A stretch of 64,000 bases of DNA from a virus (taxonomy: Duplodnaviria; Caudoviricetes), in IMG/VR virus record IMGVR_UViG_3300031912_000009, positions 1,418-65,417 of that record. One strand, written 5' to 3'. Under the pieces are notes generated by a model. The model ran no database searches. It was not told the DNA's origin and worked only from the letters and a program-made list of their open reading frames with translations. Shown here piece by piece: positions 1-64,000 of the stretch; within the stretch, counting starts at the first letter, position 1, and the number at the start of each line of letters is the position of its first letter. The position numbers were made by a program, and so were the translations under genes.

Positions 1-2
1 AG

Positions 3-116
3 CGGCTGCGATCGGCATTAGAGCGGATAGCGGCGTCACCGGAAGGGGATTTGCCGGCGAACACGACGGAGGGTGCGATGTTAGCGGCGCTAGCGCGCGA
101 GGCATTGAGGAAGTGA
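3..116 (+). CDS. Hypothetical phage protein, 3' part only (truncated by window start)
   Basis: Open frame RLRSALERIAASPEG...ALAREALRK* ending at TGA 114-116, which overlaps the next ATG (TGATG). Confidence 0.4.
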   Translation, partial: RLRSALERIAASPEGDLPANTTEGAMLAALAREALRK

Positions 117-280
117 TGGCTGTTCCGAACAACGATCCGTTTTTCAACATGGCTCCGATGGTTCCGAATGCGCCTGATCCTGGGATCACGTCGGCGACCA
201 TGATGGCGGCTACCGTTGTGGTTCAGTCGACGGTAGCGGCGGTATCGGTTGGGGTAGTGGTGACGACGGGGGTGAAGTGA
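116..280 (+). CDS. Small hypothetical protein (54 aa)
   Basis: ATG at 116 after GAGGAAG; stop overlaps next start; hydrophobic C-terminus. Confidence 0.4.
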   Translation: MAVPNNDPFFNMAPMVPNAPDPGITSATMMAATVVVQSTVAAVSVGVVVTTGVK

Positions 281-450
281 TGGTGATTTTGTTGATGTGT
301 GTATTGGGCGGCTGGAACACGATCGCCTGTGTGACGACGGAGTATGCGACGATGGATGCGTGTTAGGCGGCGGTGAAGGAGTACACTGAGGTGGTTGGCA
401 AGAACTCGATTTTTGCGGCATGCACGCAGTCGGGCTGGACCGACCGATGA
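280..450 (+). pseudogene. Small secreted-type phage protein interrupted by an in-frame TAG (364-366)
   Basis: MVILLMCVLGGWNTIACVTTEYATMDAC*AAVKEYTEVVGKNSIFAACTQSGWTDR*; the distal TGA overlaps the next gene's ATG (ATGA). Confidence 0.45.
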
Positions 451-536
451 ATTATGTTGCCATTGGCATTATTGAGATCGTGCTTGGTGTTTGGTTTATT
501 GGTCTTGGCGTTATTGCGTTGACGGTGATGCGGTGA
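447..536 (+). CDS. Small single-pass membrane peptide (29 aa)
   Basis: MNYVAIGIIEIVLGVWFIGLGVIALTVMR; ATGA and GTGA overlaps with both neighbours. Confidence 0.45.
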   Translation: MNYVAIGIIEIVLGVWFIGLGVIALTVMR

Positions 537-2275
537 ACTTTCAGTCGCGCAAACTTTTAGCTGACATGTTTACGGCGAAGGCCGAGGCAGAGCGGCGCGA
601 GGCGCGTTATCTCCAGACCCAATATGGCTGGTACGACGACAACGGTGTGCGTCAGGGTGGGCTGATTGCATTTGTCAGATATTTTTGGTCGGTGCTCGAG
701 CCTGAGACACCGTTTGTGGATGGCTGGCCGTTATGGGCGATGTGCGAACATCTTGAGGCTGTGACTCGTGGCGAGATCAAAAGACTTTTAGTTAATGTTC
801 CCCCCGGTTTTATGAAGTCGATGTTGACGGACGTATTTTGGCCCGCGTTTGAGTGGGGTCCGATGGGGTTGGCGCATTATCGCTATGTGGCTTTTTCTTA
901 TTCGCAATTGCTGACCATGCGTGACAACGATCGCTTTCGGACTTTGATCACGTCGCCGAAGTATCAAGCGCTTTATGGATTGGAGACTTCTGCGCAGTTA
1001 GGCAAGCGTGAAGGCAAGTCGATCGGCATGAGGAATACGCAGATTGTGAAGGTCATGAACAACTCGACGGGTTGGAAGCTGGCGTCGTCGGTTGGTGGCG
1101 TGACGTTGGGAGAGAGAGGTGATCGTGTCATCATTGATGACCCTCATAACATGTTGGAAGCTGAGTCCGACATTGAAAGATCCAAAGCTGTGCGATGGTT
1201 TCGTGAGTCCGTATCCAGTCGTCTTAACGACTTGGATCGTGGAGCGATCGTCATCATCATGCAGCGCCTGCACGAAGACGACATCTCTGGGACGGCCCTT
1301 GGTGACGACTTCGACTACGTCCATTTGATGGTGCCTTGGGAGTTCGATCCGGCGCGTGCGTTTGATGATGATGGCAAAGTCATAACGAACGAGATCGGTT
1401 GGTACGATCCGCGGGCGGATGAAGACGACATTGACGCCAACAATGGCGAGCCGGCATGGCTCGATCGGTTTTCGGAAGCGGCGATAACGCGGACCCGCAA
1501 TGAGCTTGGGCCGTATGCATGGGCCTCGCAATACGAACAGTCGCCGGTTCCTCGCGGCAAGGGGATCTTTCAGCCGGAATGGTGGGGATTGTGGAACCCG
1601 GTCAACAAGACGTTTCCGGAATTTTCGTTCACGATTGCCAGCTTGGATGGCGCCTTTACGGACGATGAACAGAACGATCCGTCTGCTTTGACGGTTTGGG
1701 GAATTTTTGACACGACCACTGGCAAGCGGGGGATCATGCTGGTGGCGGCATGGGCCAAGCATTTGCAGTTCAGTTCGAAGCGGATCGAGCGGGCGCCGAC
1801 TGAAACTTATTCGATGTGGAAACAGCGCACGTCTGGCAAATGGGGATTGATCGAGTGGGTGTACGATAGCTGCACTTGGCTGTACGGCCGCGAGTTCAAA
1901 GTTGACCGATTATTGATTGAGGATAAGGGGCCGGGACATAGCGCGGCGCAGGAAATCCGCAACCGTTATGGGATACATGAATTTGGGGTTCAATTGGTCA
2001 AGACTAAGGGGGATAAAGTCTCGCGCGCGTTAGCGATTCAGCCGATTTTTTCCAATGGACTGGTGTGGTCGCCGAATTATGATTGGGCTGAACTGGTGAT
2101 TCGGCAAGCCGCCAAATTCCCGTTTGATAGACACGACGACTTAGTGGATTCGATGACGCAGGCGTTGCGGTTCGCCCGCGATGCCGGCTTGCTGCAATCT
2201 GACGAAGAACGGTCCTTTGCCGATCGGGAAACGATGACGCACCGACCCAAACAGAAGGCACTGTACCCGGTGTAA
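533..2275 (+). CDS. terL: Terminase large subunit
   Basis: ATPase motifs LLVNVPPGFMKS and IIDDPH; nuclease motifs DGAF..D.SA, IEDKGPG, HDDLVDSMTQAL. GTG start at 533 preferred over 491 because of GTGA coupling. Confidence 0.95.
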   Translation: MNFQSRKLLADMFTAKAEAERREARYLQTQYGWYDDNGVRQGGLIAFVRYFWSVLEPETPFVDGWPLWAMCEHLEAVTRGEIKRLLVNVPPGFMKSMLTDVFWPAFEWGPMGLAHYRYVAFSYSQLLTMRDNDRFRTLITSPKYQALYGLETSAQLGKREGKSIGMRNTQIVKVMNNSTGWKLASSVGGVTLGERGDRVIIDDPHNMLEAESDIERSKAVRWFRESVSSRLNDLDRGAIVIIMQRLHEDDISGTALGDDFDYVHLMVPWEFDPARAFDDDGKVITNEIGWYDPRADEDDIDANNGEPAWLDRFSEAAITRTRNELGPYAWASQYEQSPVPRGKGIFQPEWWGLWNPVNKTFPEFSFTIASLDGAFTDDEQNDPSALTVWGIFDTTTGKRGIMLVAAWAKHLQFSSKRIERAPTETYSMWKQRTSGKWGLIEWVYDSCTWLYGREFKVDRLLIEDKGPGHSAAQEIRNRYGIHEFGVQLVKTKGDKVSRALAIQPIFSNGLVWSPNYDWAELVIRQAAKFPFDRHDDLVDSMTQALRFARDAGLLQSDEERSFADRETMTHRPKQKALYPV

Positions 2276-2285
2276 GGGTGTCGCC

Positions 2286-3794
2286 ATGGGGTGGATCTCT
2301 GGCCTTTGGCAAGCCGTTAAGAGGTTTTTCAAGCGATCCCGGTCTGTTCGGGAAAAACAGGTAAACGAGGCTCCGAAATCAAGCTCGTTTACCCCTCCTG
2401 GGATGGCAAACCTGTCCTATGGGGGTGCGCTTGATGGGACCAGCCCCGAAACCATGGCCAAGCATTTGGCGCAAATGCCGATGAATCGGGCGCAGCGGCG
2501 CCGGGTCAGTGCTTTGGAACGGGCACGGCTGAAGCACGACAAGTTTGTCAAGCCGAAGGGACCGGAGCCGCTGCCTTATGAGTCGCGCGAGCCGGCGCCG
2601 GCACCAACGCTGAAGCTCCCCGCGGGGCCTGTGGCTGAAGTTCCGGCGGCTGAAAGTGGGGTGAAGGATGCTGACTTAGTCATCGCCGACCACTACTGGA
2701 ACGATCCGGAGGGTGAGAAAGTCCTGTACAAGGAACAGGAGTTTTTGGGCGAGTTCTATTTCCGCGACACCATCCTCGATCAGCTAGAGCGCTACTTTTT
2801 CTATCTAGCGCGGATGAAGCGGCGCGATCCTGGCAGTTATGGTTTCTACCGGGAATTAGGCGCGACGTTGATACCGTACTCGCTGAGTAAATGGCTCGAT
2901 GATGATGACGAAGATGATGGCTACAGCAAATTTGATATTCTTAAGCACGCCCAATTGAGTGAGTGGTTCAACAAGACCCGGCCGGCGTTCGGCTGCGTGG
3001 CCTATGGCACCGATCCTTATACCGAAGGTAAGGAAAAGCAGTTCACTACAAGTCTGAAGCGGGCTTACTACCGACCGAAGTTTCTGTACTTCCGCAAATA
3101 TCAGGTTCCACCTCCGACCGTGCAGCCGATGCATGGTGGCGATGTGTATGGCATGACGCTGTGGTGGGATCGACCCGGTATTACTAAGCGCGGCGGTTAT
3201 CCGCAGGAATACTGGGTTCACGTTTCCAAGGATGGCAAGCGTATAAGGCTTCTAAAGGAACTGGACTTTCATGGTGGCTATTGGCGCAGTTGGCAGATAC
3301 CGCCGACTTACCAGCGCTGTGCCAAGAAATATCATGTCTCGGCTGAGTTGTTTCTGGCCGCTTGTTTCTGCGATGCGGCGCGTTATTGCGAGTATCCAAA
3401 TTATGCCATGCTGCGGGTGTCAGTCGCCAATGACGAGGACATGCATGCAGTATTCAATCTAGAAGTGAAGCGCACGCCATATTTCTTTAAGGATCGTGAC
3501 ATTCAATTGAATGATCGTGGTCATCGGAAGCGTATCTTGCATATCGTCCGGCCCCACGTTCGTAAGGATGGCACTATCGTGCCAATGCATTTTGCCGGGA
3601 TTAAGAAATTTGATTGGGCTGGTTATCACGTCAACATCACAATTCCCGGCCGCGATCACTGCATGATCCAAGAATTCGACTACGGTGTGCTTGGTGACAA
3701 GACAAAGTATAAAGACACGATAACTGAACCGGAAGCCGGCAAGCTGTTCGCCAAATGGATCAAGACTGGCGAAGGCGCATGGCGCGGAGCTTAA
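2286..3794 (+). CDS. Hypothetical protein (502 aa)
   Basis: Long ORF with amphipathic N-terminus; no family recognised. Confidence 0.8.
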   Translation: MGWISGLWQAVKRFFKRSRSVREKQVNEAPKSSSFTPPGMANLSYGGALDGTSPETMAKHLAQMPMNRAQRRRVSALERARLKHDKFVKPKGPEPLPYESREPAPAPTLKLPAGPVAEVPAAESGVKDADLVIADHYWNDPEGEKVLYKEQEFLGEFYFRDTILDQLERYFFYLARMKRRDPGSYGFYRELGATLIPYSLSKWLDDDDEDDGYSKFDILKHAQLSEWFNKTRPAFGCVAYGTDPYTEGKEKQFTTSLKRAYYRPKFLYFRKYQVPPPTVQPMHGGDVYGMTLWWDRPGITKRGGYPQEYWVHVSKDGKRIRLLKELDFHGGYWRSWQIPPTYQRCAKKYHVSAELFLAACFCDAARYCEYPNYAMLRVSVANDEDMHAVFNLEVKRTPYFFKDRDIQLNDRGHRKRILHIVRPHVRKDGTIVPMHFAGIKKFDWAGYHVNITIPGRDHCMIQEFDYGVLGDKTKYKDTITEPEAGKLFAKWIKTGEGAWRGA

Positions 3795-3886
3795 GAGGAG
3801 GGTCAACTCATACGCAGCCGATGGTGACAACGGGCGTGCGGTGTACTTTCACCTTCACCGCAACAAGGTTCGGTTCCGTCCTCCTC
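3795..3886 (+). ncRNA. Candidate structured, tRNA-sized non-coding RNA
   Basis: GAGGAGG (3795-3801) pairs with CCTCCTC (3880-3886); internal stems GTCA/TGAC and TGCGGTG/CACCGCA; GG-TTCGGTT-CC T-loop-like element; no canonical anticodon arm or CCA. Confidence 0.3.
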
Positions 3887-3943
3887 GCCGGCTTTTTGGG
3901 ATAGCCGGTAGATCATAACGGTGAAACCGGACAAGTCACCGAA

Positions 3944-3972
3944 TTCACTCTGAAACGATTCAGTGATATATG
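3944..3972 (+). promoter_or_regulatory. Putative sigma70-type promoter with extended -10
   Basis: TTCACT-17 nt-TATATG with TG at the extended position, upstream of RBS AAGGAGAGG and ATG 4004. Confidence 0.35.
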
Positions 3973-4003
3973 GGATTTGGGTGGGGCCAGAAGGAGAGGC
4001 CTC

Positions 4004-4408
4004 ATGTGCGACTATTCACTTCAGAACGTTACCTCTCGGCCGGCCAAAGTCGGCGACAAGCTCTTCACCAAAAATTTCGGTACTGGCACAGCCGGCTTTG
4101 CGTCCGTCGATAACGCGAAGGTCTGTGTCTGCGTGCTTCCCGGTACGGAGCTTGCGTTCGAAGAACCAGTTGCGGTGCGAGCGCTGACGTGGACTGGCAA
4201 GGTAAGCTACTACAACAAAGTCGCTATCTTCCGTCAGATCAATACGTATAATCCGCACACGCATCACGATGCGCTGGAGTTTGCGGACGGCACGCAGATT
4301 CTGTTGACTCGCCTCGCTGAAGATCAATACGCGACAGTGCTGCAAATGCCTGTAGCCACGACACCGGAAGAAGCTAAGCAGATCGAGCGCATTCCGATTA
4401 AGGGGTAA
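4004..4408 (+). CDS. Conserved hypothetical protein resembling a rhizobial chromosomal family (MCDYSL...RPAKVG)
   Basis: MCDYSLQNVTSRPAKVG, VCVLPGTELAF, HHDALEFADG, ATVLQMP motifs recalled from Bradyrhizobium-type hypothetical proteins; strong RBS. Confidence 0.7.
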   Translation: MCDYSLQNVTSRPAKVGDKLFTKNFGTGTAGFASVDNAKVCVCVLPGTELAFEEPVAVRALTWTGKVSYYNKVAIFRQINTYNPHTHHDALEFADGTQILLTRLAEDQYATVLQMPVATTPEEAKQIERIPIKG

Positions 4409-4409
4409 G

Positions 4410-4661
4410 ATGGTGGCGCACACTCAGCCGATCTTCATCGGCCAGCTAAATGACAACCAACGCGACTGCGTGGACAAGCTGCGCGAATGCCTGGAGGAGG
4501 CTGAACGTGGCAACATTCATTCAGTCGCGATCGTCGCTTGTATGAAGAAGGGGTTCGGTGCGGTGATTGGCGGCACCAACGCGGCAGAGCTAAACCTTGG
4601 TTTAGATAGTCTGAAGAAGACGATCCTAGAGCGTATTACGCAGCCAGTTCTTAAGATGTGA
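4410..4661 (+). CDS. Hypothetical protein
   Basis: 83-aa ORF tightly packed in the operon. Confidence 0.7.
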   Translation: MVAHTQPIFIGQLNDNQRDCVDKLRECLEEAERGNIHSVAIVACMKKGFGAVIGGTNAAELNLGLDSLKKTILERITQPVLKM

Positions 4662-4662
4662 C

Positions 4663-4938
4663 ATGGACGACGATAGAAAAAAACAGGCGCAGTTGCTGAT
4701 ACGAAACTTGCAGCATTATGCCGACATCAGCGATGGCAGTGATAATTATCAGTTGAATTTGATCAGTGTCGGTTTGTTGTTGGAAGAGATCGCACGGTTG
4801 CGCGGTGGAGCTATTCCGGTCTATTCGTTTGCCTCGCTACGCGATGAGATCAGGGCTGATGCTGCGCGCAAGAAACGCATTGCCGAAGGTATTGGTGCCG
4901 AAGTGAAAGAATTCCCAAAGGATAAGGATTCAGCCTAA
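4663..4938 (+). CDS. Hypothetical protein
   Basis: 91-aa ORF; stop overlaps the portal start. Confidence 0.7.
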   Translation: MDDDRKKQAQLLIRNLQHYADISDGSDNYQLNLISVGLLLEEIARLRGGAIPVYSFASLRDEIRADAARKKRIAEGIGAEVKEFPKDKDSA

Positions 4939-7388
4939 TGGCTGATGGGCTAGGCACTGCGGTGACTGGCGTTCAGGTGGTGGTGGACGAGGACGATAAT
5001 TCGGTCCGCGTCGATCCCGCATCCGGCACCGTCGAGCGCGATCAGCCGGACGGCGGCGTGGTCGTACAGTTCAATGCCATCCGTCGTGCCGAGAATGAGC
5101 CGGATAAGTTTGACGCTAACCTTGCCGAAAGCCTCGACGGCATGCGGCTGGGCCAGATCGGCGAGGAAATGTTTGAAGCGATCGAGGCCGATGATCGATC
5201 GCGCAAAGGTTATTTGAACGTAGTCGATCGGGCCATGGATTTCCTTGGCCTGGACATGAAAGAACCGCGGGTGACCTCCGCGGATAGCTCGGCCGCGGTG
5301 GAAGGCCAAAGCCAAGTCACCAACCCGCTGTTGCTTGAATCGGTCCTGAAATCTTGGGCCAATTCACAGGGCGAGCTTCTGCCGGCCGAAGGTCCGGTGA
5401 AAGTCGATCAAGGCTTTGGCGAAGCTGCGGTGCAGGAGGACGACCTAGCTGAAGCCTTAGAGCGCGATTTCAATTACTGGCTGACCACGACTGCGACCGA
5501 ATACTATCCCGACACCTCGCATATGCTGCTGTGGGGTACGCATTTCAAAGGCAGCGGCTTCAAGAAAGTCTATTACTGCTTGCGGCGCCGCCGGCCAGTA
5601 TCGGAATCGGTCGATGCGCGCGATCTGATCGTGTCTGACACTGTCAAAGACCTGAAATCGTGCGAGCGCATCACGCATCAAATCCTGATGCGCAAATCCG
5701 ATTTGCATCGCATGCAAATGCTGGGTGCTTATCGTGAGGTGACGGGGCTGACACCACCCTATCATCAGATCGATGTGGTCGAAGGCAAGATCGGAGAAAT
5801 CCAAGGCACGCAGCCATCGACCCGGCCTGAAGATCAGCCTTATACGATTTGGGAAAGTCAGTGTGAGCTTGATCTGCCGGAATATGCGCCGAAGAAATTC
5901 AAAGGCACAGGCGTGCGGTTGCCATATCTGATGACGATGGAGAAAGAAACCAAACAGATCCTGGCGATCCGCAGGAACTGGGAAGAAGATGACGAACAAT
6001 GTGAACGCAAGCAGATGTACGTCAAGTACCCATACATTCCCGGTCCCGGTTTTTATGGCACGGGGATGATTGGCGTGGTGGGTAACTGTTCTATGGCGAT
6101 GACGGCAGCGTGGCGCGAGGCGCTCGATGCCGGGATGTTTGCCAATTTCCCGTCTGGCACGATTGCCAAGATCGGCGGCAGGCAAAACACTACCGACATG
6201 CGGCTTTCACCGGGCGTCTTCCAGCCTGTCGAAACGGGAGGCCAACCTATCAACCATGTCGTAGCACCCTTGCCGTACCGCGATGTCACGCCGGGACTTC
6301 TTAGCCTTATGGATAAGATCACCCAGCAAGCCAAAGAGGTCGGCGGCGTTGCGGATCTCCCGGCCGGCGAGGGAATCCAGAACGTTCCCGTGGGAACGAT
6401 GATGGCGAATATAGAACAAGCAACAAAAGTCATCAGCGCTTCGCACAAAGGCATGCATACGGCGCAAGCTGAAGAGATCGGATTGATTGCTGATCTATTC
6501 CGTCAGTATCCGGAGGACTTTTGGAAATCCAATAAGGTCTGTCCGGAAGGTTTTTGGGACGAACAAAAATTCATTCAGGCTTTGGAAAGCTGTCATCTAA
6601 CACCGCGGTCAGATCCAAACACGCCAAGCCATCTGCATCGTTTGGCGATTGCGCTCGGCCTCGTGCAGCTAGCCGGCCAGCCAGTGTTTACGCCATTTTT
6701 CAATATCAAAGAGCTTTTAACGCGGGTGATGCGGATCATTCGTGTTGATATCGCTGGCCTGCTTCAAGACCCACCTCCGATGCCGCCAGATGCGAACCAG
6801 AAGCCGGGTCCGGACCCGTTGATTGGTCAGGCCAGGATGTTGCAAGCGCAGACCGATGCGCAGGAAGCGACTACCAAGGCGCAACTCGGACAGCAGCAAG
6901 TGCAGTTGGGTCAGGCCAAATTGCAAACTCAGCGCGATATGGCGTCAGCCGAACTTGGCAAGGAAATGATCATCCATCAGCGCGATACGCAGCGTGAAGA
7001 CGTGAATAACGCACGGCAGGCGCAACTTGATGCCTCTCAGCAGGCCCATGATGCGCGGATGGATGTTGCCGGCCAGCGGCTCGATGTAGCTCAATTGGCG
7101 CACGATCGTCAGGTCGATGCTGCTAACATGCAGCACGAACAGCGTCAGCAGATGCTTGACGCGCATCAGCAAGCGCACGAACAGCACATGGAACGCGGCG
7201 GTTTGGCGCTCGATCATGCGCAGTTCCAGCACGATCGGCAGTTCGATATGAGCGAACATGCTTTGAATGCCGCGCAGCTAGGACAGGATCGAGAACAGTT
7301 GGCACATGATCGGGAAAATGATATGGCGGAACACGCGCTAAACGTTCACACTGCGCTGCATCCGCCCAAACCAGCGGGGAAGAAGTAA
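4938..7388 (+). CDS. Portal protein (P22-like) with long Gln/His-rich C-terminal coiled coil
   Basis: 816 aa downstream of terL; motifs GSGFKKVYY, YIPGPGFYGTG, DAGMFANFP, PVGTMMANIE typical of this portal class. Confidence 0.88.
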   Translation: MADGLGTAVTGVQVVVDEDDNSVRVDPASGTVERDQPDGGVVVQFNAIRRAENEPDKFDANLAESLDGMRLGQIGEEMFEAIEADDRSRKGYLNVVDRAMDFLGLDMKEPRVTSADSSAAVEGQSQVTNPLLLESVLKSWANSQGELLPAEGPVKVDQGFGEAAVQEDDLAEALERDFNYWLTTTATEYYPDTSHMLLWGTHFKGSGFKKVYYCLRRRRPVSESVDARDLIVSDTVKDLKSCERITHQILMRKSDLHRMQMLGAYREVTGLTPPYHQIDVVEGKIGEIQGTQPSTRPEDQPYTIWESQCELDLPEYAPKKFKGTGVRLPYLMTMEKETKQILAIRRNWEEDDEQCERKQMYVKYPYIPGPGFYGTGMIGVVGNCSMAMTAAWREALDAGMFANFPSGTIAKIGGRQNTTDMRLSPGVFQPVETGGQPINHVVAPLPYRDVTPGLLSLMDKITQQAKEVGGVADLPAGEGIQNVPVGTMMANIEQATKVISASHKGMHTAQAEEIGLIADLFRQYPEDFWKSNKVCPEGFWDEQKFIQALESCHLTPRSDPNTPSHLHRLAIALGLVQLAGQPVFTPFFNIKELLTRVMRIIRVDIAGLLQDPPPMPPDANQKPGPDPLIGQARMLQAQTDAQEATTKAQLGQQQVQLGQAKLQTQRDMASAELGKEMIIHQRDTQREDVNNARQAQLDASQQAHDARMDVAGQRLDVAQLAHDRQVDAANMQHEQRQQMLDAHQQAHEQHMERGGLALDHAQFQHDRQFDMSEHALNAAQLGQDREQLAHDRENDMAEHALNVHTALHPPKPAGKK

Positions 7389-8348
7389 ATGGCGCATCCT
7401 CATAACGAACATCGCGACCACAAGGTACAGCACCGTAGAGTGCACCACATCACTGGCGGCTTAGGTGATGGTGGTTATTCGCACAGCGCAGCCGGCACCG
7501 ATATGATTAAGGTGCGTAAGCACGCCTCCAAAGTTGTGCATCGAGCCAAAGGTGGTCGCGTTAAGGTTCGTGCCGATCGACCTCGCCGCAAGCATGGTGG
7601 TGAGGTCGAACACGACCGCAAAGAACAGTTAGGCAAGGATGATTTGAAGCCATTCGAAGGCGCATCCGACAACGATAAGTCGGTGCATCGCGCGAAAGGT
7701 GGTCGCGCTAAGCATAAAGGACACACTACTGTGAACGTAATGGTCAGTCCTCATGCGGGCGGGCCATTGCCGGGTGGAGCGGCGATTCCCACCCCACCCC
7801 CAGCCGCTCCACCCCCACCTATGCGTCCACCGATGGCGGTTCCGCCACCCGGCATGCCGCCACCCGGTGCAATGGCGCCGCCCGGTGGCTTACCTGTTCG
7901 GCCACCGGGTTTGCCGCCGCCAGGACTTCCTCCAGGCATGCCGATGCGTAAGAAGGGCGGCCGGGTTGGTCCGCAAGATGGTCCGGCCTATCAGGAAGGG
8001 GTGCGTGCGCGTCCCGTCGACCATGCGCCAGGAAAGATGGATCGCAAGGATATTGGCCGCGGCCCGGTGATTACGCGCAAGCGTGGCGGCGGCGTGAAAT
8101 CAGCCGGTCTTGGTACGCACCATACCTCGAAATACAAAGCGGCAAAGATGGCCGGCGGACTTGAGCCGCCATCCGGTCCTACGCACGAGCGTGGCAATCC
8201 GATGGAACATCCGCATCATGCCGGCGCCGGCAAGATCGGATCGGAGAAAGGGCCGATGGGGCCGGATTATAATGTCGGGTCCGGTGGCGGCCTCGCGCGG
8301 CTTGCAAAAGTCCCGCGCGCGAAGAAATTCCAAAACAGGCTGCCGTAA
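7389..8348 (+). CDS. Basic His/Lys/Pro-rich head-associated (internal) protein
   Basis: Repeated [RK]xKGGRV motifs and a poly-Pro tract; located between portal and scaffold. Confidence 0.7.
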   Translation: MAHPHNEHRDHKVQHRRVHHITGGLGDGGYSHSAAGTDMIKVRKHASKVVHRAKGGRVKVRADRPRRKHGGEVEHDRKEQLGKDDLKPFEGASDNDKSVHRAKGGRAKHKGHTTVNVMVSPHAGGPLPGGAAIPTPPPAAPPPPMRPPMAVPPPGMPPPGAMAPPGGLPVRPPGLPPPGLPPGMPMRKKGGRVGPQDGPAYQEGVRARPVDHAPGKMDRKDIGRGPVITRKRGGGVKSAGLGTHHTSKYKAAKMAGGLEPPSGPTHERGNPMEHPHHAGAGKIGSEKGPMGPDYNVGSGGGLARLAKVPRAKKFQNRLP

Positions 8349-8581
8349 TGACCGGGCCTGATCGGTTGAAGCCATCAGCGGTGAGCTTCTATCCGCTGGA
8401 TCACCCGGCGCTCAACATCACTGCTAAACAGCGGATAGCAAAGCTGCGGCAGCAACTGCGCGAGGAACTGGAACTTGCATCCGATTGGTCCGATCAGAGA
8501 TATCGGGTTGGTATGATCCGCGGCTTGGAGCTTGCGCTTAATGAAATTGAGGCTGTGTTTGAGGAGTTAACCCACGCTTAG
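8348..8581 (+). CDS. Hypothetical head-module protein
   Basis: 77 aa ending YRVGMIRGLELALNEIE, typical of the small gene after the portal. Confidence 0.7.
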   Translation: MTGPDRLKPSAVSFYPLDHPALNITAKQRIAKLRQQLREELELASDWSDQRYRVGMIRGLELALNEIEAVFEELTHA

Positions 8582-8625
8582 GGAAGTGCGCCGCATGGGG
8601 GTGGGAAAACCCATGAGGCGGGAAT

Positions 8626-9057
8626 TTGGTTTCGGCAGCGAGTACTCTTCGGCAGATCGCCGAAGAAAGCGGATCAGATCCGCGCGGCGCGGTCTTACGC
8701 GCCGTAGGTGATTTTTCTGGTATCGGAGTGGCGGCGCAACAGGTCTTGGTTGCGTCCTATATCCGTCCTGAGACAACGCGGGGCGGGATTATCCGCGTTG
8801 ATAAAGCGCTGATGGAAGATCGCTTTCAAGGCAAGGTCGGCCTTGTATTGAAGATCGGAACCCTCGCCTTTCAAGACGATAGCGTCAACAAATTCGGTGG
8901 CTTCTCGGTCCAGCCGGGAGAATGGGCGATCTATCGCCCGTCAGATGGTCTGGAACTGTTTCATGTTGCTGACAATGGGCGGGATGCGGCGCCGATCCGG
9001 CTGTTCGCGGATACCAGCATTGTCGGCAAGGTCGATGATCCGTGGAGAATTTACTGA
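8626..9057 (+). CDS. GroES/Cpn10-like co-chaperonin
   Basis: QVLV...ETTRGGIIR...GKVGLVLKIG...VQPGEWAIY matches the Cpn10 pattern; TTG start. Confidence 0.75.
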   Translation: MVSAASTLRQIAEESGSDPRGAVLRAVGDFSGIGVAAQQVLVASYIRPETTRGGIIRVDKALMEDRFQGKVGLVLKIGTLAFQDDSVNKFGGFSVQPGEWAIYRPSDGLELFHVADNGRDAAPIRLFADTSIVGKVDDPWRIY

Positions 9058-10019
9058 TGGCGGACGAAGAAGAAGGCGTAACCGTAGAGGTCGATGAACC
9101 GAAGCCGGAAGGCAATGCTGGTGCTGATCCAGTTGTCGAGTTGCAGAAGCAGTATGAGGAACTGCAAGCTCAACAGAAAACCGATGAAGCTAATCGCAAG
9201 GCCGCTGAAGAACGCGCCCGCGCGGCCGATTCGGCGCGGCAGCAAGCCGAAGCGGCGGCGCACACGGCGCGAGCTGAAGTGGCTGACACGCGCATCGGTG
9301 CGATCGAACAAGGCTTGCAGAATGCGCAGGCTGCATCTGATGCCGCTGAGAACGAATATACGGCTGCGATGGAAGCCGGTGATTGGAAGAAGGCTGCCGG
9401 CGCGCAGCGGCGCTTAGCTGACGCTCGCACTGATCTGAAGCAATACACCTATCAAAAACAGGCTTGGGAAGCACATCTTGCGCAGGCACAGCAGCAACCG
9501 GCCGCACCGCAGCAGCTATCGACTGGTGATGCAGTCGAAGATTACATCAATCGGGTCGGATCGGTGACACCGAATTCGGCGAATTGGCTGCGTAATCACC
9601 GCGATTGGATCACAGATAAGCAGAAGAACGCGAAGTTGACCTCTGCGCATTGGTCGGCGATCGGCGAAGGTTTGCAAGTCGATTCACCGCAGTATTTCGA
9701 TCATGTCGAAAGGACAATCGGGTTGAAAACAGCAGCAAAGACGAATGGCGGCTCAGTGACATCGGCGCGCAAACCGTCCTCCCCGGTTGCGCCGGTCGTC
9801 CCGTCGCCCGGTGGCACTTCGGGCGGCGGGAATGAGGTTCGATTGACCAAAGGTGAAGCGTCTGCGGCTACCGATGGCACTTTGGTGTGGAATTACGACG
9901 ACCCTAGCGGGGCCAAACGCTTCAAAAAGGGCGATCCTATCGGATTGCAAGAGATGGCGCGGCGTAAGCGCGAGCTGCAATCGCAGGGACAGTACGACAA
10001 AGCAAATTACGAGGCCTGA
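9057..10019 (+). CDS. Probable capsid scaffolding protein
   Basis: Acidic coiled-coil N-half, low-complexity linker, C-terminal helix EMARRKREL; ATG overlaps the upstream TGA. Confidence 0.7.
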   Translation: MADEEEGVTVEVDEPKPEGNAGADPVVELQKQYEELQAQQKTDEANRKAAEERARAADSARQQAEAAAHTARAEVADTRIGAIEQGLQNAQAASDAAENEYTAAMEAGDWKKAAGAQRRLADARTDLKQYTYQKQAWEAHLAQAQQQPAAPQQLSTGDAVEDYINRVGSVTPNSANWLRNHRDWITDKQKNAKLTSAHWSAIGEGLQVDSPQYFDHVERTIGLKTAAKTNGGSVTSARKPSSPVAPVVPSPGGTSGGGNEVRLTKGEASAATDGTLVWNYDDPSGAKRFKKGDPIGLQEMARRKRELQSQGQYDKANYEA

Positions 10020-10021
10020 TC

Positions 10022-10648
10022 ATGGCAGAAGAACAACAAGAACCAGTGGTGCGACGTGGGCGCGGACGACCGCGCAAGCAGATTGCGGAGCCAGTACGCG
10101 AAACAGTGCGTCAGGCGGCGCGCGATTCATCCGGCAACGTCGTGGTAATGGGCCGCGACGGTGAGATTCTGACCCGATCGCGCAAAGAAGGCATTGATCC
10201 GTTCGATGTGCCTGTGAAATTCATTCCGATCGGCTGGAGCTATCAGTGGAATGCAATTTCGACCTACGGCAACAGTGAAATCTTTCAGGCGCAGAACGTT
10301 GAATTTCATCAGAACGGTTGGCGGCCGGTTCCGGCCTCGCGACACGATGGGTTTTTCATGCCGAAAGGTCATAAGGGGTCGATCATTATCCGTGGTCAGC
10401 AACTTATGGAACGTCCGGAGGCGTTGACGCAGGAAGCGAAGGACGAACATGAGCGTCGAGCCAATCAGCAGATGCGCGATCGTGACGCGGCGCTGATGGG
10501 CGGGCGCGCCAACGTGCGTCAGGCGGCGCGCGGAGGGTTTGAAATGGGCGGACGCTACCGTGGCACGGGTGGCGATGTACGGATTACCGTCGATCCGGCC
10601 TTAGATGTGCAGCGGCCAAATTATGAACCAGCGGATGACAGCAAATGA
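10022..10648 (+). CDS. Conserved head-module hypothetical protein
   Basis: GWSYQW...GWRPV...IIRGQQLMERP motif of the gene usually next to scaffold and capsid. Confidence 0.7.
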   Translation: MAEEQQEPVVRRGRGRPRKQIAEPVRETVRQAARDSSGNVVVMGRDGEILTRSRKEGIDPFDVPVKFIPIGWSYQWNAISTYGNSEIFQAQNVEFHQNGWRPVPASRHDGFFMPKGHKGSIIIRGQQLMERPEALTQEAKDEHERRANQQMRDRDAALMGGRANVRQAARGGFEMGGRYRGTGGDVRITVDPALDVQRPNYEPADDSK

Positions 10649-10881
10649 CCAAAGCGCCGCACCATAAGGCCGAACATGAACGTGTCGGTAAGACAGAAGG
10701 TGCCAAGAAGCCGCCGCCACAAGACGAAGTGTGCGAGTTAGTGCGTGATTTTGATTTTCCTGGCTATCGCATTGTCATCCGTTGTGAGGGCCATCCGGAT
10801 GTCGTGCTGTTGGAGTTGGGAGATGTGCCAACTGTTCCAGTGATCCATTCACTTGGCAGCAGCAATGCACGGATAACTTAA
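10645..10881 (+). CDS. Hypothetical protein
   Basis: 78-aa ORF with ATGA overlap. Confidence 0.5.
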   Translation: MTKAPHHKAEHERVGKTEGAKKPPPQDEVCELVRDFDFPGYRIVIRCEGHPDVVLLELGDVPTVPVIHSLGSSNARIT

Positions 10882-10893
10882 AAGAGGAATGCC

Positions 10894-11808
10894 ATGCGTT
10901 TGGTGATCTCATTGCCGACCAGAGGTCGGCCAGGAAAGCTTGTCGAAACCATTGGCCGCGATCTGATGTGTCTATCACGACCGGACACCATGCTGATGGT
11001 TCAGGTCGATGAAGATGACACGAACACCGTCCAGGCGCTGCAACAAACACAGTTGCGCAAGGATCAGCGTTTGGTGGTCGACGTGCGGCCGCGCGAGGAC
11101 ACGATCGCAGCCAAGTGGAATCGCGCCCTCATAGTCGAGGCCGATGTCTACACATGCTTGGCTGATGACGATCCGCTGGTAACGCCGGGTTCAGATGAAA
11201 AAATTCTGCAAGCTGCCAGTATATTTCCTGACGGCATTGGTGCTGTCTATGGTCATCTATGCAACGCTTCTTTTAGTTGCTGCATTTCTTTTACTAAGCG
11301 GATGACTGATCTTCTCGGTTATATCCAGCCGGAATATTTCCCCTATTGGTTCTGTGACCATTGGACGGATGATCTGATGAGGATGGTCGGGCGCATTGCA
11401 TTTGCCGATGTGCGGACTTTCCAGACAATTGAATTGCGAATGATAGAACCAACTCAGGAGATGCGCGAGCCGGCATGGTGGGCGACGTGGTTCGACGCGA
11501 ATTATCTGGAAAGACGTGAACATGCGCAACGCATCATCACAGCGATCAACGATCCGGATTGGATGAAGCTGATGCATTACAACTGCGCGCCGATGATCGA
11601 TTACCGATCACGTTGGGTCAACGATAATGTGCGCAGAATGTTTTCCTTCGTTGATGTTAAGGACGAGAGATACCAGCGGGTCAAGCAGAAGGCGCTTGAT
11701 GCGGTGCCGGATATCTTATCGAAGTTGCCGCCGCCTGAAGCGGACAAGTTTCGTGAGATGCTGACGCCTCCTACGACGATCTTGAATTTGCGGAGGGCTT
11801 ACGGCTGA
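10894..11808 (+). CDS. GT-A fold (GT2-like) glycosyltransferase
   Basis: N-terminal ISLPTRGRP, DEDD, KWN..., acidic LADDD motif, YWFCDHW. Confidence 0.72.
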   Translation: MRLVISLPTRGRPGKLVETIGRDLMCLSRPDTMLMVQVDEDDTNTVQALQQTQLRKDQRLVVDVRPREDTIAAKWNRALIVEADVYTCLADDDPLVTPGSDEKILQAASIFPDGIGAVYGHLCNASFSCCISFTKRMTDLLGYIQPEYFPYWFCDHWTDDLMRMVGRIAFADVRTFQTIELRMIEPTQEMREPAWWATWFDANYLERREHAQRIITAINDPDWMKLMHYNCAPMIDYRSRWVNDNVRRMFSFVDVKDERYQRVKQKALDAVPDILSKLPPPEADKFREMLTPPTTILNLRRAYG

Positions 11809-13181
11809 TGCACGGCATGTCGGGGAAGAAGATCGTTCTTTGCCACGGCTGTTTTGATCTTTTGCATATTGGTCATATTCGGCACTTGCAGGAAGCTGCC
11901 GAACTTGGCGATGAATTGGTAGTGTCGGTCACACCTGATCATCATGTCCGCAAGGGGTTAAGTCGGCCGTATTTTACACTTACTGAGCGCATGCATTCGT
12001 TACAGGCACTGCGCTGCGTTGACCGGGTCGTTTGGTACGATTCGCGCGATGCAACTGCCGCTATCGCTGAGATCAAGCCGGATTATTACGTCAAGGGTAT
12101 CGATTATGCCGATGTGGGCGATCCTGAACTGCAACGTGAAATCGTCGCGGTTGAGGCTATTGGCGGCTTATTTCGCACGACCAAGGCGCTTAAGCAGGCT
12201 TCGTCATCGCATCTGATCAATACGACGCGGTTGCCGGATAGCGTTCAAATCTATCTGGCTGATGCGAAGAAACGCGGTTTCCGCGACAAGATTTTGGAAG
12301 CCTTCGATGCGGCTGACAAGCTTAAGATCACCTTTGTTGGCGAGGTGATTATCGATGAATATCGCTATGTGTCAGGTCTAGGGAAGCCGTCGAAAGAGTT
12401 TATTTTGGCGACGGCCGAACAAAGCGCGGAAGAGTTTCAGGGCGGTATTGTAGCCGCTTCCCGCCAAGGCGAATTCAAGGATTCGACTTGGTTGTCGGGT
12501 GGTCACGCTATCAGGAAGACACGGTTTGTGGATCAAGACTTCACCAGAAAGCTGTTTGAGGTTTACCAGCGGCTGGATATAGGACACGACGATCGGTTCC
12601 TGCGTGAACTGTCGGACAAGGTGCGTGTATCGGATGTAATTGTAGTGATCGATTTTGGTCATGGCTTAATGCTTCACGGGGCGATCGATGTGGTGAGCCA
12701 TGCCAAGTTTTTGGCGGCGAATGCGCAGACGAACGCTGGCAATGTTGGTTTTAATCCAATCACGCATTATCGCAAGGCCGACTTGATTGTCGTGGACGAA
12801 CCGGAAGCTCGATTGGCCACCCAGCGACGGACCGGGAATTTGGTCAATCTCGGCGATTGGCTATGCAATCTGGTTGATGCGCCACAGATCATTATTACTG
12901 CCGGTAAGAATGGCTCATGGGCCGGATATCGAGCGAAGTCTGGGGCGCGAGCTTTGTCTGGTGATATGATCCCGGCGTTCTCTAGTCGTGGGCTGGACAC
13001 GATGGGTGCCGGCGATGCGTTTCTTGCGGTTGCGGCTCCGCTTGTTGCTACTGGCCTGGAGGTGGAGGCTGCGGCGTTTGCGGGGAATGTTTCCGGTGCG
13101 ATCAAGACGACGATAGTCGGTCACCGTCGCAATGTGCGACGCAATGAATTGATCCAGACTGTCGAAGCGTTGCTGGCATGA
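11808..13181 (+). CDS. Bifunctional sugar-phosphate nucleotidyltransferase / PfkB kinase (HldE/RfaE-like, inverted domain order)
   Basis: N-terminal HGCFDLLHIGH and YVKGIDY; C-terminal PfkB signature DTMGAGDAF and ANAQTNAGN. Confidence 0.9.
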   Translation: MHGMSGKKIVLCHGCFDLLHIGHIRHLQEAAELGDELVVSVTPDHHVRKGLSRPYFTLTERMHSLQALRCVDRVVWYDSRDATAAIAEIKPDYYVKGIDYADVGDPELQREIVAVEAIGGLFRTTKALKQASSSHLINTTRLPDSVQIYLADAKKRGFRDKILEAFDAADKLKITFVGEVIIDEYRYVSGLGKPSKEFILATAEQSAEEFQGGIVAASRQGEFKDSTWLSGGHAIRKTRFVDQDFTRKLFEVYQRLDIGHDDRFLRELSDKVRVSDVIVVIDFGHGLMLHGAIDVVSHAKFLAANAQTNAGNVGFNPITHYRKADLIVVDEPEARLATQRRTGNLVNLGDWLCNLVDAPQIIITAGKNGSWAGYRAKSGARALSGDMIPAFSSRGLDTMGAGDAFLAVAAPLVATGLEVEAAAFAGNVSGAIKTTIVGHRRNVRRNELIQTVEALLA

Positions 13182-13696
13182 TGTATCTGGTCGAATGGCA
13201 CAAGGCACTGGGTCGTGTATGCAATAATATCTATCCAGACTTTGATGCTGTGGTCGAACGACTAAAGCACATGCGTAAGCAAGGGGAAGGCCAATTGATG
13301 TTTATTGGCAATGGCGGTTCGGCCGCTATTGCTTCTCATATGGCCACCGACTTTATGAATAAGGGCCGGTTCAATACGCGGTGTTTTAATGATCTGGCGG
13401 CGCTGACTTGTCTGTCGAATGACTATGGTTATGAGAATGTATTCAGCATGCAGATCGCGCGAGCTAACGGGCTTGGTGATGTTCTGATCGCGATATCGTC
13501 GTCCGGAGAAAGCAAGAATATCTGCCAAGCAGTCGAGATGGCTAAGGCCGGGATCATTACGTTTACGGGTTTCGAGGAAACCAACCGGCTGCGCAGTTTG
13601 GGTCATTATAATTTTTATGTGCCGTCGAAGAATTACGGCATCGTGGAAACTGCGCATCTTGGCTTGTTGCATGCGCTCCTTGAGGCTGTGACATGA
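13178..13696 (+). CDS. gmhA: SIS-domain phosphoheptose isomerase (GmhA-like)
   Basis: GNGGSAAIASH, ALTCLSNDYGYENVFS, AISSSGESKNI, YGIVETAH. Confidence 0.9.
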   Translation: MMYLVEWHKALGRVCNNIYPDFDAVVERLKHMRKQGEGQLMFIGNGGSAAIASHMATDFMNKGRFNTRCFNDLAALTCLSNDYGYENVFSMQIARANGLGDVLIAISSSGESKNICQAVEMAKAGIITFTGFEETNRLRSLGHYNFYVPSKNYGIVETAHLGLLHALLEAVT

Positions 13697-14565
13697 GTTG
13701 GAACGTCGTAGAGAAATTCAGTTTTGATCCAACCGGCGGCAGTGACAATGCCGATGAATTGGCAACGCTGGCAGAAGACTTGCGCGAGTATAAAGCGGCA
13801 AATCGACCGCTGCCGCGGGTGGTCTTCCCTGAAGGGGTTTATAACTTTTCGACATGGCCGAACTTAGCGATCAATGGATTGGAATGTGTGGGCGAAGGCA
13901 ATGTGCTTCTGCGCCATACCGGCTCCGGTCCGGCGATTACGTTTGATGGTGTGTCGACCGGCCCCGGTGGTGGTGGCCAATTCAATATGCTGATCGACAA
14001 TTTCTATATCATGCCGAATGGCAATACGACCGACACGTTTATTCTGAATTCAATCCATCATAGTCTGGTTCGGGTGCATGCGCTTGGTGTTGGTGTGCCA
14101 GGATCTAAGGCAATCAGCATGTATTGGTGCGTGCTGACCGAGTTGAACAACTGTTCGGTGACGCCACACGACGACAAGGTTTTCGGTCCTGGCGGCAGCT
14201 ACGATTGTATCGGTTTGTGGCTCGACAAGGTCACGCAGCCGTCGCATTGGCAGACGACGGCCTGCCGGTTCGTTAATCCGATACTGGAGAATCTGCGGAT
14301 CGGGGCGTGGCTGGAGGATGCTGGCGGTTGCCAATTCACTGGTGGTGCGATCGAGTATTGCACGGAACGGGGGATCGTGATCCGAACCGGCGGCAACAAC
14401 CAGACGCGCAATCTATGGCTAGAAGGTAATAACGAGCGCGATATTTGGTTCAAATACGACACGCACGACAATCGTTTTGAGGTGACCAACGGCAACGCCC
14501 ACGTTCAGAATGACGCAATCCTGGGCGGCAATAACCGGGTGGTTAGCCCATCGGATATCCTATGA
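13693..14565 (+). CDS. Right-handed parallel beta-helix (pectin-lyase-like) protein
   Basis: FDPTGGSDN...VVFPEGVY N-terminal pattern followed by beta-helix-type repeats (FTGGAIE, NLWLEGN). Confidence 0.6.
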   Translation: MSWNVVEKFSFDPTGGSDNADELATLAEDLREYKAANRPLPRVVFPEGVYNFSTWPNLAINGLECVGEGNVLLRHTGSGPAITFDGVSTGPGGGGQFNMLIDNFYIMPNGNTTDTFILNSIHHSLVRVHALGVGVPGSKAISMYWCVLTELNNCSVTPHDDKVFGPGGSYDCIGLWLDKVTQPSHWQTTACRFVNPILENLRIGAWLEDAGGCQFTGGAIEYCTERGIVIRTGGNNQTRNLWLEGNNERDIWFKYDTHDNRFEVTNGNAHVQNDAILGGNNRVVSPSDIL

Positions 14566-14759
14566 AGGCCGCGGAAAACCTCAAGCTGGGCTGGCTGATC
14601 GGTACTGATGATAGCGGCAAGGTCTATCAAATGCGGGATTGGACCGACATGATTGGCGTCTGCGGTATGGATTGTAAGAAGGGCGAAGAGGTTAAGGTGC
14701 TGAGTGATTACGATTCAGTCATGGAAGCTTTGATGCGTGATGCAGCGGACCGGCAATGA
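14562..14759 (+). CDS. Hypothetical protein
   Basis: 65 aa with ATGA overlaps on both sides. Confidence 0.55.
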   Translation: MKAAENLKLGWLIGTDDSGKVYQMRDWTDMIGVCGMDCKKGEEVKVLSDYDSVMEALMRDAADRQ

Positions 14760-15355
14760 GCCAATTTCTAAATGCCAAGGATTTGATGGATTTCGAACGG
14801 GATATCGAACAGCTATTTGCGGCTGGTGCGATCAAATCTCCGGTACATTTGGCCGGTGGCAACGAACACGAACTGATCCGTATCTTTTCCGGCATTAAAA
14901 GCTATGACTGGGTGCTGTGTACTTGGAGGGCGCATTATCATGCATTACTGCGAGGTGTACCGCCCACACAGGTCAAGAAGGCGATTCTTGACGGCCATAG
15001 CATCGCTTTGTGCTTCCCTGCCTATAAATTTCTTTCGTCAGCGCTTGTCGGTGGCATCTGTCCCATTGCCACTGGAATTGCTTGGGCCATCAAACGTCGT
15101 CACGGTCGGGAAGTGGTACACTGTTTCGTGGGTGACATGGCCGTCCGAACTGGCATCTACCATGAATGTCAGCAGTACTGTATGGGACACGACTTACCTG
15201 TCCACTGGATCATCGAGGATAACGGGAAGTCGGTGACCACGAATACGCGCGAGGTTTGGGGGAAGGGCGTGTTCAAGACGGCACCAGACAAGACGGTCTA
15301 TCAATATGAGCTTAACCGCCCCCACGTTGGCATCGGAACGTTTGTCGTATTTTAG
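14756..15355 (+). CDS. Minimal TPP-dependent dehydrogenase E1 alpha-like subunit
   Basis: PVHL..GNE, WRAHYHAL, SSALVGG, TPP motif VGD...EDN; only 199 aa. Confidence 0.85.
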   Translation: MSQFLNAKDLMDFERDIEQLFAAGAIKSPVHLAGGNEHELIRIFSGIKSYDWVLCTWRAHYHALLRGVPPTQVKKAILDGHSIALCFPAYKFLSSALVGGICPIATGIAWAIKRRHGREVVHCFVGDMAVRTGIYHECQQYCMGHDLPVHWIIEDNGKSVTTNTREVWGKGVFKTAPDKTVYQYELNRPHVGIGTFVVF

Positions 15356-15884
15356 TGCGTTGTGCGAGGCGATGAAGCTTTGCGCGCGCCGTGATGCGAT
15401 CTTTATCGGTCAGGGTGTAGGGCTGCATGGCGGTACGACCATGAGCCAAACGCTGATCCATGCGATCCCGTCACAGCGCTGGGAGTTTCCGGTCGCTGAA
15501 GATATGCAGATGGGTTTCTGCATTGGTATGGCACTGGAAGGCCTGTTGCCGGTCTGTATCTTCCCGCGGTGGAATTTCTTCTTATTGGCATGGAACCAAG
15601 CGATCAATCATCTCGATCGGCTGCCACTGTATTCTTACGAGGGATACAATCCGAAGGTGATTATTCGCACGGCTATTCCGTCCACGATACCTTTTAATCC
15701 TGGGCCGCAGCATGACGATGATTTCACTGAGGCCTTTAGTCTGATGACGCGCAGGATCAAGGTGGTGCGGCTAGGGAATGTAGAACAGATTATTCCGGCC
15801 TATAAGGCGGCCTTGGATGAGAACGGATCGACGTTACTTGTTGAGTATACTGATTGCTATAAAAACGAACGGGCGAAGGGATGA
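15306..15884 (+). CDS. Minimal TPP-dependent dehydrogenase E1 beta-like subunit (pyrimidine-binding domain only)
   Basis: IFIGQGV, EFPVAEDMQMGFCIGMALEG, NQAINHLD, GPQH; start may be TTG 15342. Confidence 0.85.
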   Translation: MSLTAPTLASERLSYFSALCEAMKLCARRDAIFIGQGVGLHGGTTMSQTLIHAIPSQRWEFPVAEDMQMGFCIGMALEGLLPVCIFPRWNFFLLAWNQAINHLDRLPLYSYEGYNPKVIIRTAIPSTIPFNPGPQHDDDFTEAFSLMTRRIKVVRLGNVEQIIPAYKAALDENGSTLLVEYTDCYKNERAKG

Positions 15885-16075
15885 GGCAGTGGTTGTTTGC
15901 GATAATGGGTGCGATTGCCTTGGGAGTTGGGCTTGCTAGATCGTATCAACGTGGAACTATCATTTTATCGCTAGCAATTCTGTTTGCGCTTTATACGGCT
16001 ATTGGTCTTATAACTCTGGACGCAAAGCGTTACCTCTGGTGGTACAGGGAAAAGCCAGGGCCGAAGCATGAATAA
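15881..16075 (+). CDS. Small membrane protein (two hydrophobic segments)
   Basis: WLFAIMGAIALGVGLA and IILSLAILFALYTAIGLITL. Confidence 0.6.
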   Translation: MRQWLFAIMGAIALGVGLARSYQRGTIILSLAILFALYTAIGLITLDAKRYLWWYREKPGPKHE

Positions 16076-16262
16076 GGACTTCTATCATGTCACCATCCGG
16101 TTCGGTGCTGGTATTCCGAACTCAACGCAAGGTGAGGTGATGTTGGATTTGGAAAAAGCGCTGCGGGCGCGCGGTTTGCCGGCTGAAGTCTTCAAGGATA
16201 GCATGGGCGATGACAGCAAGTTGCGTCGTGCGATGACGCCAGAACAGCGGGCGAAGCTATGA
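16068..16262 (+). CDS. Hypothetical protein
   Basis: 64 aa, coupled to the radical SAM start. Confidence 0.6.
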   Translation: MNKDFYHVTIRFGAGIPNSTQGEVMLDLEKALRARGLPAEVFKDSMGDDSKLRRAMTPEQRAKL

Positions 16263-17374
16263 GCGACATCCATGAATACCTTTTGGACGGCACGAAAGTT
16301 GGTTGGTGGCGCGATCGTGTTGAAGCGTGGCAGCGAGGAGAGAAAATTGCGCCCGTATCGATGGATGTCGCTTGGACACGGCGGTGTCAGGCAGCGTGTA
16401 CGTTTTGTTTCTCGCAAATGCAAGCCAGTGAAGGTGGCGAGATTACCAAAGAGATCGCCTTGGACTACTTGGACGATGCCGCAGAAATTGGCGTCAAGGG
16501 GATATCGCTTATCTCGGACGGCGAGAGCACTTTGGTTCCCTATTACGCTGAAAGTATTGAACACGCAGCCAAGCTTGGCATTAAGATCGGAGTTGGCTCG
16601 AACGGTATTGCGCTTACGCGCCCGGTCCTAGAGCGCATCCTTCCCCACATCTCGTATCTCCGCTTCAATTTTAGCGCGGGCGAACGCAAGCGTTACGCTG
16701 AAATTATGGGAGTGAAACAGGTATTCTTCGACCGCGTCGTGCAGAATATCAGGGACGCTATGGAGATCGTAAGGCGCGACAATTTGCAATGCACAGTCAA
16801 TATGCAGATGGTCACCATGCCGTCGATGGGCGACCAGATCCTGCCGCTGGCTAAACTTGGTCGCCAGCTTCGACCACACTATGTGATCTTTAAGCATTGT
16901 TCGGATAACGAAGATGGCTTCCTGGGGATGGATTACAGCAAGTATGACGCACTTTACGAAACATTCAAGCAAGCAGAAGCCATGGGGGATGAGGACTTAC
17001 GCATCATAGTCAAGTGGAATAGGCTGGCCGATGAAGGAAAGCGACAGTACTCGCGATGTCTTGGACCTCCATTTCAGTTACAGATTTCAGGCAATGGATT
17101 GGTGTCTACATGCGGTTTTCACTTTAATTCCAAGTACAGGAAATTTCACATGGGGTGGATCGCTGGTGAAGAGAAACAGCGATTCAAGGCAATCTGGGAA
17201 AGTGATCGATATTGGGAGATCGTTCGATACTTAGCATCGGATGAATTCGATCCGCGGTCTAGATGCGGCACGCAGTGCTTGCAGACGCATACTAATAAGT
17301 GGCTGTTCGACTACACTGAAGGTAAGCGAGACTTTCCGGCCTCGCCGGCTCCGCCGCATCTGGAGTTTCTCTAG
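16259..17374 (+). CDS. Radical SAM enzyme with SPASM/twitch-like C-terminal domain
   Basis: CQAACTFC (CX3CX2C), SDGES (GGE-like), C-terminal RCLG...STCG...RCGTQC. Confidence 0.92.
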   Translation: MSDIHEYLLDGTKVGWWRDRVEAWQRGEKIAPVSMDVAWTRRCQAACTFCFSQMQASEGGEITKEIALDYLDDAAEIGVKGISLISDGESTLVPYYAESIEHAAKLGIKIGVGSNGIALTRPVLERILPHISYLRFNFSAGERKRYAEIMGVKQVFFDRVVQNIRDAMEIVRRDNLQCTVNMQMVTMPSMGDQILPLAKLGRQLRPHYVIFKHCSDNEDGFLGMDYSKYDALYETFKQAEAMGDEDLRIIVKWNRLADEGKRQYSRCLGPPFQLQISGNGLVSTCGFHFNSKYRKFHMGWIAGEEKQRFKAIWESDRYWEIVRYLASDEFDPRSRCGTQCLQTHTNKWLFDYTEGKRDFPASPAPPHLEFL

Positions 17375-18114
17375 TGCTGGTTAAGGACGATGCGCATTAT
17401 TGGTATCCAATCCCTATCATTACTGATTGGCTGACTGACCATGTCATCGCCCCGCGGCAATTGGTGGTCGATGTTGGTTGTGGTCATAACCCGTTCCGGC
17501 GAGCCGATATCGGCCTAGACCGGGTCGATCGCACGGAATTGGAGAAGGCTTGGAAGGCTATGGATATCGAGCCACCACCGGAAAGCTTCCGGTTGGTGAG
17601 GCATGATTTCGCTCGTACAGCGCTGCCATTTGACGACAAGGAAGTAGATTTCATTTATTGCCGGCACACCTTAGAGGATATGCATGACCCGTTTTTATTG
17701 ATGGCTGAGATGCAGCGGGTCGCCAAGGCGGGCTATATCGAGACACCGTCGCCGGTCTGCGAGATTGCGCGCGGGGTGGATGGTGGCCCTAATGCGTACT
17801 GGCGTGGTTACCACCATCATCGTTTTATTGTCTGGGAGAATGAGGGAAGCCTGAACTTCATTACCAAATTTCCGATGATCGAACATATCCAGTTTGATGA
17901 AGACAGGATTGAAAGTGCGCTTCGCGGCAGTCCGTTGTTGTGGAACACCTATTATCTATGGAAAGATGAGATCCGCTGGAAGCATTGGGAAATGCCGTTG
18001 GACTTCGAATTCTGGACTGATTATCCAAAATTGCTGGTTCGATCGGCGACCGAAACCCTTAAGTCAGCGCAAGCTTTTAGCCGCATGGTCGACAAGCAAA
18101 GGCAAGCAGCATGA
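17374..18114 (+). CDS. Class I SAM-dependent methyltransferase
   Basis: VVDVGCGHNP motif I; LPFDDKEVDFIYCRHTLED. Confidence 0.85.
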   Translation: MLVKDDAHYWYPIPIITDWLTDHVIAPRQLVVDVGCGHNPFRRADIGLDRVDRTELEKAWKAMDIEPPPESFRLVRHDFARTALPFDDKEVDFIYCRHTLEDMHDPFLLMAEMQRVAKAGYIETPSPVCEIARGVDGGPNAYWRGYHHHRFIVWENEGSLNFITKFPMIEHIQFDEDRIESALRGSPLLWNTYYLWKDEIRWKHWEMPLDFEFWTDYPKLLVRSATETLKSAQAFSRMVDKQRQAA

Positions 18115-18929
18115 AAAGCGTCTTTATCTTTGTGCCGGCATTCGGCCAGCAAATCAGCGCTTCAACGTTTATGACGACGCATAATCTGGTTCAGGTGCTT
18201 GGATCGCGAGGCATTGGTGGTTCGGTATCGACTTTGAGCTTTCCGGATATTGCCGAGTTGCGATCGATGGCGGCCACGATCTGGTTCGATACCATGCCGA
18301 ACTTCGATTACTTGCTGTTTATCGACGCGGATATGGCGTTCCCGTCCGAGATGGTCTTGGACATGATGCTGTTGGATGAGCCGATCGTGGGGGCGATCTA
18401 TCCGCAGCGGAAGATCCCGCCGTCCTGGGCCGGGTCCGGCAATGGGGATTATTCGACGCAACGCCGCGGCAATTTCATGTTGGTCGAAGGGGTTGGCATG
18501 GGCTGCACGCTGATCCGGCGCGATGTGATGGTTAAGTTCGTCCAGGCTATGCCGGAATTGATTGATACGCGGCTTAGGCTGCATCCTGCCGTGCAGATGC
18601 TGCAAGCTGCCGGCTGTAACCGGCTAATCCGCGCTTTTGAGAAGCTTGAGATACCGGATCGCGGCATAGTCAGTGAGGATCTGTCGTTTTGCATTCGCTG
18701 GGGGAGGATGGGCGGACAGGTCTGGGCGGCAATTAACTATCGTATATCCCACGTTGGGCCATACGATTATGCCGGCTGTTATCTGGAATGGGCGAACGAA
18801 CAGCAGAAATTGCTGGCGCAACAGCAGCAAATGATGGCTCAGTCGCCGCCGATTGTGCCGTCCTCATCGCCATCGATTGTCGTGCCGCCCGGTGCAAACG
18901 GTCTGACTGTGCTTCAGGCCGTCGCTTGA
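18111..18929 (+). CDS. GT-A fold glycosyltransferase
   Basis: YLLFIDADM (DxD), GAIYPQR, GVGMGCTLIRR, SEDLSFC.RW..MGG..W, SHVG. Confidence 0.8.
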   Translation: MKSVFIFVPAFGQQISASTFMTTHNLVQVLGSRGIGGSVSTLSFPDIAELRSMAATIWFDTMPNFDYLLFIDADMAFPSEMVLDMMLLDEPIVGAIYPQRKIPPSWAGSGNGDYSTQRRGNFMLVEGVGMGCTLIRRDVMVKFVQAMPELIDTRLRLHPAVQMLQAAGCNRLIRAFEKLEIPDRGIVSEDLSFCIRWGRMGGQVWAAINYRISHVGPYDYAGCYLEWANEQQKLLAQQQQMMAQSPPIVPSSSPSIVVPPGANGLTVLQAVA

Positions 18930-18954
18930 CATTTTAGTGAAATTCTCATTGTAT
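18926..18954 (+). promoter_or_regulatory. Putative sigma70-type promoter for the capsid operon
   Basis: Perfect TTGACA (18926-18931, overlapping the GT stop), 17-nt spacer, weak -10 TTGTAT. Confidence 0.4.
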
Positions 18955-18967
18955 TGCTGTCGAAACC

Positions 18968-18985
18968 CGGTTCAGATCTGAACCG
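18968..18985. repeat. Perfect 18-bp palindrome CGGTTCAGATCTGAACCG
   Basis: Equals its own reverse complement; lies in the leader of the head genes. Confidence 0.9.
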
Positions 18986-19051
18986 TTCCTTTCACATTCG
19001 CCAAGGCAGTGCTTGTCGGGCGGGGTGCATAACCCGCTCGGAGTCGCTGTT

Positions 19052-19666
19052 ATGGCGAATATTCAATCTCAATTCGGCTTCAAGCACGTCGGGTATGTCA
19101 GCGGCGGCGCCCCTGACATGCAGTTGCAGAATTTTACGATCGCGTCGTCTTATGCAACGCAGATCGGGTTCGGCGATCCGGTCACTTTCACGACCTCTCC
19201 TGCCGGCACGATTATCCAAGCCACTAATTCGCTGGCGACTACTCAACCGATCGTCGGCATCTTCCAGGGTTGTTATTACATTCCAACGGCTGGCGTTCCG
19301 TTGCCGACATGGTCACCGTTCTGGCCTGGATCGGGAGTTGCGCAGAACGCAACGGCTTATGTTATCTCGGCGCCTAATGCGCTGTTCCTCGCTGCATCGC
19401 TTCTAACAGCGATCGGAACAAACAATATCGGCTACAACGTAAATTTTACTTCCGGTGCGCCGGTCACGACTGGCGGCGGATATTCAATCGCCACGCTCGA
19501 TCAATCAACACTGACGACAGGTCTTGGCACTACGTCGAGCTTCCTGCCGTTCAAAGTCTATTCGATGTTCCAGGGAATCGGGAACGGTTCGGACCCGACT
19601 ACGAACTATAACTGGGTTGTCGTGTCGTTCAATTTCCAACTGAATCGCACGATCACGCACGGTTAA
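19052..19666 (+). CDS. Head accessory/decoration protein preceding the major capsid gene
   Basis: MANIQSQFGF...IASSYATQIGFGDPV pattern; GGAG RBS before ATG 19052. Confidence 0.7.
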   Translation: MANIQSQFGFKHVGYVSGGAPDMQLQNFTIASSYATQIGFGDPVTFTTSPAGTIIQATNSLATTQPIVGIFQGCYYIPTAGVPLPTWSPFWPGSGVAQNATAYVISAPNALFLAASLLTAIGTNNIGYNVNFTSGAPVTTGGGYSIATLDQSTLTTGLGTTSSFLPFKVYSMFQGIGNGSDPTTNYNWVVVSFNFQLNRTITHG

Positions 19667-20196
19667 CGGAGTAAACCGCAGTGCTTTCGTCGCTTGCCAT
19701 TTATGATCCGCGAAACGGTGCTTTGAGTGACACCGAATTGGGCTGCAATAAGTCGTTGGCTTACACCACTTTGATGCCAACGCCTGATGCTTTCGATGCG
19801 AGTTTCGGTAATGACGCGCGGAAATGGGTGCTGTCCGTTTGTAGCGGCATGAAGGTAATTTTCGACGCGGGTCAACCATTCCAAATTGGTGACCACGTTA
19901 TTGGTCTTGTCGAAGTCGATATGGTTGACTTCCGGCAGGCTCGCCGGATTAGGAATGAATGCCAGCGCAACCAAACGATGAACCGCCGCGCACTTGGCCT
20001 TACCGTTGGCACGAAGAAAAACAGACATATAACCGCGAGTGCCTTCGTAAACAGAAAGCATGCGGGGTTTGACTGGCGAAATGGAGCCAGCTTTGTTGCG
20101 GCGCATTCTGGCGATGCCGCGCACACGTCCGAAATTGCTGACTTCGTAAGACGTGGAAAACTCTGCGATCGGCAGAGGTCGCCATTCTTCCTTCAT
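19663..20196 (-). CDS. Free-standing NUMOD4-HNH homing endonuclease with C-terminal HTH
   Basis: WRPL...YEVSNFGRVR (NUMOD4); VHRLVALAFIPN...VNHIDFDKTNN...NLEW (HNH); SQRLIAAQFGVTQSTVSRI (HTH). Confidence 0.92.
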   Translation of the reverse strand: MKEEWRPLPIAEFSTSYEVSNFGRVRGIARMRRNKAGSISPVKPRMLSVYEGTRGYMSVFLRANGKAKCAAVHRLVALAFIPNPASLPEVNHIDFDKTNNVVTNLEWLTRVENYLHAATNGQHPFPRVITETRIESIRRWHQSGVSQRLIAAQFGVTQSTVSRIINGKRRKHCGLLR

Positions 20197-20243
20197 GCCG
20201 CATATCTTAGCGGCACATCGCGTTATGCGCAAGGAGGCAATCC

Positions 20244-21158
20244 GTGCCGATAGCCCTCGCAAACATTAGGTCGGAGCTTCTCCCCGGTTTGTTTGATGTC
20301 AGAGGTTCGTATGACATGATCCCGCGTCAGTGGGACAAAGTCTTCACGACGCGCAAATCGAACCTCGCAGTTGAACGCTCAACGCAGATGGCGTTCACTG
20401 CATTGCCGTTCCTAAAAGATGAAGGTGCGGCAACTCAATTTGATAACAACGCTGGTGAACGTTTCACTTGGGCGTTTATACATATTGAGGTGAGTTTAGG
20501 TTACTCGATCACAAGAAAAGCTATAGATGATAATATTTATAAGGCGCAATTCAATCCAACGAACTTGAAGTTACAAGAAGCGTTTGCGCAATTTAAAGAA
20601 ATACAAGCAGCAAATATTCTCAATCTCGGCACGACGTATCAAGCTTCGATCATCGGTGACGGTCAAGCGTTGTTCTCGACTGCGCATCCGTTTGATGGCG
20701 GCACTTGGGCGAACACTTCGACAGTGCCGAAAAGCCTTAATGAATCGACACTTCTTGCTGATATGACGAACGTTCGTGTTCAGTTTGTGAATGAACGCGG
20801 ACTTCGTATTTTGTCGCGCGCTCGTCGTTTGATTGTTCCTCCGAATCTTGAACCTATCGCAATACGACTTACCAAGACAGAATTAAGACCGGGCGTGGCA
20901 GATAACGACGTTAATGCAATCTTAACTTTATCAGGAGGACTTCCAGAAGGATTTATTGTTCTGGACTTTCTCACGTCAAACTTTGCTTGGTTCCTCACAA
21001 CAAATATTGAGGGACTGATTCACATGCTGAGAATTCCCTACGAGTCTGATATGTGGGTGGACAACGTAACTGATAACTTACTCGTGAAAGCATATGAGAG
21101 GTATAGTTTCGGTTACAACGATCCGCGCGCAGCGTGGGGTGAATTTGCTACGAGCTAA
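20244..21158 (+). CDS. Major capsid protein (HK97 fold)
   Basis: ELLPGL...KDEGAA..FD...LGYSITRKAIDDN...GDGQALFSTAHP...RERYSFG-type pattern; AAGGAGG RBS, GTG start. Confidence 0.9.
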   Translation: MPIALANIRSELLPGLFDVRGSYDMIPRQWDKVFTTRKSNLAVERSTQMAFTALPFLKDEGAATQFDNNAGERFTWAFIHIEVSLGYSITRKAIDDNIYKAQFNPTNLKLQEAFAQFKEIQAANILNLGTTYQASIIGDGQALFSTAHPFDGGTWANTSTVPKSLNESTLLADMTNVRVQFVNERGLRILSRARRLIVPPNLEPIAIRLTKTELRPGVADNDVNAILTLSGGLPEGFIVLDFLTSNFAWFLTTNIEGLIHMLRIPYESDMWVDNVTDNLLVKAYERYSFGYNDPRAAWGEFATS

Positions 21159-21180
21159 CAAAAGTCTTCGGAGCTAACAA

Positions 21181-22455
21181 ATGGCTGAGACAGTATTCCG
21201 AGGACCGGGCGTTGTTCTTGGATCGATGTTGGATAGCAGGATCGAGGCCTTCGATGGTCCGTCGATTGGTTATCAAGGCGATCTGATTGGCAATCCAATT
21301 TTTTCTCCGCAGCCTAAAGATGGTCTGTCGCCGGGAAGAATGCATGGTTGGTACAATGCATTCTATTCGGTTAGCGTTGATGCTGTACCGTCAGCGTCAT
21401 CTTCGACATCGATCGGCGTCACCGTAGGTCTTAGTGCGACGGTCGGCGGCTTGGCTACAGGTCTTGTTACTGCTGTTTCCGGTACGGCTGCGAACGTGCC
21501 GGTGTTCTGTCCTGGCGTGCCGATTATTCCATTGAACTCGCAGCAAGTGGTAACGGTTGGCGCGATCGACTTCGGCTTTATGACCGGCACTACGACGGCC
21601 AACAATTCAACGATTGTTGTGACGGACAATCGCTATTTTACGCTTGGCCAGTGGTTGTGCTTGCCGGGTTGCGGTGGCACCACCAACGTGCCATTGTTCA
21701 CGCAAGTGATGGGTTTTGGCTCGACGGCCAACGTGACGACGTTGCAAGTCGCACCGTCACCAGCCACTGGGTCGAATAATAACCCGATCGGACAGGGGAA
21801 TCTCTACAGTCAACTTGTCCCGTATGCGACACCGTTTGGGCCGGCTGCGGCCACGCCGAATGCGGCTGAGCCATATCGTCTTGCGGGTTTAGGCGCGGCT
21901 ATGGACCCGTGGGCTTGTATAGCACGCAATCTGCAATTCGTATCCGGTGCGGTGCAGACTGGCGTGATTCTGGTCAGTGGCTACGATATTTACAATCAGC
22001 CCATGACCGAGAAGATCACTCTTAACGGCAACACTGTAGTGCGTGGCCTGAAAGCTTGGAAATACATTGCGAACATTCAGACGGTTGTAGTTGGCACGAC
22101 GGCTAATGCGACGTGCAGTGTCGGCACTGACAACAGCATTGGATTTAATATCCGATCCGATCGCTGGGAATTCTCTGACGTGTTCTACAACGGTGGATTT
22201 GCAATTAACTCCACTGGGTGGACGGCCGCGGTGACTACGCCTGCCAATAGTACGTCTGGTGATGTGCGCGGCATGATCAATGCGTCTACGATCTTGGTCG
22301 GCAGTGCGTCAGGTTCGGCATCGGCTGGTGCGCCGCTTGATGGCGTGAAGCGCATCACGATTTTCCAGAACGTCCAACTGCAAAATGCTATATTCGGCAC
22401 GCCACTGAACTACACCAGTCTGATCGGTGTGGCGCAGTTTAACGGCACGTCGTAA
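21181..22455 (+). CDS. Virion structural protein (post-capsid, Thr/Gly/Ala-rich)
   Basis: MAETVFRGP start typical of the gene after the capsid; beta-rich, low charge. Confidence 0.7.
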   Translation: MAETVFRGPGVVLGSMLDSRIEAFDGPSIGYQGDLIGNPIFSPQPKDGLSPGRMHGWYNAFYSVSVDAVPSASSSTSIGVTVGLSATVGGLATGLVTAVSGTAANVPVFCPGVPIIPLNSQQVVTVGAIDFGFMTGTTTANNSTIVVTDNRYFTLGQWLCLPGCGGTTNVPLFTQVMGFGSTANVTTLQVAPSPATGSNNNPIGQGNLYSQLVPYATPFGPAAATPNAAEPYRLAGLGAAMDPWACIARNLQFVSGAVQTGVILVSGYDIYNQPMTEKITLNGNTVVRGLKAWKYIANIQTVVVGTTANATCSVGTDNSIGFNIRSDRWEFSDVFYNGGFAINSTGWTAAVTTPANSTSGDVRGMINASTILVGSASGSASAGAPLDGVKRITIFQNVQLQNAIFGTPLNYTSLIGVAQFNGTS

Positions 22456-22466
22456 GGAGAGAATCG

Positions 22467-22793
22467 ATGGCGCGCAAACATCATGGCAAGCACAAGAAGG
22501 GCGGCGGCCGTACTTTGGAAGTGGCAGCCGGCAATCCAGATGTGATCGAGGAAGCCGAACACCCCTCAGAACACGGTCACGAGAAAGCAAAGAAGCATGG
22601 TGGTCGCGCCAAGCATCACAAGAAGGCTGGTGGTGCGGTTGCGCATCGTATGACGGGTGGTGCAGTACGTCCGCGGCTCGATCGGCCAGGACGTAAGCGC
22701 GGTGGCGGGGTTGGTGCAGATACCTCTCCGCTTTCGACAGCACATCACACCTCGTCTTCAGAATCACTGCCGAAGGAACAAGGCGGCGACTAA
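22467..22793 (+). CDS. Small basic His/Lys-rich protein (candidate internal DNA-binding protein)
   Basis: Repeated KxGG motifs; shares a motif with 7389..8348. Confidence 0.7.
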   Translation: MARKHHGKHKKGGGRTLEVAAGNPDVIEEAEHPSEHGHEKAKKHGGRAKHHKKAGGAVAHRMTGGAVRPRLDRPGRKRGGGVGADTSPLSTAHHTSSSESLPKEQGGD

Positions 22794-23044
22794 TGGCTAA
22801 GTTGACGACGGCAAAACGCAAGGCATTGCCTTCGTCAACATTTGCGGGACCGGATCGGTCCTATCCGATACCGGATGCGAGCCACGCCAGGAATGCTTTA
22901 GCGCGAGCGTCACAGCATGCCGGACCGGCGTTGAAAGCCAAAATTCGCGCCAGAGTGAAGAAGAAATTTCCCGGCATTGCGGTGTCGGCTAAAATGGATG
23001 GCGGCGCGGTCCGACACAGGCAGGATAGAGCGCCACGACATTAA
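22793..23044 (+). CDS. Small basic protein
   Basis: LTTAKRKALPSSTFAGPDRSYPIPDASHARNALAR, a common phage small-protein pattern. Confidence 0.75.
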   Translation: MAKLTTAKRKALPSSTFAGPDRSYPIPDASHARNALARASQHAGPALKAKIRARVKKKFPGIAVSAKMDGGAVRHRQDRAPRH

Positions 23045-23056
23045 GAGAGGCGTTCG

Positions 23057-23731
23057 ATGGCGCTGCCGAATGTAATTACCTTTCAAATTGGGACCGGCAA
23101 CGCAACGTATATTGTTAATGCGGCTGCGGCGACCAATGCGCCATTGGCCCTTGCCACGACCATCATGCCAAGCTTTGCGCAGTTTGGCCTTCAGCAAAGG
23201 GCGTTAGTCAGCTCGGTTGGTAACGATAGTGGCATTTTCTTTCGCATTGTCGGGCTGAACCAAGCTGGGTTCACGGTCACGGAATTCTTAGCAGGCACGA
23301 ATGCAACCTTCGCCGTATCGGCGCAGGATTATTCCAAGATCATTTCTATTCAAGGGTCATCGTCTGGTACGACGTTGATCCCGGCAGCTACTGCGAACAG
23401 TGTGTCGGTTGGTATCAGCACGACGGGCGGTACTGCCTCGACAATGTGGCAGATTATGAATTGGCATGTCTCGCCGACTAACATCGAATTGTCGGGAGTG
23501 TTACAGAGTGGCGCTGCGACATGGACTGCGCAGTACACTTACGATGATCCAAATAATCTGCCTGCGGGAGTTTTTACGCCGCAGCCATTCAACCACCCGA
23601 CCCTGCTAAATCAGACCGGATCTCTCGATGGTCCGATCAATGATCCGGTGACCGCAGTACGGTTTTTGATTGCGGCCGGAACCGGAACAATGCGCTTTAC
23701 CGTCATCCAGGCGGGAATCGGCAGCCCATGA
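23057..23731 (+). CDS. Virion structural protein (beta-rich)
   Basis: 224 aa, low charge, TWTAQYTYDDP motif. Confidence 0.7.
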   Translation: MALPNVITFQIGTGNATYIVNAAAATNAPLALATTIMPSFAQFGLQQRALVSSVGNDSGIFFRIVGLNQAGFTVTEFLAGTNATFAVSAQDYSKIISIQGSSSGTTLIPAATANSVSVGISTTGGTASTMWQIMNWHVSPTNIELSGVLQSGAATWTAQYTYDDPNNLPAGVFTPQPFNHPTLLNQTGSLDGPINDPVTAVRFLIAAGTGTMRFTVIQAGIGSP

Positions 23732-23994
23732 GATGTTTTGGTCTATTGCCGTTTGTGGGTTTTGCTACTGTCGGCTTGGCATATGCGCAGCCGACTGGCA
23801 CCAATACGCCAGCGGCATCGATTCTTGGTCCCGGCACGGTGTCTGCGTTGCCGGCTTGCAATACTGCTATCCGCGGCACGAGAGGATTTGTTACCGATAA
23901 TGCTACTGCGACGACTTGGCTTGGTGCGGTGACAGGTGGCGGCACATCTGCCGGACCTGTGATCTGCAATGGCGTAAGCTGGCTACAGGATTGA
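23728..23994 (+). CDS. Small protein with signal peptide and fibre-tip-like motif
   Basis: MRCFGLLPFVGFATVGLAYA-Q; TVSALPACN...RGFVTD...VICNGVSW. Confidence 0.6.
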   Translation: MRCFGLLPFVGFATVGLAYAQPTGTNTPAASILGPGTVSALPACNTAIRGTRGFVTDNATATTWLGAVTGGGTSAGPVICNGVSWLQD

Positions 23995-24588
23995 ATGATG
24001 GCTGACCCGACCGGCACCATAGGTGGAACGCACGAGAGTGATGTTTCGGTCGCTATGAAAGGCGGCTCGAAATTTACTGATCGGCTGAACCAACTGGCTG
24101 ATGTTGCCGAGAGGAATGAGAAGGCGCTTGCCGATCTCGGTCTTGGCAAAAGCCTTCAGAATGCGAAGCAGGAGGTTGATCGCAATCTGGCTAATGCGCG
24201 TCAGCAGCAAGAGAAAGCCGAATCCATTCGTAAGGAAGCGGAGGAGAAAGCCAAGGCAACAATAGATGCTGCCAACAAGCGTGCTGGCGAAGTGGCGGCA
24301 TCAGCCTTGGAAGTGAAGAAGAAGACTGAAGCAGAAGCTACCGCACTTATGAAGCAGGCTGAAGATTACGCCAAGAAAGTCCAAGGCGACATCGAGGGTA
24401 TCCGCAAGGATATGGAAGCGAGAAACGCTGCGTCTAGGATTGCGGAACAGCAGGCCAAGGATGAAGTCGGCCGCGCTAGAATAATGGCTCAGCGTGCTGG
24501 CGAATCCGCCGCAAAGGCCGATGATCTTGGCCGCAAGCTGCAAGCGAAGCTCGATCGCCTCAATGCGGTAATCCGCGAATTGACGTAG
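23995..24588 (+). CDS. Coiled-coil protein
   Basis: Ala/Glu/Lys-rich heptads over about 150 aa. Confidence 0.7.
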   Translation: MMADPTGTIGGTHESDVSVAMKGGSKFTDRLNQLADVAERNEKALADLGLGKSLQNAKQEVDRNLANARQQQEKAESIRKEAEEKAKATIDAANKRAGEVAASALEVKKKTEAEATALMKQAEDYAKKVQGDIEGIRKDMEARNAASRIAEQQAKDEVGRARIMAQRAGESAAKADDLGRKLQAKLDRLNAVIRELT

Positions 24589-24601
24589 TGGGGTTCAGGC
24601 C

Positions 24602-27600
24602 ATGGCCGACCCCAACGGCAGAAACTCACCTCCCGATCTAGGCGCTTATTCGAACGCGGCACCGGCTGCCGGCGTGGCAATGGGCGCGGTTGATGCCAGC
24701 GGCAATCTGCAACCGTTATCGATTTCGCCGACTGGCGGGCTGATCGTTGCCGGGTCGTTTGCGGCTGGGTTTTCGACTACTGCGCTAGCCGTCACGACCC
24801 AAACGAACGGCACGGGCGCCTTGGTATGGCTGGCTCCGACCCAGACTTTGAATGTCGCGATTGGGGCCTCGACGGCCATAGCGACCACGACCCAAGCGGC
24901 TGTGACGGGCGCTATCGTATGGCTCGCCCCTACCCAGACGGTTACCGCGCAAGTCAGCGGATCGGTTCAGGTCAGCGGCACCGTCAGTGTTTCGGGTGCT
25001 TCGTTCTCTTCGACCGCGGTTGCCACCACTACCCAGTCCGGACAATCAGGCGTGACGGGCGCGGTGGTGTGGCTCGGGCCGGCGCAAACGATCACTGCGC
25101 AAGTGTCGGGTCAGGTTCAGGTGTCCGGCACGGTATCGGTTGCGTCCGGCACCGTTTCTGTCTCGGGGCTGACGCCGACCACGACTGCATCCGGCATGAG
25201 TGGTGTGACAGGCTTGCCGGTGTGGGTTGGCAATCCCGGTGGCAATACGACCGTCGTATCCGGAACGGTCACCGTATCCAATCCGATTCAAGTTAGCGGC
25301 CTAACGCCCACGACCACTGCCAGCGGCATGTCGGGGGTCACGGGGCTTCCGGTATGGGTCGGTAATCCTGGCGGCAATACCACGGTGGTGTCCGGCACCG
25401 TCAGCCTTGTGACGGTTAGCTCGGTCGGAACGATCGTCACCCTGCTTGGCACCGTACTGGTGTCTGAAGCGGCGGCGATCTCGATTTCATCGATTGTGGC
25501 TACGACGACGGCCAGCGGCTTAAGCGGTGTCACAGGCTTGCCGGTCTGGGTAGCCAATCCTGGCGGCAACACAACCGTGGTTTCCTTAACCGGCAGTGCG
25601 CTGGTCAGCGGGACCGTTTCGCTTGTGACGGTGTCATCGGTCGGCACGGTGGTTACGCTTCTCGGCACCATCAATGTGTCCGGTCCTGTTCAGATCAGCG
25701 GTATCACGCCGACTACTACAGGTTCGGGTTTGAGTGGTGTTGCTGGTCTTCCGGTGTGGATCGCACCCGGCGGCGGCGCGACGACGGTTGTTTCGTTGAC
25801 GGGAAGTGCGTTGGTCAGTGGCACGGTGTCGATCTCGACTGCTGTGGTTGCCACCACAACGCAAACGGCTGCGACGGGTGAATTGGTATGGCTTGCTGCC
25901 ACGCAAACGCTTGCGGTCATCAGTACTGTCGGCACGGTACTCGGCACTGTTGCGGTTAACGTTGTCGCTGGTGGCGCTGCACCCGGCACAACATTTACTG
26001 GACAGACATCAAATACGGCGCAGCTTGTCTGGTTAGCGCAAACCCAGACGTTGAGTTTGATCAGCACTATCGTGACCGTTCTGGGAACACTTCAGGTTTC
26101 CGGTACGATCCAGATTTCGTCTGTTCAGGTTACGGCCAGCACGCCAACCGCAACTGCGACCGGCATGGTGGTTTGGATGGCCAATCCACCCGGTGCGGCA
26201 AACGCACCCGGCACGACTTTTACGGGTCAGACGTCGAACACGGCCCAACTAGTATGGTTGGCGCAAACGCAGACGTTGTCACTGATCTCCACAATCGTCA
26301 CGGTTCTCAGCACCGTTAATGTCAGCGGTACGGTTCAGTTGTCCGCGGTGACGCCAACAACAACTGCATCTGGATTGTCTGGCGTTACTGGCGTTCCGGT
26401 GTGGGTGGCTAATCCAACGCAATTAAGTGTCAGCGCGCTCGGCACGACGTTCACGGGTCAAACTAGCAACACAGCGCAATTGGTGTGGTTAGCGCAAACG
26501 CAAACTCTGTCGCTGATTTCGACTATCGTCACGATCCAGAACACCGTGATCGTTTCAGGTCCGGTGCAGATCAGCGGTATAACTCCAACCACGACCGCGT
26601 CTGGATTGTCTGGTGTTACTGGACTGCCGGTGTGGATGGTCGGCGGGGCTGGCGGCGGTACGACGCTGATCAGTGTTGTCTCGACCCTAATCACGATCTT
26701 AAGCACCGTTCAGGTCAGCGGCACGGTGATCCTGTCGCAAGCGGCATTCACTACAGCATCGAGTGGATTAACCGCGACGGCAACCGGACTAATCGTTGTC
26801 GCGACCGGGACTGTTTCGGCCGTCGTCACCGGCACGGTATCGGTTTCTGGAACGGTGCCGGTTACAGGAACGATCCAGAACGTTGCGTCGATCTCGACTG
26901 TGTTAGGAACGGTCGTAATCTCTGGTCCCGTTCAAATCAGCGGGATCACACCAACTACCACTGCATCTGGCTTAAGCGGCGTTACCGGACTTCCTGTCTG
27001 GATGGTGGGTGGCGGCGGCGGCGGCACGACATTGATCAGTGTCGTTTCCACACTGATTACGATCCTAAGTACCGTTCAAGTCAGTGGCACCGTTAACCTC
27101 TCGCAAGCTGCATTTACAACGGCTAGCTCGGGCTTAACCGCAACGGCTACTGGTTTGATTGTGGTGGCTACCGGCACGGTCAGTGCGGTGGTTACTGGCA
27201 CGGTTTCGGTTTCTAACACTGTTGCAGTTGCTGCGTCTGGCACAGTTTCGCTGGTCACTATCAGTTCGGTCGGAACGGTAGTCACGTTGCTTGGTACTGT
27301 GCTGGTTAGCATCACACCGTCAGCATTGGTTAGCGGTACGCTTTCATTCTCGGGTGCTGCGTTTACGACGGCCTCGAGCGGCCTGACTGCAACAGCGACT
27401 GGATTGATTGTCGTAGCGACCGGCACGGTGACTGCCGTAGTCACTGGCGTTGTTTCTGTTTCGAACATCGCGACTGGCACCGTGTCGGTTAGCAATGTGG
27501 TTTCGGTGACAGGCACCTCGTTGAATGTGGTCGCGAGTGGCACTGTATCTTTAGTCACTGTCAGTTCAGTCGGCACCATTGTTACGTTGCTTGGCGTAGT

Positions 27601-30169
27601 CGGCGTATCGATCTCGAGCTTGGCAAATACCACGACCCAATCGGCACTCAGTACCGGCATCGGAGTGTGGCTAGCTCCGACACAGACGGTCGGTCTGGTC
27701 AGCACGATCGGCACGGTCGTTACGATCTTGAGTACCGTTCAAGTTAACGTTGTCGCGGGAGGTGCCGCACCGGGTACGACATTCACTGGACAGACTAGCA
27801 ATACCGCGCAGCTTGTTTGGCTCGCTCAGACGCAAACTCTGTCTTTGGTCAGCACCATCGTGACTGTTCTGGGAACGGTTAACGTAGCTATTGTGCCATC
27901 TGCGTTGGTGTCTGGCACGGTTTCGTTGGTAACGATTTCATCTGTTGGCACCATTGTCACTCTGCTTGGTGCGGTGAATATCAGTGGTACGGTTGCAGTC
28001 TCTCAAGCTGCATTCACTACGGCCAGCTCGGGACTTACAGCAACCGCAACCGGATTGATCGTCGTAGCAACTGGCACCGTGACTGCGGTTGTGACTGGTG
28101 TGGTGTCGGTATCGAATATCGCGACCGGGACGATATCCGTTAGCAATGTCGTCAGCGTCACTGGCACCTCACTCAATGTGGTCGCCAGCGGGACTGTGTC
28201 GCTTGTTACGATATCGTCGGTCGGCACGATCGTTACAATTCTTGGTACGCAAGTCGTGAGTGTCGTGCCTGGAGTGTCGGTGTCCGCCGTAGTGTCTGGC
28301 ACCGTCGCGATCTCACAGGCTGCCTATACGACGGCCTCATCGGGACTAACGGCCACTGCAACAGGATTGATCGTAGTGGCCACCGGCACTGTGACGGCTG
28401 TAGTGACTGGCACAGTCTCGCTGGTGACAGTATCTAGCGTTGGCACCGTCGTTACATTGCTTGGCACGGTGCTGATGTCGCTTGTTCCAGGCGGCTCGAT
28501 CTCAGCTATTGGGACCGGCACTCTTTCATTAGTCACGGTCTCATCGGTCGGCACGGTGGTGACGTTATTGGGAACGGTTAACGTTGCACCTGTTCAGCAA
28601 GCCTACACGACTGCATCAAGCGGCCTGACTGCGACTGCAACCGGATTGATAGTTGTTGCTACCGGCACTGTCACGGCTATCGTCAATAGCATCGTCAGCA
28701 CCGTTTTGGTGAACGTAGTCGCGGGCGCGGCGGGCGGCGCGCCGGCTACAGCAACCTCTCAGAGTGCCATGTCCACGGCTATGGGAGTGTGGCTCGCCCC
28801 CACACAGACCATGACCGTGACTGTTGCTACCGGCACGGTCAACGTTACCAGCACGGTGGTTATCAGTGGCACTGTCAGTTTGGTGACCATTTCGAGTGTT
28901 GGAACGATTGTTACCTTATTAGGTGCAGTTAATATTAGCGGTACTATTGCGCAGTCTCAGGCTGCCTATACGACAGCTAGCTCTGGACTTACCGCAACTG
29001 CGACCGGCATCATTGCGGTGGTGACTGGTACTGTGACGGCTACCGTAGTCGGCACGGTCAACGTCGTATCGATCACTGCGCTCAGTACCATAATCACAAT
29101 TCTCGGTACTCAGGTCGTGACGGTTGTGCCGGGATTGTCGGTTAGCGCTGTGGTCAGCGGTACGGTCACTGTCGGCAACACAATCAATGTCACCGCGCCA
29201 GGATTGACGGTCACGACCACGCAATCCGCTTTGACCACGGGTCAACCGATCTGGCTGGCTCCGACCCAGACTATGGGTGTGATATCAACCATTGTCTCAG
29301 TCCTGACAGTCGTCACAATTCTCGGCACTCAGGTCGTCACCGTTGTGCCTGGATTGTCGGTCAGCGCTCAAGTTAGCGGTACAGTTTCGATCAGCGGCGG
29401 CGGCGGCGGTATCGGCACAACGTTTACTGGACAGACCAGCAACACTGCGCAGTTGGTGTGGTTAGCGCAAACGCAAACGTTGAGCGTTCTCAGCACTGTT
29501 GTCACGTTACTTGGAACTGTCAATGTCACCATTGTCAGCAATACGACGAATGTCACCGGCACCGTTTCGCTGGTTACAGTTTCATCGGTTGGCACGATCG
29601 TCACTTTATTAGGAACGATAAATGTTAGCGGCTCGCAGGTGATTACTGGCACTGTCAGTATTAGCGGTGGCGTGACGATGGCACAGTCTGGTCAGACGCA
29701 GGTATTGCTATACTTTACGGGTACAAGCGTACAGAATAACAACCTACTCGCTAGTATCACTCTATATACTGGCAATACACGGGTTGCTGTCACGACGTTA
29801 TATGCGGTCCCGTCAGGTAAGACTCTTAGGATAATGTATATAGCCGGGCTTGCGCTGCTATCTACGGCTGGGGCTGGCGGCACGAACAATGGTTATGGGA
29901 TCGTCCAAGTTCTTTGTGCTACAGCGGCCGCAAGCATCACAAATACCGCCACTGTTGGTGTCGTCGCGCAGGCTTTTTACATCATTAACCCAATGGCTGG
30001 CGCAAGCGGGTCCACATTTTCGCCGCTCCCTCCTCAAACGTCATTTTATGTAGGGGATATCTATGCCGACGTTCCTGGCACCACTACGATTGGTATTTTC
30101 GTTAACCCGCAAGGTACTGGTGCTAACCAACCAACTATAGCAGTAGCGGTCGGTGGATATTTGTTCTGA
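24602..30169 (+). CDS. Giant Thr/Val/Ser/Gly-rich repetitive fibre-like protein (1855 aa)
   Basis: Uninterrupted ORF built from at least four shuffled repeat units, with a distinct C-terminal globular domain. Confidence 0.9.
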   Translation: MADPNGRNSPPDLGAYSNAAPAAGVAMGAVDASGNLQPLSISPTGGLIVAGSFAAGFSTTALAVTTQTNGTGALVWLAPTQTLNVAIGASTAIATTTQAAVTGAIVWLAPTQTVTAQVSGSVQVSGTVSVSGASFSSTAVATTTQSGQSGVTGAVVWLGPAQTITAQVSGQVQVSGTVSVASGTVSVSGLTPTTTASGMSGVTGLPVWVGNPGGNTTVVSGTVTVSNPIQVSGLTPTTTASGMSGVTGLPVWVGNPGGNTTVVSGTVSLVTVSSVGTIVTLLGTVLVSEAAAISISSIVATTTASGLSGVTGLPVWVANPGGNTTVVSLTGSALVSGTVSLVTVSSVGTVVTLLGTINVSGPVQISGITPTTTGSGLSGVAGLPVWIAPGGGATTVVSLTGSALVSGTVSISTAVVATTTQTAATGELVWLAATQTLAVISTVGTVLGTVAVNVVAGGAAPGTTFTGQTSNTAQLVWLAQTQTLSLISTIVTVLGTLQVSGTIQISSVQVTASTPTATATGMVVWMANPPGAANAPGTTFTGQTSNTAQLVWLAQTQTLSLISTIVTVLSTVNVSGTVQLSAVTPTTTASGLSGVTGVPVWVANPTQLSVSALGTTFTGQTSNTAQLVWLAQTQTLSLISTIVTIQNTVIVSGPVQISGITPTTTASGLSGVTGLPVWMVGGAGGGTTLISVVSTLITILSTVQVSGTVILSQAAFTTASSGLTATATGLIVVATGTVSAVVTGTVSVSGTVPVTGTIQNVASISTVLGTVVISGPVQISGITPTTTASGLSGVTGLPVWMVGGGGGGTTLISVVSTLITILSTVQVSGTVNLSQAAFTTASSGLTATATGLIVVATGTVSAVVTGTVSVSNTVAVAASGTVSLVTISSVGTVVTLLGTVLVSITPSALVSGTLSFSGAAFTTASSGLTATATGLIVVATGTVTAVVTGVVSVSNIATGTVSVSNVVSVTGTSLNVVASGTVSLVTVSSVGTIVTLLGVVGVSISSLANTTTQSALSTGIGVWLAPTQTVGLVSTIGTVVTILSTVQVNVVAGGAAPGTTFTGQTSNTAQLVWLAQTQTLSLVSTIVTVLGTVNVAIVPSALVSGTVSLVTISSVGTIVTLLGAVNISGTVAVSQAAFTTASSGLTATATGLIVVATGTVTAVVTGVVSVSNIATGTISVSNVVSVTGTSLNVVASGTVSLVTISSVGTIVTILGTQVVSVVPGVSVSAVVSGTVAISQAAYTTASSGLTATATGLIVVATGTVTAVVTGTVSLVTVSSVGTVVTLLGTVLMSLVPGGSISAIGTGTLSLVTVSSVGTVVTLLGTVNVAPVQQAYTTASSGLTATATGLIVVATGTVTAIVNSIVSTVLVNVVAGAAGGAPATATSQSAMSTAMGVWLAPTQTMTVTVATGTVNVTSTVVISGTVSLVTISSVGTIVTLLGAVNISGTIAQSQAAYTTASSGLTATATGIIAVVTGTVTATVVGTVNVVSITALSTIITILGTQVVTVVPGLSVSAVVSGTVTVGNTINVTAPGLTVTTTQSALTTGQPIWLAPTQTMGVISTIVSVLTVVTILGTQVVTVVPGLSVSAQVSGTVSISGGGGGIGTTFTGQTSNTAQLVWLAQTQTLSVLSTVVTLLGTVNVTIVSNTTNVTGTVSLVTVSSVGTIVTLLGTINVSGSQVITGTVSISGGVTMAQSGQTQVLLYFTGTSVQNNNLLASITLYTGNTRVAVTTLYAVPSGKTLRIMYIAGLALLSTAGAGGTNNGYGIVQVLCATAAASITNTATVGVVAQAFYIINPMAGASGSTFSPLPPQTSFYVGDIYADVPGTTTIGIFVNPQGTGANQPTIAVAVGGYLF

Positions 30170-30186
30170 TAACTGGAGACAGTAGA

Positions 30187-32001
30187 ATGCAGAATTATAT
30201 GTTGGTGCCGCAACAGGGTGTCGAGCCTGCGGATGAATGGATCAGGCTTGGTGTTGAGGCGCAAGTTGCAAATCGATTTGATGATGCCGATCGGCATTAT
30301 CGTCAGGCGCTGCGGGCTGATCCGCGCAATGCCATCGCGACATTGAACTTTGCGATTTTGTATGTACAGCGAGGCAATCTGAATGAAGCATTGCTGACGA
30401 TTGAACGAGCGTTGATGTTCGATAAGGGACATGCGGTCATTGAGATGAACCACGCGCTGATGTTGTTGGATGCTGACCGTATTGATGAAGCGTTGACCGC
30501 AGGAAAACGTGCGGTAGCCATGACGAAAGATCCTAATGAGATCAATCCGAAGCTTGCGCTTGCGATGATCCTTGCGACTGCTGGTCACGCGGCAGATGCG
30601 GTTCCGCTTTATAATGAAATCCTCGATAAGCAACCAGAACATCCGTTGGCCGGACCGAATAGCTGTTTCATTCAAACCTTATGCGATTGCACGCCAGAGG
30701 ATTTATTGGCGCAGCGTAAGCGTTGGTACAGCGCTCATCGGTATAAAGGAACGGTCAAAGGCCATAACGTTCACGATCGATCATGGCCGCGGCCATTGCG
30801 AGTTGGCTATGTATCGCCTGACTTCAAGACACATTCGGCTTCGATGATTTACCGTAATGTAATTATGCATCACGATCTGAATGTTGTGGTGCCGTATTTT
30901 TATTCTACGCTTCCGGTCGATCCGAATACCGATATGTTCACCAAGCAATTTATGGATTCGGCTGGCGATCGCTGGCGAGATCTTGTCGGGAAAACCGATG
31001 ATGAAGCTGAGCGCATGATCCGCAATGATGAGATCGATATTCTGGTCGATCTTGCTGGCCACACCAATGGTAATCGTCTGACGATCTTCACACGGAAGCC
31101 GGCGCCAATCCAAATCTGCGCATGGGGCTTCGCCCATGGAACGGGGTTGCCTGAGATAGATTATTTCTTTGCCGATGAGGTATCGGTGCCGCAGAACGAG
31201 CGGCAATACTTTGCCGAGAAGATCTATGATTTGCCATGCATTCTGACTTACGAGGATGTGGGTCAAGGCGGCATTGGCAATGGTTCCGATCACATTCCGT
31301 TCCGGCAGAATGGCTACATCACCTTTGGCAGTTCCGCTCGTTATGAAAAGCTGTCCGCTGAGTGCTTGAAGGTCTTCTCCGAGATTATGAAACGGGTGCC
31401 TGACGCGGTCCTGCGGCTGAAGGATTCGGCTTATCGCCGCCCTTATGCGATCAAGCGGGTGACGGAAGCAATGCCGGACATCGACCCGAAGCGCCTGCAT
31501 TTTCTGATTGCCACTAGCCATCCGGAACACATGCAGGCTTATCGTGCGGCCGATCTCCAGCTTGATCCGTTTCCCCATGGTGGTGGCGTAGTAGCGCTAG
31601 AACAGATTTTCATGGGATTGCCGATTATCACTCTGCGAGGCCGGCAACCATCTGGTCGTAATACGGCCAGTGTTCTCCACGCCATGGGGCGCGACGAGTG
31701 GATTGCCGACACCAAGGAACAGTATGTGGAGATTGCCGTCCGGTTGGCTGACGATATTAAGACGCTGCGCGCCTGTCGTAATAGTCTGCGCGGTGAACTT
31801 TTGAACTCGCCTGTGGTAAAAGGTTATCGGGAAGCTGTGGAGGCAGCTTACCGGGATATCTGGGAGAAGTTTATCGGCAAGCGGGCGGCACCACAGGCAG
31901 AGGTGTTGCCGCCAGCGAAGAAGAAAGGACGACCGAAGAAGGAAGTGCCAGTTCCCCCACTGACTGGAAACGGCAAGGATGGCCTCGAGCGGCACCTATA
32001 A
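30187..32001 (+). CDS. TPR + SPINDLY/OGT-type glycosyltransferase (CAZy GT41-like)
   Basis: About four N-terminal TPRs; LRVGYVSPDFKTHS, IDILVDLAGHT, KPAPIQ, TGLPEIDY, ITFGS, DLQLDPFPHGGG..MGLPIITL. Confidence 0.93.
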   Translation: MQNYMLVPQQGVEPADEWIRLGVEAQVANRFDDADRHYRQALRADPRNAIATLNFAILYVQRGNLNEALLTIERALMFDKGHAVIEMNHALMLLDADRIDEALTAGKRAVAMTKDPNEINPKLALAMILATAGHAADAVPLYNEILDKQPEHPLAGPNSCFIQTLCDCTPEDLLAQRKRWYSAHRYKGTVKGHNVHDRSWPRPLRVGYVSPDFKTHSASMIYRNVIMHHDLNVVVPYFYSTLPVDPNTDMFTKQFMDSAGDRWRDLVGKTDDEAERMIRNDEIDILVDLAGHTNGNRLTIFTRKPAPIQICAWGFAHGTGLPEIDYFFADEVSVPQNERQYFAEKIYDLPCILTYEDVGQGGIGNGSDHIPFRQNGYITFGSSARYEKLSAECLKVFSEIMKRVPDAVLRLKDSAYRRPYAIKRVTEAMPDIDPKRLHFLIATSHPEHMQAYRAADLQLDPFPHGGGVVALEQIFMGLPIITLRGRQPSGRNTASVLHAMGRDEWIADTKEQYVEIAVRLADDIKTLRACRNSLRGELLNSPVVKGYREAVEAAYRDIWEKFIGKRAAPQAEVLPPAKKKGRPKKEVPVPPLTGNGKDGLERHL

Positions 32002-32674
32002 CTTTGCGCCTAGTAACGGTGAGTTGGTTCTATCCGCTTACGAGCGGATACAGATCCGTGCGCCTGAGATTCGCCAGGAACATATGTTCACTGCGCGCCG
32101 CGAATTGAACTACATGTTCAGTTCGTGGTCGAACATGACGCCGAACCTCTGGGAGGTGATCCGGACCCAGACGACGCTGGTCAAAGGCACTGCTACCTAC
32201 AGCATTCCGCCGCAGTTCATTATGATCTTGGACGCCTCGATCGTCCTGAATTTCGGGCTGGCAAATGAATCGCGCCGTTACATAACGCCGATCAGCCGTA
32301 CCGAATATCTGAGCTTCTCCAATCAACAGGTTCTCGGTCCGCCGACCGTGTTCTGGTTTGACCGGCTGATCTCGCCGACCGTTACGTTCTGGCCAGTGCC
32401 GGATCAGAATTCGACCTACACCTTCGATTGGTACGGCTGCACACAGCAGTTCGACGCCAACCTTGCCGGTGGCGAAACGCCGGATATCCCGTATCGCTGG
32501 ATCGATGCTTTAGTTGCCGGCTTGGCGCATCGATTAAGTCGCGTCTACGCACCACAACTTGAACAGCAACGCAGCGCTGATGCTGATAAGGCATGGGAAG
32601 CCGCGGCGGCTCAGGACACTGAGAACGTTGGGTTCATGCTGGCACCGGGCCTCGCGCAGTATTACCGGAGGTAA
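31979..32674 (+). CDS. Head-tail adaptor (P22 gp4-like position)
   Basis: MASSGTYNF...ARRELNYMFSSWSN..PNLW...ISRTEY...WPVPD...DIPYRWIDALVAGLA. Confidence 0.75.
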   Translation: MASSGTYNFAPSNGELVLSAYERIQIRAPEIRQEHMFTARRELNYMFSSWSNMTPNLWEVIRTQTTLVKGTATYSIPPQFIMILDASIVLNFGLANESRRYITPISRTEYLSFSNQQVLGPPTVFWFDRLISPTVTFWPVPDQNSTYTFDWYGCTQQFDANLAGGETPDIPYRWIDALVAGLAHRLSRVYAPQLEQQRSADADKAWEAAAAQDTENVGFMLAPGLAQYYRR

Positions 32675-32677
32675 ATC

Positions 32678-33049
32678 ATGCGACCTCACCCTAGACGTAC
32701 TGTTACTAACCCGCGCAATCCTCGAGCGTGGGGAACGTGCGATCGATCAGGATTTATCACGAACCATGAGAAGCTGTGCTGGCAGTTCGACTGGCGCGGT
32801 ACGCACATCGAGAACCTTCACATCTTGGTTTGTGCGGACATGCTGGATGAGCCGCAGCGTCAGCTCGGGGTGCTGATCCTGCCGCCAGATCCGGAACCGA
32901 TCATGAATGCGCGCCCTGAACCATATGCGATGGAGGAAATGACCACGCGCGTGGAGATGGATAAGGTCACCGATCGCACGCAGATGGATACGACGCAGCG
33001 CGAGGAAAGCAATCTGCAAGGTACGCGCACTGTCGTACCTCCGGTGTAA
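32678..33049 (+). CDS. Conserved neck-region protein
   Basis: AWGTCDRSGF...WRG...LVCAD..DEPQ...PPDPEPI..ARP. Confidence 0.7.
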   Translation: MRPHPRRTVTNPRNPRAWGTCDRSGFITNHEKLCWQFDWRGTHIENLHILVCADMLDEPQRQLGVLILPPDPEPIMNARPEPYAMEEMTTRVEMDKVTDRTQMDTTQREESNLQGTRTVVPPV

Positions 33050-33052
33050 GCT

Positions 33053-33541
33053 ATGGTTGCAACTCCCGGCACTATCCCGGCAATGACGCCGTATCAACCC
33101 GGCGCATTGCCGTGGTCCGGTCAAGAAGTCATAGAGATCGCATCCAGTAATAATGCGACCGTGGCCGTCACTGGCTATGTGCCGCTGACTGATGTTCTCG
33201 GCAAAGGCATCAGCCAATTGCCGTTGGTTGTGCCGACAACTGCCGATCGGGTGGCGATCTTCCAAGCATCTACTGGTCTGCCAAAGTCCGCTACCTTTGG
33301 CAGTATCTCAGTGCCGGCTGGCAATGTGAACACAGGTGGTGGCACTGGTACGCTCTATGTCAAGAATTCAGCGACGAACTTTGACGCAAGCTTTACGACG
33401 ACGCTGCCGTGTAACGGAACACCGACCGGAATTCCGAATCTGCCGAACGGCACTACTGGTCACGCACCAATGGTGTTCGATACTGCGAATAACAAGCTCT
33501 GGTTTTACAACGGGGCGTGGAAGGGCGCGACGTTTAGCTAA
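33053..33541 (+). CDS. Virion structural protein (short fibre-like)
   Basis: C-terminal APMVFDTANNKLWFYNGAW motif. Confidence 0.65.
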   Translation: MVATPGTIPAMTPYQPGALPWSGQEVIEIASSNNATVAVTGYVPLTDVLGKGISQLPLVVPTTADRVAIFQASTGLPKSATFGSISVPAGNVNTGGGTGTLYVKNSATNFDASFTTTLPCNGTPTGIPNLPNGTTGHAPMVFDTANNKLWFYNGAWKGATFS

Positions 33542-34257
33542 TGCCGTACAACTATACCGCTTATGTGAATTCGATCGGGGCGCTCGCGGTGGTGACGACG
33601 ACTGATGTGAATTTCCAAAACATGCTTCCGAATGCCATTGACTATGGCGAACAGCGTATCTTTCGTGATCTGAACCTAATCGCAAACCGAGTGAGGGATC
33701 AGACTGGAGCCTTTACGGCTAATAGCCGGACGTTAGCGCTGCCTAGCTCGGCAGGAACGTTTGTTCAGATCCAGGCTGTCAACGTGGTCACGCCGTTTAC
33801 AGCGACAGTGCTGACAGGCACGCGCAATTCGCTGATCCCGGCAGCGCTGCGAACTATCGATTTCCTTTATCCGCTTGAGACCACGTCAGGCACATCGGTC
33901 CCGTATCTCTACGCGCATTTCAATCAGACCACGCTCATTGTTGGTCCTTCGCCGGATCAGAATTATCCCGTCGAGGTGATCGGCACTATCCGGCCGCTAC
34001 CGTTGTCCGCCAGCAATGGGACAACGTTTCTCTCGCAGTATCTGCCTGATCTGTTCATAGCGGCCTCGATGATCTTCGTATCTGGTTATCTCCAGAATTT
34101 CGGCCAGCAATCCGACAATCCGCAGATGGCGCAAAGCTGGGAGAAGCAATACGAAAGCTTGCTGGAGAGTGCCGGGAAGGAAGAGGTCAGGAAGAAATTC
34201 GATATGGCCTATTCCGGAATTAGGACGGCCACGCCGGCCGCTGGTGGCCCAGTATGA
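33541..34257 (+). CDS. Tail adaptor-like protein, paralogue A
   Basis: NAIDYGEQRIFRDLNL...GPSPDQNY.VE..G...YLPDLFIAASM. Confidence 0.72.
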   Translation: MPYNYTAYVNSIGALAVVTTTDVNFQNMLPNAIDYGEQRIFRDLNLIANRVRDQTGAFTANSRTLALPSSAGTFVQIQAVNVVTPFTATVLTGTRNSLIPAALRTIDFLYPLETTSGTSVPYLYAHFNQTTLIVGPSPDQNYPVEVIGTIRPLPLSASNGTTFLSQYLPDLFIAASMIFVSGYLQNFGQQSDNPQMAQSWEKQYESLLESAGKEEVRKKFDMAYSGIRTATPAAGGPV

Positions 34258-34928
34258 TGACGTACAGCGATTTGGTTCTGCGCTTTGTCGAGCTAGGCGG
34301 GACGATCCAAGCCGATATTAATTTGCCGATTGCTATTCCGGCAGCGATCGATGCTGCCGAGAACCGTTGCTATCGCGATCTCGATCTGCTTGCCACCGTT
34401 GTTGCCGATATTAGTGGGACCTTTACTGCCGGTAATAGTTTGCAGGCTTTACCTTCAGGTTCCGGCACGATGGTCGTACTTGATCAGCTTATTGCTTACA
34501 CCACTGGAACCACTGTTAATCTTTTACCTGTTTCTCTTGCGTATTTGTATGCCACGGGAAGCCAGCCCAACGCGATCCCGCAATACTTTGCGATGAGAGA
34601 TCAGTTCAGCGTGACTGTCTCGCCCACTCCGGATCAGGACTACGGCATGCTTGCTTACGGCACGGTTCGACCGGCGCCACTCGGATCGTCCAATATCACT
34701 ACGCTATTGACCACATATTTTTCCGACATGTTTACAGCCGCGGCGATGTCATTTGCTTTGCAAAGTCAAACGGCCAGCCCGCTCGTCAGTCAGCAAGCGC
34801 AGCAATGGGAAACGAATTATCAGACCTTGCTGAAATCTGCATTAGTCGAGGAGAACCGCAAGAAATTCTATGCCGAGGGGTGGTCAAGCAAGCAACCTTC
34901 ACCGATTGTAACGCCACCGAGGACATAA
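34254..34928 (+). CDS. Tail adaptor-like protein, paralogue B
   Basis: AAIDAAENRCYRDLDL...SPTPDQDY...YFSDMFTAAAM; alignable end to end with 33541..34257. Confidence 0.72.
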   Translation: MMTYSDLVLRFVELGGTIQADINLPIAIPAAIDAAENRCYRDLDLLATVVADISGTFTAGNSLQALPSGSGTMVVLDQLIAYTTGTTVNLLPVSLAYLYATGSQPNAIPQYFAMRDQFSVTVSPTPDQDYGMLAYGTVRPAPLGSSNITTLLTTYFSDMFTAAAMSFALQSQTASPLVSQQAQQWETNYQTLLKSALVEENRKKFYAEGWSSKQPSPIVTPPRT

Positions 34929-37007
34929 ATGCCGTGGGGTTCGGTTAGACTGATCCCTGGAGTTAACGTCGAGCGCACGCCAACGCTGAACGAAGCAGGC
35001 GTGTCGTCGTCGCAGCTCATCCGTTACCGCGACGGATTGATCCAGAAGTTCGGTGGCTGGTCGTCGTATCTTAGCACGACGACACTCGGTGTTCCGCGAG
35101 CGTTGCATGCTTGGGAAGACCTGAACGGTAGCACTTGGTTAGCAGTCGGCACGCCATCACAGTTAGCAATCATTCCGAATGGTACGACGATCATTGATAT
35201 CACGCCGCAAGTTTTCACATCGTCGTCAATTGCAACGTCTACGTTTATCATTAATTGGGAGATTGGTGGCCAAACAGTTCAATTTTTAGATTCAGCTATT
35301 AAGCCCAGCTATACGGCGGCTGGTCCCAGTATTGTCAGTTCGATTACTCCGAATATCGATGCGATCTATTTTAACACGCCAGTCGGTCTTCAGACTGCGG
35401 TGTTGAATGAGTACTTCAGTGGATTTTTTACGTCCGGCGTTCAAGTGCCTGGAGCCGGGACGACAGCATTTTCGGTGGGTTTAAGCATACCGCAAGGTCT
35501 TGGCAATGGGAGTGCAGCTACTTTTCTACCCCAGTTTACTACGCTTGCGGGGAGTGCCTATGTTCAGGTCAGTCGTGTTCTGGTTGGTGCGGCTCATTTA
35601 CAACAAGGGAGTGTTATCAATTTTGATATTCCGACTACTGCTAACGGTGTGACAATTTCTGGAGCTTATGTAGTCCAAACACCCACTACAGGAAGCAGCT
35701 TTTATATTTTAGCCAGCCAAATTGCCACTGGTTCAGGCACTTTTTCAATGAACAGCGGCAACGTTTCTTTAACATACTATCTTGCGGTTGGTGTTTCTCC
35801 AGGCAATGAAATGACTGGGACCAAACTGTCAGCGGCTGATTGGTCACTGGCGAATTGGGGAGAGATATTACTTGCGTGTCCAAGCAACGGCCCGATATTC
35901 CAATGGTTTGCCGGCAATGAAACCTTGACGGCTAATCCGGTTGGCACGGCACCAGCAAAAAACGGTGGCATTTTCGTTTCAAATGCGCAGCAAGTTTTGA
36001 TCTGCTGGGCTTCGTCTGGATCGCCGAACCAAACTGGAAGTGCCTTTGGGGTGATACAAAATCCGTTGCAAGTGGCGTGGTCGAATGTTGGTGACTACAC
36101 CACATTCGGCGCGTCTTCGACCAATCAAGCCGGATCATTTGTGATCCCATCTGGCAGCACTTGCCGTGGCGGCATGTCGGTGGCGTCACAGAATATCATT
36201 TGGACTGACATCGATTGTTGGGCCATGAATTATCTTGGCTTCCCGTTGGTTTACGGTTTCTCCAAGATCGGTGCAGGAGCTGGCTTGATCGCACAGCATG
36301 CTACAATGCTGTTACGAGGTGTGGTCTATTGGATGGGGCCAAGCAATTTCTTTCGTCTTACCGGCAATGGTGTCGAAGTCATTCCGTGTCCGGTCTGGGA
36401 CTTTGTATTTCAAAATATGAATACGGCGCACGTTGCTAATATTCGCGCCATGCCAAACACGCCTTTTAATGAGGTGGGTTGGTTATTTCCGTCTGCCGCG
36501 TCGTCTGGTGAATGCGACAGCTATGTCAAATTCAATGTGACTGAACAAGGCGAGCCTTGGGATTATGGCACGATTAGCCGGTCCGCCTGGATCGATCAAA
36601 GCGTGCTAGGCAATCCGATATCTGCCGATCTTAACGGTAATCTATGGGTGCAAGAAACCGGCAACAATGCTGGTGGTTCGGCGATGACGTCGTCATTCAC
36701 GACTTCATACTTTATGATCCAAGATGGTGAAGACTTTGCTTTCGTAGATTTTGTTGTGCCGGATATGATTTGGGGAACATATTCCGGACCGAAGACCGCC
36801 AACGTTCAGTTGACTTTTAACATTGTGGATTATCCAGGCGATGCGCCACGAACCTTTGGTCCGTTCACCGTAACTCAGGGACAGGAATTTATCACACCGC
36901 GGATGCGCGGTCGGCAAATGTCAATCACCGTTACGTCTAACGATAGCGGTTCGTTCTGGAGGCTCGGCCGCATCCGCTATCGGTTCGCGCAGTCGGGACG
37001 ACGCTAA
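34929..37007 (+). CDS. Tail nozzle / DNA stabilisation protein (P22 gp10-like)
   Basis: 692 aa; IPGVNVE.T...IRYRDGLIQKFGGW start and PRMRGRQ...FWRLGRIR end; position after adaptors. Confidence 0.75.
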   Translation: MPWGSVRLIPGVNVERTPTLNEAGVSSSQLIRYRDGLIQKFGGWSSYLSTTTLGVPRALHAWEDLNGSTWLAVGTPSQLAIIPNGTTIIDITPQVFTSSSIATSTFIINWEIGGQTVQFLDSAIKPSYTAAGPSIVSSITPNIDAIYFNTPVGLQTAVLNEYFSGFFTSGVQVPGAGTTAFSVGLSIPQGLGNGSAATFLPQFTTLAGSAYVQVSRVLVGAAHLQQGSVINFDIPTTANGVTISGAYVVQTPTTGSSFYILASQIATGSGTFSMNSGNVSLTYYLAVGVSPGNEMTGTKLSAADWSLANWGEILLACPSNGPIFQWFAGNETLTANPVGTAPAKNGGIFVSNAQQVLICWASSGSPNQTGSAFGVIQNPLQVAWSNVGDYTTFGASSTNQAGSFVIPSGSTCRGGMSVASQNIIWTDIDCWAMNYLGFPLVYGFSKIGAGAGLIAQHATMLLRGVVYWMGPSNFFRLTGNGVEVIPCPVWDFVFQNMNTAHVANIRAMPNTPFNEVGWLFPSAASSGECDSYVKFNVTEQGEPWDYGTISRSAWIDQSVLGNPISADLNGNLWVQETGNNAGGSAMTSSFTTSYFMIQDGEDFAFVDFVVPDMIWGTYSGPKTANVQLTFNIVDYPGDAPRTFGPFTVTQGQEFITPRMRGRQMSITVTSNDSGSFWRLGRIRYRFAQSGRR

Positions 37008-37423
37008 TGCCAGCCTCATTAGATGACATCCTGACTGCCATCAAAGGCGCGACACAGAACTTGTCGAACCTGACGATCGCATTCGGCTCACCCGGTCGTA
37101 CCTCGCAATCGTTTACGACCTCGCCAGTCGCGAGCTACTTTAATTCAATCGCTAGCGCGGCTTTTGGAACTCAACCGTTTCAGGTCGTGGCGTTTAACGC
37201 CAATCGACGCGCCATATCGTTTCATAGTTGTGATCCGATGGGGAACACGACGATGTGGCTGACGACCAATACAACTTTTGCCGGTGCTGGAGTTCCGCAA
37301 GGCATCGCCTTGGTGCCAGGAATGAACTGGGTTATTGATGCGAACAGCGGATCGAACGCAGCTTGGTTTGCGATAGCGGGGAGTGGAACAACCAACAAGC
37401 TATTAGTGCTGGAGTACGTCTGA
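37007..37423 (+). CDS. Virion structural protein
   Basis: 138 aa, low charge, follows the nozzle. Confidence 0.65.
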   Translation: MPASLDDILTAIKGATQNLSNLTIAFGSPGRTSQSFTTSPVASYFNSIASAAFGTQPFQVVAFNANRRAISFHSCDPMGNTTMWLTTNTTFAGAGVPQGIALVPGMNWVIDANSGSNAAWFAIAGSGTTNKLLVLEYV

Positions 37424-39051
37424 TGTGGAAAGTGGTGGTAGCGGCGTTGTTCCTATTCCTGACGTTGGGCCATCCGGCGAAGGCGCAAAACCTGTTCGTC
37501 CCTAATCCGCCGTGTCCGAATAACACACAGCAGATCGCCAATACGAATTGGGTAAATACTTGCGCGATCCAGACCATCTTGGCTTCGGGCGGCTATATTA
37601 ACCCGAAGAACCCCCCGTATAATGCTGCCTGCGATGGTGTGACTGATGACACAGTTGCAATCCAGAACGCTGGTAACGCCGCTATCGCGGCTGGTCTGGC
37701 ATTATTTATTCCGCCATCTACCGGCGGCTGCATCATCTCGCAGAATGCTAGCAATAACTGGTCTCTGAAATTCACATCGCCAATCGTCATTGTCGGGTTT
37801 CCCGGTTATTCAATTCTGTTTCCAAAGTCTGGGACCAGTACCAGCGTAAACATGATTTATTTTGTTGGTACTAGCGGTGGTGCGCAACGCACGATCGTAG
37901 ATGGCATCATGATCGCTAATCCTTCAACAGGGACTTACGACGGTGGCAACGCACTGTTCTTTGATACAACAACCGTTGGCAATCTGTTTCTTCGTCCGCA
38001 GATAAGCCGAAACTATTTTGGTACACCTAATAGCGGCGGCGGCTGGTCAATCCAAGCTAACAACAATACTGGCAATACTAACGGTGGCTTTGCTTATGGT
38101 AATATTTTTGAAAATCTTATTGGTGCTGGCGCCGATTTCGAATCGTCCGGCGACAGCATCCGGATGGAACACAATGTCATCACCCATATCGGATCGAACA
38201 CCAGCGTCAATCCCGGCGCACAGGTCAACCTAATTACTAATGCTGGCAATTTTCAGTATGTCGGTAACAACTGCGGTATTGATCAACGCTGCATTTATGT
38301 CGAGTGTTCGGCAACATTCGATATCAGCGGCAATGAGCTTGAGAACAATAACAACTCCATCAGTGTCTCCAATGTAAGCCTTGATGCCAATGTCTGTGCT
38401 TTGGCTGGAGGCACCGTAACCAATAACGAGATCACGGTATTAGGCGGCAGCACTAACCATCCAGTGCCGATCTATCTAGGCGGCAGTCCTACCAGCGGTA
38501 TTGTTGTCGATGGCAATCGTATCGCAACGTTTGTCGGCTACACTGCAATTCTGATTGGAGGTAACGCAAGTAATACTCATATTGGTTGCAATAATTATTT
38601 TGTGTCTGTTAGCGGTCTGTCCACCATAACTGACAATTCAACTACAACCATCTATTGCAGAGCGCATTATTATGTTGGTCATAGTGTCCACTCGGCAACT
38701 TGCGCGACCAATACAACGTGCTGGTTCTTGAACGATATTCAAACGTCAGGCGATGTTTTTGTTTACAACCGCACACCACTTGCCGGATTGTTTAAAGGGA
38801 TGCGGGTGTTTACTGGCAACGGTGCCCCCGGCGCCGCTCAGACCTACACAGTGACATTCCGCAAGAATTCAGCCAATACCGGAATAACCTGTACGATTTC
38901 TGGCAACGCTTCTAATAGTTGCAATGACACGTCGCATACAGTGACATCGTCGCAAGATGATCAATGGAACTTTTCTATCGTGACTTCTAACGGCGCAGCG
39001 GTGGCTCAAGATATTCAGTGGGTCATCGAGTTTGACCCGTACACACAGTGA
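37423..39051 (+). CDS. Tailspike-like pectin-lyase-fold protein with N-terminal signal peptide
   Basis: ATG 37423 after GGAG; MWKVVVAALFLFLTLGHPAKA-Q; IANTNWV; NPKNPPYNAACDGVTDDTVAIQNA (Pectate_lyase_3-type start); beta-helix repeats. Confidence 0.75.
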   Translation: MWKVVVAALFLFLTLGHPAKAQNLFVPNPPCPNNTQQIANTNWVNTCAIQTILASGGYINPKNPPYNAACDGVTDDTVAIQNAGNAAIAAGLALFIPPSTGGCIISQNASNNWSLKFTSPIVIVGFPGYSILFPKSGTSTSVNMIYFVGTSGGAQRTIVDGIMIANPSTGTYDGGNALFFDTTTVGNLFLRPQISRNYFGTPNSGGGWSIQANNNTGNTNGGFAYGNIFENLIGAGADFESSGDSIRMEHNVITHIGSNTSVNPGAQVNLITNAGNFQYVGNNCGIDQRCIYVECSATFDISGNELENNNNSISVSNVSLDANVCALAGGTVTNNEITVLGGSTNHPVPIYLGGSPTSGIVVDGNRIATFVGYTAILIGGNASNTHIGCNNYFVSVSGLSTITDNSTTTIYCRAHYYVGHSVHSATCATNTTCWFLNDIQTSGDVFVYNRTPLAGLFKGMRVFTGNGAPGAAQTYTVTFRKNSANTGITCTISGNASNSCNDTSHTVTSSQDDQWNFSIVTSNGAAVAQDIQWVIEFDPYTQ

Positions 39052-39058
39052 TCAGTGA

Positions 39059-40567
39059 GTGAATGTCATGCCAGCCTCTCAAGTGATGCACGAATTCAAG
39101 CACGGCAAGCTGCATAGCGGCAGCAAGAAGGGTCCGATCGTCAAAAATCGTAAGCAGGCGATTGCGATTATGCTGTCGGAGAAGCGCAAAGGTTATCAGT
39201 TCGGTGGCGCGCCTAACATGTTCGGTCAGAATAATGCGTTCGCCCCGAATATGTTTAGCTCCTCGCCCGTCACGCCTGCGATGCAGCCCGCTTCGCCCGC
39301 TACAACGATGGGGCCGCCAATGGGCGGCGGTTTTGGTTCGATGGGGGCGGGCCAAGGTCTTGGCATGGGTCAGTCACCGCAATTGCCGAACACTGCTGGT
39401 TTGCATCCCGATGCGACAGGCGGCTCGAGTTACGGTAATCGTGAGGCTCAGCCGGGACAGCAGCAATCGAATCAACTGCCGACTTGGATGCAAGGTGCTA
39501 CTGGATTGCCTGCCAATTTTCAGCAGCAACTAAGCTCGGCAATATCTGGCGGGGTCGGTTCGCCTGCGTGGCAAAGCCTGATGAACTTAGTCCCGCATCC
39601 TCAGCAAGATGACCAAGACAGGGGTAGGGAAGGCAGGGGTCGAGATGACGATGACGATCGACAACAGCAACAGCCGCGCACACCTCCGCCGACTTACTGG
39701 CCCGGTAACTGGGGTGCGGTCGGTGGTGTTCCAGCCGGCGGTCCTGGCACCGTAGCGGCCAAGCAGGCCGGCGGCGGGCTGCCATCGGCTGGCGCGTATC
39801 TAGAGCGTCAGGACTTCCGCCAGGACATGCGGAACATGACGCATACCGGGCCGATCATGTCCACGGTTGCCGGCCGCACAGATCACCATGCCATCAATGT
39901 GCCGTCTGGCAGCTACGTTCTGCCGGCCGCGCACGTCAGTGCCATAGGTCAAGGCAATACGCTTAGCGGCATGAAAGTCTTGGGCCGCATGTTCGGCAGT
40001 GCGCCATATGGCATGGGTGGTGGCAGCCGGGTCGCACACGGTCCTGGCGCCCCGAAAATCGGATTCGCGCGGCCACCGAAGCCTGTTGGTGGTTTCCAGG
40101 CTGGGGGAATGCCGGGTGATGTCAGTGTCGATGATGGCGGCAATATCCAACTAGCCGGTGATGTGGTCTACGGACCGGGTCGATGGGGATTAGAACCGCG
40201 GCCGACACCAAGCGATCGATCTCTCGGCGAGATGTTCATGGAGATGTCGCCGGCTCGACGCAAGGAATACGGATTGCCTGAACATCCGCCGCAGCCGATT
40301 CAGATGACGCCGAGAACCAGTGGGTTGGATGTTTCGGATTATGATTCTGATCTGTCGTCCACTGGCGGATCGCGCCACAGTATGACCGGCAGGCCTGTGC
40401 CGATCATGGCGGCCGGCGGCGAATATGTTCTGTCACCGCAGCAAGTCATGCGTGTTGGCAATGGAGATCTCAATCGCGGTCACCGCATTCTCGATGAGTG
40501 GGTGAAGATGACCCACAAGAAATACGCCAAGACAATCGCTAACCTCCCGCCACCGGCAAAGACATGA
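39059..40567 (+). CDS. Probable ejection/internal virion protein with N-terminal DUF6496-like module
   Basis: VMHEFKHGKLHSGS...NRKQAIAIMLSE; two copies of a (G/S)xYV..A/P..V..G.G motif. Confidence 0.65.
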   Translation: MNVMPASQVMHEFKHGKLHSGSKKGPIVKNRKQAIAIMLSEKRKGYQFGGAPNMFGQNNAFAPNMFSSSPVTPAMQPASPATTMGPPMGGGFGSMGAGQGLGMGQSPQLPNTAGLHPDATGGSSYGNREAQPGQQQSNQLPTWMQGATGLPANFQQQLSSAISGGVGSPAWQSLMNLVPHPQQDDQDRGREGRGRDDDDDRQQQQPRTPPPTYWPGNWGAVGGVPAGGPGTVAAKQAGGGLPSAGAYLERQDFRQDMRNMTHTGPIMSTVAGRTDHHAINVPSGSYVLPAAHVSAIGQGNTLSGMKVLGRMFGSAPYGMGGGSRVAHGPGAPKIGFARPPKPVGGFQAGGMPGDVSVDDGGNIQLAGDVVYGPGRWGLEPRPTPSDRSLGEMFMEMSPARRKEYGLPEHPPQPIQMTPRTSGLDVSDYDSDLSSTGGSRHSMTGRPVPIMAAGGEYVLSPQQVMRVGNGDLNRGHRILDEWVKMTHKKYAKTIANLPPPAKT

Positions 40568-41154
40568 CAGTTCGATACGCCACACGCCACGATGAACAAC
40601 AGCTAATGGACTTGTGCCATGCGCTGCATCAAGACAATGGTTTGTTCTCGATGGATGAAAGTTTGGTACGCGAGATGCTGTACCGTGCTTTCGATCGTAA
40701 AGGAAGTGTTATTGGGGTGATCGATGGTGACAGTGAAATCGCTGGTGCGATTTACATGTTGCTTAGTCACTACTGGTATACGACGCAGACACACCTCGAA
40801 GAGCTGTTCAACTTTGTGCGGCCCGGTTATCGCAAGTCCGGATACGCTGACGAGCTACTCGAGTTTTCCAAAGAGTGTCAGCGCAAGATTGGTGTGCCGC
40901 TGATCGTTGGCATCGTCAGCAATCATCGCACTGAAGCGAAGGTGCGATTGTACAGCCGGCAGTTCGGAACGCCGGCCGGCGCATTCTTTGTTGTTGGCGG
41001 ACAGTGGATACGCGACACTGAGCCGGTCGATTATCACAATTGGATGCACGACCATGATCGCGGCGACAACCGTCGCAGGCGCGGCAATACCATCATGGCT
41101 TTGCGATCGGCCACGATGACCACTGCACCCTCAATCCCGATGGGTGGAGGATGA
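40564..41154 (+). CDS. GNAT-family acetyltransferase
   Basis: VRYATRHDE, LEELFNFVRPGYRKSGYADELL (motif A). Confidence 0.8.
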   Translation: MTVRYATRHDEQQLMDLCHALHQDNGLFSMDESLVREMLYRAFDRKGSVIGVIDGDSEIAGAIYMLLSHYWYTTQTHLEELFNFVRPGYRKSGYADELLEFSKECQRKIGVPLIVGIVSNHRTEAKVRLYSRQFGTPAGAFFVVGGQWIRDTEPVDYHNWMHDHDRGDNRRRRGNTIMALRSATMTTAPSIPMGGG

Positions 41155-41155
41155 T

Positions 41156-44100
41156 ATGTGCGGCAGTAAAGGCACCCAGACCGTAACACAACAGCAACAG
41201 ACACAACCGAACCCGGCTGCCTATAGCGCTTATCTCTCGATGTTAGGTCGAGCGGGAAATGTTGCTGGTCTGCCGTTTGTGCCGTTCCCCGGTCAAGGCG
41301 TAGCTCCGATCAATCCTACGCAGTTGGCTGGGATCGGACAGATCGCGACCTCCGCGAGTCTCGCCCAGCCGGGATATGAGTTTGCCAGCATGCTAGATGC
41401 GGCAGCTTCCAATCCGCTGACGGCCGGCAACATAATGAATTACTACAATCCGTTTCAGCAACAGGTTGTATCAAACACCGAGAATTGGCTTAACACGCTC
41501 AATGCGCAACAGCAGCAACAAGTCATCGGCAATGCCGCTGCGCAAGGTGCGCTTGGTGGTGATCGGTCAGCAATAGCCCAAGCCATCACAGCACAAGGTC
41601 AAGCGGCAGCGGAAGCGCCTGTGATTTCCGGTCTTGAAGCGCAGGGCTACAATCAAGCACTACAAACAGCCGCACAACAATATCAACAAAATCCAGAACA
41701 AGCGGCTGCGATTATGGCGAGCTTGGCTGCCGGACAGCAGGGTGCTGCGCTTGCTGGTGGTCAGGCTTTGACGCAAGCCGGTACACTGCAACAGCAGACA
41801 CAACAGGCGCAGGATCAGTTTGCTTATCAGCAGTACTTGCAGCAGCAAGGTTTCCCTTATCAGGTCGCGCAGTGGCTCGCTGGCATCTACACTGGTGTCG
41901 GCTCGCAGATGGGCGGCACGGGTACAGCACAAACACAGCAACCGGCACCTAGCTGGCTGGCATCAGCGCTCGGGCTTGGAATTACCGGCGCCGGCATGTA
42001 TGCCAACTCTCAGAACCCTAATAACACCAATGTATTTTCTGACGAGCGATTGAAGGAGGATGCGGTAAAGGTCGGTGAGACAAAGGACGGTCAGCCGATC
42101 TATCGATTCAAGTTTAAGGGCGATCCTCGCACACATATCGGCCTGATGGCGCAGGATGTCGAAAAGAAACATCCGGAAGCGGTCGGCCTCGATGCGAGCG
42201 GATACAAGACAGTTGATTACGAGAAGGCTACCGACCACGCTGTTAAGCGCAAGGGTTATCAGGGCGGCGGGGTGCCGACCGGCCCCGGCTATACATTGTC
42301 AGGTGGATTCGCCGCGCCCTACGGCGGTCCGTATGGTGGTGGTGGTGGTCTATACGGTGGCGGCGGTTCCGGTATTACGCACGGTGCTGGGCCACCTCGT
42401 ATAAGCTTCCTGCCGCCACAACAGCAGCAACAGCAACAGGGCGGCCAGGACATCCTCAACAATGCATTAAAGATGGCCGGCAAAGGGGTTGGCCCTAAAG
42501 GATCGGTGGCGCCCGGTGGCATGGATGATCCTGCATTGCAGAGTGCGACCCCCGGCATTGGTGACATAGGCCTAGCCGGTGATCAGACGGCCAGTGTGGC
42601 AGGCTTGCCGGGTGCGGATGTGCTTGGTGGCGCCGATGTTGGTGCGCTTGGCGACGTGACCGCAGGAATGGGTGGTGATCTGCTTGGTGGTTCGTTTGAT
42701 CTTGCCAGCACGTTGCCGGCAATTGGTGACATCGGACTTGGCACTGACGCGCTAGCCGGCTTGGGTGGCGCAATGGCTGGTGGCGATCTGCTTGCCGGCG
42801 GCGATGCCTTGATGGCGCTTGCGCTTCTGCAATCCGGTGGTCGCGCCAATTATCCCGGTGGTATCGCATTGCCGGCTCGCAATCGTATCAATCTACCGAT
42901 GCGCGGCGGTTTAGGCATGCCGTCCTTTGTGCGAGGTACACCGCAGAAGGGCTATCAGGAGGGTGGCAGTCCGCAATTTGCCGATCCATCCGATACGGTA
43001 GCCGAAGCCATAATGAAGAATCAGGAGATCGCACAGGAGCTAACACCGCAGTCTACTGATGCCGGCCTTGCCGCTTTTAACGATACGAGTAAGCCGAATT
43101 GGCAACGTGTTGGATTGTCTGGTCCGCCATCGGCTGCGCAGTTATCGGATGCTGACAGTCCGCAGGCAGCCGCAATGGCAAATACGATCCGGCGCAATCT
43201 GTCTGGATCGTCACCGATGATGTCTGCGTCATACGCGCCAGGAAGCGATGCTGCTTCTGCCATTGCGAATGTGGTCGGTCGGCCGCGGACCGGCATGGCA
43301 TTAGGCTTTGCAGGCGCACCGGGCGAGGACGGTGGTGTGGGTGGTGGATATACGCCGACTGAAATGCCGACACCTCCACCAGCATCACGACGAACGCCAC
43401 CGACCGCACTGCCGGATTACTATTCGGGTAGTCCAGGCAGCGCGATGATCGCTGCCGGTCTTGGTATTCTGAGCCGTGTCGGTCAGCCCGGTGTGACTAC
43501 AGCCGGCGCCATCTTTGGTGGCGGCGCGCAGGGTTTGGCTGGTTATCTCGGTGGTCAGGCAAGCGCCGAGATGGAAGCACGCAAGCTCGATCAAGCAGCA
43601 AAGGCAGAACAGGATCGTATTAATATAGAAGGTCAGCGGTTGGATGTTGAACGTTATCGTGCAGGGCTAGAACAATTGCAGCCGCTTACTGGATACGAAA
43701 CCCCTGAAGGTCATCCGATCGGCATTGATAAGCGCCGTCCTGGCGTTGCTTATGATCTGGTCACTGGCAAGCAAGTCGATCCAGATACTGGCGTTCGAAA
43801 CACTAGACTTCAGTGGAAGCCGTATCCCAATAAGATTACCGAAGGTGGTGACCCGGTCATGCAGAATGGTCAGGGTCAATTTATGAATGCGACTACGCAT
43901 GAAATAATGGGACCGGGAACCAAGATTATTGATGCGAAGATCAATCCAATTCCAGAACAGGACGTTCAGTCGCGCGCCTATCAGTTAGGTCTGGGCGATA
44001 TGAAGAGTGCTTATTCTGGGTTCGGCTATGGTGACAGTTTAAACAAGCAAAGAGTTCGAACCGCAGCACTGAAGCAACTAACTGATAATGGAATGACGGT

Positions 44101-44812
44101 TCAGGAAGCTAGCGAATATCTTTCGAACCAAGAACAAGAATGGCATGCGCGCGGTATGGGATTGGGTGCTGAAGCCAGGACTGCGGCGACACGCGAAGCT
44201 AACCTGAAGATGATCTTGCGTGCGGCTGATGCTGCGGTGCCGGCTGCGTTAGATGCATCAAAGGATGTGTGGCGCACCGGCTTCGTGCCGCTGAACCATT
44301 TCATCCAGTCGGCTATGACCAATACTGGTAGCCCGCAAGAGATCAAATTCGGTATGGCTAACTTGCAGCTAGCCGAACACTGGGCCAGAGCTATGAACCC
44401 GACCGGCCAGATGCGCGAAAGCGATCGTGATCTTGCTTTGAAATATTTGAACACTGCGCAAAACCCAGAAGCATACCAAGCCGCAGTGAAGCAACTGCAA
44501 GTGCAGATACAGCGTGAACAGAATGCAGTGGCCGGCTTCAGGAAGGATAACGGCCGCGACGCGACGATGGGTAAATCTGATGGCTTAACTGCCGCTGACA
44601 ATCGGGCCGAATTGAATAAGGGAGTGGGTGGTGGTGCGACGACTACCACTACGACGACGACGCCAGCCCCGACTGCGACAACACCTCCAGCAACAGTTGA
44701 CGCCCGTGATATTCAAGCATTGAAAGACAATGCTGATAATCCGGCGGCTAAGGCAGCAATTGATAAGAAGTACGGAGCCGGCACTGCCGATCGTATATTA
44801 GGCAAACCGTAA
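41156..44812 (+). CDS. DNA ejection protein with internal peptidase S74-like (intramolecular chaperone) domain
   Basis: MCGSKGTQT start and Gln-rich N-terminus typical of ejection proteins; SDERLKED...IYRFKFKG...GLMAQDVE..HPEAV...VDY. Confidence 0.78.
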   Translation: MCGSKGTQTVTQQQQTQPNPAAYSAYLSMLGRAGNVAGLPFVPFPGQGVAPINPTQLAGIGQIATSASLAQPGYEFASMLDAAASNPLTAGNIMNYYNPFQQQVVSNTENWLNTLNAQQQQQVIGNAAAQGALGGDRSAIAQAITAQGQAAAEAPVISGLEAQGYNQALQTAAQQYQQNPEQAAAIMASLAAGQQGAALAGGQALTQAGTLQQQTQQAQDQFAYQQYLQQQGFPYQVAQWLAGIYTGVGSQMGGTGTAQTQQPAPSWLASALGLGITGAGMYANSQNPNNTNVFSDERLKEDAVKVGETKDGQPIYRFKFKGDPRTHIGLMAQDVEKKHPEAVGLDASGYKTVDYEKATDHAVKRKGYQGGGVPTGPGYTLSGGFAAPYGGPYGGGGGLYGGGGSGITHGAGPPRISFLPPQQQQQQQGGQDILNNALKMAGKGVGPKGSVAPGGMDDPALQSATPGIGDIGLAGDQTASVAGLPGADVLGGADVGALGDVTAGMGGDLLGGSFDLASTLPAIGDIGLGTDALAGLGGAMAGGDLLAGGDALMALALLQSGGRANYPGGIALPARNRINLPMRGGLGMPSFVRGTPQKGYQEGGSPQFADPSDTVAEAIMKNQEIAQELTPQSTDAGLAAFNDTSKPNWQRVGLSGPPSAAQLSDADSPQAAAMANTIRRNLSGSSPMMSASYAPGSDAASAIANVVGRPRTGMALGFAGAPGEDGGVGGGYTPTEMPTPPPASRRTPPTALPDYYSGSPGSAMIAAGLGILSRVGQPGVTTAGAIFGGGAQGLAGYLGGQASAEMEARKLDQAAKAEQDRINIEGQRLDVERYRAGLEQLQPLTGYETPEGHPIGIDKRRPGVAYDLVTGKQVDPDTGVRNTRLQWKPYPNKITEGGDPVMQNGQGQFMNATTHEIMGPGTKIIDAKINPIPEQDVQSRAYQLGLGDMKSAYSGFGYGDSLNKQRVRTAALKQLTDNGMTVQEASEYLSNQEQEWHARGMGLGAEARTAATREANLKMILRAADAAVPAALDASKDVWRTGFVPLNHFIQSAMTNTGSPQEIKFGMANLQLAEHWARAMNPTGQMRESDRDLALKYLNTAQNPEAYQAAVKQLQVQIQREQNAVAGFRKDNGRDATMGKSDGLTAADNRAELNKGVGGGATTTTTTTTPAPTATTPPATVDARDIQALKDNADNPAAKAAIDKKYGAGTADRILGKP

Positions 44813-47800
44813 TGGCTGATTTCACGTTGCCGAGTGATGCAGACTTTGTTCTGCCAAGCGATCGGCAACCAGCCGCAGCGCCGCCACCGGCTGGGCCTGA
44901 ACCATTACGACCTCCGGAGGTGCCGGAACCTACGCTTTCTGCGCACGAGCGCTACCGCGCGGCGCAACGGGCGGCGACCCTCGCTGGTACACCAGAACAA
45001 CCGGCCGGCACTGATCAAGCGCAGCCAGAAGTAGGCTACGGTCCGCAGTATACACCGTCTGGCAGCCAGCTAGCGCGGCAGTACGGTCAGGTTGGCAAGG
45101 GCTTGGCCAAAGGCGTGCCGGCGACCGTCCCTGGATTGGGATTTGTCGGCGACATCGAGGCGCAAGCTCGACTGTTCGGCAAAGACTTGGGGCTATCTCA
45201 GCAGACATTCTTCCCGCAGACGACTGAGGGTGGCTTACTAGGCCAACGGCATGGGCTTGGCATTCTGTATCCCGCGCAGACACCGGAGGAGGCTGCCGGC
45301 ATGCAGATAGCCCCGATGTTGATACCGGGGCTTAAAAAGATACCGGGTGCAATACGCGATATTCGTGAGCCGCCGCCGCCCCCTCCTGGCCCCTTCAGCA
45401 TGGCACCGGGTGTGCCAGTTGGCGAAGTGAGGCCTGGAACGGGCGCACGATTACTACCGCCTGACGCCCCTACGGTCCCTGCCGGCACGGAAACGACTGT
45501 ACCGATTCGTGCTGGGGTTGGTGCGCAAGCGGCCGCTGGTCCGTTGGATGGTATTAGCACTGTTACGTTAGATTATTTCCGCGATCTCTTGCAGAAAGAA
45601 TTCACGCCGTATTCTTTAGAACAACGCTCTGAGAAATTGGGACCGCATGGGTTCTTCGGTGAATTGTCGCCAAGCACTGAACTGGGAATGCGAGGTGCCT
45701 CGTCTTATCCAGATGCGGCTAGAAGTGAAACAATCAATTCTGTCGAAACCCGTAAAGCTGAGACACCAGAACGTGTCAAAGCGATGTGGGATGAAGCGTT
45801 TGGTCCTGCCGAAAATCTAGCGGAGAACCGTCAGCTATTAACCATCCAACAAAACCAAGTTGCTGGTCCGATCTATCGCGCATTTGAACAGCTACCAGTC
45901 CCGCCAACCCCAGCCATGCTGGACACGTCGGAGGCCGGTTTGATGACACGGTTGCGTGCAGCACACACATTCGGTGAGGCACGAGATCTAGCTGGGATAG
46001 AAGGCATTCCGTGGGATGAAGCATTTGATACCGGCTTGGAACGTGCGCAGCGATTCCCAACTGCGCGCAGTTGGGATTTGATTAAGCAAGCGTTGGATAG
46101 TCAGATTGAAGAATCGTTCAATAAGTTTGGTGAAGCTACTCGTCGCACTCGCTCATTGACGCAACTGAAGAATGATCTAGTTGCTGACATTGATAATCAT
46201 CCGAATACAGACATCGGCACGATGTGGCGCATGGGCCGCGACGCATACGCTGGCCCCGCGCAGATCAAAGCCGCGGAGGCGTTAGGCGCGCGGTTGTTAA
46301 ACGAAAGCGTTAAAGCTAACGAGCTACCGTTCTTCACGTCATCTTATTCGCCAGCACAAATGCGAGGTGTGTTGCGTGGTTTGCGTGCTGATCTTGAAGA
46401 CAGATATGGCAGGGCTGGGCCGCAGGATCGAGCCGTCATTAATCAAATGCGCGGGGCTAATAATCAGAAAAAGATAAGATGGTTTTTGAATGACGATGCG
46501 CGTGCGGATCAGTTATTCAACAAGATGGATCAGGAACACGGGTTGCTTGGGGCGCCGACTAAGCTTTATGGCGGCTCGCCAACTTCCGCTGGCCAAGTTG
46601 CTAGAGACATATTCGGTCCTCAATCTAGTATGTTGGACCCCAAGAAACTTTTGAAGTATGGCGTTGCACTTGGTCATTTTGCTACAGATCCGGTTTCGGC
46701 TGGAGTTAAGTTGGCCGGCGAACACCTGTTAGGTGCAGTAGAAAAGCACGGTATCGCCGCGAAAGAAGCTGCCGCTGAAAGATTGCGCGGAGAGGCGACT
46801 AAAATATTCAATCTGCAAGGTCCGGAACGCGATGCAGTCGCGCGATACTTTCTTGAATCGCAGCCTGGAACGCGATGGCGTGGTGGTGCGGTAACCACGC
46901 GCGCGGCCGGCGGGCGAGCTTTCGATCCGCGCTCGATCGGCGGCCGGCGGAATCCTCGTGACGGCCAATTCTATCTTCCAGGCAAGAAATCGGGATCGTG
47001 GTTCCGGATACAGCACAGGCAAGATGCTGGTCGAGTTGTTCCGCTGGTCGGCACCTCAAGCGAAGAACAAGTCGGTTCACCGGGAATACCGATGGGGCCG
47101 CAGCCTGGACCGCATATCGGTCATGTGTTGCAGATGGCGCCGTTAAGCCCTGACAACCCCACTGAGGTGAGTGTCCCGCCATTAGCCGGGGCGATGATGC
47201 GACCAATGAGCTATGGCTTGCTGCCGACCTTGTCAGCCAAGACGCCATGGCAACAAGCCAAGCCGGTAGTCGATGCCAATGCCAACAAAGGACTGCAATA
47301 TCCGATCGATGAATCTAGCGATCGATTGAGAATGAATCTGAAGCGTGATGATAAGGCGCAAACGACTGGCAATCCATTACCGGGCGGACCGAAGAACGAT
47401 CGCACTGTGATACGCGCGCCGCAACTGACGCAGGAACAGATCGAGGCGGGCGAGAAACAACTGCCAGACTTCGTCACTGGCAAAATCACACCGCAAGACT
47501 GGGTCGATCGCCAGGAAGCATTGATGACGCCTGCCGAGATACAGGCTTTCTCGCAGTGGTACAAAGCGCTGCAAGGCCGGTTCCGGCAGAACACACCGAA
47601 TGATCCAGCGCAAGCTGACAAGTACATGCGGGCGTGGCTGGTAGCGCAACAGAACATCGGTCCGGCGCCAGCTATGTCGAACGTCTTGTTGCAATCCGAA
47701 CAGCTACTGCGTGGTGTTCCACCGGGTGAGATGGTTGCCGGCGGCATGCCAAACCCGACCGAGGCAGCGCGCGCAGTGTTGCAAGGTCAGCCGGTTCAGC

Positions 47801-49647
47801 GTGGCGCCGCGGAAAAGATTTCGGACTTTGTCGATAGCGCAGAAGGCAAGTCGGTTCGATCGTGGATGGCTAACCATCCGGATGGCGGCCGACCGTTCGT
47901 GGTCGATGTTCACACTGGGCGTGACACTGGGCTGGTCGATCAGACACTGATCAATCTGCTTCGCGCCAAAGGCTATAACAATGATGACCTCAACAAGCTT
48001 GAGATTGATTGGGGTGGCGGCGGTATCAAAGGCGCGCAGTACGAAAACCGTTCCAAGTTTGGCAACGATCTCACTGACTATTTGAACAGCATCAAATGGC
48101 AGGGGCGATCGAACTGGACACCGGCTGAGATACAAGCGGTCGGTTGGATGGGGATGACCCGACTGACGCACGAGCGCGCCGAAGATGTCGAGACTGCGAT
48201 CGGCCGCAACACCCGCAACGTGGCAATGGAATTAGCGCCCGGTAAAGGCTCGCCATGGGATAAGAAATACGGCAAGGATTTTGCCGCGTTGCCGGAAGCC
48301 GATCGGCAGGCCATCACCTCCGACATTACCCGGCAGGCCGTCACCCATGCAGCACAGATCACCGGCATTGATCCTGGGCGAATCGTCAGCGGGCTGGGTG
48401 CGTGGTTAAAGCAGCAGATGCCATCCACAGTGGCGCAGACCTTCGCTACGAGGGGCGGCGCCGACAATGCCGCGGCTGCACTCGGTCATCTCCTGCATCA
48501 GACAGAGGTGTGGTCTGCCGGCGTTAAGGCGCCCACTGAGGCGCCTGGAGGCTTTGCTATTGATTTCATAGCCAATGGTCCGCACACCTTTAATAACCCA
48601 GCGGAATTGCAGTCTTTCTGGTCGAAGGTAATGGAAGCGGACCCGCTAAAGGGTAGCAAGAAAGCTCTATTCCAGGGCTTTCAGCCGATCCAGGCGCCGA
48701 ACGGCAATCCAGGCATTCGGGTGCTGGTCGATCGCGGTGGCGTTAAGACTTTGCAGACAATAGAAAATGCCTTGGCGAAAGGTGGCCCGATTGATAGTAT
48801 GATTAGCCAAATGCCTAGCCGACCCGGCCAAGGCATTGACACGCATTTGAGTGAAGCCGAGATCAGCAAGCATATTAACGATTGGACAAAGGACAGCAAC
48901 GGTGAAGCACACATACAAAGGCTTGCGGAAGGCATCGGACGTGATCCCACAGCCGATCTCCGTACTGCTGGGCGGCAACTTGAGGCCAGCCTCAAAGCCT
49001 CAATCGAAGCCGCCCAAGCCAGACAACAAGCCGGTCAAGAAAGACAAATAGGCGGGCGCGTCTATTCGCTGGTGCCGGTGAACGGCAATCCATTCGCCAC
49101 GGGGGGCGCGGTGGATAAGGGTAAGAAAGCTAAGACCGATCCAACAATCCGTTATCAGTATCGACCGCACGGCAACCAGTGGTGCGCGAGGTGCGTTATG
49201 TTCCGCGCGCCGGATAGCTGCACGGATGTGGCTGGCAAGATTGCGCGTCAGGGCTGGTGCAAAATTTTCTACCCTAAGAACCCTAAAGGGACGAATGTAC
49301 TAAAGCGGCAAGGTGGTGGTGGCGTAGAGGATGAGCCGCCAAGTGGTGATCCAATCGGACCGCCGATTACACAGCACCCGGTCCTACAGATTGGAGTTGC
49401 ACCGGGGTTAAGTGGGCGGCAACCAGGAGTGGGACCAATGTCAAGTGTTAAGACGGCTGATGTTGTGTGGAACGGCAATCCATATCGCGTCACTTATGAT
49501 TCGGCTAAAAAGGATATGCCGTTGTGGCAGTCAACTAAAGCAACCAGAATCCGCAAAGACGGATCGCTTGGCAGAACATTGACTGGCATTCCAGAAACAT
49601 TTGGTGCGCTTAAAGAAGCTCAAAAGATTTGGGGAGAAGATCAGTGA
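44812..49647 (+). CDS. Large multidomain ejection/internal protein with HiPIP-like motif near the C-terminus
   Basis: 1611 aa, last gene of the tail module; YQYRPHGNQWCARCVMFRAPDSCTDVAGKIARQGWC. Confidence 0.75.
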   Translation: MADFTLPSDADFVLPSDRQPAAAPPPAGPEPLRPPEVPEPTLSAHERYRAAQRAATLAGTPEQPAGTDQAQPEVGYGPQYTPSGSQLARQYGQVGKGLAKGVPATVPGLGFVGDIEAQARLFGKDLGLSQQTFFPQTTEGGLLGQRHGLGILYPAQTPEEAAGMQIAPMLIPGLKKIPGAIRDIREPPPPPPGPFSMAPGVPVGEVRPGTGARLLPPDAPTVPAGTETTVPIRAGVGAQAAAGPLDGISTVTLDYFRDLLQKEFTPYSLEQRSEKLGPHGFFGELSPSTELGMRGASSYPDAARSETINSVETRKAETPERVKAMWDEAFGPAENLAENRQLLTIQQNQVAGPIYRAFEQLPVPPTPAMLDTSEAGLMTRLRAAHTFGEARDLAGIEGIPWDEAFDTGLERAQRFPTARSWDLIKQALDSQIEESFNKFGEATRRTRSLTQLKNDLVADIDNHPNTDIGTMWRMGRDAYAGPAQIKAAEALGARLLNESVKANELPFFTSSYSPAQMRGVLRGLRADLEDRYGRAGPQDRAVINQMRGANNQKKIRWFLNDDARADQLFNKMDQEHGLLGAPTKLYGGSPTSAGQVARDIFGPQSSMLDPKKLLKYGVALGHFATDPVSAGVKLAGEHLLGAVEKHGIAAKEAAAERLRGEATKIFNLQGPERDAVARYFLESQPGTRWRGGAVTTRAAGGRAFDPRSIGGRRNPRDGQFYLPGKKSGSWFRIQHRQDAGRVVPLVGTSSEEQVGSPGIPMGPQPGPHIGHVLQMAPLSPDNPTEVSVPPLAGAMMRPMSYGLLPTLSAKTPWQQAKPVVDANANKGLQYPIDESSDRLRMNLKRDDKAQTTGNPLPGGPKNDRTVIRAPQLTQEQIEAGEKQLPDFVTGKITPQDWVDRQEALMTPAEIQAFSQWYKALQGRFRQNTPNDPAQADKYMRAWLVAQQNIGPAPAMSNVLLQSEQLLRGVPPGEMVAGGMPNPTEAARAVLQGQPVQRGAAEKISDFVDSAEGKSVRSWMANHPDGGRPFVVDVHTGRDTGLVDQTLINLLRAKGYNNDDLNKLEIDWGGGGIKGAQYENRSKFGNDLTDYLNSIKWQGRSNWTPAEIQAVGWMGMTRLTHERAEDVETAIGRNTRNVAMELAPGKGSPWDKKYGKDFAALPEADRQAITSDITRQAVTHAAQITGIDPGRIVSGLGAWLKQQMPSTVAQTFATRGGADNAAAALGHLLHQTEVWSAGVKAPTEAPGGFAIDFIANGPHTFNNPAELQSFWSKVMEADPLKGSKKALFQGFQPIQAPNGNPGIRVLVDRGGVKTLQTIENALAKGGPIDSMISQMPSRPGQGIDTHLSEAEISKHINDWTKDSNGEAHIQRLAEGIGRDPTADLRTAGRQLEASLKASIEAAQARQQAGQERQIGGRVYSLVPVNGNPFATGGAVDKGKKAKTDPTIRYQYRPHGNQWCARCVMFRAPDSCTDVAGKIARQGWCKIFYPKNPKGTNVLKRQGGGGVEDEPPSGDPIGPPITQHPVLQIGVAPGLSGRQPGVGPMSSVKTADVVWNGNPYRVTYDSAKKDMPLWQSTKATRIRKDGSLGRTLTGIPETFGALKEAQKIWGEDQ

Positions 49648-49952
49648 CCACTAATCAAGGCGACCTCTCCCGCTGCATCGTGCATGAACCGGCCGAAGAT
49701 TGGCCGACTATGATCGAGGTGGTTGCGTATTGGTCTAAGGGACACGGCCGTCGCGGTCGGCGCCGCTCGATCCAGATCGATGCGGACCAGTTCTTTGGTC
49801 GCGGCCGTTATGGCGCACCAATGCCGGCAGAGGTGTTGTTTGGGATGGTCGAAAGGTTAAGGCGACAAGGGCCGGATGTTGGGTTACCGTCCCAGATGCG
49901 TGGGGATAGCGTGAAGCAAAGGAAGCAAAGCGTAGATCACGATCAGGACTAG
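49644..49952 (+). CDS. Hypothetical protein
   Basis: GTGA overlap with the upstream stop. Confidence 0.55.
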   Translation: MTTNQGDLSRCIVHEPAEDWPTMIEVVAYWSKGHGRRGRRRSIQIDADQFFGRGRYGAPMPAEVLFGMVERLRRQGPDVGLPSQMRGDSVKQRKQSVDHDQD

Positions 49953-50090
49953 GATCACGATCAGGACGACATTGATGACGGTCCGGATCGGCTCGGGGAG
50001 TGGGACGACGGAGAGAATAGCTGTCACGGCCCAGTAGATGAGGCCGACCACGACCAATGCGATCAGGAGTCCGATCAACATGTCGATCAT
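49884..50090 (-). CDS. Two-TM membrane protein (Thivi_2564-like; holin candidate)
   Basis: MIDMLIGLLIALVVVGLIYWAV...PLPEPIRTVINVVLIVILVLIVIYALLPLL. Confidence 0.7.
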   Translation of the reverse strand: MIDMLIGLLIALVVVGLIYWAVTAILSVVPLPEPIRTVINVVLIVILVLIVIYALLPLLHAIPTHLGR

Positions 50091-50742
50091 GTCGCTTAAA
50101 CGCGCGCTAGCTTTGTTAGTTCCATTGCTGTGCGTCACCCCTACCCAAGCCGCCACTGATGTGATCTTGATGTACGGCTGGGGTCCGAACGGCTGGTCAT
50201 CCGGTATCGATACGATCGCGCGGCGCGCTCGCACGCTAAGTGGCGTGAACCGCGTCAGCACCATGGACTATCGTTTCACGCAGCGTGCTTACGATCAGAT
50301 AGTTGCAGCGCATCATAATGATCCGCATCGGTCATTCGTGATCGGCGGCTATAGCTGCGGCGGAAACGGAGCCATTGCTGTGGCAGCGGCGTTGAGAAAC
50401 AATTCGATCCGCACGCATGTCATCACACTGCAACCATCAGTGTGGTGTGGTCGCTATGCTTTAACGGACAACGTGGCCCTATATCAGTCAACATGGAGTC
50501 CGGGGACACTGGGGCTAGGCAGCTATCAGCCCGAAGGACCGCCGGCACACTACAGCGTTTTTGTTCAGCGGGATTATCCGCATGGCGCAGCCGATACTGA
50601 TCCCATGTATCAGCGAGATGCGCTCTATGCTATTGCAGCGGTCGCTGATCCGGCGAGGCGCCCTGCTTGGGAACGTCATTTGATCCGCACTGCGCCGCAT
50701 GTGGATCGACAAGACGCACAAGTGATATGGCGGCGTGAGTAA
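50080..50742 (+). CDS. Secreted alpha/beta-hydrolase (lipase/cutinase-like)
   Basis: AGGAG RBS; signal peptide ...LLVPLLCVTPTQA-A; nucleophile elbow IGGYSCGG. Confidence 0.7.
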   Translation: MSIMSLKRALALLVPLLCVTPTQAATDVILMYGWGPNGWSSGIDTIARRARTLSGVNRVSTMDYRFTQRAYDQIVAAHHNDPHRSFVIGGYSCGGNGAIAVAAALRNNSIRTHVITLQPSVWCGRYALTDNVALYQSTWSPGTLGLGSYQPEGPPAHYSVFVQRDYPHGAADTDPMYQRDALYAIAAVADPARRPAWERHLIRTAPHVDRQDAQVIWRRE

Positions 50743-50760
50743 TGCCAATAGGAGGACGTA

Positions 50761-51156
50761 ATGGCAGCAGTACCGATTACAATTCAGGGCGTCATCTACC
50801 CTAATGCTAAAGGAAGGGCGGCAGGAGATCAGCCGTTCAAGGCTACGATTGTTGGCTATGCTTGGAACCCCTCACTGTCTATTGGTGGTGGGCCTATTGA
50901 AGGCCAGCCGCCGGCTGGCGGTCCTCCCGGCGAACCGACACATCCGATTGTGCCGCCCGGTGGCTATCCCCATCCGGAACATCCGATAGCCAATCCGCCG
51001 CCGGTTGATCCGCCAGTACCGCCAGAGATACCGCCCGGTGATGGCGACCCAGCTACTGGATTTATCAAGGCCCCACCGGCAAGCGGTGGATGGGGTTTCC
51101 ACGAGGATTTGGGCTGGGTCTACTACCCCGGTTCTGGTGGTGGCCCAAAAAGATAA
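50761..51156 (+). CDS. Pro/Gly-rich hypothetical protein
   Basis: AGGAGG RBS; HPIVPP / HPEHPI repeats. Confidence 0.7.
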   Translation: MAAVPITIQGVIYPNAKGRAAGDQPFKATIVGYAWNPSLSIGGGPIEGQPPAGGPPGEPTHPIVPPGGYPHPEHPIANPPPVDPPVPPEIPPGDGDPATGFIKAPPASGGWGFHEDLGWVYYPGSGGGPKR

Positions 51157-51405
51157 TTGATGCGCAGTAAGATCGCCGGGTGGTTACTCTGCTTGGCGAT
51201 CTTCCACTCGCCCGAAGGTAGAGAATTGCGGATTGAAACGCAGCACCTTGCAGCCGTTCGACCGGCTGATGCGGTGCAGCAGAATGTAGCTCCAGGCACC
51301 AAGTCTATTCTTTATGTCGGCAGTCAGAAGTTTGGAGTGATCGAAAGTCTTGCCGAGATCGATACTATTATTAAAGACTGCATTACAAACGGAGAACCGC
51401 AATGA
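51157..51405 (+). CDS. Hypothetical protein
   Basis: 82 aa coupled to the endolysin. Confidence 0.6.
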   Translation: MMRSKIAGWLLCLAIFHSPEGRELRIETQHLAAVRPADAVQQNVAPGTKSILYVGSQKFGVIESLAEIDTIIKDCITNGEPQ

Positions 51406-51935
51406 CCGCATTTGTAATCAGTTCCGGACACGCGAAGCATGTAGCTGGTGCCATAGGAATTATCTCAGAGGTAGAGAATGCTAGGCTTGTCACCGAGAAG
51501 GTTGCCAGTGAACTGCGCGAGATGGGAAACACGGTCTATACCTACCACGACAATACTTCTGATACTCAGAGCGAAAATTTAGATGCGATCGTGGCGGCAC
51601 ACGAGTCATATCAGCGCGATTACGATATCTCTGTTCATTTCAACAGTTACGATGATCCTGACGCGCATGGCACTGAGGTGCTGTATCTGACACAGCAAGA
51701 GCTAGCTGAAGACCTCTCCGCGGCGATCGCTGCGGCCAGTGGATTGTATGACAGGGGTGGGAAGTACCGTGATAATTTGGCCTTCCTGAACAACACGTCC
51801 CGCCCAGCCGTGCTACTTGAAATCGCATTTGTCACGAATCAAAATGACGTTTCCATATATCAGGACATGTTCGAAGCTATTTGCTTCTCGATAGCTGAAA
51901 CACTCGATGATTACGGAAAATTGGAGATAGCATGA
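51402..51935 (+). CDS. Endolysin, N-acetylmuramoyl-L-alanine amidase (Amidase_3), catalytic domain only
   Basis: ISSGHA...E; ISVHFNS; AHGTEVLY; AVLLEIAFVTN. Confidence 0.9.
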   Translation: MTAFVISSGHAKHVAGAIGIISEVENARLVTEKVASELREMGNTVYTYHDNTSDTQSENLDAIVAAHESYQRDYDISVHFNSYDDPDAHGTEVLYLTQQELAEDLSAAIAAASGLYDRGGKYRDNLAFLNNTSRPAVLLEIAFVTNQNDVSIYQDMFEAICFSIAETLDDYGKLEIA

Positions 51936-52447
51936 CAGTAACATTCGCCGGTCCGTGTTCGTGGTTTGGGGGAAGTTCTGACACTGGCGTCAGCGAGACA
52001 GAAGGCTTGGCCTTTATCTTTTCCTACGACCAAGCACCGTGGTTGTTCTATCCTGAAGCCGATCGCGATCCTAGCACTGGGCTGGCTCGCAATCTCGCAT
52101 CTGAGACAGTCAGCTATGTGGCCTGTCGGTGGGACTACGAAGTGACACCGAAGGAGGTATTAGCACAGCCAATCCCGGCGCTCGTGCGGGCGCCGAAGAC
52201 CGGACGTGAACGGCTCGCCCTCCCCGCAGATTGGGGTCCACATGAGGAGAAGACAGGTGGCCGCGCAGCAGACCTGTCCAAGTACCTACTTTCGCAACTT
52301 GGAATAACGACTGACGATGACGTAGAAGTTTTTTATCCGGCACCGCACGCGCCGATCAAGGATAAGGTTAAACAGCGTATCAAAAAGCGGCGCGAGGTGA
52401 TAAAACCAAAACGCAAAGCTCGGCGCCAAGCCAGGAAGAAAAAATAA
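51932..52447 (+). CDS. Putative double-psi beta-barrel (RlpA-like) cell-wall protein with basic tail
   Basis: CSWFGG..D, YVACRWDY, ADWGPH..TGGRAADLS; Lys/Arg-rich C-terminus. Confidence 0.5.
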   Translation: MTVTFAGPCSWFGGSSDTGVSETEGLAFIFSYDQAPWLFYPEADRDPSTGLARNLASETVSYVACRWDYEVTPKEVLAQPIPALVRAPKTGRERLALPADWGPHEEKTGGRAADLSKYLLSQLGITTDDDVEVFYPAPHAPIKDKVKQRIKKRREVIKPKRKARRQARKKK

Positions 52448-52485
52448 AAGGGCGGCCCTCGCGGACCGCCCTCCCAAAATTTTTA
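52441..52485. terminator. Bidirectional intrinsic terminator between convergent late and early modules
   Basis: GGGCGG-C-CC-TCGC-GG-A-CCGCCC hairpin (52450-52471) flanked by AAAATAAAA and AAAATTTTT. Confidence 0.7.
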
Positions 52486-52525
52486 GTTCTTCACTCTGAT
52501 GTCGTAGTACGTTTGTACTCCTTCA

Positions 52526-52780
52526 TCACACCCTTCTGAGAAAGTCTGGGATCTCGTCGCTGAATTCTTGTTCTCGGATCTTGTGCCAGTCCTCGCCTGT
52601 GATCTTGAGAGGTTTATCTATCGAAGGCGATCGTGGCGGCTTCAGCAATCGCTTGCGTTCTTGTCTCAGTGCGGTGATACGGTTTACTAAGCGAGATAGT
52701 CTTTTGAGATCGCGTTCTAGGCTGTCTTCGATCTCACTTAGTCGCGCACTGTGTTTTGTTGCCAGTGTAATTCTGGTCAT
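52526..52780 (-). CDS. Hypothetical protein
   Basis: 84 aa ending DEIPDFLRR, a common phage C-terminal motif. Confidence 0.65.
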   Translation of the reverse strand: MTRITLATKHSARLSEIEDSLERDLKRLSRLVNRITALRQERKRLLKPPRSPSIDKPLKITGEDWHKIREQEFSDEIPDFLRRV

Positions 52781-53069
52781 GGTTTCACCTATTCAATTGT
52801 CAAACATCCGGCGTTGCCGCCGATCACCCGCTCATCGGATGATGCAATGACTATAGCAGGATATCCGTACTACTGCTGGCTGTATCTCGGAATGATGTTA
52901 GATAGCCACATTTGTCCGCACCATTACTTCGCAAGTGCGCTGTTGATAGTTGTGTCAGTTACGGTTTTAGGGATACTTCTCGCTTACAACCTAGGAAAAC
53001 ATCAATGACTTAGCGGCAATTCCATCGCGCATTCCTAACAAACAAAGATGAAAATTATTTTTGATCGCG

Positions 53070-53201
53070 TCAGGTTGTACCGCCGACAAACAGCCCTGCG
53101 ATCCATAAAAACCCAACAATGATGATGATCCACATCACGATCTCAAGCGGATCGAAATCCTCCGGTGGCGGGCCATAAATAAATCTCTTACGAGCTAACA
53201 T
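53070..53201 (-). CDS. Small membrane peptide (43 aa)
   Basis: MLARKRFIYGPPPEDFDPLEIVMWIIIIVGFLWIAGLFVGGTT. Confidence 0.45.
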   Translation of the reverse strand: MLARKRFIYGPPPEDFDPLEIVMWIIIIVGFLWIAGLFVGGTT

Positions 53202-53397
53202 TGCGTTTCTTCTTCATCTCGCCGATCCACTCCATTAGCCCATCATAAAGTATGAGCTTGCATCGGGTAGCGTCTTCTTCTGACATATCATCGATTTCGG
53301 CCAATTGTTCGTCTAGCTCGTAATCGATAAGCCGATTGATCCTTGGCAGAACCCTGTCGACAAAGACAAGCTTGCGGATGGTGTTGAGTGTTTTCAT
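53188..53397 (-). CDS. Hypothetical protein
   Basis: 69 aa, overlapping starts and stops. Confidence 0.6.
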   Translation of the reverse strand: MKTLNTIRKLVFVDRVLPRINRLIDYELDEQLAEIDDMSEEDATRCKLILYDGLMEWIGEMKKKRNVSS

Positions 53398-53633
53398 TTG
53401 TAATGTCGTTGTTCGAATTCGATCATGTCCAACGTCGACTTGAGTTGACGCAAAGAGTAGCGAGCCTCATCCAATTTGACTCCGAAGCGCGCTTTATCGC
53501 CTAGGATCATATGCAGTCGCATGGCGTTGATCGATGCGCTAACTTCTGCCAAATGCTGTCCAGCGTCAAACATTTTTGCGCCTAACATCGCTCTGATCAT
53601 CGGCTCTTCGTTCGAAAGTTTCTCTTCGGCCAT
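53394..53633 (-). CDS. Hypothetical protein
   Basis: 79 aa, operon-coupled. Confidence 0.6.
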   Translation of the reverse strand: MAEEKLSNEEPMIRAMLGAKMFDAGQHLAEVSASINAMRLHMILGDKARFGVKLDEARYSLRQLKSTLDMIEFEQRHYK

Positions 53634-54022
53634 TTGCGTTTCAACCTGTTGTTCTTAGCTTCGATGCGCTTGTTCTTGCGGCGCAAAGCCAGATCGCTGT
53701 ACTGGCCGTGCTGGCCGCGCACCCGCGTTTCGATGTCGTGATCGTCAGCGAGGACGTAGGCTAGATATTCGGGATCATTAGCAGGCGGATTGTAATCGCC
53801 ATTGGCATCACGCGGGCGATTCACCAACGCTGGACGATGGTGGAGTTCGATCGGCATATCACAGCCGAAAAATTCCTCTAGCTTCCAGCGGATGCGCTTA
53901 TTGGTGCTACGGTGGCTTTGGGCGGCGAAGGATGGCGTAACCTTGGCTTCGCGCATCTGCCGGTCAATGACGGCCTCGCGCACATCTTGGGGAATGTACG
54001 GCCTAGGCAGCTTTCCCGGCAT
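53597..54022 (-). CDS. Degenerate HNH-like protein
   Basis: IELHHRPAL...NDP...DHDIET...SD pattern. Confidence 0.5.
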   Translation of the reverse strand: MPGKLPRPYIPQDVREAVIDRQMREAKVTPSFAAQSHRSTNKRIRWKLEEFFGCDMPIELHHRPALVNRPRDANGDYNPPANDPEYLAYVLADDHDIETRVRGQHGQYSDLALRRKNKRIEAKNNRLKRKWPKRNFRTKSR

Positions 54023-54530
54023 TTCTCTTCAACTCCCGTGGGTGAACGCCGATCATGTCGGCGAGTAGCTCCAGCACAGCTTCCTTCGATTTTTCGAATT
54101 CTTCGTAATCCATTTCGGGATCGTATTTGTAGCGTTGCGAAGTCGGGGTCCAGATCATGGCTACGTTGCCTTCGACTTGGCAGTAACTGGTAGTCGAGCT
54201 TTCGATCACATAGTCTTCAAATACTTTGGCGTCGTGGCGCGTTTGGAAGATGCGCGTTTTCTCAGCGCAGTACCCGCATTTAGCCAAGCACCAATAACGC
54301 AGCCGACTGACAGTCGGGAATCGCGATGCGAGGTGTTCAGGGAGATTGTCAAAAGCTTCCTTGACCAGTGCCATAAATTCATTGTGCGACTTGACGCTGC
54401 GCTCGCGCATTGCGCGCATCTGGTAAAGCTCGCCCTTATCGAATTGACGCATACATAGCGGCAACGATTCGGGTGTAGGCACCATAGCCTCGCCAGTCCA
54501 AGTAAAGACGGCTGGCCGTAGGTCTTTCAT
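54003..54530 (-). CDS. Conserved recombination-module hypothetical protein
   Basis: RSVKSHN..MA...EAFDNLPE...LRYWCL.KCGY; adjacent to the exonuclease. Confidence 0.65.
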   Translation of the reverse strand: MKDLRPAVFTWTGEAMVPTPESLPLCMRQFDKGELYQMRAMRERSVKSHNEFMALVKEAFDNLPEHLASRFPTVSRLRYWCLAKCGYCAEKTRIFQTRHDAKVFEDYVIESSTTSYCQVEGNVAMIWTPTSQRYKYDPEMDYEEFEKSKEAVLELLADMIGVHPRELKRNAGKAA

Positions 54531-55153
54531 GCTGCCTGCGCTCGCCGCTCATCAAGGCGCTCGATTGCCTTGTCTACTTCCTTCAGAAATACCGTGACTT
54601 CGCGTTCCAGAAAGCCAATCACTTCGTTGTCGCGGTTAATGCGATGGATTACCAATTGATCGGATTCCGGCCAGCGCGGATCGAATGAAACCCAATGGCA
54701 CCATTTGCGTCCAGTGCAGGCTAATTGCCATTGAACCTGATAACGATAGGCGAGATCTATTTTATCGGTGTCGGTGATCAAGTTGGTGTAATGCGTGTGC
54801 ATTTCCGGACACTTGATTTCCAATAGCCCATCTGCATCAACTAGCCCGTCAGGCGAGGCGCCGGCCATCTTGATGGTAGGATGGATCACGAACCCGGCGA
54901 ATTCGACCGTTTTTCCCATGGCAAGATTATAAGCCGATCGCGCCATAGGTTCGGTTTCCTTCCCCCATTTCATCGCGGCGTTTTCATAGCTGGGAACCAT
55001 CATGCCGGTGCGACGCTCGACAATAAGTTGCGCACGATATCGATCGCGGCTGGTAGCGTAGCCGCCGCGGACGGTAGCTGTGATTTTGTGAATAGCTGAT
55101 GCAGTGGCACGACCGATTCGTTCCGGCGACAGCTCGCCCCAATCCTCGCTCAT
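54527..55153 (-). CDS. YqaJ/lambda-exonuclease-family recombination nuclease
   Basis: RIGRATAS, MKWGKETEP.AR, GASPDGL, LEIKCP, YQVQWQL. Confidence 0.93.
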   Translation of the reverse strand: MSEDWGELSPERIGRATASAIHKITATVRGGYATSRDRYRAQLIVERRTGMMVPSYENAAMKWGKETEPMARSAYNLAMGKTVEFAGFVIHPTIKMAGASPDGLVDADGLLEIKCPEMHTHYTNLITDTDKIDLAYRYQVQWQLACTGRKWCHWVSFDPRWPESDQLVIHRINRDNEVIGFLEREVTVFLKEVDKAIERLDERRAQAA

Positions 55154-55989
55154 TTCTTGTTCTTTCTTTTGGATACGCTCGACAGGGATCGTTTGGCTAA
55201 TTCCTCCGGAATGTCCTCAAGCTTTTCTATCTTCCTATTGGCGAGAATGCTGATGTTCTCCAGCACCCACGCTTCGGTCTTTTCGTCTTTGGCGTCGATG
55301 ATGATTTTGAGTTGTTCAAGATCTTCTGGCGTTATTTTCTTAGCTTCGCCATTGACCTTGCCAACCGACTGGGCGTCATCATCCTTCGCCGCGGCAATGC
55401 CTAAGATCGCTTTCTTGGTGTACTTCTGCTGATAGGTCAGCGCTGATCCCTGCGACTGGTTGTAATTCTTTGACCCGGTCTTATCGAGCGGGCTGCGCAG
55501 CGTCGTGCGTTGCATATGGCCAAGCCCATGCATCAGGACGCATGTCGTGATGATGTCGGTTTCAGTCTGGTCGATCTCATAATTGGTGGCCAGATTGTGC
55601 CGGCTTAAAGCCATGTCGACGGCTTCGTTAATCGCATCCATGGTTTCATATTCGTAGCGGGTGCGGCCTTTCTCGGTGGCGAAGTCCGCTTTCTCGCCTT
55701 TCAGGATCGGCATGAATTCCCGCTTGGCAGCGATCAGGTCTTGGATGAAGGCAACGCGCGCCTCTTCCTTACGCCACCTTTCTTCGCGCTCGTCTTGGGT
55801 TTGCTGCCAGCGTTCGGCCAGGACAGACAAACGCTCAATCACCTCGACTGATGCGCCGGCCGTAATCGCTCGAGCCATCAATTCTAGGGGGGACATCGGC
55901 GCCGACTGGGTCTGGATCACTGTCGGGTCCGATATCGGAGCCATACCACCCGGCGGCGGTAGCTTTACTTCTGGATTAGTCTTGGTCAT
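55150..55989 (-). CDS. erf: ERF-family single-strand annealing protein
   Basis: YEYETMD.I..AV...LSRH.L, LMHGLGH, QSQGSALTYQQKY...GIAA..DDDAQ. Confidence 0.85.
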   Translation of the reverse strand: MTKTNPEVKLPPPGGMAPISDPTVIQTQSAPMSPLELMARAITAGASVEVIERLSVLAERWQQTQDEREERWRKEEARVAFIQDLIAAKREFMPILKGEKADFATEKGRTRYEYETMDAINEAVDMALSRHNLATNYEIDQTETDIITTCVLMHGLGHMQRTTLRSPLDKTGSKNYNQSQGSALTYQQKYTKKAILGIAAAKDDDAQSVGKVNGEAKKITPEDLEQLKIIIDAKDEKTEAWVLENISILANRKIEKLEDIPEELAKRSLSSVSKRKNKK

Positions 55990-56222
55990 GGGATCACCTT
56001 TCTGGGGCGGCCGACCGGCCGCTTTTGCTTGTATCCACCTTCGCTCAAGCCTACGGCCTTAGCGACTGCATTAATGGCCTCGTTTACTCTGCCATGATTC
56101 GATATGTTCAAAACCGTGGCGACTTGCATTTGGGTGAGGCCGACAACAAAATGGAAATAAGCCGCCTGGATACGCTCGATCGGCGTCAAATCTGATTTCA
56201 TTGTCCCACCCGTTTTGTCCAC
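55986..56222 (-). CDS. Small HTH-like protein
   Basis: LTQMQVATVLNISNHGRVNEAI. Confidence 0.6.
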   Translation of the reverse strand: MDKTGGTMKSDLTPIERIQAAYFHFVVGLTQMQVATVLNISNHGRVNEAINAVAKAVGLSEGGYKQKRPVGRPRKVIP

Positions 56223-56776
56223 GTCGTGAAGGGTACTTGGTCGACATCCAAAATAAGTGGCCAGTAAACGATCGATTCACCACTCAACCACGGCTGCCTG
56301 AAGATGAGGGGGTACGCTTCACCCATTTCCCCCCTCACCAATTCGGGAAAGAACAGTTCCGCCGCCGGACCATCAGGAGCGGCCCTCTCTAGGTCCGGCG
56401 GCGGCGCAGGCGACTTCCCACCCTGTGTCGCCCACGGAACGTCCGCGATGTTCGAAGGCAGCTTGTGCGGAACAATCGACGGACGTTTCTCATAGTCACT
56501 ACTCGGACGGGGGCTGTTGTCCCAGCACCTCTCCCCGTCCTGGCTGGCGTGCCAGTACAGATGCAAACTCGGCCAGCGGGTCCGTGCTTCCCGGTGCGTC
56601 AGGCACTGGGTCGCTGCGCTTACTGCCATTACGCTTGTTGCGCTTAACACGCTGAAACTCAAAGCGGCCAAGCCTCGCCGCCAAGTCCTCAAGGTTGCCT
56701 TGGGTGCCGGCCAGGATTGCCTCGAGGTCGGCGCAGTCGTGTACTTTGTCATTATAGGCACCCTGGAGAACGTCAT
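56198..56776 (-). CDS. Hypothetical, probably exported protein (true start uncertain, likely downstream)
   Basis: Hydrophobic stretch followed by CLTHREARTRWPSLHLYWH...CWD. Confidence 0.55.
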   Translation of the reverse strand: MTFSRVPIMTKYTTAPTSRQSWPAPKATLRTWRRGLAALSFSVLSATSVMAVSAATQCLTHREARTRWPSLHLYWHASQDGERCWDNSPRPSSDYEKRPSIVPHKLPSNIADVPWATQGGKSPAPPPDLERAAPDGPAAELFFPELVRGEMGEAYPLIFRQPWLSGESIVYWPLILDVDQVPFTTWTKRVGQ

Positions 56777-56987
56777 AGCGATTGGCCCCTGCCGATACCT
56801 CGAGCTTTAACGCTTCAATGTGGTTGTCCTTCACACAGACCGTCATCTCGAGTTCCTGTATTCGCCGTATCATGGCCTCGCGCTCGAGCTTGGCGCGGTC
56901 ATAAAACGCTGCGGCAGCCATAGCTGCGTCCCGATCGGGGTCCGGCAATGGCGCCGGCAATCTGGCTTCGACTGGCAGTTCAGACAT
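56499..56987 (-). CDS. Coiled-coil hypothetical protein
   Basis: ATG 56987 after GAGAGGTGG RBS; heptad pattern. Confidence 0.6.
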   Translation of the reverse strand: MSELPVEARLPAPLPDPDRDAAMAAAAFYDRAKLEREAMIRRIQELEMTVCVKDNHIEALKLEVSAGANRYDVLQGAYNDKVHDCADLEAILAGTQGNLEDLAARLGRFEFQRVKRNKRNGSKRSDPVPDAPGSTDPLAEFASVLARQPGRGEVLGQQPPSE

Positions 56988-57010
56988 CTTCCACCTCTCT
57001 TGAGCGTGGC

Positions 57011-57103
57011 TCACCAGACTAGTACCGCGCCGAGGGCCACGATCCCGGCGGCGATTCCGTAGATCAGCAAGCAGGCGACCAAGTCGCGATCGTGGGGTTT
57101 CAT
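57011..57103 (-). CDS. Small membrane peptide (30 aa)
   Basis: MKPHDRDLVACLLIYGIAAGIVALGAVLVW; overlaps the upstream stop. Confidence 0.4.
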   Translation of the reverse strand: MKPHDRDLVACLLIYGIAAGIVALGAVLVW

Positions 57104-57324
57104 TCATAATCCGGTAAATGCCTTGGGATTGGTATCCAGCCGCTAGTGTCGATCTTTAGGACTGAAATAGCGGTGTCGAGCGCATCAATCTCCCGCAGCA
57201 TGCGGGCTTCGATGATCTCATCGCTTGGGTACATAGAGCGCCGGCCGCTGCGCCACTTAGCGTGCTTGCGTTCTTTTTCCATACGCAGGCCGATTAGGAT
57301 TTCCATGGCGCTAAGATTGGTCAC
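57100..57324 (-). CDS. Hypothetical protein
   Basis: GTG start after GGAGG. Confidence 0.55.
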   Translation of the reverse strand: MTNLSAMEILIGLRMEKERKHAKWRSGRRSMYPSDEIIEARMLREIDALDTAISVLKIDTSGWIPIPRHLPDYE

Positions 57325-57637
57325 GGTGCCACCTCCGGTAATTGACGCCGCCGGCTTCCTCGATCCCCTTGCGCCAGCCCCTTTCGCCATTGGCATGCAT
57401 CTCGGCGCGGCGCTTACCTTCCTCGACGGTCGGTACATAAAACGATCGCGACCAGCCTGCCGGGGCGGCGGGCTGGCCCAAAGTGCCGACCTTAGTCATT
57501 ATGTGGACGAATAGGATTACGGTAGTCGATCCGTGTTCGGGGGTGCCGCGCCAATGGCTGTGGATCGAATAGGCATTGCCGTTCGGGGCCGTAGCCTCGT
57601 GGCGCTTATGCAGTTCAACCCAAATGAGCTTAGCCAT
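57311..57637 (-). CDS. Hypothetical protein, first gene of the leftward early operon
   Basis: ATG 57637 after GGTGGAAA. Confidence 0.6.
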   Translation of the reverse strand: MAKLIWVELHKRHEATAPNGNAYSIHSHWRGTPEHGSTTVILFVHIMTKVGTLGQPAAPAGWSRSFYVPTVEEGKRRAEMHANGERGWRKGIEEAGGVNYRRWHRDQS

Positions 57638-57723
57638 TGTTTCCACCCAATCGTCCACATAGTATAAATGTACAGCCTAGGCAATAGTAGATTTAGCCTG
57701 TGGAAAATGATAAGGGGATCAGC

Positions 57724-58044
57724 ATGATCGCTGATGTATGCCGCCGTAATCTTCGCAAGCTTGTGGAAACGTATGTCAAATACACCGGGCGCGGAGAGGC
57801 GATTCTTAGTATGGAAACCTACGGAAATGGCACGTTTATCAGGGAATTCGGCGCTCGGCGGCGATCGATCTCGGTTGATTCGTATGACAACATGCTGGCC
57901 CGATACGATGATTTATTCGCTCGATCGGGGGTGCCGTGGCCAGAATTGGAGACAATTCATTTCAATAGGGAACAATTGAGACAAAAAGGTAATATATCGA
58001 AGCGTAAACCGAGTCGGGAAAAGGCAGCCGGTAAAATCCGGTAA
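57724..58044 (+). CDS. Cro-like DNA-binding protein (alphaproteobacterial phage type)
   Basis: LVETYVKYTG...SMETYGNGTFIREF...SISVDSYD; first gene of the divergent rightward unit. Confidence 0.55.
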   Translation: MIADVCRRNLRKLVETYVKYTGRGEAILSMETYGNGTFIREFGARRRSISVDSYDNMLARYDDLFARSGVPWPELETIHFNREQLRQKGNISKRKPSREKAAGKIR

Positions 58045-58050
58045 TATCGG

Positions 58051-58254
58051 GTGAGCTATGGCATGCGCAAAAGAGATGAAAGCGTCATTCCTGTAAGCCA
58101 GCGCTGTTTAAGTTGGTTGGGGCGAGTATCCGCATTAACGCAAAAGACTGCCAACCCGCTGACGCCAGCGGAGGTTGCGGCATCGTTTTTAGAGGCGATA
58201 ATGCGGGACGATGAACGCGCCCATAACGAACAGTCCTGCCAGACTTGTCATTGA
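58051..58254 (+). CDS. Hypothetical protein
   Basis: 67 aa. Confidence 0.5.
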   Translation: MSYGMRKRDESVIPVSQRCLSWLGRVSALTQKTANPLTPAEVAASFLEAIMRDDERAHNEQSCQTCH

Positions 58255-58588
58255 GCTTCCTGGCGAGCCGCAAGGCAAGGGACGGCCACGGTTCGCGCGC
58301 GGCCGGGTCTACACCCCCAAGGAAACGCGCGAGTACCAGAAAGACTTGGGCTGGGTGGCGCGTGCCGTCATGGGCGGCCGCAAGCCGCTGACCGGCAATG
58401 TCAAGGTTCGGATCACTGCGGTGACTAGCCCGACGAATCGATTCGATAACGACAACTTCACTAAGATCGCGCTCGATGCCTTGCAAGGCATCATCTTTGT
58501 CAATGACCGGCAAGCCAAGGATGTCCACACGCGCGTTGTGGTGGACATCGCGCCGATGATGCGAATTGATGTCGAAGAATTGATCTAG
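58211..58588 (+). CDS. rusA: RusA-family Holliday junction resolvase
   Basis: PGEPQGKGRPR...DNDNFTKIALDALQGIIFVNDRQ. Confidence 0.88.
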   Translation: MNAPITNSPARLVIELPGEPQGKGRPRFARGRVYTPKETREYQKDLGWVARAVMGGRKPLTGNVKVRITAVTSPTNRFDNDNFTKIALDALQGIIFVNDRQAKDVHTRVVVDIAPMMRIDVEELI

Positions 58589-58619
58589 GATGCGAATTGA
58601 TGTCGAAGAATTGATCTAG
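58558..58619 (+). repeat. Exact 31-bp tandem duplication of the rusA 3' end
   Basis: GATGCGAATTGATGTCGAAGAATTGATCTAG at 58558-58588 and again at 58589-58619. Confidence 0.95.
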
Positions 58620-58628
58620 TTATCCACA
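58620..58628 (+). promoter_or_regulatory. Perfect DnaA-box sequence TTATCCACA
   Basis: Exact consensus in a non-coding region; single copy, function unproven. Confidence 0.35.
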
Positions 58629-58760
58629 ATTGGCCATCAAAAAACCAAACGAATCTGATACGCGCGTTCCTTTATCTTAATTTCTTACCACGAGGCTGGC
58701 TCCACCCCACCTAGCCGCGCTACCCTCTGGGAAGAAGAGTCGCCGAACAGGAGGGTGGTG

Positions 58761-58874
58761 ATGAACCAAGCAAGACGTTACGGCACTGAGCCAGCCGAAC
58801 CTTCGGGTTCGACCAGCGCGGAGACTGGAAAGTGGCTTGAGGGCCATAAAACGGCAGGACTTACATGGGGCTGA
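58761..58874 (+). CDS. Possible small ORF (37 aa)
   Basis: AGGAGG RBS; GGAGGGTGGTGATG is identical to the start region of the gene at 63341 (minus strand). Confidence 0.3.
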   Translation: MNQARRYGTEPAEPSGSTSAETGKWLEGHKTAGLTWG

Positions 58875-58938
58875 GGCTCAAGCGTAAGGAAGCGAGGCTT
58901 CGGGCTGTTGGTGATAACACCGATCCAGAGGTGCCGTT

Positions 58939-60042
58939 CTAGGCGAGATCATTCAGGATCTGTTGCGCCCGGTGTTTCCACAGGTGTTTGTCGGCAATGA
59001 CTTTGCGGGCTTCCACCGAGGCCCGTTGCCGTTCATAGGGGTGCTTGAGCCACCACCCGGCTTCCTCGACAAAGTTGTCGGCGTTGTATTCCCCGTAATG
59101 AACCCCCGGTATGAATGTCTCGGTCATCTGGCCGGCAGCTCCGACATGGGGCGATCCATGGGCCATGACGAAGCCGCCGACTGCCATGGCCTCGAGGACG
59201 CGGCTGTGCATGGCGAAGCCGAAGATGTTGTCGTGGGCGTTGATCCGGCTGCGCTGATACAGATCGAGGAGGGCTTTGCGATCGTTGGTGAACGGTTTGG
59301 CGTATGCGGCAAATTCCGGCCATAGATCCCAATGCAGCCCCCAGAACTCGACGTTTTTGGATACTGACAGGATCAGTCTGGCCAAGGCAAAGCGGTTCTG
59401 AAGGCGCGCGGTTTCATGGATATTCATGGCTGAAACGGCATCGATGCTGGCCCGTGATCTCGGATCGAAATAGCCGTCCAATATGGTCTTGAACCGGGCC
59501 ACCTCGCCGGCTTGATCGAACGATCCACTTAATGGCGTTATTCGGGTCTCGGCGACGATGAGATCCATGAGTTTAGCTGTGATCGGGTTGGTCACCGGGT
59601 CTTTGAAAAACTTTGGCGAGGCAATGAACCCAGCAATGGAGAAATCGAGGTTAGGTTTGACCGGCGGCTGGTTTAAGAGTTCCGGATCGACGCCCATGCA
59701 CAGCGATCCAATCCAATGCTTGAATTGGGGTGCGCCTAAGATCCTGGGATCGCCAAATGTATAGATCCGGTCTTGCGGCAATGCGCGTCCATTGTAATCC
59801 GGATCACGGCCATTACCGTAGTATTCCTGCACCCATGCAATGTGGATGCAGTTCTTGGGGATCTCGTCGCTGCGCGCGTGGCCGACTTCGATGACAGCAT
59901 CGGCATAGGATAAGAGTTCGGGTTTGTCTTTGCGGCCAAAGCCGATGACGATGCAAGGGTGACCAAGGCTGTCGAGGGCGTATGCCAAAGCGGTGTTGGC
60001 GCGTTCGTCAAACAACTTGTGACAGATGAAAGCGATCCGCAT
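58939..60042 (-). CDS. GT-B glycosyltransferase (CgeB/YkvP-like, Glyco_trans_1_2)
   Basis: FWGLHW, LYQRSRINAHD, RVLEAMAVGGFVM, HLWKHRAQQIL. Confidence 0.85.
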   Translation of the reverse strand: MRIAFICHKLFDERANTALAYALDSLGHPCIVIGFGRKDKPELLSYADAVIEVGHARSDEIPKNCIHIAWVQEYYGNGRDPDYNGRALPQDRIYTFGDPRILGAPQFKHWIGSLCMGVDPELLNQPPVKPNLDFSIAGFIASPKFFKDPVTNPITAKLMDLIVAETRITPLSGSFDQAGEVARFKTILDGYFDPRSRASIDAVSAMNIHETARLQNRFALARLILSVSKNVEFWGLHWDLWPEFAAYAKPFTNDRKALLDLYQRSRINAHDNIFGFAMHSRVLEAMAVGGFVMAHGSPHVGAAGQMTETFIPGVHYGEYNADNFVEEAGWWLKHPYERQRASVEARKVIADKHLWKHRAQQILNDLA

Positions 60043-60132
60043 GGCGCGATACTAAAGTTTGTTTGCCGGCCTTTCGAATCGGGTTACGCTGATCATCTCG
60101 CGATGATTTTCACATCCTTCGGAGCGGCGGCC

Positions 60133-61104
60133 ATGACGACAGTTGGCGGTCATTTGCTGGCTGAAGACTGGATACGGAAACTTAACGATCAATGGGACAG
60201 GCTTGTGGATACGACTGTGGCTGGGTTTGTTCAGCTTGGTCGCGATCTCAATGAATGCAAGGCAAGTTCAGCCCATGGTCAATGGCAAAAGACTTTAGCC
60301 GGGTTAAAGTTTGATGCCTCAGTCGCTCGCATCTTTATGCGTATTAGTAGGTGGGTTCAAAAGAGTTCAACCTTAAGGATAGAAGCTGAAAGCAATGCTT
60401 GCATTATGGCAATTTTGCCGCCTGATTATACGACAATCGATCAGATTGCGAGACTTAAAGAACCACAGTTAAAGCGACTAATCGAAAACGGCACGATATG
60501 TCCGTCAGTAAGGCGCAACAAGGTTGCCGAGATCATTCGCCTGGACAAGGTGAAGCAGGATCAGGAACGGATTCTCAAACTACAGCCACGACCGGGGAAA
60601 TACCGTACCATTGTCTGCGATCCAGCATGGGACTTCGATGCTTTTTCCCGTGGTGCGGTTTCGAGGATGCCATATGCCAAGCAGTCGGTGGAGGAAATAG
60701 CCAAGCTCGATCTTAAGCGCTGGGCTGAAGACGAATGCCACCTCTATTGCTGGTGTCCCAACGCTTATGTGCTTCAGGCCGGCGCGCTTATCTCAGGTTG
60801 GGGCTTCGAATATAAAAACATCCTGACATGGGTGAAGCCGCCACCGTTCGGCTTAGGCAAGAATTTCCGCAACGCCACTGAGAAGTGCTTGTTCGCGACG
60901 ATCGGCGAGCGCACTACGCGGGCCGATAATATTCCCGATTACTTCTGCGCGCCTCGAGGCGAACACAGCGAGAAGCCAGAAGAGTTTTACGAGATCGTCA
61001 GGGCGGCGAGCTATCCGCCATATGGCGAGTTGCATCAGCGCAAATTGAGGGAGGATTTTACCGATCTGTTTATGGCCGGCGATATTATCGAAGCGGCCGA
61101 ATAA
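60133..61104 (+). CDS. MT-A70-family DNA methyltransferase fused to an N-terminal DUF3102-like domain
   Basis: LGRDLNECK...HGQW...ARIFMRIS; KYRTIVCDPAW, LYCWCPN, WGFEYK..LTWVK, HSEKPEEFY. Confidence 0.85.
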   Translation: MTTVGGHLLAEDWIRKLNDQWDRLVDTTVAGFVQLGRDLNECKASSAHGQWQKTLAGLKFDASVARIFMRISRWVQKSSTLRIEAESNACIMAILPPDYTTIDQIARLKEPQLKRLIENGTICPSVRRNKVAEIIRLDKVKQDQERILKLQPRPGKYRTIVCDPAWDFDAFSRGAVSRMPYAKQSVEEIAKLDLKRWAEDECHLYCWCPNAYVLQAGALISGWGFEYKNILTWVKPPPFGLGKNFRNATEKCLFATIGERTTRADNIPDYFCAPRGEHSEKPEEFYEIVRAASYPPYGELHQRKLREDFTDLFMAGDIIEAAE

Positions 61105-61637
61105 TGGAATTATATCCGATCGTCCGCGTGACCGAAGAGGTACGGCGCAAGGCCGATAGGCAGGCTATGCGCTGTTACCATAACGGTACTACTAAATACG
61201 GCGGCAATGCGTGGGGGCTTAAGGCTGGGCCAAAAGAATCGTTAGCCATTGATATTCATGGTCTGCGCTGTGAGGGCGCGTTTCAAATCCTGCTGCCGCA
61301 CGCGATTTGGTTTTTGACCGATCGGAAAGACTTGCCGGATTTTACCGGATTCATCGATGTCAAAGCGACCCGTGGTCGAGGGCGAAGATTAATCAATCCG
61401 CCGGATAAAATAATACCGCATTGGGCCTATCCGTTGTTCTGGTCGCTCGATCAATGGGACGACGACCCGATGGAATATCAATTTAGAGGTTGGGCGTGGG
61501 GTGTTGAATTAGCCAAGGCACCGCAAGAAGAATTTGTCGAGGGGCGCGGCAAGAGTTGCTGGTTAAGAGGGACTATTCCGCCGCTGCACTCGCTGCAAGA
61601 ATTACGTTTGATCGAATCATGGAAACGTAATCGATGA
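61104..61637 (+). CDS. Putative PD-(D/E)xK nuclease-fold protein
   Basis: G.RCE.A...DLPDF..FIDVKAT...FRGW. Confidence 0.5.
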   Translation: MELYPIVRVTEEVRRKADRQAMRCYHNGTTKYGGNAWGLKAGPKESLAIDIHGLRCEGAFQILLPHAIWFLTDRKDLPDFTGFIDVKATRGRGRRLINPPDKIIPHWAYPLFWSLDQWDDDPMEYQFRGWAWGVELAKAPQEEFVEGRGKSCWLRGTIPPLHSLQELRLIESWKRNR

Positions 61638-61948
61638 TGTATGCGATCGTCGTGAAGCCGGTCGGCGATCGAGGTCTGTTCCGATACTACGGCGGGGGAG
61701 GATTCCATGCGCCCGTGGATGGCCGATCGCGTCAGCCCCTATTCGACGCCTGTCGAAAGCTGAAACGCATGGGCGCCGATCCGAATCTCAAATGCGCCAT
61801 GTATCACCATGGATCGAAGGATTGGGCGGTCCGGATCACGATCGGCAAGGGGGCTGGGTTAATGGTGGTCGACAGCACCTATGGTAAGCCGCGGTTTGTC
61901 AAATACTACCACCCAGATCGCACTGAGGGAGGCCAGTGGTGGCATTAA
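61634..61948 (+). CDS. Hypothetical protein
   Basis: SRQPLFDACRKLKRMGADP pattern. Confidence 0.6.
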   Translation: MMYAIVVKPVGDRGLFRYYGGGGFHAPVDGRSRQPLFDACRKLKRMGADPNLKCAMYHHGSKDWAVRITIGKGAGLMVVDSTYGKPRFVKYYHPDRTEGGQWWH

Positions 61949-62409
61949 TCGTATGCTGCGGTTGCGCCCGTCAACGTGAGATCAGCGAGGGGGTTCGCAA
62001 AAATCTGGTGTGTTCGAATTGCGGGGCGCAAAAGCCGCGGATTATTTATTTGCGCAAGAGTTGGCATAATTGGGAGAATATCGACGGCAAAAATAAAATA
62101 GAAGCGATGCGAGAGATTTATGCCGGTTTGATCTGGCTGCGTGATGCGCGGAAATATTCCGAGAAATATCCATTGGCAAAATTCAGAGCTATTTTTGGAT
62201 GTTGGCCACCATATGACTTTGACAATATTCCGGCATTGCCGCCGACATCGGGATTATTGAATTGGTTGCATCGATCGAATGAGGTTTGGAAAAGACAAAA
62301 GCGCTCAGAAGAAAAAGCCGCAGAACCGGAAGTTGTGCTAAAGCTGCCAGAACCGGAACCGCCGATCCCATCTTGGATGACGGACGAAGATTGGCTGGTC
62401 AAGCTTTGA
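61936..62409 (+). CDS. Zinc-ribbon protein resembling a phage helicase C-terminal module
   Basis: CCGC...CSNC; YAGL...RKY...FRAIFGCWP. Confidence 0.5.
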   Translation: MVALIVCCGCARQREISEGVRKNLVCSNCGAQKPRIIYLRKSWHNWENIDGKNKIEAMREIYAGLIWLRDARKYSEKYPLAKFRAIFGCWPPYDFDNIPALPPTSGLLNWLHRSNEVWKRQKRSEEKAAEPEVVLKLPEPEPPIPSWMTDEDWLVKL

Positions 62410-62419
62410 GGAGGGATTC

Positions 62420-62656
62420 ATGAAATTGGTATTAGTAACGCCGTATGATGTGAAGTCTGGGAGTTTACGGCCGCAAGAGGCACGATCGGATATTGGGGTT
62501 GCGTTTGCTAGTGAGTTTACGACCGAACGTGCACCGATGCGTCCGCCGCAGAAAATTCATGCTACTCAATGTATTGTCAGCATGCACACAGATGCTGTTG
62601 CCGATGGCAGTATCTTTGTGAAGGAATCGGTGGCCGAACTGATCGCTGCCAGCTAG
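62420..62656 (+). CDS. Hypothetical protein
   Basis: GAGGAGG RBS; 78 aa. Confidence 0.65.
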   Translation: MKLVLVTPYDVKSGSLRPQEARSDIGVAFASEFTTERAPMRPPQKIHATQCIVSMHTDAVADGSIFVKESVAELIAAS

Positions 62657-62657
62657 G

Positions 62658-62686
62658 AAAAAGGCCCCGGTATTGCCGGGGCCTTT
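62658..62686. terminator. Bidirectional intrinsic terminator
   Basis: Perfect 11-bp stem AAAGGCCCCGG-TATTG-CCGGGGCCTTT between convergent genes. Confidence 0.85.
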
Positions 62687-62690
62687 GAGT

Positions 62691-63341
62691 TTAAAGCCGC
62701 ATCTCGGATTGATTTGGCTCAGCATCGTCGTCGTAGACGCTGCCTTGATGATCCCGATCATTGTCCGGAACGATCACAGGCGTGATCCCTGCTTTGGCGA
62801 GCTTCTCCATCTCGTCGTCGTCCTGGGCCATGGTTTCGGTGATCAATTTCTCCAGCCGGGTTGGCTTGAAGATACGAAACACACCACCTTTCCATTCCTC
62901 CTCGAGGAGGTGAGTTTCTTCATTCACAACCGCATGCTTTTGAATTTTGGGATGGGCGAACCATACCCAGTGTTTCCCCAATTCAAAGCCCCGCGGGATG
63001 GTCTTGATGCGCCTGGAGATCCCCAACCGCGCGGCCTCATCGGTGAACTCGGCCGGCGTTTTATAGAATTGGGTGCCGATCCAGATCAAGCCGACTTGGT
63101 CACCCATGCCATCAGCGCGATAGCAGGGACACGTCCAGTTATCCTGCTTGCAAGCGCCTTTGATCCATGGCCGCGGATCAATCCACTGCCAGGATCTGGA
63201 TTGCTTGATCCCGCCATTGCAGCACGGACACACGCTTAAGATGATCGGCATTTTGCAGCACGGCTGGCCACTGCCTTCGCCGCACAGATACAGGCCGTTT
63301 ATTTTTCTATATCCGCAGGCCCTACGAGCTTCTACTGCCAT
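62691..63341 (-). CDS. Cys-rich conserved phage hypothetical protein
   Basis: ATG 63341 after GGAGGG; RRACGYRK...CPCC...LIWIG..FY...GISRRI. Confidence 0.7.
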   Translation of the reverse strand: MAVEARRACGYRKINGLYLCGEGSGQPCCKMPIILSVCPCCNGGIKQSRSWQWIDPRPWIKGACKQDNWTCPCYRADGMGDQVGLIWIGTQFYKTPAEFTDEAARLGISRRIKTIPRGFELGKHWVWFAHPKIQKHAVVNEETHLLEEEWKGGVFRIFKPTRLEKLITETMAQDDDEMEKLAKAGITPVIVPDNDRDHQGSVYDDDAEPNQSEMRL

Positions 63342-63783
63342 CACCACCCTCCATTTGTCCGCGACCGACACGATGGTTCAATCGCTTCATAAGCTGCCAG
63401 GATGCCAATTGAGCTTCACGCAATGCCGGTGTGGCGTCCCAGCGTGATCGACACTGAGGCATTGTAAGTGCTGTTTTAGCTTGATCAGTCTTCAATCGGA
63501 GATACGGCAAAACTGATTGAAGTAGATTACGGGCTTGATTACCGGCAATGATCCATTCTGCCAGATGACGTTGGCCTGGACGTTTACGAATCCATAAATT
63601 GCCAATGCGATGGTCTTGGCGCAAGGCTGTGAGATGTTTGGTTTCACCGCCGATTTTGACAAATGTCTGAAAGCTAAGGCCGCGTTTACGATCGCCTTTG
63701 GTTATGCCTTTCTGGCGACGGATAATCATAATCGATCCGTCGCCATCGATAAGACCAGCAAGATAAGCGTGGGCTTCTGACAT
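63322..63783 (-). CDS. Single-motif LAGLIDADG homing endonuclease, free-standing
   Basis: AYLAGLIDGDGSI; C-terminal LQSVLPYLRLKTDQA. Confidence 0.88.
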   Translation of the reverse strand: MSEAHAYLAGLIDGDGSIMIIRRQKGITKGDRKRGLSFQTFVKIGGETKHLTALRQDHRIGNLWIRKRPGQRHLAEWIIAGNQARNLLQSVLPYLRLKTDQAKTALTMPQCRSRWDATPALREAQLASWQLMKRLNHRVGRGQMEGGDGSRSS

Positions 63784-63784
63784 T

Positions 63785-64000
63785 TCAGAAGCCCCACTTG
63801 CCGGCGCAGATTGGGCCGATGCCGGCCTCGATCGAATTCGGATCGGTCAGCGTGGCGCCGCAGCAGCAGCAAAGGCCGAATTCTTTCTTTTGACCGGTGA
63901 GGCGAGCATTGCCGGCCGGGTCCGCAGCGAAAGCCTTGATCTCGTCGATGATCTCTGGCGTGGCGAGCCGGAACGTGTGCAGCTTGCCGTCCACGATCTT
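63785..64000 (-). CDS. DUF6011-like zinc-finger protein, C-terminal part (5' end outside the window)
   Basis: CCCCGATLTDPNSIEAGIGPICA; frame open to the window edge. Confidence 0.75.
   Translation of the reverse strand, partial: KIVDGKLHTFRLATPEIIDEIKAFAADPAGNARLTGQKKEFGLCCCCGATLTDPNSIEAGIGPICAGKWGF

Follow-up and report, generated by a model that had tools for sequence, protein, structure and literature searches.

A candidate phage cassette for glycosylating its own giant fibre with a phage-made sugar

The question raised by this locus is whether a phage encodes, among its morphogenesis genes, a dedicated system for glycosylating one of its own virion proteins. The window, which is the whole stretch of 64,000 nucleotides that was analysed, is a 96%-complete phage contig in IMG/VR, and all of the genes discussed lie on the + strand within the phage morphogenesis module. 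A sequence-only reading had proposed that sugar-pathway genes, two GT-A enzymes, a GT41 transferase and a giant Ser/Thr-rich acceptor together form a virion-glycosylation system. Its coordinates and morphogenesis setting were borne out, with profile calls for TerL, portal, major capsid protein and adaptor; overall, its observation was partly confirmed and its interpretation partly supported. The features are as follows.

491-2275, +, TerL
4938-7388, +, portal
10894-11808, +, GT-like ORF 1, 304 aa, lineage-specific accessory (phrog_14945 'glycosyltransferase', E 2.7e-5)
11808-13181, +, bifunctional nucleotidyltransferase-kinase, HldE-like with reversed domain order (PF01467, CTP_transf_like; PF00294, PfkB)
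13178-13696, +, GmhA-like sugar-phosphate isomerase, SIS (PF13580, SIS_2; best match TIGR00441 gmhA)
13693-14565, +, unknown 290-aa protein (sub-threshold Beta_helix match only)
14562-14759, +, small coupled ORF, 65 aa, overlapping the preceding gene's stop and the E1-alpha-like start
14756-15355, +, minimal ThDP enzyme, E1-alpha-like PP-domain subunit, core gene (PF00676, E1_dh)
15306-15884, +, minimal ThDP enzyme, E1-beta-like Pyr-domain subunit, core gene (PF02779, Transket_pyr)
15881-16075, +, small ORF, 64 aa, two hydrophobic segments, coupled to the E1-beta stop
16068-16262, +, conserved 64-aa companion of the radical SAM enzyme
16259-17374, +, radical SAM/SPASM enzyme (rSAM), core gene (PF04055, PF13186; CxxxCxxC at residues 43-50)
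17374-18114, +, SAM-dependent methyltransferase, accessory (PF08241/PF13489)
18111-18929, +, GT-like ORF 2, 272 aa, putative, lineage-specific (single DAD motif after a hydrophobic strand; weak Atlas labels)
20244-21158, +, major capsid protein, Mu-like gpT (PF10124, phrog_371)
24602-29641, +, putative giant fibre protein: N-terminal anchor and charge-free T/V/G/S/A mosaic-repeat shaft
29642-30169, +, its C-terminal TNF/C1q/BclA-type jelly-roll knob, terminating in GYLF (AF2 model, pLDDT 83)
30187-32001, +, TPR-GT41 protein glycosyltransferase, SPINDLY/OGT-like, with rebuilt donor pocket (PF13844 and TPRs)
31979-32674, +, SU10-type head-to-tail adaptor, immediately 3' of GT41 (PF24175); a second copy lies at 33541-34257

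Sugar-pathway genes and their cellular relatives

The sugar cluster (10894-18929) forms an unbroken, translationally coupled run between the portal and capsid genes, and the coupling is complete only when the three small ORFs at 14562-14759, 15881-16075 and 16068-16262 are included. Within this run the nucleotidyltransferase-kinase, GmhA-like isomerase, E1 pair, rSAM and methyltransferase were recovered. The E1-alpha assignment at 13693-14565 was not; this ORF encodes the 290-aa protein, for which no NCBIfam or PHROG match and no homologue across related loci was found, and the E1-alpha-like gene sits at 14756-15355. The two supposed GT-A identities also fell away, as neither ORF gave a Pfam, NCBIfam or PDB sequence match. 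Profile support is limited to GT-like ORF 1 and is weak; its Atlas neighbours are viral clusters, some of them labelled GT2, and GT-like ORF 2 matches phrog_1574, which is annotated as unknown function. A further GT-B-like gene was seen in the early region (58939-60042). Homologues of the two GT-like ORFs are confined to the two closest relatives (G001 and G002), outside the conserved core, and the proposed extension of a glycan by GT-A enzymes is not supported. Since these ORFs are lineage-specific, the GT41 itself probably transfers the phage-made sugar.

The nucleotidyltransferase-kinase carries HxGH and DTMGAGD motifs, and its best NCBIfam matches were rfaE_dom_II (107.6 bits) and rfaE_dom_I (49.5 bits). 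The isomerase carries GNGGS and SSSGES motifs and scored 89.5 bits against TIGR00441, for which the cut-off is 209. These best matches, all below the NCBIfam equivalog cut-offs, suggest that the product of the cluster is a heptose-type activated sugar. No GmhB-type phosphatase is present within the window. The two ThDP subunits are both half-length, and the PF00676 match of the E1-alpha-like subunit spans the first half of the profile. Its ThDP-Mg motif is retained as GDM...E-N, and GD[MG]...E-N is invariant in 11 homologues. In the relatives, the E1-beta-like gene is invariably 3' of the E1-alpha-like gene, and the latter adjoins GT41 in L005, L007, L008, L014, L015, L017, L061 and L062. The methyltransferase has a homologue in L055, and a Methyltransf_11 gene is found in the L061 cassette. 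No family was found for the 65-aa ORF, and no homologue of the 64-aa ORF at 15881-16075 was found among the relatives.

The rSAM is the most conserved member of the gene set, being 58-85% identical in 8 of 8 GT41-bearing IMG/VR records searched. Its 64-aa companion belongs to no Pfam family, and ORFs 42-59% identical to it occur in 9 related phage loci, positioned at the rSAM gene or just upstream. Full-length homologues of the rSAM (45-49% identical) were found in 14 cellular genomes near NTase-PfkB and GmhA-like genes. Most of these loci carry both, with the fusion in the same domain order as in the phage, and their neighbours include a ThDP transketolase/E1 pair. Judged by these neighbourhoods, the rSAM belongs to sugar metabolism. 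The cellular loci differ from the phage cassette in adding an SDR, an HAD phosphatase and a second rSAM, and their transferases are of the Maf, GT2 or PMT kinds; L023 and L026, the two loci that were inspected, have the SDR, HAD phosphatase and glycosyltransferases alongside the rSAM. No GT41 or giant knob protein occurs in the cellular rSAM loci, and no characterised sugar product for them was found in the literature. One example is an Alphaproteobacteria MAG. In Butyrivibrio sp. NC2002, the rSAM locus probably serves protein glycosylation too, because it adjoins two Maf-type (PF01973) genes, and in other bacteria Maf proteins glycosylate flagellin.

The giant protein and the TPR-GT41 enzyme

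The ORF at 24602-30169 encodes a single protein of 1855 aa that is an extreme composition outlier among the window's proteins (S+T 31%, T 19%, V 18%, G 12%) and has 11 charged residues in total. It had been read as a Ser/Thr repeat protein and acceptor fibre, but it proved to be neither a simple repeat nor of low complexity: it is a mosaic of modules with a folded C-terminal domain. The shaft consists of about four recurrent modules of 25-50 aa with 20 W-centred motifs, and no tandem repeat was detected at the DNA level of the ORF. The family consensus is TTTT..TG..VWLAPTQT (204 copies in 14 proteins). No confident AF2 model of the shaft was obtained. The knob is conserved across all relatives, in a family of 184 representatives in which it is C-terminal in every case. 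VIA Z scores of the knob model were 11.4 to 4-1BBL and 7.6-8.8 to C1q, BclA, ExsFA, PRD1 P5 and a cyanophage fibre tip, and the BFVD matches are viral collagen/BclB/C1q proteins. The nearly charge-free mosaic shaft ending in a knob of the TNF/C1q/BclA type suggests that the giant protein is a fibre. Gene position points to its presence in the virion, and it is probably a head or neck fibre because the gene lies between the head genes and the adaptor.

The enzyme that follows is a TPR-GT41, as had been read. It scored 140 bits against PF13844 (cut-off 25) and 277 bits against SPINDLY over residues 15-564, which is near full length, compared with 24 bits against HMW1C. The SPINDLY/OGT-like character of the enzyme argues against the Asn-linked option that had been left open. 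In common with Arabidopsis SPINDLY and human and bacterial OGT (CAZy GT41; 7Y4I, 8DTF, 3PE3, 2JLB), it joins TPRs to a GT-B region, and as in SPINDLY no further domain is inserted between the two. It retains equivalents of the catalytic Lys K665, of H495 and S496 and of the base-stacking H728, as well as three Asn-ladder positions of the TPR lumen; 120 of 120 homologues keep the catalytic Lys/His/Ser. In contrast to SPINDLY and OGT, it has only about five TPRs, and its donor-contact residues are replaced clade-wide. The SPINDLY donor-contact residues N661, Y744 and T748 are replaced, T748 by V or I across the phage clade, and the replacements N662>R, A664>E, Y744>H and T747>G are shared by all 13 phage enzymes compared and by 118-120 of 120 metagenomic homologues. 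The phage GT41 may have lost the classical activity, although the invariance of these replacements argues for a function of the enzyme. The sequence-only reading had GT41 prime the acceptor and the GT-A enzymes add the phage-made sugar. Because sugar genes adjoin GT41 in many relatives and the donor pocket is invariantly rebuilt, the enzyme itself probably uses the phage-made donor and does not prime with a common sugar. SPINDLY and OGT act on hundreds of regulatory targets, whereas the phage enzyme is linked with a sugar pathway of its own and a single giant candidate substrate.

Co-occurrence across relatives and rival explanations

Many uncultured phages share a conserved core of giant knob fibre, TPR-GT41, rSAM with its 64-aa companion, E1 alpha/beta and nucleotidyltransferase. 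The kinase and the GmhA-like isomerase often supplement this core and are missing from several core cassettes. Among loci reached by similarity searches, which are phylogenetically related and were counted without regard to kinship, a charge-free giant ORF lies 0-6 kb upstream of GT41 in 9 of 12 IMG/VR loci that were found from GT41; L009 has its giant ORF elsewhere in the record, and 2 of the 12 are cut fragments. Every sufficiently complete GT41 record has a giant-family protein and an rSAM (E1-alpha in 4 of 5, rSAM in all 8 searched). In the reverse direction, L015 and L017, which were found from the knob profile only, carry GT41, E1 alpha/beta, rSAM and NTase within 7 kb, and L016 carries rSAM and NTase before its contig ends. 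The VWLAPTQT motif on its own led to further contigs, among them a fragment ending in GT41 and a complete genome that encodes two GT41 enzymes. Two independent metagenome contigs (L061 and L062) show the order rSAM-NTase-giant-...-GT41-(kinase)-E1a-E1b. The co-occurrence check proposed earlier thus held in both directions, and the central idea of a dedicated phage system of GT41, phage-made sugar and giant fibre survived it. The location of the cassette and its gene order differ among phage backbones (in L010 and L012, TerL identity is only 24-25%), a pattern that favours functional linkage.

The GT41 could instead act on other virion proteins (capsid, decoration or tail) or on many, with the giant fibre as a neighbour or as one target. 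The structural proteins g217, g424, g224, g88, g162, g138 and g562 are 3-9% charged with 19-21% S+T, in relatives one to four ORFs of low charge separate GT41 from the giant gene, and capsid and tail-tube subunits are modified by mycobacteriophage transferases (Freeman et al. 2023, as described in PMC12619734). However, it is the giant-family protein that travels with GT41 over unrelated backbones, the intervening ORFs vary, and in the window GT41 is directly 3' of the giant gene, so we consider this explanation unlikely. Action on the host (LPS, capsule, or host proteins in takeover or superinfection exclusion) or on phage DNA would fit with heptose, which is an LPS core sugar, and with the further GT-B-like gene of the early region. 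DNA or O-antigen is often modified by phage transferases, according to a review (PMC12619734). The strict linkage to the giant fibre would be left unexplained, though, and members of the GT41 family are soluble enzymes that glycosylate proteins and bind peptides in a TPR lumen, whose Asn ladder is partly retained here. The genes are translationally coupled in a late structural operon, and no hydroxymethylase or other DNA-hypermodification gene was found among the scanned ORFs. Such a role appears improbable.

A comparably small chance is given to the giant protein being something other than a virion fibre, such as an internal protein, a scaffold or an aggregation-prone matrix or adhesive that lysis sets free, or to GT41 being mainly a TPR chaperone for it. 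The giant protein has no homologue in any characterised virion, only gene position places it in one, and its shaft gave no confident model; but its knob class caps trimeric fibres (C1q, BclA/BclB, PRD1 P5, cyanophage short tail fibre), its gene sits inside structural modules, and a pure chaperone would not need the invariant catalytic residues. It is very improbable that the rSAM and its companion modify the giant protein by epimerisation or cross-links, as RiPP maturases do, and not the sugar. Peptide maturation is the typical role of SPASM enzymes, the best PDB match is SkfB (weak, E 2.6e-4), and the rSAM gene is often immediately 5' of the NTase and giant genes, but the close full-length homologues lie in cellular sugar-nucleotide loci that have neither a giant protein nor GT41. 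On balance, and with moderate confidence, we favour a self-contained phage cassette for glycosylating the phage's own fibre; that the fibre is glycosylated and that it is present in the virion are what we infer from the sequences.

Comparison with known systems and proposed mechanism

Mycobacteriophage virion transferases are of the GT-A type, and to our knowledge mycobacteriophages encode no nucleotide-sugar pathway; unlike them, this phage combines a GT41 with its own sugar pathway and a dedicated giant fibre. The two systems showed no relationship in sequence. In the account of Freeman et al. (2023; PMC10527164) given in PMC12619734, phage-encoded transferases of the structural module glycosylate mycobacteriophage virion proteins, with the glycans on the C-termini of capsid and tail-tube subunits. 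Transferases in the structural module are common to both, and virion glycosylation is shown there and predicted here. A Thr-rich repetitive shaft with a C1q/TNF-type knob is shared with BclA/BclB of the Bacillus exosporium, BclA3/SgtA of C. difficile and the collagen-like/C1q fibres of giant viruses (knob VIA Z 7.6-7.9 to BclA and F-BclA). In the BclA type, a dedicated enzyme O-links a dedicated unusual sugar (anthrose) to Thr residues of the shaft. The phage shaft differs in being a Val/Thr/Gly/Ser mosaic with no G-x-y repeat, and its transferase is a GT41, whereas that of BclA systems is GT2-type. AIDA-I/Aah and TibA/TibC (BAHT family), HMW1/HMW1C and SRRP/GtfAB also pair a large repetitive protein with a linked, dedicated cytoplasmic glycosyltransferase. 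For AIDA-I and TibA the donor is ADP-heptose, of the class also suggested for the phage cassette, but no BAHT/GT9 domain was found among the scanned proteins. HMW1C is a GT41 without TPRs. The phage cassette differs from all of these adhesin systems in having no secretion signals or accessory Sec genes and in serving a phage virion, not a bacterial surface. GT41 and the knob are absent from cultured phages, and a literature search found no published description of a comparable system in phages.

In the favoured reading of a fibre-glycosylating cassette, the isomerase, kinase and nucleotidyltransferase would make an NDP-heptose-type sugar during late expression; where the isomerase and kinase genes are absent, the nucleotidyltransferase might capture a sugar-1-phosphate of the host. 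The rSAM and ThDP enzymes would tailor this sugar, for instance by oxidising it and by branching it at C2 or extending its chain, and in this phage it would additionally be methylated. The cytoplasmic GT41 would hold extended stretches of the nascent fibre in its TPR lumen and, with its donor pocket rebuilt relative to OGT/SPINDLY, transfer the private sugar onto Thr/Ser within recurring motifs of the TTTT..TG..VWLAPTQT type. In this lineage, the methyltransferase and both GT-like ORFs would be optional elaborations. Dense O-glycosylation may keep the 1855-residue, uncharged, Val/Thr-rich protein soluble and yield a glycan-coated fibre. If this is true, the phage would carry a virion fibre coated with a sugar of its own making, a system without a described phage counterpart.

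Genome setting and the sugar cluster

The window covers 64 kb of an IMG/VR virus record 65.4 kb long, for which CheckV estimates 96% completeness, and the GC content of the window is approximately 54%. All of the sizeable genes from position 1 to about 52 kb are encoded on the + strand, and no tRNA genes were found in the window. The following structural and other phage genes were located:

491-2275, +, large terminase, a structural gene
4938-7388, +, portal, a structural gene
20244-21158, +, major capsid protein, Mu-gpT-like
31979-32674 and 33541-34257, +, pair of paralogous SU10-type adaptors in one operon, separated by about 900 bases
34929-37007, +, virion structural protein, with tail proteins further downstream
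51402-51935, +, Amidase_3 endolysin
54527-55989, -, pair of YqaJ exonuclease and ERF recombinase
59959-61104, +, MT-A70 DNA methyltransferase

The best terminase match among GenBank phages (40% identity) belongs to a metagenomic Caudoviricetes record, and terminases of isolates reach 30-36% identity. A megablast comparison of the 18-33 kb region with GenBank phages gave no match. The lineage is uncultured and has an adaptor of podovirus type.

The sugar cluster occupies positions 10894-18929. Its recognizable members are:

11808-13181, +, NTase-PfkB fusion, a cytidylyltransferase-like nucleotidyltransferase domain followed by a PfkB kinase; the best curated matches are the two HldE halves, in the order opposite to HldE
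13178-13696, +, SIS protein; the best match is GmhA at 89.5 bits, below the cut-off of 209
14756-15355 and 15306-15884, +, E1a/E1b-type ThDP enzyme, PP and Pyr halves, each about half of the normal length
16259-17374, +, radical SAM/SPASM enzyme (rSAM), by profile
17374-18114, +, class I methyltransferase, by profile

The NTase-PfkB fusion matched rfaE_dom_II (heptose-1-P adenylyltransferase) at 107.6 bits against a cut-off of 181.5, and rfaE_dom_I (heptose-7-P kinase) at 49.5 against 345. The catalytic motifs in the cluster are intact (HxGH, DTMGAGD, GNGGS/SSSGES and CxxxCxxC), and the ThDP-Mg motif GDM...E-N is invariant among eleven homologues. The possibility that E1a and E1b are dead remnants was rejected on the grounds of the invariance of GD[MG]...E-N and by the existence of equally short forms in archaea. 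No HAD domain that would indicate a GmhB-type phosphatase was found in the cluster ORFs scanned. Three small coupled ORFs fill the apparent gaps, so the cluster is a single unbroken, translationally coupled chain. One small ORF of 64 aa (16068-16262, +) lies directly 5' of the rSAM gene. Nine related phage loci have counterparts with 42-59% identity, located either at rSAM or a short distance 5' of it. It matched no known family and may be a partner or carrier of rSAM.

Two assignments made in the sequence-only reading of this DNA were not retained. The ORF at 13693-14565, which had been taken for E1-alpha, encodes a protein of no recognised family instead. The two supposed GT-A enzymes (10894-11808 and 18111-18929) had no match in Pfam, NCBIfam or PDB sequences and carry only weak labels: the first matched phrog_14945 'glycosyltransferase' at E 2.7e-5 and has Atlas neighbours in viral clusters partly labelled GT2, and the second showed a single DAD motif and weak Atlas labels, with nothing further. 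A third glycosyltransferase-like gene, with the domain PF13524 (Glyco_trans_1_2), is located at 58939-60042 (-) in the early/recombination region. No BAHT transferase of the TibC/Aah type was found among the window proteins scanned against Pfam, with the small ORFs partly scanned.

The GT41 enzyme and the giant knob protein

The glycosyltransferase encoded at 30187-32001 is by its sequence a member of the GT41 family of PF13844 type (140.4 bits against a cut-off of 25), with about five TPRs (TPR_19, TPR_2 and TPR_16 matches). Its closest solved relative is Arabidopsis SPINDLY, at 277 bits over residues 15-564, followed by human OGT at 159 bits and XcOGT at 100. The HMW1C/NGT chains reached only 24.5 bits; this low similarity and the presence of TPRs ruled out an HMW1C-type N-glycosyltransferase. 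The match to NF049992 was 25 bits against a cut-off of 1000.

In SPINDLY, the reported donor contacts are N661, Y744 and T748, and Lys665 is essential (PMC9715652). When the residues of the phage enzyme were mapped onto SPINDLY through a HMMER alignment, using the residue roles of that study, K388 was found to correspond to SPY K665/OGT K842 and H216/S217 to H495/S496. These positions and the base-stacking H728 are conserved in all 13 phage enzymes compared. The donor contacts are replaced in the same 13 enzymes (N661 by A/G/W, Y744 by H, and T748 by V/I/C), with N662>R, A664>E and T747>G as further invariant changes. Because the SPINDLY/OGT donor contacts are replaced, the enzyme was not classed as a fucosyl- or GlcNAc-transferase. 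In the Asn ladder of the TPR lumen, the equivalents of N334 and N368 are invariant, that of N436 is kept in 12/13, and those of N300 and N402 are not Asn. The catalytic motifs were kept in 120/120 metagenomic homologues, these being the best 120 (54-79% identity, on contigs up to 127 kb), with R[YFH]EK in 120/120 and PHxGG in 118/120. Judging from these residues, GT41 looks active, with a donor that appears to be neither UDP-GlcNAc nor GDP-fucose.

The giant protein encoded by the adjacent gene (24602-30169) is by far the most extreme in composition among the proteins of the genome, with 1855 residues (T 19%, V 18%, G 12%, S 12%, A 10%) and charged residues numbering 11 in total. Its sequence is not low-complexity filler but is assembled, mosaic-like, from recurrent modules of 25-50 residues, with 20 Trp-centred motifs among them. 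The consensus TTTT-x-[S/Q]-x-x-[V/A]-T-G-x-x-V-W-L-A-P-T-Q-T was derived from 204 copies in 14 family members. Tandem Repeats Finder detected no DNA-level tandem repeat in the gene, and the repeats are thus protein-level and diverged. There is no G-x-y triplet periodicity, and neither Collagen nor any other Pfam family was matched; a collagen-like protein of the BclA family was ruled out by the lack of G-x-y repeats.

A C-terminal domain of approximately 170 residues that ends in GYLF(P), here called the knob (29642-30169), is common to all relatives. Among 1.84 billion proteins, no more than 184 representatives were matched by its profile. In every one the domain is C-terminal, and in strong matches it is almost always preceded by a charge-free composition like that of the giant protein. 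Searches of Pfam, PHROGs and PDB sequences with the giant protein and the knob gave no match. An AlphaFold model of the knob built from a 50-sequence alignment (pLDDT 83) showed a ten-strand jelly roll of the TNF/C1q type, and an AF2 model of the last 300 residues from 10 sequences reached pLDDT 50 and left the shaft unmodelled. With VIA-align, the Z scores of the knob were 11.4 to 4-1BBL, 8.8 to the cyanophage short tail fibre tip, 8.5 to the C1q head, 8.3 to ExsFA, 8.0 to the PRD1 P5 knob, and 7.6-7.9 to BclA and F-BclA. Foldseek agreed weakly with a TNF/C1q knob fold, and the best named matches in the viral library BFVD were collagen-repeat, BclB-C-terminal and C1q proteins of giant viruses and phages (E 1e-6 to 1e-4). 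The knob is therefore predicted to belong to the C1q/TNF-like class, at fold level only. Since this class caps trimeric fibres, the giant protein is read as an N-terminal anchor, a long shaft and a distal knob.

Distant knob relatives (P0116-P0150, E about 1e-5, ending in GYEY) occur on normally charged phage proteins. One of them, at 10001-12136 of locus L020, has no GT41 nearby. The normal charge of these relatives and the absence of GT41 from L020 indicate that the knob is older than the glycosylation cassette.

Distribution in phages and cells

The forward search from GT41 yielded 12 IMG/VR loci, two of which were left as truncated fragments. Nine contain a charge-free giant ORF of 514-1746 aa located 0-6 kb upstream of GT41, and in a tenth (L009) a giant-family ORF lies elsewhere in the record. 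Co-occurrence of GT41, giant ORF and sugar genes, the check proposed by the sequence-only reading, was thus borne out, with a giant-family ORF in 10/12 GT41 loci and fragments making up the rest; these samples were all obtained through similarity searches and are related by descent, and the counts are not phylogenetically corrected. The rSAM gene was present in 8/8 records searched whole (58-85% identity) and E1-alpha in 4/5, the exception being a 27%-complete fragment. In four loci (L005, L007, L008 and L014), the kinase, isomerase, E1a/E1b and rSAM genes directly adjoin GT41.

Two reverse searches were performed. The knob profile led to L015 and L017, which carry GT41, E1a/E1b, rSAM and NTase no more than 7 kb from the giant gene, and to L016, in which an rSAM gene and NTase are followed by the end of the contig; L018 and L019 were left out as contigs that were too short. 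The sources of the relatives include groundwater and soil, L017 being from a Hainich contig. The L016 rSAM/SPASM gene (7118-9493) is 791 aa long and contains an intein (PF14890). A scan for a degenerate VWLAPTQT DNA motif matched 19 stretches, 4 of which were chance matches by ORF composition. Among the others were a complete genome with two GT41 genes and one fragment that ends in GT41; the remaining genuine members of the family lie on fragments of 14-54% completeness. In that complete genome (G011, IMGVR_UViG_3300047509_000106, locus L040), one GT41 gene has an in-frame TGA and the other was matched in two pieces.

Independent NCBI and Logan contigs showed the order [64-aa ORF]-rSAM-NTase-giant-(small ORFs)-GT41-(kinase)-E1a-E1b. 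In L010 and L012, the terminase is only 24-25% identical, and the cassette adjoins the terminase rather than lying between head and adaptor. The cassette is present in different phage backbones. The kinase and isomerase are frequent members; the optional ones are the methyltransferase and the GT-like genes. The two GT-like ORFs have homologues only in the two closest relatives (G001 and G002), which rules out GT-A enzymes as core members and leaves the giant fibre, GT41, rSAM with its 64-aa companion, E1a/E1b and NTase as the core. The sequence-only observation holds with corrections, and its interpretation is partly supported in a sharper form: GT41, the private sugar pathway and the knob-capped giant fibre make up the conserved unit, and the supposed GT-A enzymes are peripheral. 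In tblastn searches of 50,697 phage records, neither GT41 nor the knob had a match, and in the same records rSAM gave only matches of about 24% identity.

In cells, rSAM was found in 15 loci when one genome per prokaryotic species was considered, and 14 of them encode proteins 45-49% identical over the full length. They derive from Butyrivibrio, other Lachnospiraceae, an alphaproteobacterial MAG, Desulfobacteraceae, Latescibacterota and archaea. Most have a reversed-order NTase-PfkB fusion and a GmhA-like gene alongside, and several have a ThDP pair in the form of a split transketolase, full-length E1 alpha/beta, or the same short form as the phage. The alphaproteobacterial locus also encodes B12-rSAM enzymes, an SDR, a GT2 and a PMT-type transferase. 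The Butyrivibrio locus (L026) has the following content:

NZ_KL370880.1 (Butyrivibrio sp. NC2002), 5132-20704, two MptE-like genes (PF01973, Maf-type), two rSAM/SPASM genes, split transketolase, HAD phosphatase, SDR, NTase-PfkB, GmhA-like gene and glycosyltransferases

The PF13524 domain also occurs in this locus, and its HAD gene is in contrast to the phage cluster ORFs scanned. Maf proteins of other bacteria glycosylate flagellin. L026 seems to encode a heptose-derived sugar pathway that is as yet uncharacterised, and the combination of rSAM with the minimal ThDP enzyme and reversed-order HldE, which also occurs in Lachnospiraceae, Proteobacteria and archaea, likewise appears uncharacterised; literature searches turned up no description of such a pathway.

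No phage-type GT41 was found in the rSAM-bearing cellular loci or genomes, where matches were at the TPR level only. The occurrence of rSAM in cellular sugar loci indicates that it is part of a nucleotide-sugar pathway of cellular origin that phages have re-paired with GT41, and the same context argues strongly against a role of rSAM in peptide maturation. Judging from the heptose-type front end, the product may be an NDP-heptose. We speculate that the SPASM dehydrogenase-like rSAM and the ThDP enzyme carry out sugar oxidation and C2 addition, or that the ThDP enzyme supplies a ketose-phosphate precursor.

Proposed mechanism and significance

The best explanation, to which we give somewhat better than an even chance, is a self-contained late phage system that glycosylates its own fibre with a private activated sugar. 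The phage would make this sugar during late expression, and GT41 probably uses it directly. The TPR-GT41 would thread extended segments of the nascent fibre in the cytoplasm and O-glycosylate Thr/Ser of the fibre repeat motifs, for which TTTQAAVTGQLVWLAPTQT is a candidate acceptor peptide stretch, and the glycosylated trimeric fibre would then be mounted on the particle. Because the protein has 1855 residues, 32% Val+Leu+Ile and almost no charge, a glycan coat would plausibly be needed for solubility. The full picture is offered tentatively, at slightly less than an even chance: a mucin-like glycocalyx on widespread uncultured phages, formed by an OGT/SPINDLY-family enzyme with a re-engineered donor pocket, a private heptose-derived nucleotide sugar tailored by radical SAM and ThDP enzymes, and dense O-glycosylation of the giant, charge-free, beta-rich fibre with its C1q/TNF-like knob.

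We consider it unlikely that GT41 targets other low-charge structural proteins, in addition to the giant protein or instead of it. The genome composition survey did reveal several such proteins in the structural module (19013-19666, 21181-22455 and 23057-23731), with an unusually low charge of 3-8% and S+T of about 20%, and these could be further GT41 substrates. It is quite improbable that the system is aimed at the host or at DNA, and we place at the same low level the idea that the giant protein, whose virion location is read from gene position only, is not a virion fibre or that GT41 is a chaperone. Direct action of rSAM on the protein itself seems very improbable, as the cellular loci place rSAM with sugar genes.

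The logic of the proposed fibre glycosylation by the phage's own cassette is like that of BclA with its dedicated transferase, AIDA-I/Aah heptosylation and HMW1/HMW1C, but the cassette belongs to none of these families. Phage-encoded virion glycosylation has been described in mycobacteriophages, with glycans carried by the C-termini of the capsid and tail-tube proteins (Freeman 2023, as cited in PMC12619734). The present system differs in its transferase family, its private sugar pathway and its putative dedicated fibre substrate. A search for literature on GT41 and phage virions, or on phage-encoded OGT and capsid, returned no relevant paper.

If the full picture is correct, it would mark the first GT41 system from any bacterial virus, give a SPINDLY-like enzyme of the bacterial world its first defined class of natural substrates, and reveal a new sugar pathway, one that phages share with bacterial loci next to genes of Maf type (the flagellin-glycosylation type). 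To our knowledge, bacterial-type SPINDLY/OGT-like enzymes are very common in genomes and have almost no known substrates; the cassette names a co-inherited substrate candidate and a candidate donor pathway for GT41, which makes the question testable by simple co-expression. We know of virion glycosylation shown so far only for mycobacteriophage capsid and tail proteins, and the cassette would extend it to another enzyme family, adding a phage-made sugar and a dedicated fibre. The system is widespread and undescribed, and the existence of at least 120 clusters with the same pocket motifs (54-79% identity) suggests an ecologically common trait that was missed by cultured phages. Such a trait would have a bearing on adsorption, on particle stability in soil or groundwater, and on immune or defence recognition.

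Follow-up and report, generated by a model that had tools for sequence, protein, structure and literature searches.

The twelve-gene block at positions 10894-18929 of the analysed window, a 64,000-nt stretch of an uncultured phage record (~65 kb, 96% complete), sits among the head genes and is, on balance, probably a phage glycosylation island in the head-gene operon, which would put a heptose-derived sugar on a virion protein. The best reading of its activity is a late, cytoplasmic glycosylation of this protein. Its enzymes probably produce a seven-carbon sugar of an unusual kind and link it to a protein, most likely one of the phage particle itself.

A cassette of twelve genes had been proposed by the first-pass annotation and it is real: twelve tightly coupled open reading frames on the + strand, here C1 to C12, fill the block at exactly the positions that had been given, with overlaps of 1-50 nt between adjacent frames at the eleven junctions and a gap of 12 nt to the upstream gene. 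The whole cassette is on one strand, translationally coupled and inside the portal-to-capsid block, and its GC content is 51-53% compared with 56-60% in the head genes upstream. Family matches were obtained for eight of the twelve frames, including two weaker PHROG matches, and the matched families were CTP_transf_like with PfkB, SIS/GmhA, E1_dh, Transket_pyr, Radical_SAM with SPASM and methyltransferase. The ends of the cassette are two different GT-A genes, C1 and C12, as had been annotated, both of which fold as GT-A according to AF2, Foldseek and VIA-align. The claim that no Wzx/Wzy/Gtr-type membrane genes are present also held, as none was found and a crude hydropathy scan of the cassette revealed no polytopic membrane protein, the only hydrophobic segment being that of the 64-aa C8. 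Furthermore, no tyrosine integrase was found in the 96%-complete record, which argues against classical lysogenic O-antigen conversion. Judging by the gene layout, the cassette may be co-transcribed with the late genes and its product may act at assembly, as the first-pass annotation had inferred.

Regarding the location, the cassette lies in a same-strand head block, but the scaffold-to-capsid interval of the first-pass annotation is only approximate because the slot lies between the conserved genes g208 and g217. The scaffold-like protein g325 (9042..10019, +), assigned from its translation and its conserved position in relatives, had no family match; its N-terminal half is Ala/Gln/Glu-rich and coiled-coil-like, and the protein is conserved across the family. 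It is not the immediate neighbour of the cassette, since g208 (10022..10648, +), a conserved head-module gene that forms the left border, and then a 78-aa frame, g78 (10645-10881), come between them. The right border is g217 (19052..19666, +), a conserved 204-aa head-module protein that adjoins the capsid gene in relatives; here it is followed by an HNH endonuclease on the - strand and by the major capsid gene (20244..21158, +; phrog_371), whose product shares 30-59% identity with the proteins annotated as capsid in HTVC023P and further phages. With 3% charged residues and 21% Ser/Thr, g217 is a candidate surface protein and acceptor. The proposal that it is a cement protein is weak, the Atlas lead to phage cement families scoring only 0.81-0.83 and lacking Pfam support.

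A new TTGACA promoter had been proposed at the end of the cassette, where intergenic signals span 18927..18985 (+). The hexamer is there (18927-18932, overlapping the C12 stop codon), but the best -10 behind it, with a 17-nt spacer, is TTGTAT (3/6), and only the closest relative retains the hexamer (L120: TTGACA-17-TTTAAT), so its action as a promoter is a weak proposal. The promoter scanner made no call, and the region holds 12 promoter-like sites against a shuffled expectation of 12.1. A terminator-like hairpin (18968-18985, 7-bp stem) followed by a T-rich run lies 3' of the hexamer and recurs across the family.

Two genes would supply the heptose. C2 (11808..13181, +) is an HldE-like, domain-swapped bifunctional nucleotidyltransferase-kinase, with PF01467 at residues 12-137 and PfkB at 322-438; residues 5-139 match positions 338-470 of the HldE profile and rfaE_dom_I matches residues 234-451. 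The order of the domains is thus opposite to that of E. coli HldE, and the protein is colinear with a Butyrivibrio homologue (32% identity, E 4e-62). Its N-terminal part is predicted to be the heptose-1-phosphate nucleotidyltransferase and its C-terminal part the heptose-7-phosphate kinase. C3 (13178..13696, +) is a GmhA-like sedoheptulose-7-phosphate isomerase (TIGR00441 E 2e-25, SIS_2), 45-67% identical across related cassettes.

The tailoring genes follow. C6 (14756..15355, +) is a miniature E1alpha-like ThDP-binding subunit of 199 aa (PF00676 E 2e-10; TIGR03182 E 3.5e-22) with a GDM...EDN motif visible in its translation, and C7 (15306..15884, +) is a miniature E1beta/transketolase pyrimidine-binding subunit of 192 aa (PF02779 E 1e-6). 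C10 (16259..17374, +) is a SPASM-domain radical SAM enzyme (PF04055 E 4.5e-14, PF13186), whose cluster motif CQAACTFC (CxxxCxxC) was read in the translation; its cellular homologues, with 45-49% identity, are found in heptose/ThDP modules. The 64-aa C9 (16068..16262, +) is 46-75% identical in L006, L010, L011, L012, L120, L122 and L125 and stands directly 5' of the radical SAM gene in all phage cassettes that carry it, with no match in the cellular loci. C11 (17374..18114, +) is a class I SAM-dependent methyltransferase (PF08241 E 5e-8). The remaining frames are C4 (13693..14565, +), a 290-aa accessory protein with a weak right-handed beta-helix match (PF13229 E 0.009, under the cutoff) that is present in this genome only, tblastn giving no match in any related locus; the 65-aa C5 (14562..14759, +), of which L122 has a copy with 46% identity at the corresponding place; and the hydrophobic C8 (15881..16075, +), identified by translation and hydropathy scan and unconserved in relatives.

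According to these domain matches, C3 and C2 would make NDP-heptose from sedoheptulose 7-phosphate; the GmhB phosphatase step is absent from the island and is presumably supplied by the host. The gene content suggests that C10, assisted by C9 as a small partner, and the C6/C7 pair of ThDP subunits may add or rearrange carbon on the heptose, resulting in a two-carbon branch or a chain extension, that C11 would methylate the resulting sugar, and that the two soluble GT-A transferases C1 and C12 would transfer it to a soluble acceptor which the phage produces late during infection.

C1 (10894..11808, +) is a GT-A (GT2-like) glycosyltransferase, probably the second or elongating one. Its AF2 model (pLDDT 91.6) has a GT-A fold whose best Foldseek matches are TarP, TarS and RmlT (E about 4e-7, TM 0.55); it matches phrog_14945 glycosyltransferase, and one C1 homologue carries PF00535. 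C12 (18111..18929, +; phrog_1574) also has a GT-A fold (AF2 pLDDT 85.8), and its DxD motif, D72-A-D74, was read directly in the translation. VIA-align gave Z 15.7 against STIV A197 and Z 14.9 against LH3, and Foldseek also matched Mnn9 and chlorovirus PBCV-1 A64R, the enzyme that glycosylates the PBCV-1 major capsid protein. C12 resembles A64R and A197 in fold, with a sequence identity of only 12-20%. C12 is the sole element found in all cassette variants, whereas C1 is found in most. The C12 family is essentially viral, with Atlas clusters that are 83-100% viral, and 60 of the 77 IMG/VR loci have a capsid gene no more than 6.6 kb from the family gene, on the same strand, with a median gap of 939 nt and in three different arrangements. 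In this phage C12 precedes the capsid gene, while elsewhere the family gene follows capsid genes of two other types. The linkage thus draws on only some three or four arrangements that are independent, all of them from podophage lineages related to one another.

The first-pass annotation had asked whether the sugar genes are swapped as a variable locus, and among close relatives they are: the slot stays the same and its cargo changes. Across 71 related loci, the distance from g208 to g217 was 107-830 nt in nearly all of those without a cassette, and nearly all distant relatives have a slot of this size. C12 occupies the slot in 17 of the 71, and in all 17 the capsid protein is at least 84.5% identical to this one, yet the L023 fragment has an 87%-identical capsid allele without the cassette. 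In L012, L122 and L121 the place of E1alpha/beta is taken by an ALS/YerE-type ThDP enzyme; L084, L085 and L129 carry an amino-sugar set (DegT, DUF6016 and a hexapeptide acetyltransferase) where the heptose set would be; an additional FkbM methyltransferase occurs in L011 and a C12-FkbM fusion in L014; and L007, L008 and L128 have transferases only, without sugar-synthesis genes. The genes that make the sugar can be exchanged among related phages, so the island would act as a locus for a variable glycan coat.

ThDP-dependent branched-chain sugars are made by YerE in yersiniose and by E1alpha/beta-like pairs in some antibiotic sugar pathways, in the known cases acting on 4-keto-6-deoxyhexoses from dehydratases. 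Phage cassettes have either an ALS/YerE-like enzyme or an E1alpha/beta pair at the same position, depending on the phage, which matches these two solutions for adding two carbons to a sugar nucleotide. In contrast to those systems, an NDP-heptose would serve as substrate here, and the ThDP enzyme is partnered with a SPASM radical SAM enzyme, which in one archaeal homologue is fused to the E1beta-like subunit (L199:9461-11101).

We also compared 15 cellular homologues retrieved with the radical SAM enzyme C10. Most of these loci carry a module that comprises another radical SAM, a transketolase in split form (which an E1alpha/beta or ALS-like enzyme can replace), an HldE-like gene of swapped domain order, an SDR, GmhA and a HAD phosphatase; some loci have the whole set and others only part of it. 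In Butyrivibrio NC2002 a flagellin gene (E 1e-96) and three paralogues resembling Maf (PF01973; PDB 5mu5 match E 3e-4) immediately precede the module, and likewise in Butyrivibrio VCD2006; Maf-like genes, present in 4 of the 15 loci, are also near the module in Lachnospiraceae and Desulfobacteraceae. Maf-type flagellin glycosylation islands are known from Campylobacter, Helicobacter, Aeromonas and Magnetospirillum (Maf, PDB 5mu5). The bacterial counterpart of the phage sugar module lies in islands of this type, where the destination is a protein-linked glycan, which fits such a glycan here. Nevertheless, the phage lacks Maf, the second radical SAM, the SDR and the HAD phosphatase, and has miniature E1alpha/beta subunits, not a split transketolase, as well as phage-specific GT-A transferases.

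Among phages, the nearest systems are those of mycobacteriophages, whose capsid and tail tube proteins are glycosylated by phage-encoded enzymes (Freeman et al. 2023, cited in PMC11600133). As described in PMC11600133, the Che8 and Corndog types resemble the island in having phage glycosyltransferases and an O-methyltransferase without membrane machinery, modify capsid and tail tube proteins and can be lytic; that account mentions no phage nucleotide-sugar pathway. Unlike them, the island is predicted to produce a rare sugar of its own by means of heptose, radical SAM and ThDP enzymes, has a fixed slot near the capsid gene and belongs to a podophage with a different host range. Viral heptose enzyme sets without a phosphatase have been reported (commentary on Tang et al., PMC11461863), and the island likewise has none. 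It shares with the known NDP-heptose pathway an isomerase of the GmhA kind, a PfkB-type kinase and a nucleotidyltransferase resembling cytidylyltransferases. Compared with that pathway, the island has kinase and nucleotidyltransferase fused in reverse order, neither GmhB nor HldD, scores far under the equivalog cutoffs, and extra radical SAM, ThDP and methyltransferase tailoring steps.

The acceptor would most likely be a virion surface protein, namely the capsid protein, the adjacent low-charge g217 or a fibre. Counting against this reading, capsid proteins are not enriched in Ser/Thr where the cassette is present (38.9 per protein in cassette-bearing phages and 41.1 in cassette-less relatives). 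The nearest solved folds of C1 are wall-teichoic-acid glycosyltransferases, which act on cell-envelope polymers, and this speaks against a virion acceptor and for a remodelling of the host surface during infection (LPS core/O-antigen, capsule, or host flagellin or pilin glycan), which could block superinfection by other phages or stop progeny re-adsorbing to the lysing cell. TarP is moreover prophage-encoded, heptose is a classic LPS core sugar, and the cellular module serves flagellin islands, so host flagellin could be the acceptor. We nevertheless consider host remodelling unlikely, given a record without flippase, polymerase, Gtr-type or other polytopic membrane protein, integrase or Maf homologue, a location in the head operon and not in a moron or early region, and an invariant C12 from a viral family that tracks capsid genes. 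Somewhat less likely still, the sugar would serve mainly the 1855-aa fibre (24602-30169), which is nearly charge-free (1%) and has 31% Ser/Thr, being transferred by the TPR-GT41 protein glycosyltransferase encoded directly downstream (30187-32001) while the GT-A enzymes merely elongate. However, GT41 was not found in any of the 10 related genomes searched, of which three carry heptose cassettes (G001, G003, G004) and two carry cassettes of another type, so the cassette does not need it. C12 tracks capsid genes and not fibres, and cassette-less relatives also have low-charge Ser/Thr-rich fibres, which counts against virion glycosylation in general as well.

Two further destinations are much less probable than these. 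A hypermodification of phage DNA against restriction, as in T4, RB69 and DLP3, is very improbable: soluble glycosyltransferases with a phage NDP-sugar pathway are its hallmark in RB69 and DLP3 (PMC13326640), and an MT-A70 DNA methyltransferase is encoded at 59959-61104, but a hydroxymethylase resembling thymidylate synthase, or a hydroxylase, is absent from the 96%-complete record, dCTPase and dNMP kinase were not found, the DNA glycosyltransferases in PMC13326640 match GT-B types whereas the cassette enzymes are GT-A, and the island is in the head operon, away from nucleotide-metabolism genes. Least probable of all is a free metabolite, such as an NDP-heptose signal or small glycoside, instead of a glycoconjugate. 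According to PMC11461863, NDP-heptoses are bioactive, viral enzymes are able to make them and heptose-derived natural products such as septacidin exist; however, no part of the island is better conserved than the two glycosyltransferases, which are kept even in the three loci that have no sugar-synthesis genes.

Between positions 10894 and 18929 of the window there are twelve open reading frames on the plus strand (C1 to C12), which overlap one another by 1 to 50 nt and the first of which begins 12 nt past the preceding gene. C1 (304 aa) and C12 (272 aa) are GT-A glycosyltransferases, C2 (457 aa) carries an N-terminal cytidylyltransferase-like domain and a C-terminal PfkB kinase, C3 (172 aa) is a GmhA-type SIS isomerase, C6 (199 aa) and C7 (192 aa) are E1alpha-like and E1beta-like ThDP subunits, C10 (371 aa) is a radical SAM protein with a SPASM domain and C11 (246 aa) is a SAM methyltransferase. 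The remaining ORFs are C4 (290 aa), which has a weak beta-helix match and is unique to the window's genome among the compared loci, and the small C5 (65 aa), C8 and C9 (64 aa each), which have no match.

C3 was assigned as a sedoheptulose-7-phosphate isomerase by TIGR00441 (E 2e-25; 89.5 bits, below the 209-bit equivalog cutoff) and by SIS_2, which scored above its cutoff. C2 was assigned as a heptose-7-phosphate kinase and heptose-1-phosphate nucleotidyltransferase by rfaE_dom_II (E 4.7e-31) and rfaE_dom_I (E 3e-13), both below the equivalog cutoffs, and its halves are those of E. coli HldE in reversed order. An Arg five residues before a degenerate stretch of C2 (LKQASSSH, located by eye) may be the equivalent of the 'STTR5' residue, which a passage of PMC11461863 ties to CDP/UDP-heptose synthesis. 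In C10 the radical SAM motif CQAACTFC (CxxxCxxC) is found at residues 43-50 and the SPASM domain (PF13186) at 267-340. The catalytic signatures are intact in C10 (CQAACTFC), in C6 (GDM...EDN) and in C12 (D72-A-D74). In the profile search none of the cassette ORFs matched HAD or SDR, the families of the GmhB phosphatase and the HldD epimerase, and the HAD and SDR proteins of Butyrivibrio, used as tblastn queries, found nothing in the window. NDP-heptose enzymes have been noted in viruses before, and the lack of a phosphatase matches what the same source (PMC11461863) reports for viral heptose enzyme sets.

The window comprises 64,000 of the 65,417 bases of a record that IMG/VR rates as 96% complete, and it encodes a large terminase, a portal, a GroES-like protein, an SU10-type adaptor, tail proteins, ERF/YqaJ recombination genes and an MT-A70 methyltransferase. 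Its capsid protein (20244-21158, plus strand) is 30-59% identical to the annotated capsids of HTVC023P-type pelagiphages, of Roseobacter, Planktothrix and Caulobacter phages and of an uncultured spring virus, and it has at least 595 relatives in IMG/VR. A megablast search with positions 9000-21000 gave no match among GenBank phages, so there was no cultured close relative for comparison. The gene order of the family is portal, GroES-like, the scaffold-like g325, g208, g217 and capsid. The GroES-like co-chaperonin gene (8626-9057, plus strand; phrog_3188, E 2e-4), located between the portal and scaffold-like genes, is retained by relatives and carries the annotation GroES in HTVC023P. Regarding g217 (19052-19666, plus strand), phmmer and profile searches against PDB sequences returned nothing significant, and we did not adopt a role as a cement or decoration protein, because the Atlas lead scored only 0.81-0.83 and Pfam searches on 19 homologues gave no cement family.

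The cassette occupies the slot between g208 and g217, and we compared this slot in 71 loci holding both of these genes and the capsid gene. The spacer measured 107-830 nt in nearly all of the loci whose capsid is at most 81% identical to that of the window. A C12 homologue was found inside it in 17 of the 71 loci (around 14 distinct contigs), and in all 17 the capsid is at least 84.5% identical to the window's; one fragment (L023) has an 87%-identical capsid allele and no cassette. The cargo differs between the occupied loci. The heptose set is nearly as in the window in L120, L011, L006/L124 and L125, with an additional FkbM methyltransferase in L011, and a single 613-aa ThDP enzyme of the ALS/YerE type takes the place of the E1alpha and E1beta subunits in L012/L123, L122 and L121. 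In L084, L085 and L129 only C1 and C12 are kept, accompanied by an acetamido-sugar set (DegT aminotransferase, DUF6016 and hexapeptide acetyltransferase), while L007, L008 and L128 hold both transferases with small unknown ORFs and L014 holds only a C12-FkbM fusion. Thus, the constant part consists of the transferases, C12 above all, and the sugar genes are the variable part. The first-pass annotation had proposed checking whether the sugar genes are swapped as a variable locus; since the cargo differs among relatives in a fixed slot, the answer is positive.

Other observations concern the contents of the slot. The sole occupant in L014 (7608-9206) is a 532-aa protein in which a C12-like GT-A domain is fused to an FkbM methyltransferase, and similar fusions are present in BFVD. 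In L006 a gene downstream of the cassette (7081-8385, equivalent to L124:12318-13619) codes for a TROVE/Ro60-like protein that has a vWA domain, and an HNH endonuclease lies inside the cassette itself (4225-4752).

The same annotation had also placed a new TTGACA promoter at the end of the cassette. The hexamer is indeed there, overlapping the stop codon of C12, but its -10 element is poor and the scanner did not call it; furthermore, the promoter-like sites in the region are as numerous as expected from shuffled sequence, and we therefore dropped the promoter claim. A better version at the same position (TTGACA-17-TTTAAT) was found only in the closest relative, L120. In the region 18960-19051, upstream of g217, the hexamer is followed on its 3' side by a hairpin whose tail is T-rich. 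Many relatives, whether they have the cassette or not, show similar hairpins and a conserved leader (GGCAGnGCnTGyCGGG...CTCGGAG) ahead of g217, and these elements could be a terminator, an attenuator or a processing site before the g217-capsid pair. Because they are independent of the cassette, the island appears to have been inserted at the 3'-end of the portal-to-g208 unit, upstream of the terminator-like element of this unit. From the gene layout it is reasonable to suppose that the cassette is co-transcribed with the head genes.

Regarding the two transferases, phmmer and profile searches of C1 and C12 against PDB sequences returned nothing significant, so their folds had to be compared. 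The AlphaFold models, built with 29-30 homologues, were confident (pLDDT 91.6 for C1 and 85.8 for C12), and both fold as GT-A enzymes, which are typified by a single Rossmann-like fold with a DxD motif. C1, in which acidic residues are conserved at 91-92, is similar in fold to TarP, TarS and RmlT, which glycosylate teichoic acid (TM 0.55 to TarP/TarS). C12, whose D72-A-D74 is invariant across 30 sequences, resembles STIV A197 (Z 15.7), the LH3 GT-like domain, ColGalT1 and Mnn9, and more weakly A64R, the capsid glycosyltransferase of PBCV-1. These TarP/TarS-like and A197-like folds bear out the earlier reading that the cassette is flanked by two distinct GT-A genes.

The protein collection contains over 460 relatives of C12, all of them unnamed, and IMG/VR at least 480; the Atlas clusters nearest to C12 are 83-100% viral. 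Among the IMG/VR loci returned for genes of this family we analysed 77, and a same-strand capsid gene lay at most 6.6 kb from the C12-family gene in 60 of them (median gap 939 nt); in several of the other 17 the flanking sequence is missing on the relevant side. In the window's clade the gene precedes both g217 and the capsid gene. Elsewhere it follows the capsid gene: in a second clade by 1-1.7 kb, the capsid there being 31-44% identical, and in a third group by 0.36-1.1 kb, the capsid gene there being of the phrog_1328 type. The independent linkage events are few, because the C12-bearing lineages are related podophages. Nevertheless, a position that changes while proximity is kept is the best computational hint that the C12 family may act on the head.

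Homologues of C10 with 45-49% identity occur in bacteria and archaea of several phyla. We examined 15 cellular loci containing them, and most hold a module, complete in some and partial in others, that combines a further radical SAM paralogue, a split transketolase (or, in its place, E1alpha/beta or an ALS-like enzyme), a fusion resembling HldE, an SDR, GmhA and a HAD phosphatase. Compared with this module the phage copy is pared down, having one radical SAM protein, miniature ThDP subunits and neither SDR nor phosphatase. On a Pacearchaeota contig (L199:9461-11101) one 546-aa ORF fuses an E1beta-like ThDP subunit to a SPASM radical SAM domain, which argues for joint action and suggests that the two proteins work as a complex. 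In Butyrivibrio sp. NC2002 (L200:1363-20704) the order is flagellin, three Maf-like genes, two radical SAM genes, split transketolase, HAD, SDR, HldE with the reversed domain order seen in C2, GmhA and two glycosyltransferases. This flagellin matches solved flagellins with E 1e-96, and the three Maf-like paralogues (around 600 aa, PF01973) match PDB 5mu5 weakly. Butyrivibrio VCD2006 has the same layout, and Maf-like genes are also nearby in one Lachnospiraceae MAG and one Desulfobacteraceae MAG. With this Maf (PF01973)/flagellin context in L200, L207, L202 and L198, the pathway looks like part of a flagellin glycosylation island in at least 4 of the 15 cellular loci, which would imply that its sugar is used on protein, and L200, from a cultured bacterium, is a candidate island of this type making an uncharacterised sugar derived from heptose. 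Searches with the Maf proteins of Butyrivibrio gave no match in the window and none in the genomes of eight related phages, and by this test the phage cassette is not a Maf-type island. A fourth glycosyltransferase of the window (58939-60042, minus strand; GT-B, Glyco_trans_1_2), adjoining the MT-A70 DNA methyltransferase (59959-61104), is similar (25% identity, E 8e-10) to the C-terminal domain of a transferase of 691 aa that is encoded in the flagellin island of Butyrivibrio.

As predicted from the domains, C3 would convert sedoheptulose 7-phosphate into heptose 7-phosphate, the kinase of C2 would yield the 1,7-bisphosphate, a host phosphatase would presumably release the 1-phosphate and the nucleotidyltransferase of C2 would form NDP-heptose. 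C10 and C6/C7 would then add or rearrange a two-carbon unit, a joint step proposed because a YerE-like enzyme is interchangeable with C6/C7 and because of the archaeal fusion. C11 would methylate the product, and C12 and C1 would transfer the sugars to a soluble acceptor.

We lean slightly towards a virion protein as this acceptor, because there is neither flippase, polymerase nor integrase, the cassette sits in the head operon and C12 is linked to the capsid gene. Virion glycosylation is known in chloroviruses and, to our knowledge, has been shown to be carried out by phage or virus enzymes only for a few actinobacteriophages and giant algal viruses. Among the former, mycobacteriophages are named in a passage of PMC11600133 that cites Freeman et al. 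(2023); for the present phage, the evidence for glycosylation of that type consists of gene position and the C12-capsid linkage. The capsid itself showed no Ser/Thr enrichment in cassette-bearing phages when compared with cassette-less relatives, and clade-specific Ser/Thr sites were discarded, since eight columns differ without a higher total and the contrast is confounded by phylogeny. A bolder and rather doubtful version is that C12 is the founding member of an undescribed protein glycosyltransferase family directed at capsids, that a head or head-attached protein wears the rare carbon-extended, methylated heptose of flagellin, and that radical SAM and ThDP enzymes form C-C bonds by a new route, turning NDP-heptose into a branched sugar or one with more carbons. 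In the window's phage, a protein of 1855 aa (24602-30169, plus strand; 31% Ser/Thr, around 1% charged residues) may be an extra or alternative acceptor, as it is directly followed by a TPR and GT41 protein glycosyltransferase of the OGT/SPINDLY family (30187-32001, plus strand). However, GT41 is absent from all 10 related genomes searched, five of which carry the cassette, and low-charge Ser/Thr-rich fibres occur in cassette-less genomes too; therefore, we rejected the ideas that the cassette requires GT41 and that a Ser/Thr-rich fibre is its specific acceptor.

The fold neighbours of C1 act on envelope polymers, which would fit a remodelling of the host surface or of host flagellin, a reading that we consider possible but less probable. 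Lysogenic O-antigen conversion of the Gtr/Wzy/Oac type goes with polytopic membrane proteins and a temperate life style, but the hydropathy scan revealed no polytopic membrane protein in the cassette or the window, in agreement with the first-pass annotation, which had seen no large multi-TM genes, and the 96%-complete record contains no PF00589 integrase. Sugar hypermodification of DNA, as in T4, RB69 or DLP3, would also employ glycosyltransferases, but it is unlikely because the same record has no match to PF00303, the thymidylate-synthase-like family of the pyrimidine hydroxymethylase or hydroxylase that would provide the hydroxyl group for the sugar, for which the control matched in 10 of 14 genomes, and the fold of the cassette transferases differs from that of the DNA glycosyltransferases described in PMC13326640.

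The full-text literature search gave no description of a pathway combining NDP-heptose, a SPASM radical SAM enzyme and ThDP enzymes, and this pathway appears to be uncharacterised. What is new here is that a large group of podophages, widespread in the environment, has a self-contained pathway for a rare sugar at a fixed site beside the capsid gene; new, too, are the exchangeable sugar cargo, the viral GT-A family linked to the capsid and the tie between the phage sugar module and flagellin islands. The function of the island is plausible but unproven. A swappable glycan locus beside the capsid gene recalls the variable O-antigen loci of bacteria, and if the virion is the acceptor, phages would have strain-specific sugar coats, with possible effects on adsorption, stability, the evasion of defences and recognition by the immune system. 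Furthermore, the flagellin/Maf link in Butyrivibrio, a cultured genus, offers a tractable system for solving the sugar chemistry.

Finally, the strand opposite to that of g217 and the capsid gene encodes, between these two, a homing endonuclease of the HNH/NUMOD4 type that has an HTH domain (19663-20262, minus strand). Phages that share only 35-60% identity in portal, scaffold-like protein and g217 have capsids that are 85-95% identical, and the capsid region is the GC minimum of the head-gene region (0.476) and among the two lowest in the window. One possibility is that the capsid allele was spread by homing.

Follow-up and report, generated by a model that had tools for sequence, protein, structure and literature searches.

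In Haemophilus HMW1/HMW1C and in other NGT-adhesin pairs, a soluble cytoplasmic GT41 glycosyltransferase is encoded beside a very large, beta-rich adhesin that is decorated at many sites. AIDA-I and TibA are also beta-rich repetitive adhesins, and many of their Ser residues are O-glycosylated in the cytoplasm with ADP-heptose by AAH and TibC, transferases of another glycosyltransferase family, not GT41. In the Bacillus exosporium, BclA and ExsFA carry, after an N-terminal anchor, a repetitive, Thr-rich and O-glycosylated stalk whose length varies, and end at the C-terminus in a trimeric knob resembling TNF/C1q; jelly-roll knobs of the TNF/C1q type are typically trimeric. Among phages, Freeman et al. 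are said to have described in 2023 mycobacteriophage-encoded glycosyltransferases that act on capsid and tail-tube virion proteins in the cytoplasm, work to which PMC11256854 and PMC12363180 refer. The enzyme HMW1C is an N-glycosyltransferase acting on N-X-S/T (NGT biology, PMC10507012), whereas SPINDLY (SPY) modifies Ser/Thr in extended Ser/Thr-rich peptides inside the lumen of its TPRs and requires H495, S496 and K665 for activity (PMC9715652). Phage phiCbK encodes gp76, a candidate head filament of 2799 aa; this low-complexity, beta/coil-rich protein belongs to the structural module, has been enlarged by expansion of its repeats and was missed by tryptic proteomics (PMC3556154). The locus examined here lies in a 64,000-nt stretch of DNA from an uncultivated phage, which we call the window, and carries a giant, almost charge-free fibre gene followed directly by a GT41 gene, with a set of putative sugar genes upstream. 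The reading we favour, with moderate confidence, is that the giant ORF encodes a long virion fibre that is O-glycosylated in the cytoplasm with an unusual sugar made by the phage.

Composition, architecture and family of the fibre

The fibre gene and the parts of its product are as follows.

24602..30169, + strand: fibre gene (P0001), an open frame of 1855 aa with homologues P0002-P0004, 137 knob-bearing representatives and a syntenic orthologue in L093
24602..24766, + strand: N-terminal segment of ~55 aa, putative virion anchor, with D3, R7, D12 and D31; the sole charged part before the knob
24695..29779, + strand: shaft, residues 32-1726 (1695 aa), with two Glu, 556 Ser/Thr, a GRAVY of +0.94 and five module types in non-periodic order
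29684..30166, + strand: knob of about 155-160 aa, a beta jelly roll according to the AF2 model, VIA structural matches and the family profile

The sequence-only reading had described an 1855-aa product carrying only two charges across most of its length, and both statements hold: 24602-30169 (+) is open and encodes 1855 aa, and E289 and E427 are the sole charged residues from D31 to R1727. The other acidic residues are Asp 3, 12, 31, 1819 and 1823 and the basic ones Lys 1740 and Arg 7, 1727 and 1743, with Cys at 1772 and no His; the most frequent residues are T (19.3%), V (17.6%), G (12.2%), S (12.0%) and A (10.2%). Charged residues make up 0.4% of the shaft (D/E/K/R/H) versus 5.8-35.5% (D/E/K/R) of other window proteins, whose GRAVY runs from -0.94 to +0.28, and the composition of the shaft is far beyond chance. 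Low charge is also kept in homologues, and a relative has 1,556 residues without any ionisable side chain. Two proteins encoded near the fibre gene, p424 and p224, are low in charge too. The repeat modules were found in the numbers that had been claimed: the GTVSLVT module, put at about ten, occurs in nine exact copies plus one GTLSLVT variant, TTASSGLTATATG and TTT[AG]SG..PVW occur seven times each, TTFTGQTSNTAQLVWLAQTQTLS five times, and VWLAPTQT, given as "several", four times. Their order, CCACACDDCDCBCBABADABABAABABDA, is non-periodic, as described, and every Trp of P0001 (20/20) falls within a [VI]W[LVMI] motif.

Copies of a module share 88-93% of their amino acids but only 69-73% of their nucleotides, and at identical residues the same codon is used at a rate of 0.30-0.40, compared with 0.28-0.36 expected for random synonymous choice. 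Nearly all substitutions within modules exchange V, I, L and M for one another, and Ser/Thr/Gly positions are fixed. The fibre ORF is a real gene under strong purifying selection, and the synonymous codons of its module copies have been randomised.

Judged by its sequence, the shaft looks like a beta-structured shaft rather than a disordered P/T/S brush. We found no hydrophobic periodicity up to lag 40, and an AF2 monomer model of residues 980-1324, for which 32 segments from paralogues and orthologues were tiled and aligned, was of low confidence (pLDDT 39) and speaks neither for nor against the intertwined trimer proposed in the sequence-only reading. A collagen-like stalk was rejected, since no (G-X-X) run exceeds 3 triplets and Gly residues show an autocorrelation of 0.02 at lag 3. 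The analogy that had been drawn with mucins and serine-rich-repeat adhesins is a poor one, as the shaft has 31% V+I+L and 3.2% Pro, its modules are not arranged in tandem, P0001 shows no hydrophobic N-terminal signal or signal peptide, and the sole glycosyltransferase found in the window is GT41. The accompanying proposal that the fibre would be insoluble unless glycosylated is plausible and fits the GRAVY of +0.94.

The fibre architecture with a distinct C-terminal domain was borne out, and the model suggests a TNF/C1q-type jelly roll for this domain. The AF2 model has nine strands (pLDDT 64, pTM 0.63), and VIA matched it to TNF ligands, C1q and ExsFA with Z 8-9, in a tool that deems Z 7-8 typical of unmatched models; the exosporium proteins scored 8.2 (ExsFA), 7.1 (BclA) and 6.8 (F-BclA). 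Superposition of this pLDDT-64 model on 4-1BBL, APRIL and ExsFA in VIA gave an rmsd of 3.3-3.5 A over 126-137 residues, and VIA also matched it to viral capsid jelly rolls and phage receptor-binding knobs. Foldseek returned nothing for the knob against the PDB at E <= 1e-3, and a search of the ESM Atlas returned unnamed viral clusters only. There is reason to doubt the receptor-binding role suggested for the C-terminal domain: across the family it is the knob that is conserved, whereas shaft and N-terminus vary, so that a folding or trimerisation nucleus fits as well as a receptor-binding domain. The knob probably nucleates trimerisation of the fibre.

The knob profile finds 137 representatives, all metagenomic, with the domain C-terminal in every one. 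Members range from 55 to 1215 aa in the profile library and reach 2625 aa in metagenome loci, short ones consisting of anchor and knob with zero shaft. P0001 shares its N-terminal type with the syntenic L093, whereas members on other phage backbones have a different 'YQRVKLV' type. Searches with P0001 gave no Pfam family at E <= 1 and nothing in PHROGs at E <= 0.01, nine or ten further members gave none or sub-threshold matches only in the same two collections, and a PDB sequence search with the fibre found nothing. The fibre, the knob and a short family member had zero tblastn matches in 50,697 GenBank phage records, and a knob profile scan of IMG/VR found one locus only. The fibre thus appears to fit no known tail-fibre, tailspike or head-fibre family in Pfam/PHROGs, and the family, being absent from both and from deposited phage genomes (50,697 records), is invisible to current annotation.

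A product with 13% of its 19-aa windows above a hydropathy of 1.6, and with so high a GRAVY (+0.94), might instead be a non-virion protein, a cytoplasmic or released aggregate former such as an amyloid-like matrix or a late decoy. We consider this extremely unlikely, given the anchor-shaft-knob layout with a shaft of zero to 2,600 aa, the position of fibre genes in structural operons and an N-terminus that changes with the phage backbone.

The adjacent GT41 gene and its pairing with the fibre

The gene immediately downstream encodes a glycosyltransferase.

30187..32001, + strand: TPR + GT41 glycosyltransferase, SPINDLY-like, 604 aa (PF13844; match to Arabidopsis SPY), starting 17 nt past the fibre stop

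A GGAG lies 8 nt ahead of its ATG. The product scores 140.4 bits for PF13844 (Glyco_transf_41) against a cut-off of 25, and TPR_19, TPR_2 and TPR_16 exceed their own cut-offs. Arabidopsis SPY aligns over its full length (E 4e-81), whereas the HMW1C-like NGTs 3q3e and 8j30 reach just 1e-4. Residues H216, S217 and K388 align to SPY H495, S496 and K665 and are invariant in six phage enzymes. The SPY donor contacts Y744 and T748 are replaced by His and Val in a conserved loop, FPHGGGVV versus FPYAGTTTT in SPY, so that GDP-fucose as the donor is not implied. Only ~4-5 TPRs are present, and two of the five positions of the SPY Asn-ladder are kept. Taken on these sequence features, the enzyme looks active and O-type. 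N-glycosylation of the fibre was rejected because sequons are not enriched (16 of 60 Asn lie in N-X-S/T, with a shuffle mean of 18.2) and because the enzyme is distant from NGTs. Searching the 50,697 GenBank phage records with the GT41 by tblastn gave no homologue at E 1e-10.

Downstream of P0002, P0003, P0018, P0011, P0072 and P0024, all of them with a shaft, a GT41 gene follows at a distance of no more than three genes; near P0118, P0123 and P0105, which are short and charged, we found none. For the reverse comparison we took metagenome contigs that carry a GT41 of 43% identity or more and extend 1.5 kb or more upstream of it, and counted as positive those in which the GT41 is preceded by a knob or by an ORF low in charge and rich in TVSGA. 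Such an ORF or knob was present in 20/22 contigs with a close GT41 versus 0/12 with a distant one (29-36% identity; Fisher p = 1.7e-7); a GT41 paralogue in L127 has no fibre nearby. The link between fibre and GT41 is no local accident: it is conserved in phages unrelated to one another, has strong statistical support, and goes with the TVSGA shaft rather than the knob.

From this gene linkage we infer that the fibre is glycosylated. The shaft might alternatively bury its V/I/L residues, expose Ser/Thr and need no sugar, in which case the fibre would not be the GT41 substrate and the enzymes, hitch-hiking beside its gene, would modify the host envelope or other virion or host cytoplasmic proteins. 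L005, a 24%-complete viral fragment of 19.7 kb, agrees with that possibility in having radical-SAM, nucleotidyltransferase and fibre genes and no GT41, as do the low charge of the nearby p424 and p224 and the bacterial homologues of the sugar genes, which serve envelope glycans. The pairing nevertheless holds on unrelated backbones and follows the TVSGA shaft, not the knob, and hitch-hiking would not be expected to keep a GT41 within 0-3 genes of one structural gene in 20/22 contigs; we regard a fibre that is not the substrate as distinctly unlikely.

Sugar genes upstream of the fibre

Five open frames upstream of the fibre gene encode putative enzymes of sugar metabolism.

11808..13181, + strand: fused nucleotidyltransferase (HldE domain II-like) and PfkB kinase, from profile matches; the nucleotidyltransferase part occurs in all cassette loci
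13178..13696, + strand: GmhA-like sedoheptulose-7-phosphate isomerase (TIGR00441, E 2e-25, below the equivalog cut-off)
14756-15355, + strand: small TPP-dependent E1 alpha; with E1 beta, 40-48% identical in L002, L003, L006 and L007
15306-15884, + strand: small TPP-dependent E1 beta; the pair with E1 alpha spans 14756..15884
16259..17374, + strand: radical SAM / SPASM enzyme (Pfam), 55-59% identical in L002-L007 and 47-56% in 80 bacterial loci

The GmhA profile scores 89.5 bits against an equivalog cut-off of 209, and the kinase/nucleotidyltransferase fusion, whose domain order is opposite to that of HldE, scores 107.6 for rfaE domain II (cut-off 181.5) and 49.5 for domain I (cut-off 345). GmhA occurs in some cassette loci and is missing from several, and 'heptose' may therefore be the wrong label for part of the members. 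Around the radical-SAM homologues in the 80 bacterial loci we observed a nucleotidyltransferase/PfkB kinase in 52, an E1 alpha-like gene in 40 and GmhA in 31, and neither fibre nor GT41 beside any of them (0/80). A Nisaea cluster contains the same nucleotidyltransferase-kinase fusion, plus two DegT aminotransferases and one PMT_2 transferase. These neighbourhoods suggest a sugar pathway as the context of the accessory enzymes, whose genes in bacteria sit in heptose-type clusters. We found no paper linking radical SAM, heptose, GmhA and transketolase, and the cassette genes (radical SAM, E1 alpha/beta and nucleotidyltransferase/kinase, with or without GmhA) expose an uncharacterised sugar pathway. 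It is widely distributed, with Pelagibacter, Nisaea, Azospirillum, Sulfurimonas and Pseudoalteromonas among the bacteria that have it.

SPASM enzymes often act on peptides, and the radical-SAM enzyme could accordingly provide the key modification itself, by RiPP-like epimerisation of the fibre polypeptide or cross-linking of its invariant Trp, in place of a sugar. Its gene is the best conserved of the cassette and lies upstream of the fibre gene in L003-L007 with just the nucleotidyltransferase gene between them, and the fibre modules are conserved in the manner of recognition sequences. We give this little weight because the homologues sit in bacterial sugar clusters: at 47-56% identity they occur in 80 fibre-free loci beside GmhA, nucleotidyltransferase/kinase, E1 and DegT genes. 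Furthermore, an RRE/PqqD-like domain was not found and matches to peptide maturases are weak and generic, and a peptide-modifying role is very unlikely.

The genes in L002-L007 resemble those of the window at 55-59% (radical-SAM), 37-47% (nucleotidyltransferase), 51-57% (GT41) and 40-48% (E1 alpha/beta) identity, whereas BLASTP of the MCP, portal, TerL and adaptors against L002-L007 gave no match. The fibre and modification genes therefore behave as a mobile module exchanged between unrelated phages.

Attachment, proposed role and comparison with known systems

The fibre gene lies in the structural operon, between the MCP gene (20244-21158) and genes for SU10-type adaptors; no tRNAs were found within the window. 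TerL relatives, together with the closest bacterial sugar genes, hint weakly at an alphaproteobacterial host. Two neighbouring features bear on attachment.

23995..24588, + strand: 197-aa protein, 35.5% charged, directly upstream of the fibre gene, with 44.5% identity in the syntenic L093
31979-32674, 33541-34257 and 34254-34928, + strand: three SU10-type adaptor paralogues (PF24175)

The composition of the 197-aa protein suggests a coiled coil, and it is a possible assembly factor. By analogy with SU10, in which the adaptor carries the site where trimeric long tail fibres dock (PMC9509320), the adaptor paralogues are a candidate docking site for the fibre. The likeness of the window adaptors to SU10 is at profile level only, and BLASTP of the P0001 N-terminus against that of SU10 gp12 gave no similarity. 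Rather than docking on the adaptor, the protein could be a head fibre or filament on the capsid, like the phiCbK gp76 candidate or phi29 head fibres. Within the late operon its gene occupies the head half: the MCP and four to six small genes precede it, and the adaptors come after it. The L004 cassette directly follows a portal gene, and gp76 is also a giant low-complexity protein encoded near head genes (PMC3556154). However, the window phage has adaptors of the family that docks trimeric long tail fibres, the SU10 fibre gene adjoins the adaptor gene, and the L003 cassette comes after tailspike-like beta-helix and laminin-G genes. As the fibre module moves, gene position is weak evidence for head or tail alike, and we think a head fibre unlikely, if a serious contender.

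For the favoured reading, a glycosylated virion fibre, we propose the following. In a ~65-kb podophage-like virus, the fibre would consist of a short N-terminal anchor, a beta-rich, uncharged shaft of ~1,700 residues and a jelly-roll knob, and would be made in the cytoplasm. There the product of the adjacent, probably co-transcribed TPR-GT41 gene would act as a soluble SPINDLY/OGT-type O-glycosyltransferase and attach sugars to some of the 556 shaft Ser/Thr. The donor may be an unusual nucleotide sugar supplied by the GmhA-like isomerase, the kinase/nucleotidyltransferase, the radical-SAM enzyme and the TPP-dependent E1 alpha/beta. Very hydrophobic as it is (GRAVY +0.94), the fibre would owe its solubility to a coat of glycans instead of to charge, and would form a long appendage, electrically neutral and protease-poor, with which the virion first touches the host envelope. 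More speculatively, and somewhat less probable than otherwise, such proteins may constitute a new class of phage appendage, charge-free 'glyco-fibres' of up to 2,600 aa that would draw their solubility and surface chemistry wholly from dense GT41 O-glycosylation with a heptose-derived sugar. The sugar would come from a radical-SAM/TPP pathway borrowed from bacterial envelope-glycan synthesis, encoded in a six-gene module moving between unrelated soil and groundwater phages, and the neutral glycan-coated filament would possibly mimic or engage host surface glycans.

If the inference of glycosylation is right, no GT41-type system for protein glycosylation would have been assigned to a bacteriophage virion before this one, and a natural substrate would be in hand for a clade of bacterial-type SPINDLY/OGT homologues of largely unknown function. 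The shaft is an extreme case of protein chemistry, ~1,700 residues with two Glu only, and its folding and solubility can be put directly to the test. As it has no Lys or Arg, tryptic proteomics of the virion would miss the shaft.

The proposed system resembles several others in part. Like phiCbK gp76, P0001 is a giant low-complexity protein of the structural module; gp76 differs in being Gly/Ala/Pro-rich and not charge-free, in having a lectin domain and in having no glycosylation cassette described, and tblastn against GenBank phages found no sequence relation between the two. The mycobacteriophages would share with the window phage the use of phage-encoded enzymes for cytoplasmic glycosylation of virion proteins, but the parts modified there are short extensions at the C-termini of the major capsid and tail-tube proteins, their glycosyltransferases are of other families, and they are not known to have a dedicated giant fibre or a radical-SAM/TPP sugar pathway. 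BclA and ExsFA have the same anchor-stalk-knob layout, and the knob was matched structurally to ExsFA, BclA and F-BclA, among others; the BclA stalk, however, is a collagen G-X-X triple helix, and its glycosyltransferases and sugars are other than those of the window. The GmhA-like and HldE-like enzymes of the window recall AIDA-I and TibA, whose substrates are secreted beta-helices of normal charge content. HMW1-HMW1C is alike in that a GT41 gene adjoins the gene of a very large, beta-rich candidate substrate, but HMW1C is N-type and without TPRs, whereas the window GT41 has TPRs, is SPY-like and belongs to a phage instead of accompanying an adhesin that bacteria secrete. With SPINDLY/OGT the window enzyme shares the TPR-plus-catalytic architecture, a full-length alignment and the H-S and Lys residues. 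It probably uses a sugar made by the phage as donor, and not GDP-fucose or UDP-GlcNAc, and, in place of hundreds of regulatory substrates, it appears to have one dedicated structural substrate.

Fibre composition and linkage to a GT41 glycosyltransferase

The open reading frame at 24602–30169 encodes a 1,855-aa fibre protein (P0001); it is a genuine gene, and the constraint acting on it is unusual. The sequence-only reading had counted its charged residues and module copies, and all of these counts were reproduced, including the claim of just two Glu between D31 and R1727, where the only charges are E289 and E427. His is absent, and Cys (1772) and Lys (1740) each occur once. The shaft (residues 32–1726) is 71–73% T/V/S/G/A, with 556 Ser/Thr and a GRAVY of +0.94, compared with −0.94 to +0.28 for the other 24 window proteins, whose D/E/K/R content is 5.8–35.5%. 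Five module families are present in 10, 7, 7, 5 and 4 copies, in the order CCACACDDCDCBCBABADABABAABABDA, and all 20 Trp residues lie inside a [VI]W[LVMI] motif. Neither collagen-type nor hydrophobic periodicity was found in the shaft, for which the AF2 monomer model is of low confidence (pLDDT 39). Module copies are 88–93% identical in protein but only 69–73% identical in DNA, and at shared amino acids they use the same codon at a frequency of 0.30–0.40, where random synonymous choice predicts 0.28–0.36. Such near-random codons beneath near-identical protein indicate that the repeats are either old or actively de-homogenised in DNA, with the amino acids held almost fixed. Substitutions within modules are V/I/L/M exchanges, and Ser, Thr and Gly positions are invariant.

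The key result is the linkage of this fibre to GT41, a SPINDLY-like glycosyltransferase gene downstream (30187–32001, + strand). GT41 lies at most three genes away in all six shaft-bearing homologues whose contig reaches downstream, and none was found near three short charged family members. We also searched in reverse, starting from GT41 in metagenome contigs and keeping those on which an orthologue of at least 43% identity is preceded by 1.5 kb or more of sequence. Of these 22 contigs, 20 have either a knob or a TVSGA-rich ORF of low charge upstream of GT41 (21 if locus L102, missed by the filter, is added by eye). No such gene lies upstream in any of the 12 contigs whose GT41 is 29–36% identical (Fisher p = 1.7e-7). 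There are two exceptions: L127 is an additional GT41 paralogue, its contig having a fibre–GT41 pair elsewhere, and L005, a fragment only 24% complete, carries a fibre gene and lacks GT41. L127 and L116 share a 79-kb phage-like contig (Ga0209006_10000137), their GT41 paralogues being 43% and 54% identical to the window's, respectively, and a fibre stands beside just one of the two.

GT41 starts 17 nt past the fibre stop codon, is preceded by GGAG and encodes a 604-aa TPR + GT41 protein. Its closest relative of solved structure is Arabidopsis SPINDLY (SPY), matched over the full length (E 4e-81), followed by Thermobaculum and human OGT, and HMW1C-type N-glycosyltransferases match at just 1e-4. 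Mutating SPY H495, S496 or K665 lowers or abolishes activity (PMC9715652); these residues align to H216, S217 and K388 of the window protein, which are invariant in six phage orthologues, so that the active site is intact as judged by alignment. The SPY donor contacts Y744 and T748 are substituted in the phage enzymes, inside a conserved FPHGGGVV loop. The SPY match, the retained catalytic residues and the replaced donor contacts together suggest that GT41 is probably an active O-glycosyltransferase using a donor other than GDP-fucose. The fibre shows no enrichment of N-X-S/T sequons.

Knob family and module turnover

A profile built from the last 155 residues of P0001 and searched against 1.84 billion proteins recovered 137 representatives, with the domain C-terminal in every one. 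Short members of ~210 aa consist of a normally charged N-terminal piece plus the knob, while longer members carry an inserted T/V/S/G/A shaft with 0–3% charged residues and the [VI]W motif of P0001. Shaft size ranges from zero to 2,625 aa, P0001 being long but not the longest. In the 2,625-aa member (L113:1983–9857), charged residues occur as adjacent pairs ~115–240 aa apart, mostly ~130–155 aa, which suggests a regular super-repeat, in contrast to the non-periodic P0001.

The knob was modelled as a nine-strand jelly roll (AF2; pLDDT 64, pTM 0.63), and its top structural neighbours (Z 7–9) include TNF-family ligands, C1q domains, Bacillus exosporium ExsFA and BclA, several phage receptor-binding knobs and viral jelly-roll capsid proteins. 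This fold class is typical of trimers, but we take it as a lead only, since the Z scores are no higher than a level the tool describes as common. The receptor-binding role earlier assigned to the knob found no support, as a conserved C-terminal knob is no less compatible with a folding nucleus; the proposed intertwined trimer and the mucin analogy are likewise unsupported. At least three types of N-terminus occur, that of P0001 being common to a syntenic relative (L093) and a ‘YQRVKLV’ type to most other members, a pattern that fits an N-terminal virion anchor swapped with the phage backbone.

Other fibre loci retain five accessory genes, for GT41 (51–57% identity), a radical SAM/SPASM enzyme (55–59%), a small HldE-domain-II-like nucleotidyltransferase (37–47%) and a miniature TPP-dependent E1 alpha + E1 beta pair (40–48%). 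A kinase of PfkB or AAA_33 type is present there too. BLASTP gave no match in those loci to the window's MCP, portal, TerL or adaptors, and the fibre with its accessory genes behaves as a mobile module. One cassette radical-SAM gene (L004:7118–9493) contains an intein and encodes 791 aa (Pfam Intein_splicing + SPASM). Unlike these loci, L093, a 68-kb contig, is a true relative of the window phage, with syntenic neighbour genes 44–87% identical. Its fibre (3122–8383) is just 35–40% identical to P0001 and has ten copies of a D-type TTFTGQTS.TAQLVWLAQTQTL module, no A, B or C modules, and ~1,556 consecutive residues without D, E, K, R or H. The fibre thus changes faster than adjacent genes through module turnover, single module sequences remaining almost fixed.

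A putative bacterial sugar pathway

Full-length homologues of the radical-SAM enzyme (47–56% identical) were found at 80 bacterial genome loci, including some from Pelagibacter, Nisaea, Azospirillum, Pseudoalteromonas, Sulfurimonas, Myxococcales and Elusimicrobia. Their companions are a nucleotidyltransferase/PfkB (52/80), an E1 alpha-like protein (40/80) and GmhA (31/80); GT41 or fibre occurred at none of the 80. The Nisaea denitrificans cluster (L038:3134–14353) adds two DegT aminotransferases, a methyltransferase and a PMT_2 transferase. The window encodes a GmhA-like isomerase and a nucleotidyltransferase–PfkB fusion whose domain order matches Nisaea. Because of these companions and the window's own GmhA-like and fusion genes, we take the accessory genes to be a bacterial pathway that was captured and that makes an unusual nucleotide sugar, probably heptose-derived; this speaks against the fibre polypeptide being the substrate of the radical-SAM enzyme. 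We found no paper describing such a pathway. The bacterial set of radical SAM/SPASM, nucleotidyltransferase–PfkB fusion and E1 alpha/beta, accompanied in some cases by GmhA and DegT aminotransferases, is widespread, apparently undescribed and probably makes a novel higher-carbon sugar.

Virion setting and proposed mechanism

The parent IMG/VR record is 65,417 bp, with an estimated completeness of 96%, so the window is nearly the whole record. All large genes between 491 and 52,447 lie on the + strand, and the closest TerL among GenBank phages is only 40% identical.

Structural and packaging genes of the window
491–2275 (+), TerL, packaging
4938–7388 (+), portal, head/packaging group
20244–21158 (+), major head protein, Mu gpT-like / phrog_371
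31979–32674, 33541–34257 and 34254–34928 (+), three SU10-type adaptor paralogues (PF24175), tail group
34929–37007 (+), phrog_3287 virion protein, tail group
37363–39051 (+), tail protein, tail group
(+), 1222-aa protein with S74 chaperone domain, tail group

The virus looks podophage-like, since the window's genes include no recognised tail tube, sheath or tape-measure protein. Within the tail module, 40564–44812 spans a GNAT acetyltransferase gene and, after it, the gene for the 1222-aa protein. The latter matches a DNA-ejection-protein PHROG and also has an S74 intramolecular chaperone domain, at residues 299–347, distant from its C-terminus.

The fibre gene follows the head genes and precedes the adaptors. 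Adaptors of the SU10 type have a docking site for long trimeric tail fibres, and in SU10 itself the fibre and adaptor genes are adjacent (PMC9509320); on the strength of this dock and the gene adjacency, we put the chance that the fibre docks on an adaptor at about even. Attachment to the head, for which the proposed head fibre gp76 of phiCbK offers a parallel (PMC3556154), seems rather unlikely. Gene position is weak evidence because the module moves between genomes, and P0001 has no sequence similarity to the N-terminus of SU10 gp12. SU10 has one adaptor gene, whereas the window phage has three paralogues, all kept in L093 (47–83%), which could form a hetero-oligomeric ring or provide each kind of fibre with a dock of its own. 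The gene immediately upstream of the charge-free fibre gene (23995–24588) encodes a 197-aa protein with 35.5% charged residues (44.5% identical in L093); its composition suggests a coiled coil, and its role may be that of a chaperone or assembly factor for the fibre, or of a connector. Between MCP and fibre, 21181–22455 and 23057–23731 encode charge-poor proteins (8.3% and 5.8% D/E/K/R; L093 identity 71% and 55%); the 424-aa charge-poor protein has 9 N-X-S/T sequons where 5.3 would be expected, a non-significant excess (p ~0.08).

The core of the sequence-only reading, a fibre that depends on glycosylation, is supported by the linkage to GT41 and sugar genes, from which we infer the glycosylation itself. 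In the mechanism we propose, the chain would be synthesised in the cytoplasm, as the lack of a signal peptide suggests; the short TPR domain of GT41 would grip extended Ser/Thr-rich segments and the enzyme would O-glycosylate them with phage-made sugar. Trimerisation would start at the C-terminal knob, and the first 55 residues would attach to the virion, leaving a neutral filament without tryptic protease sites, kept soluble by its glycan coat in place of charge. Most family members come from soil and groundwater, and we speculate that neutrality was selected either because it reduces adhesion to charged minerals or polymers there or because it helps in crossing a charged host capsule. No relative of the fibre–GT41 system has been described or cultured; phage fibres, phage-encoded virion glycosylation and GT41–adhesin pairs are kinds already known, and the system is a variant of these.
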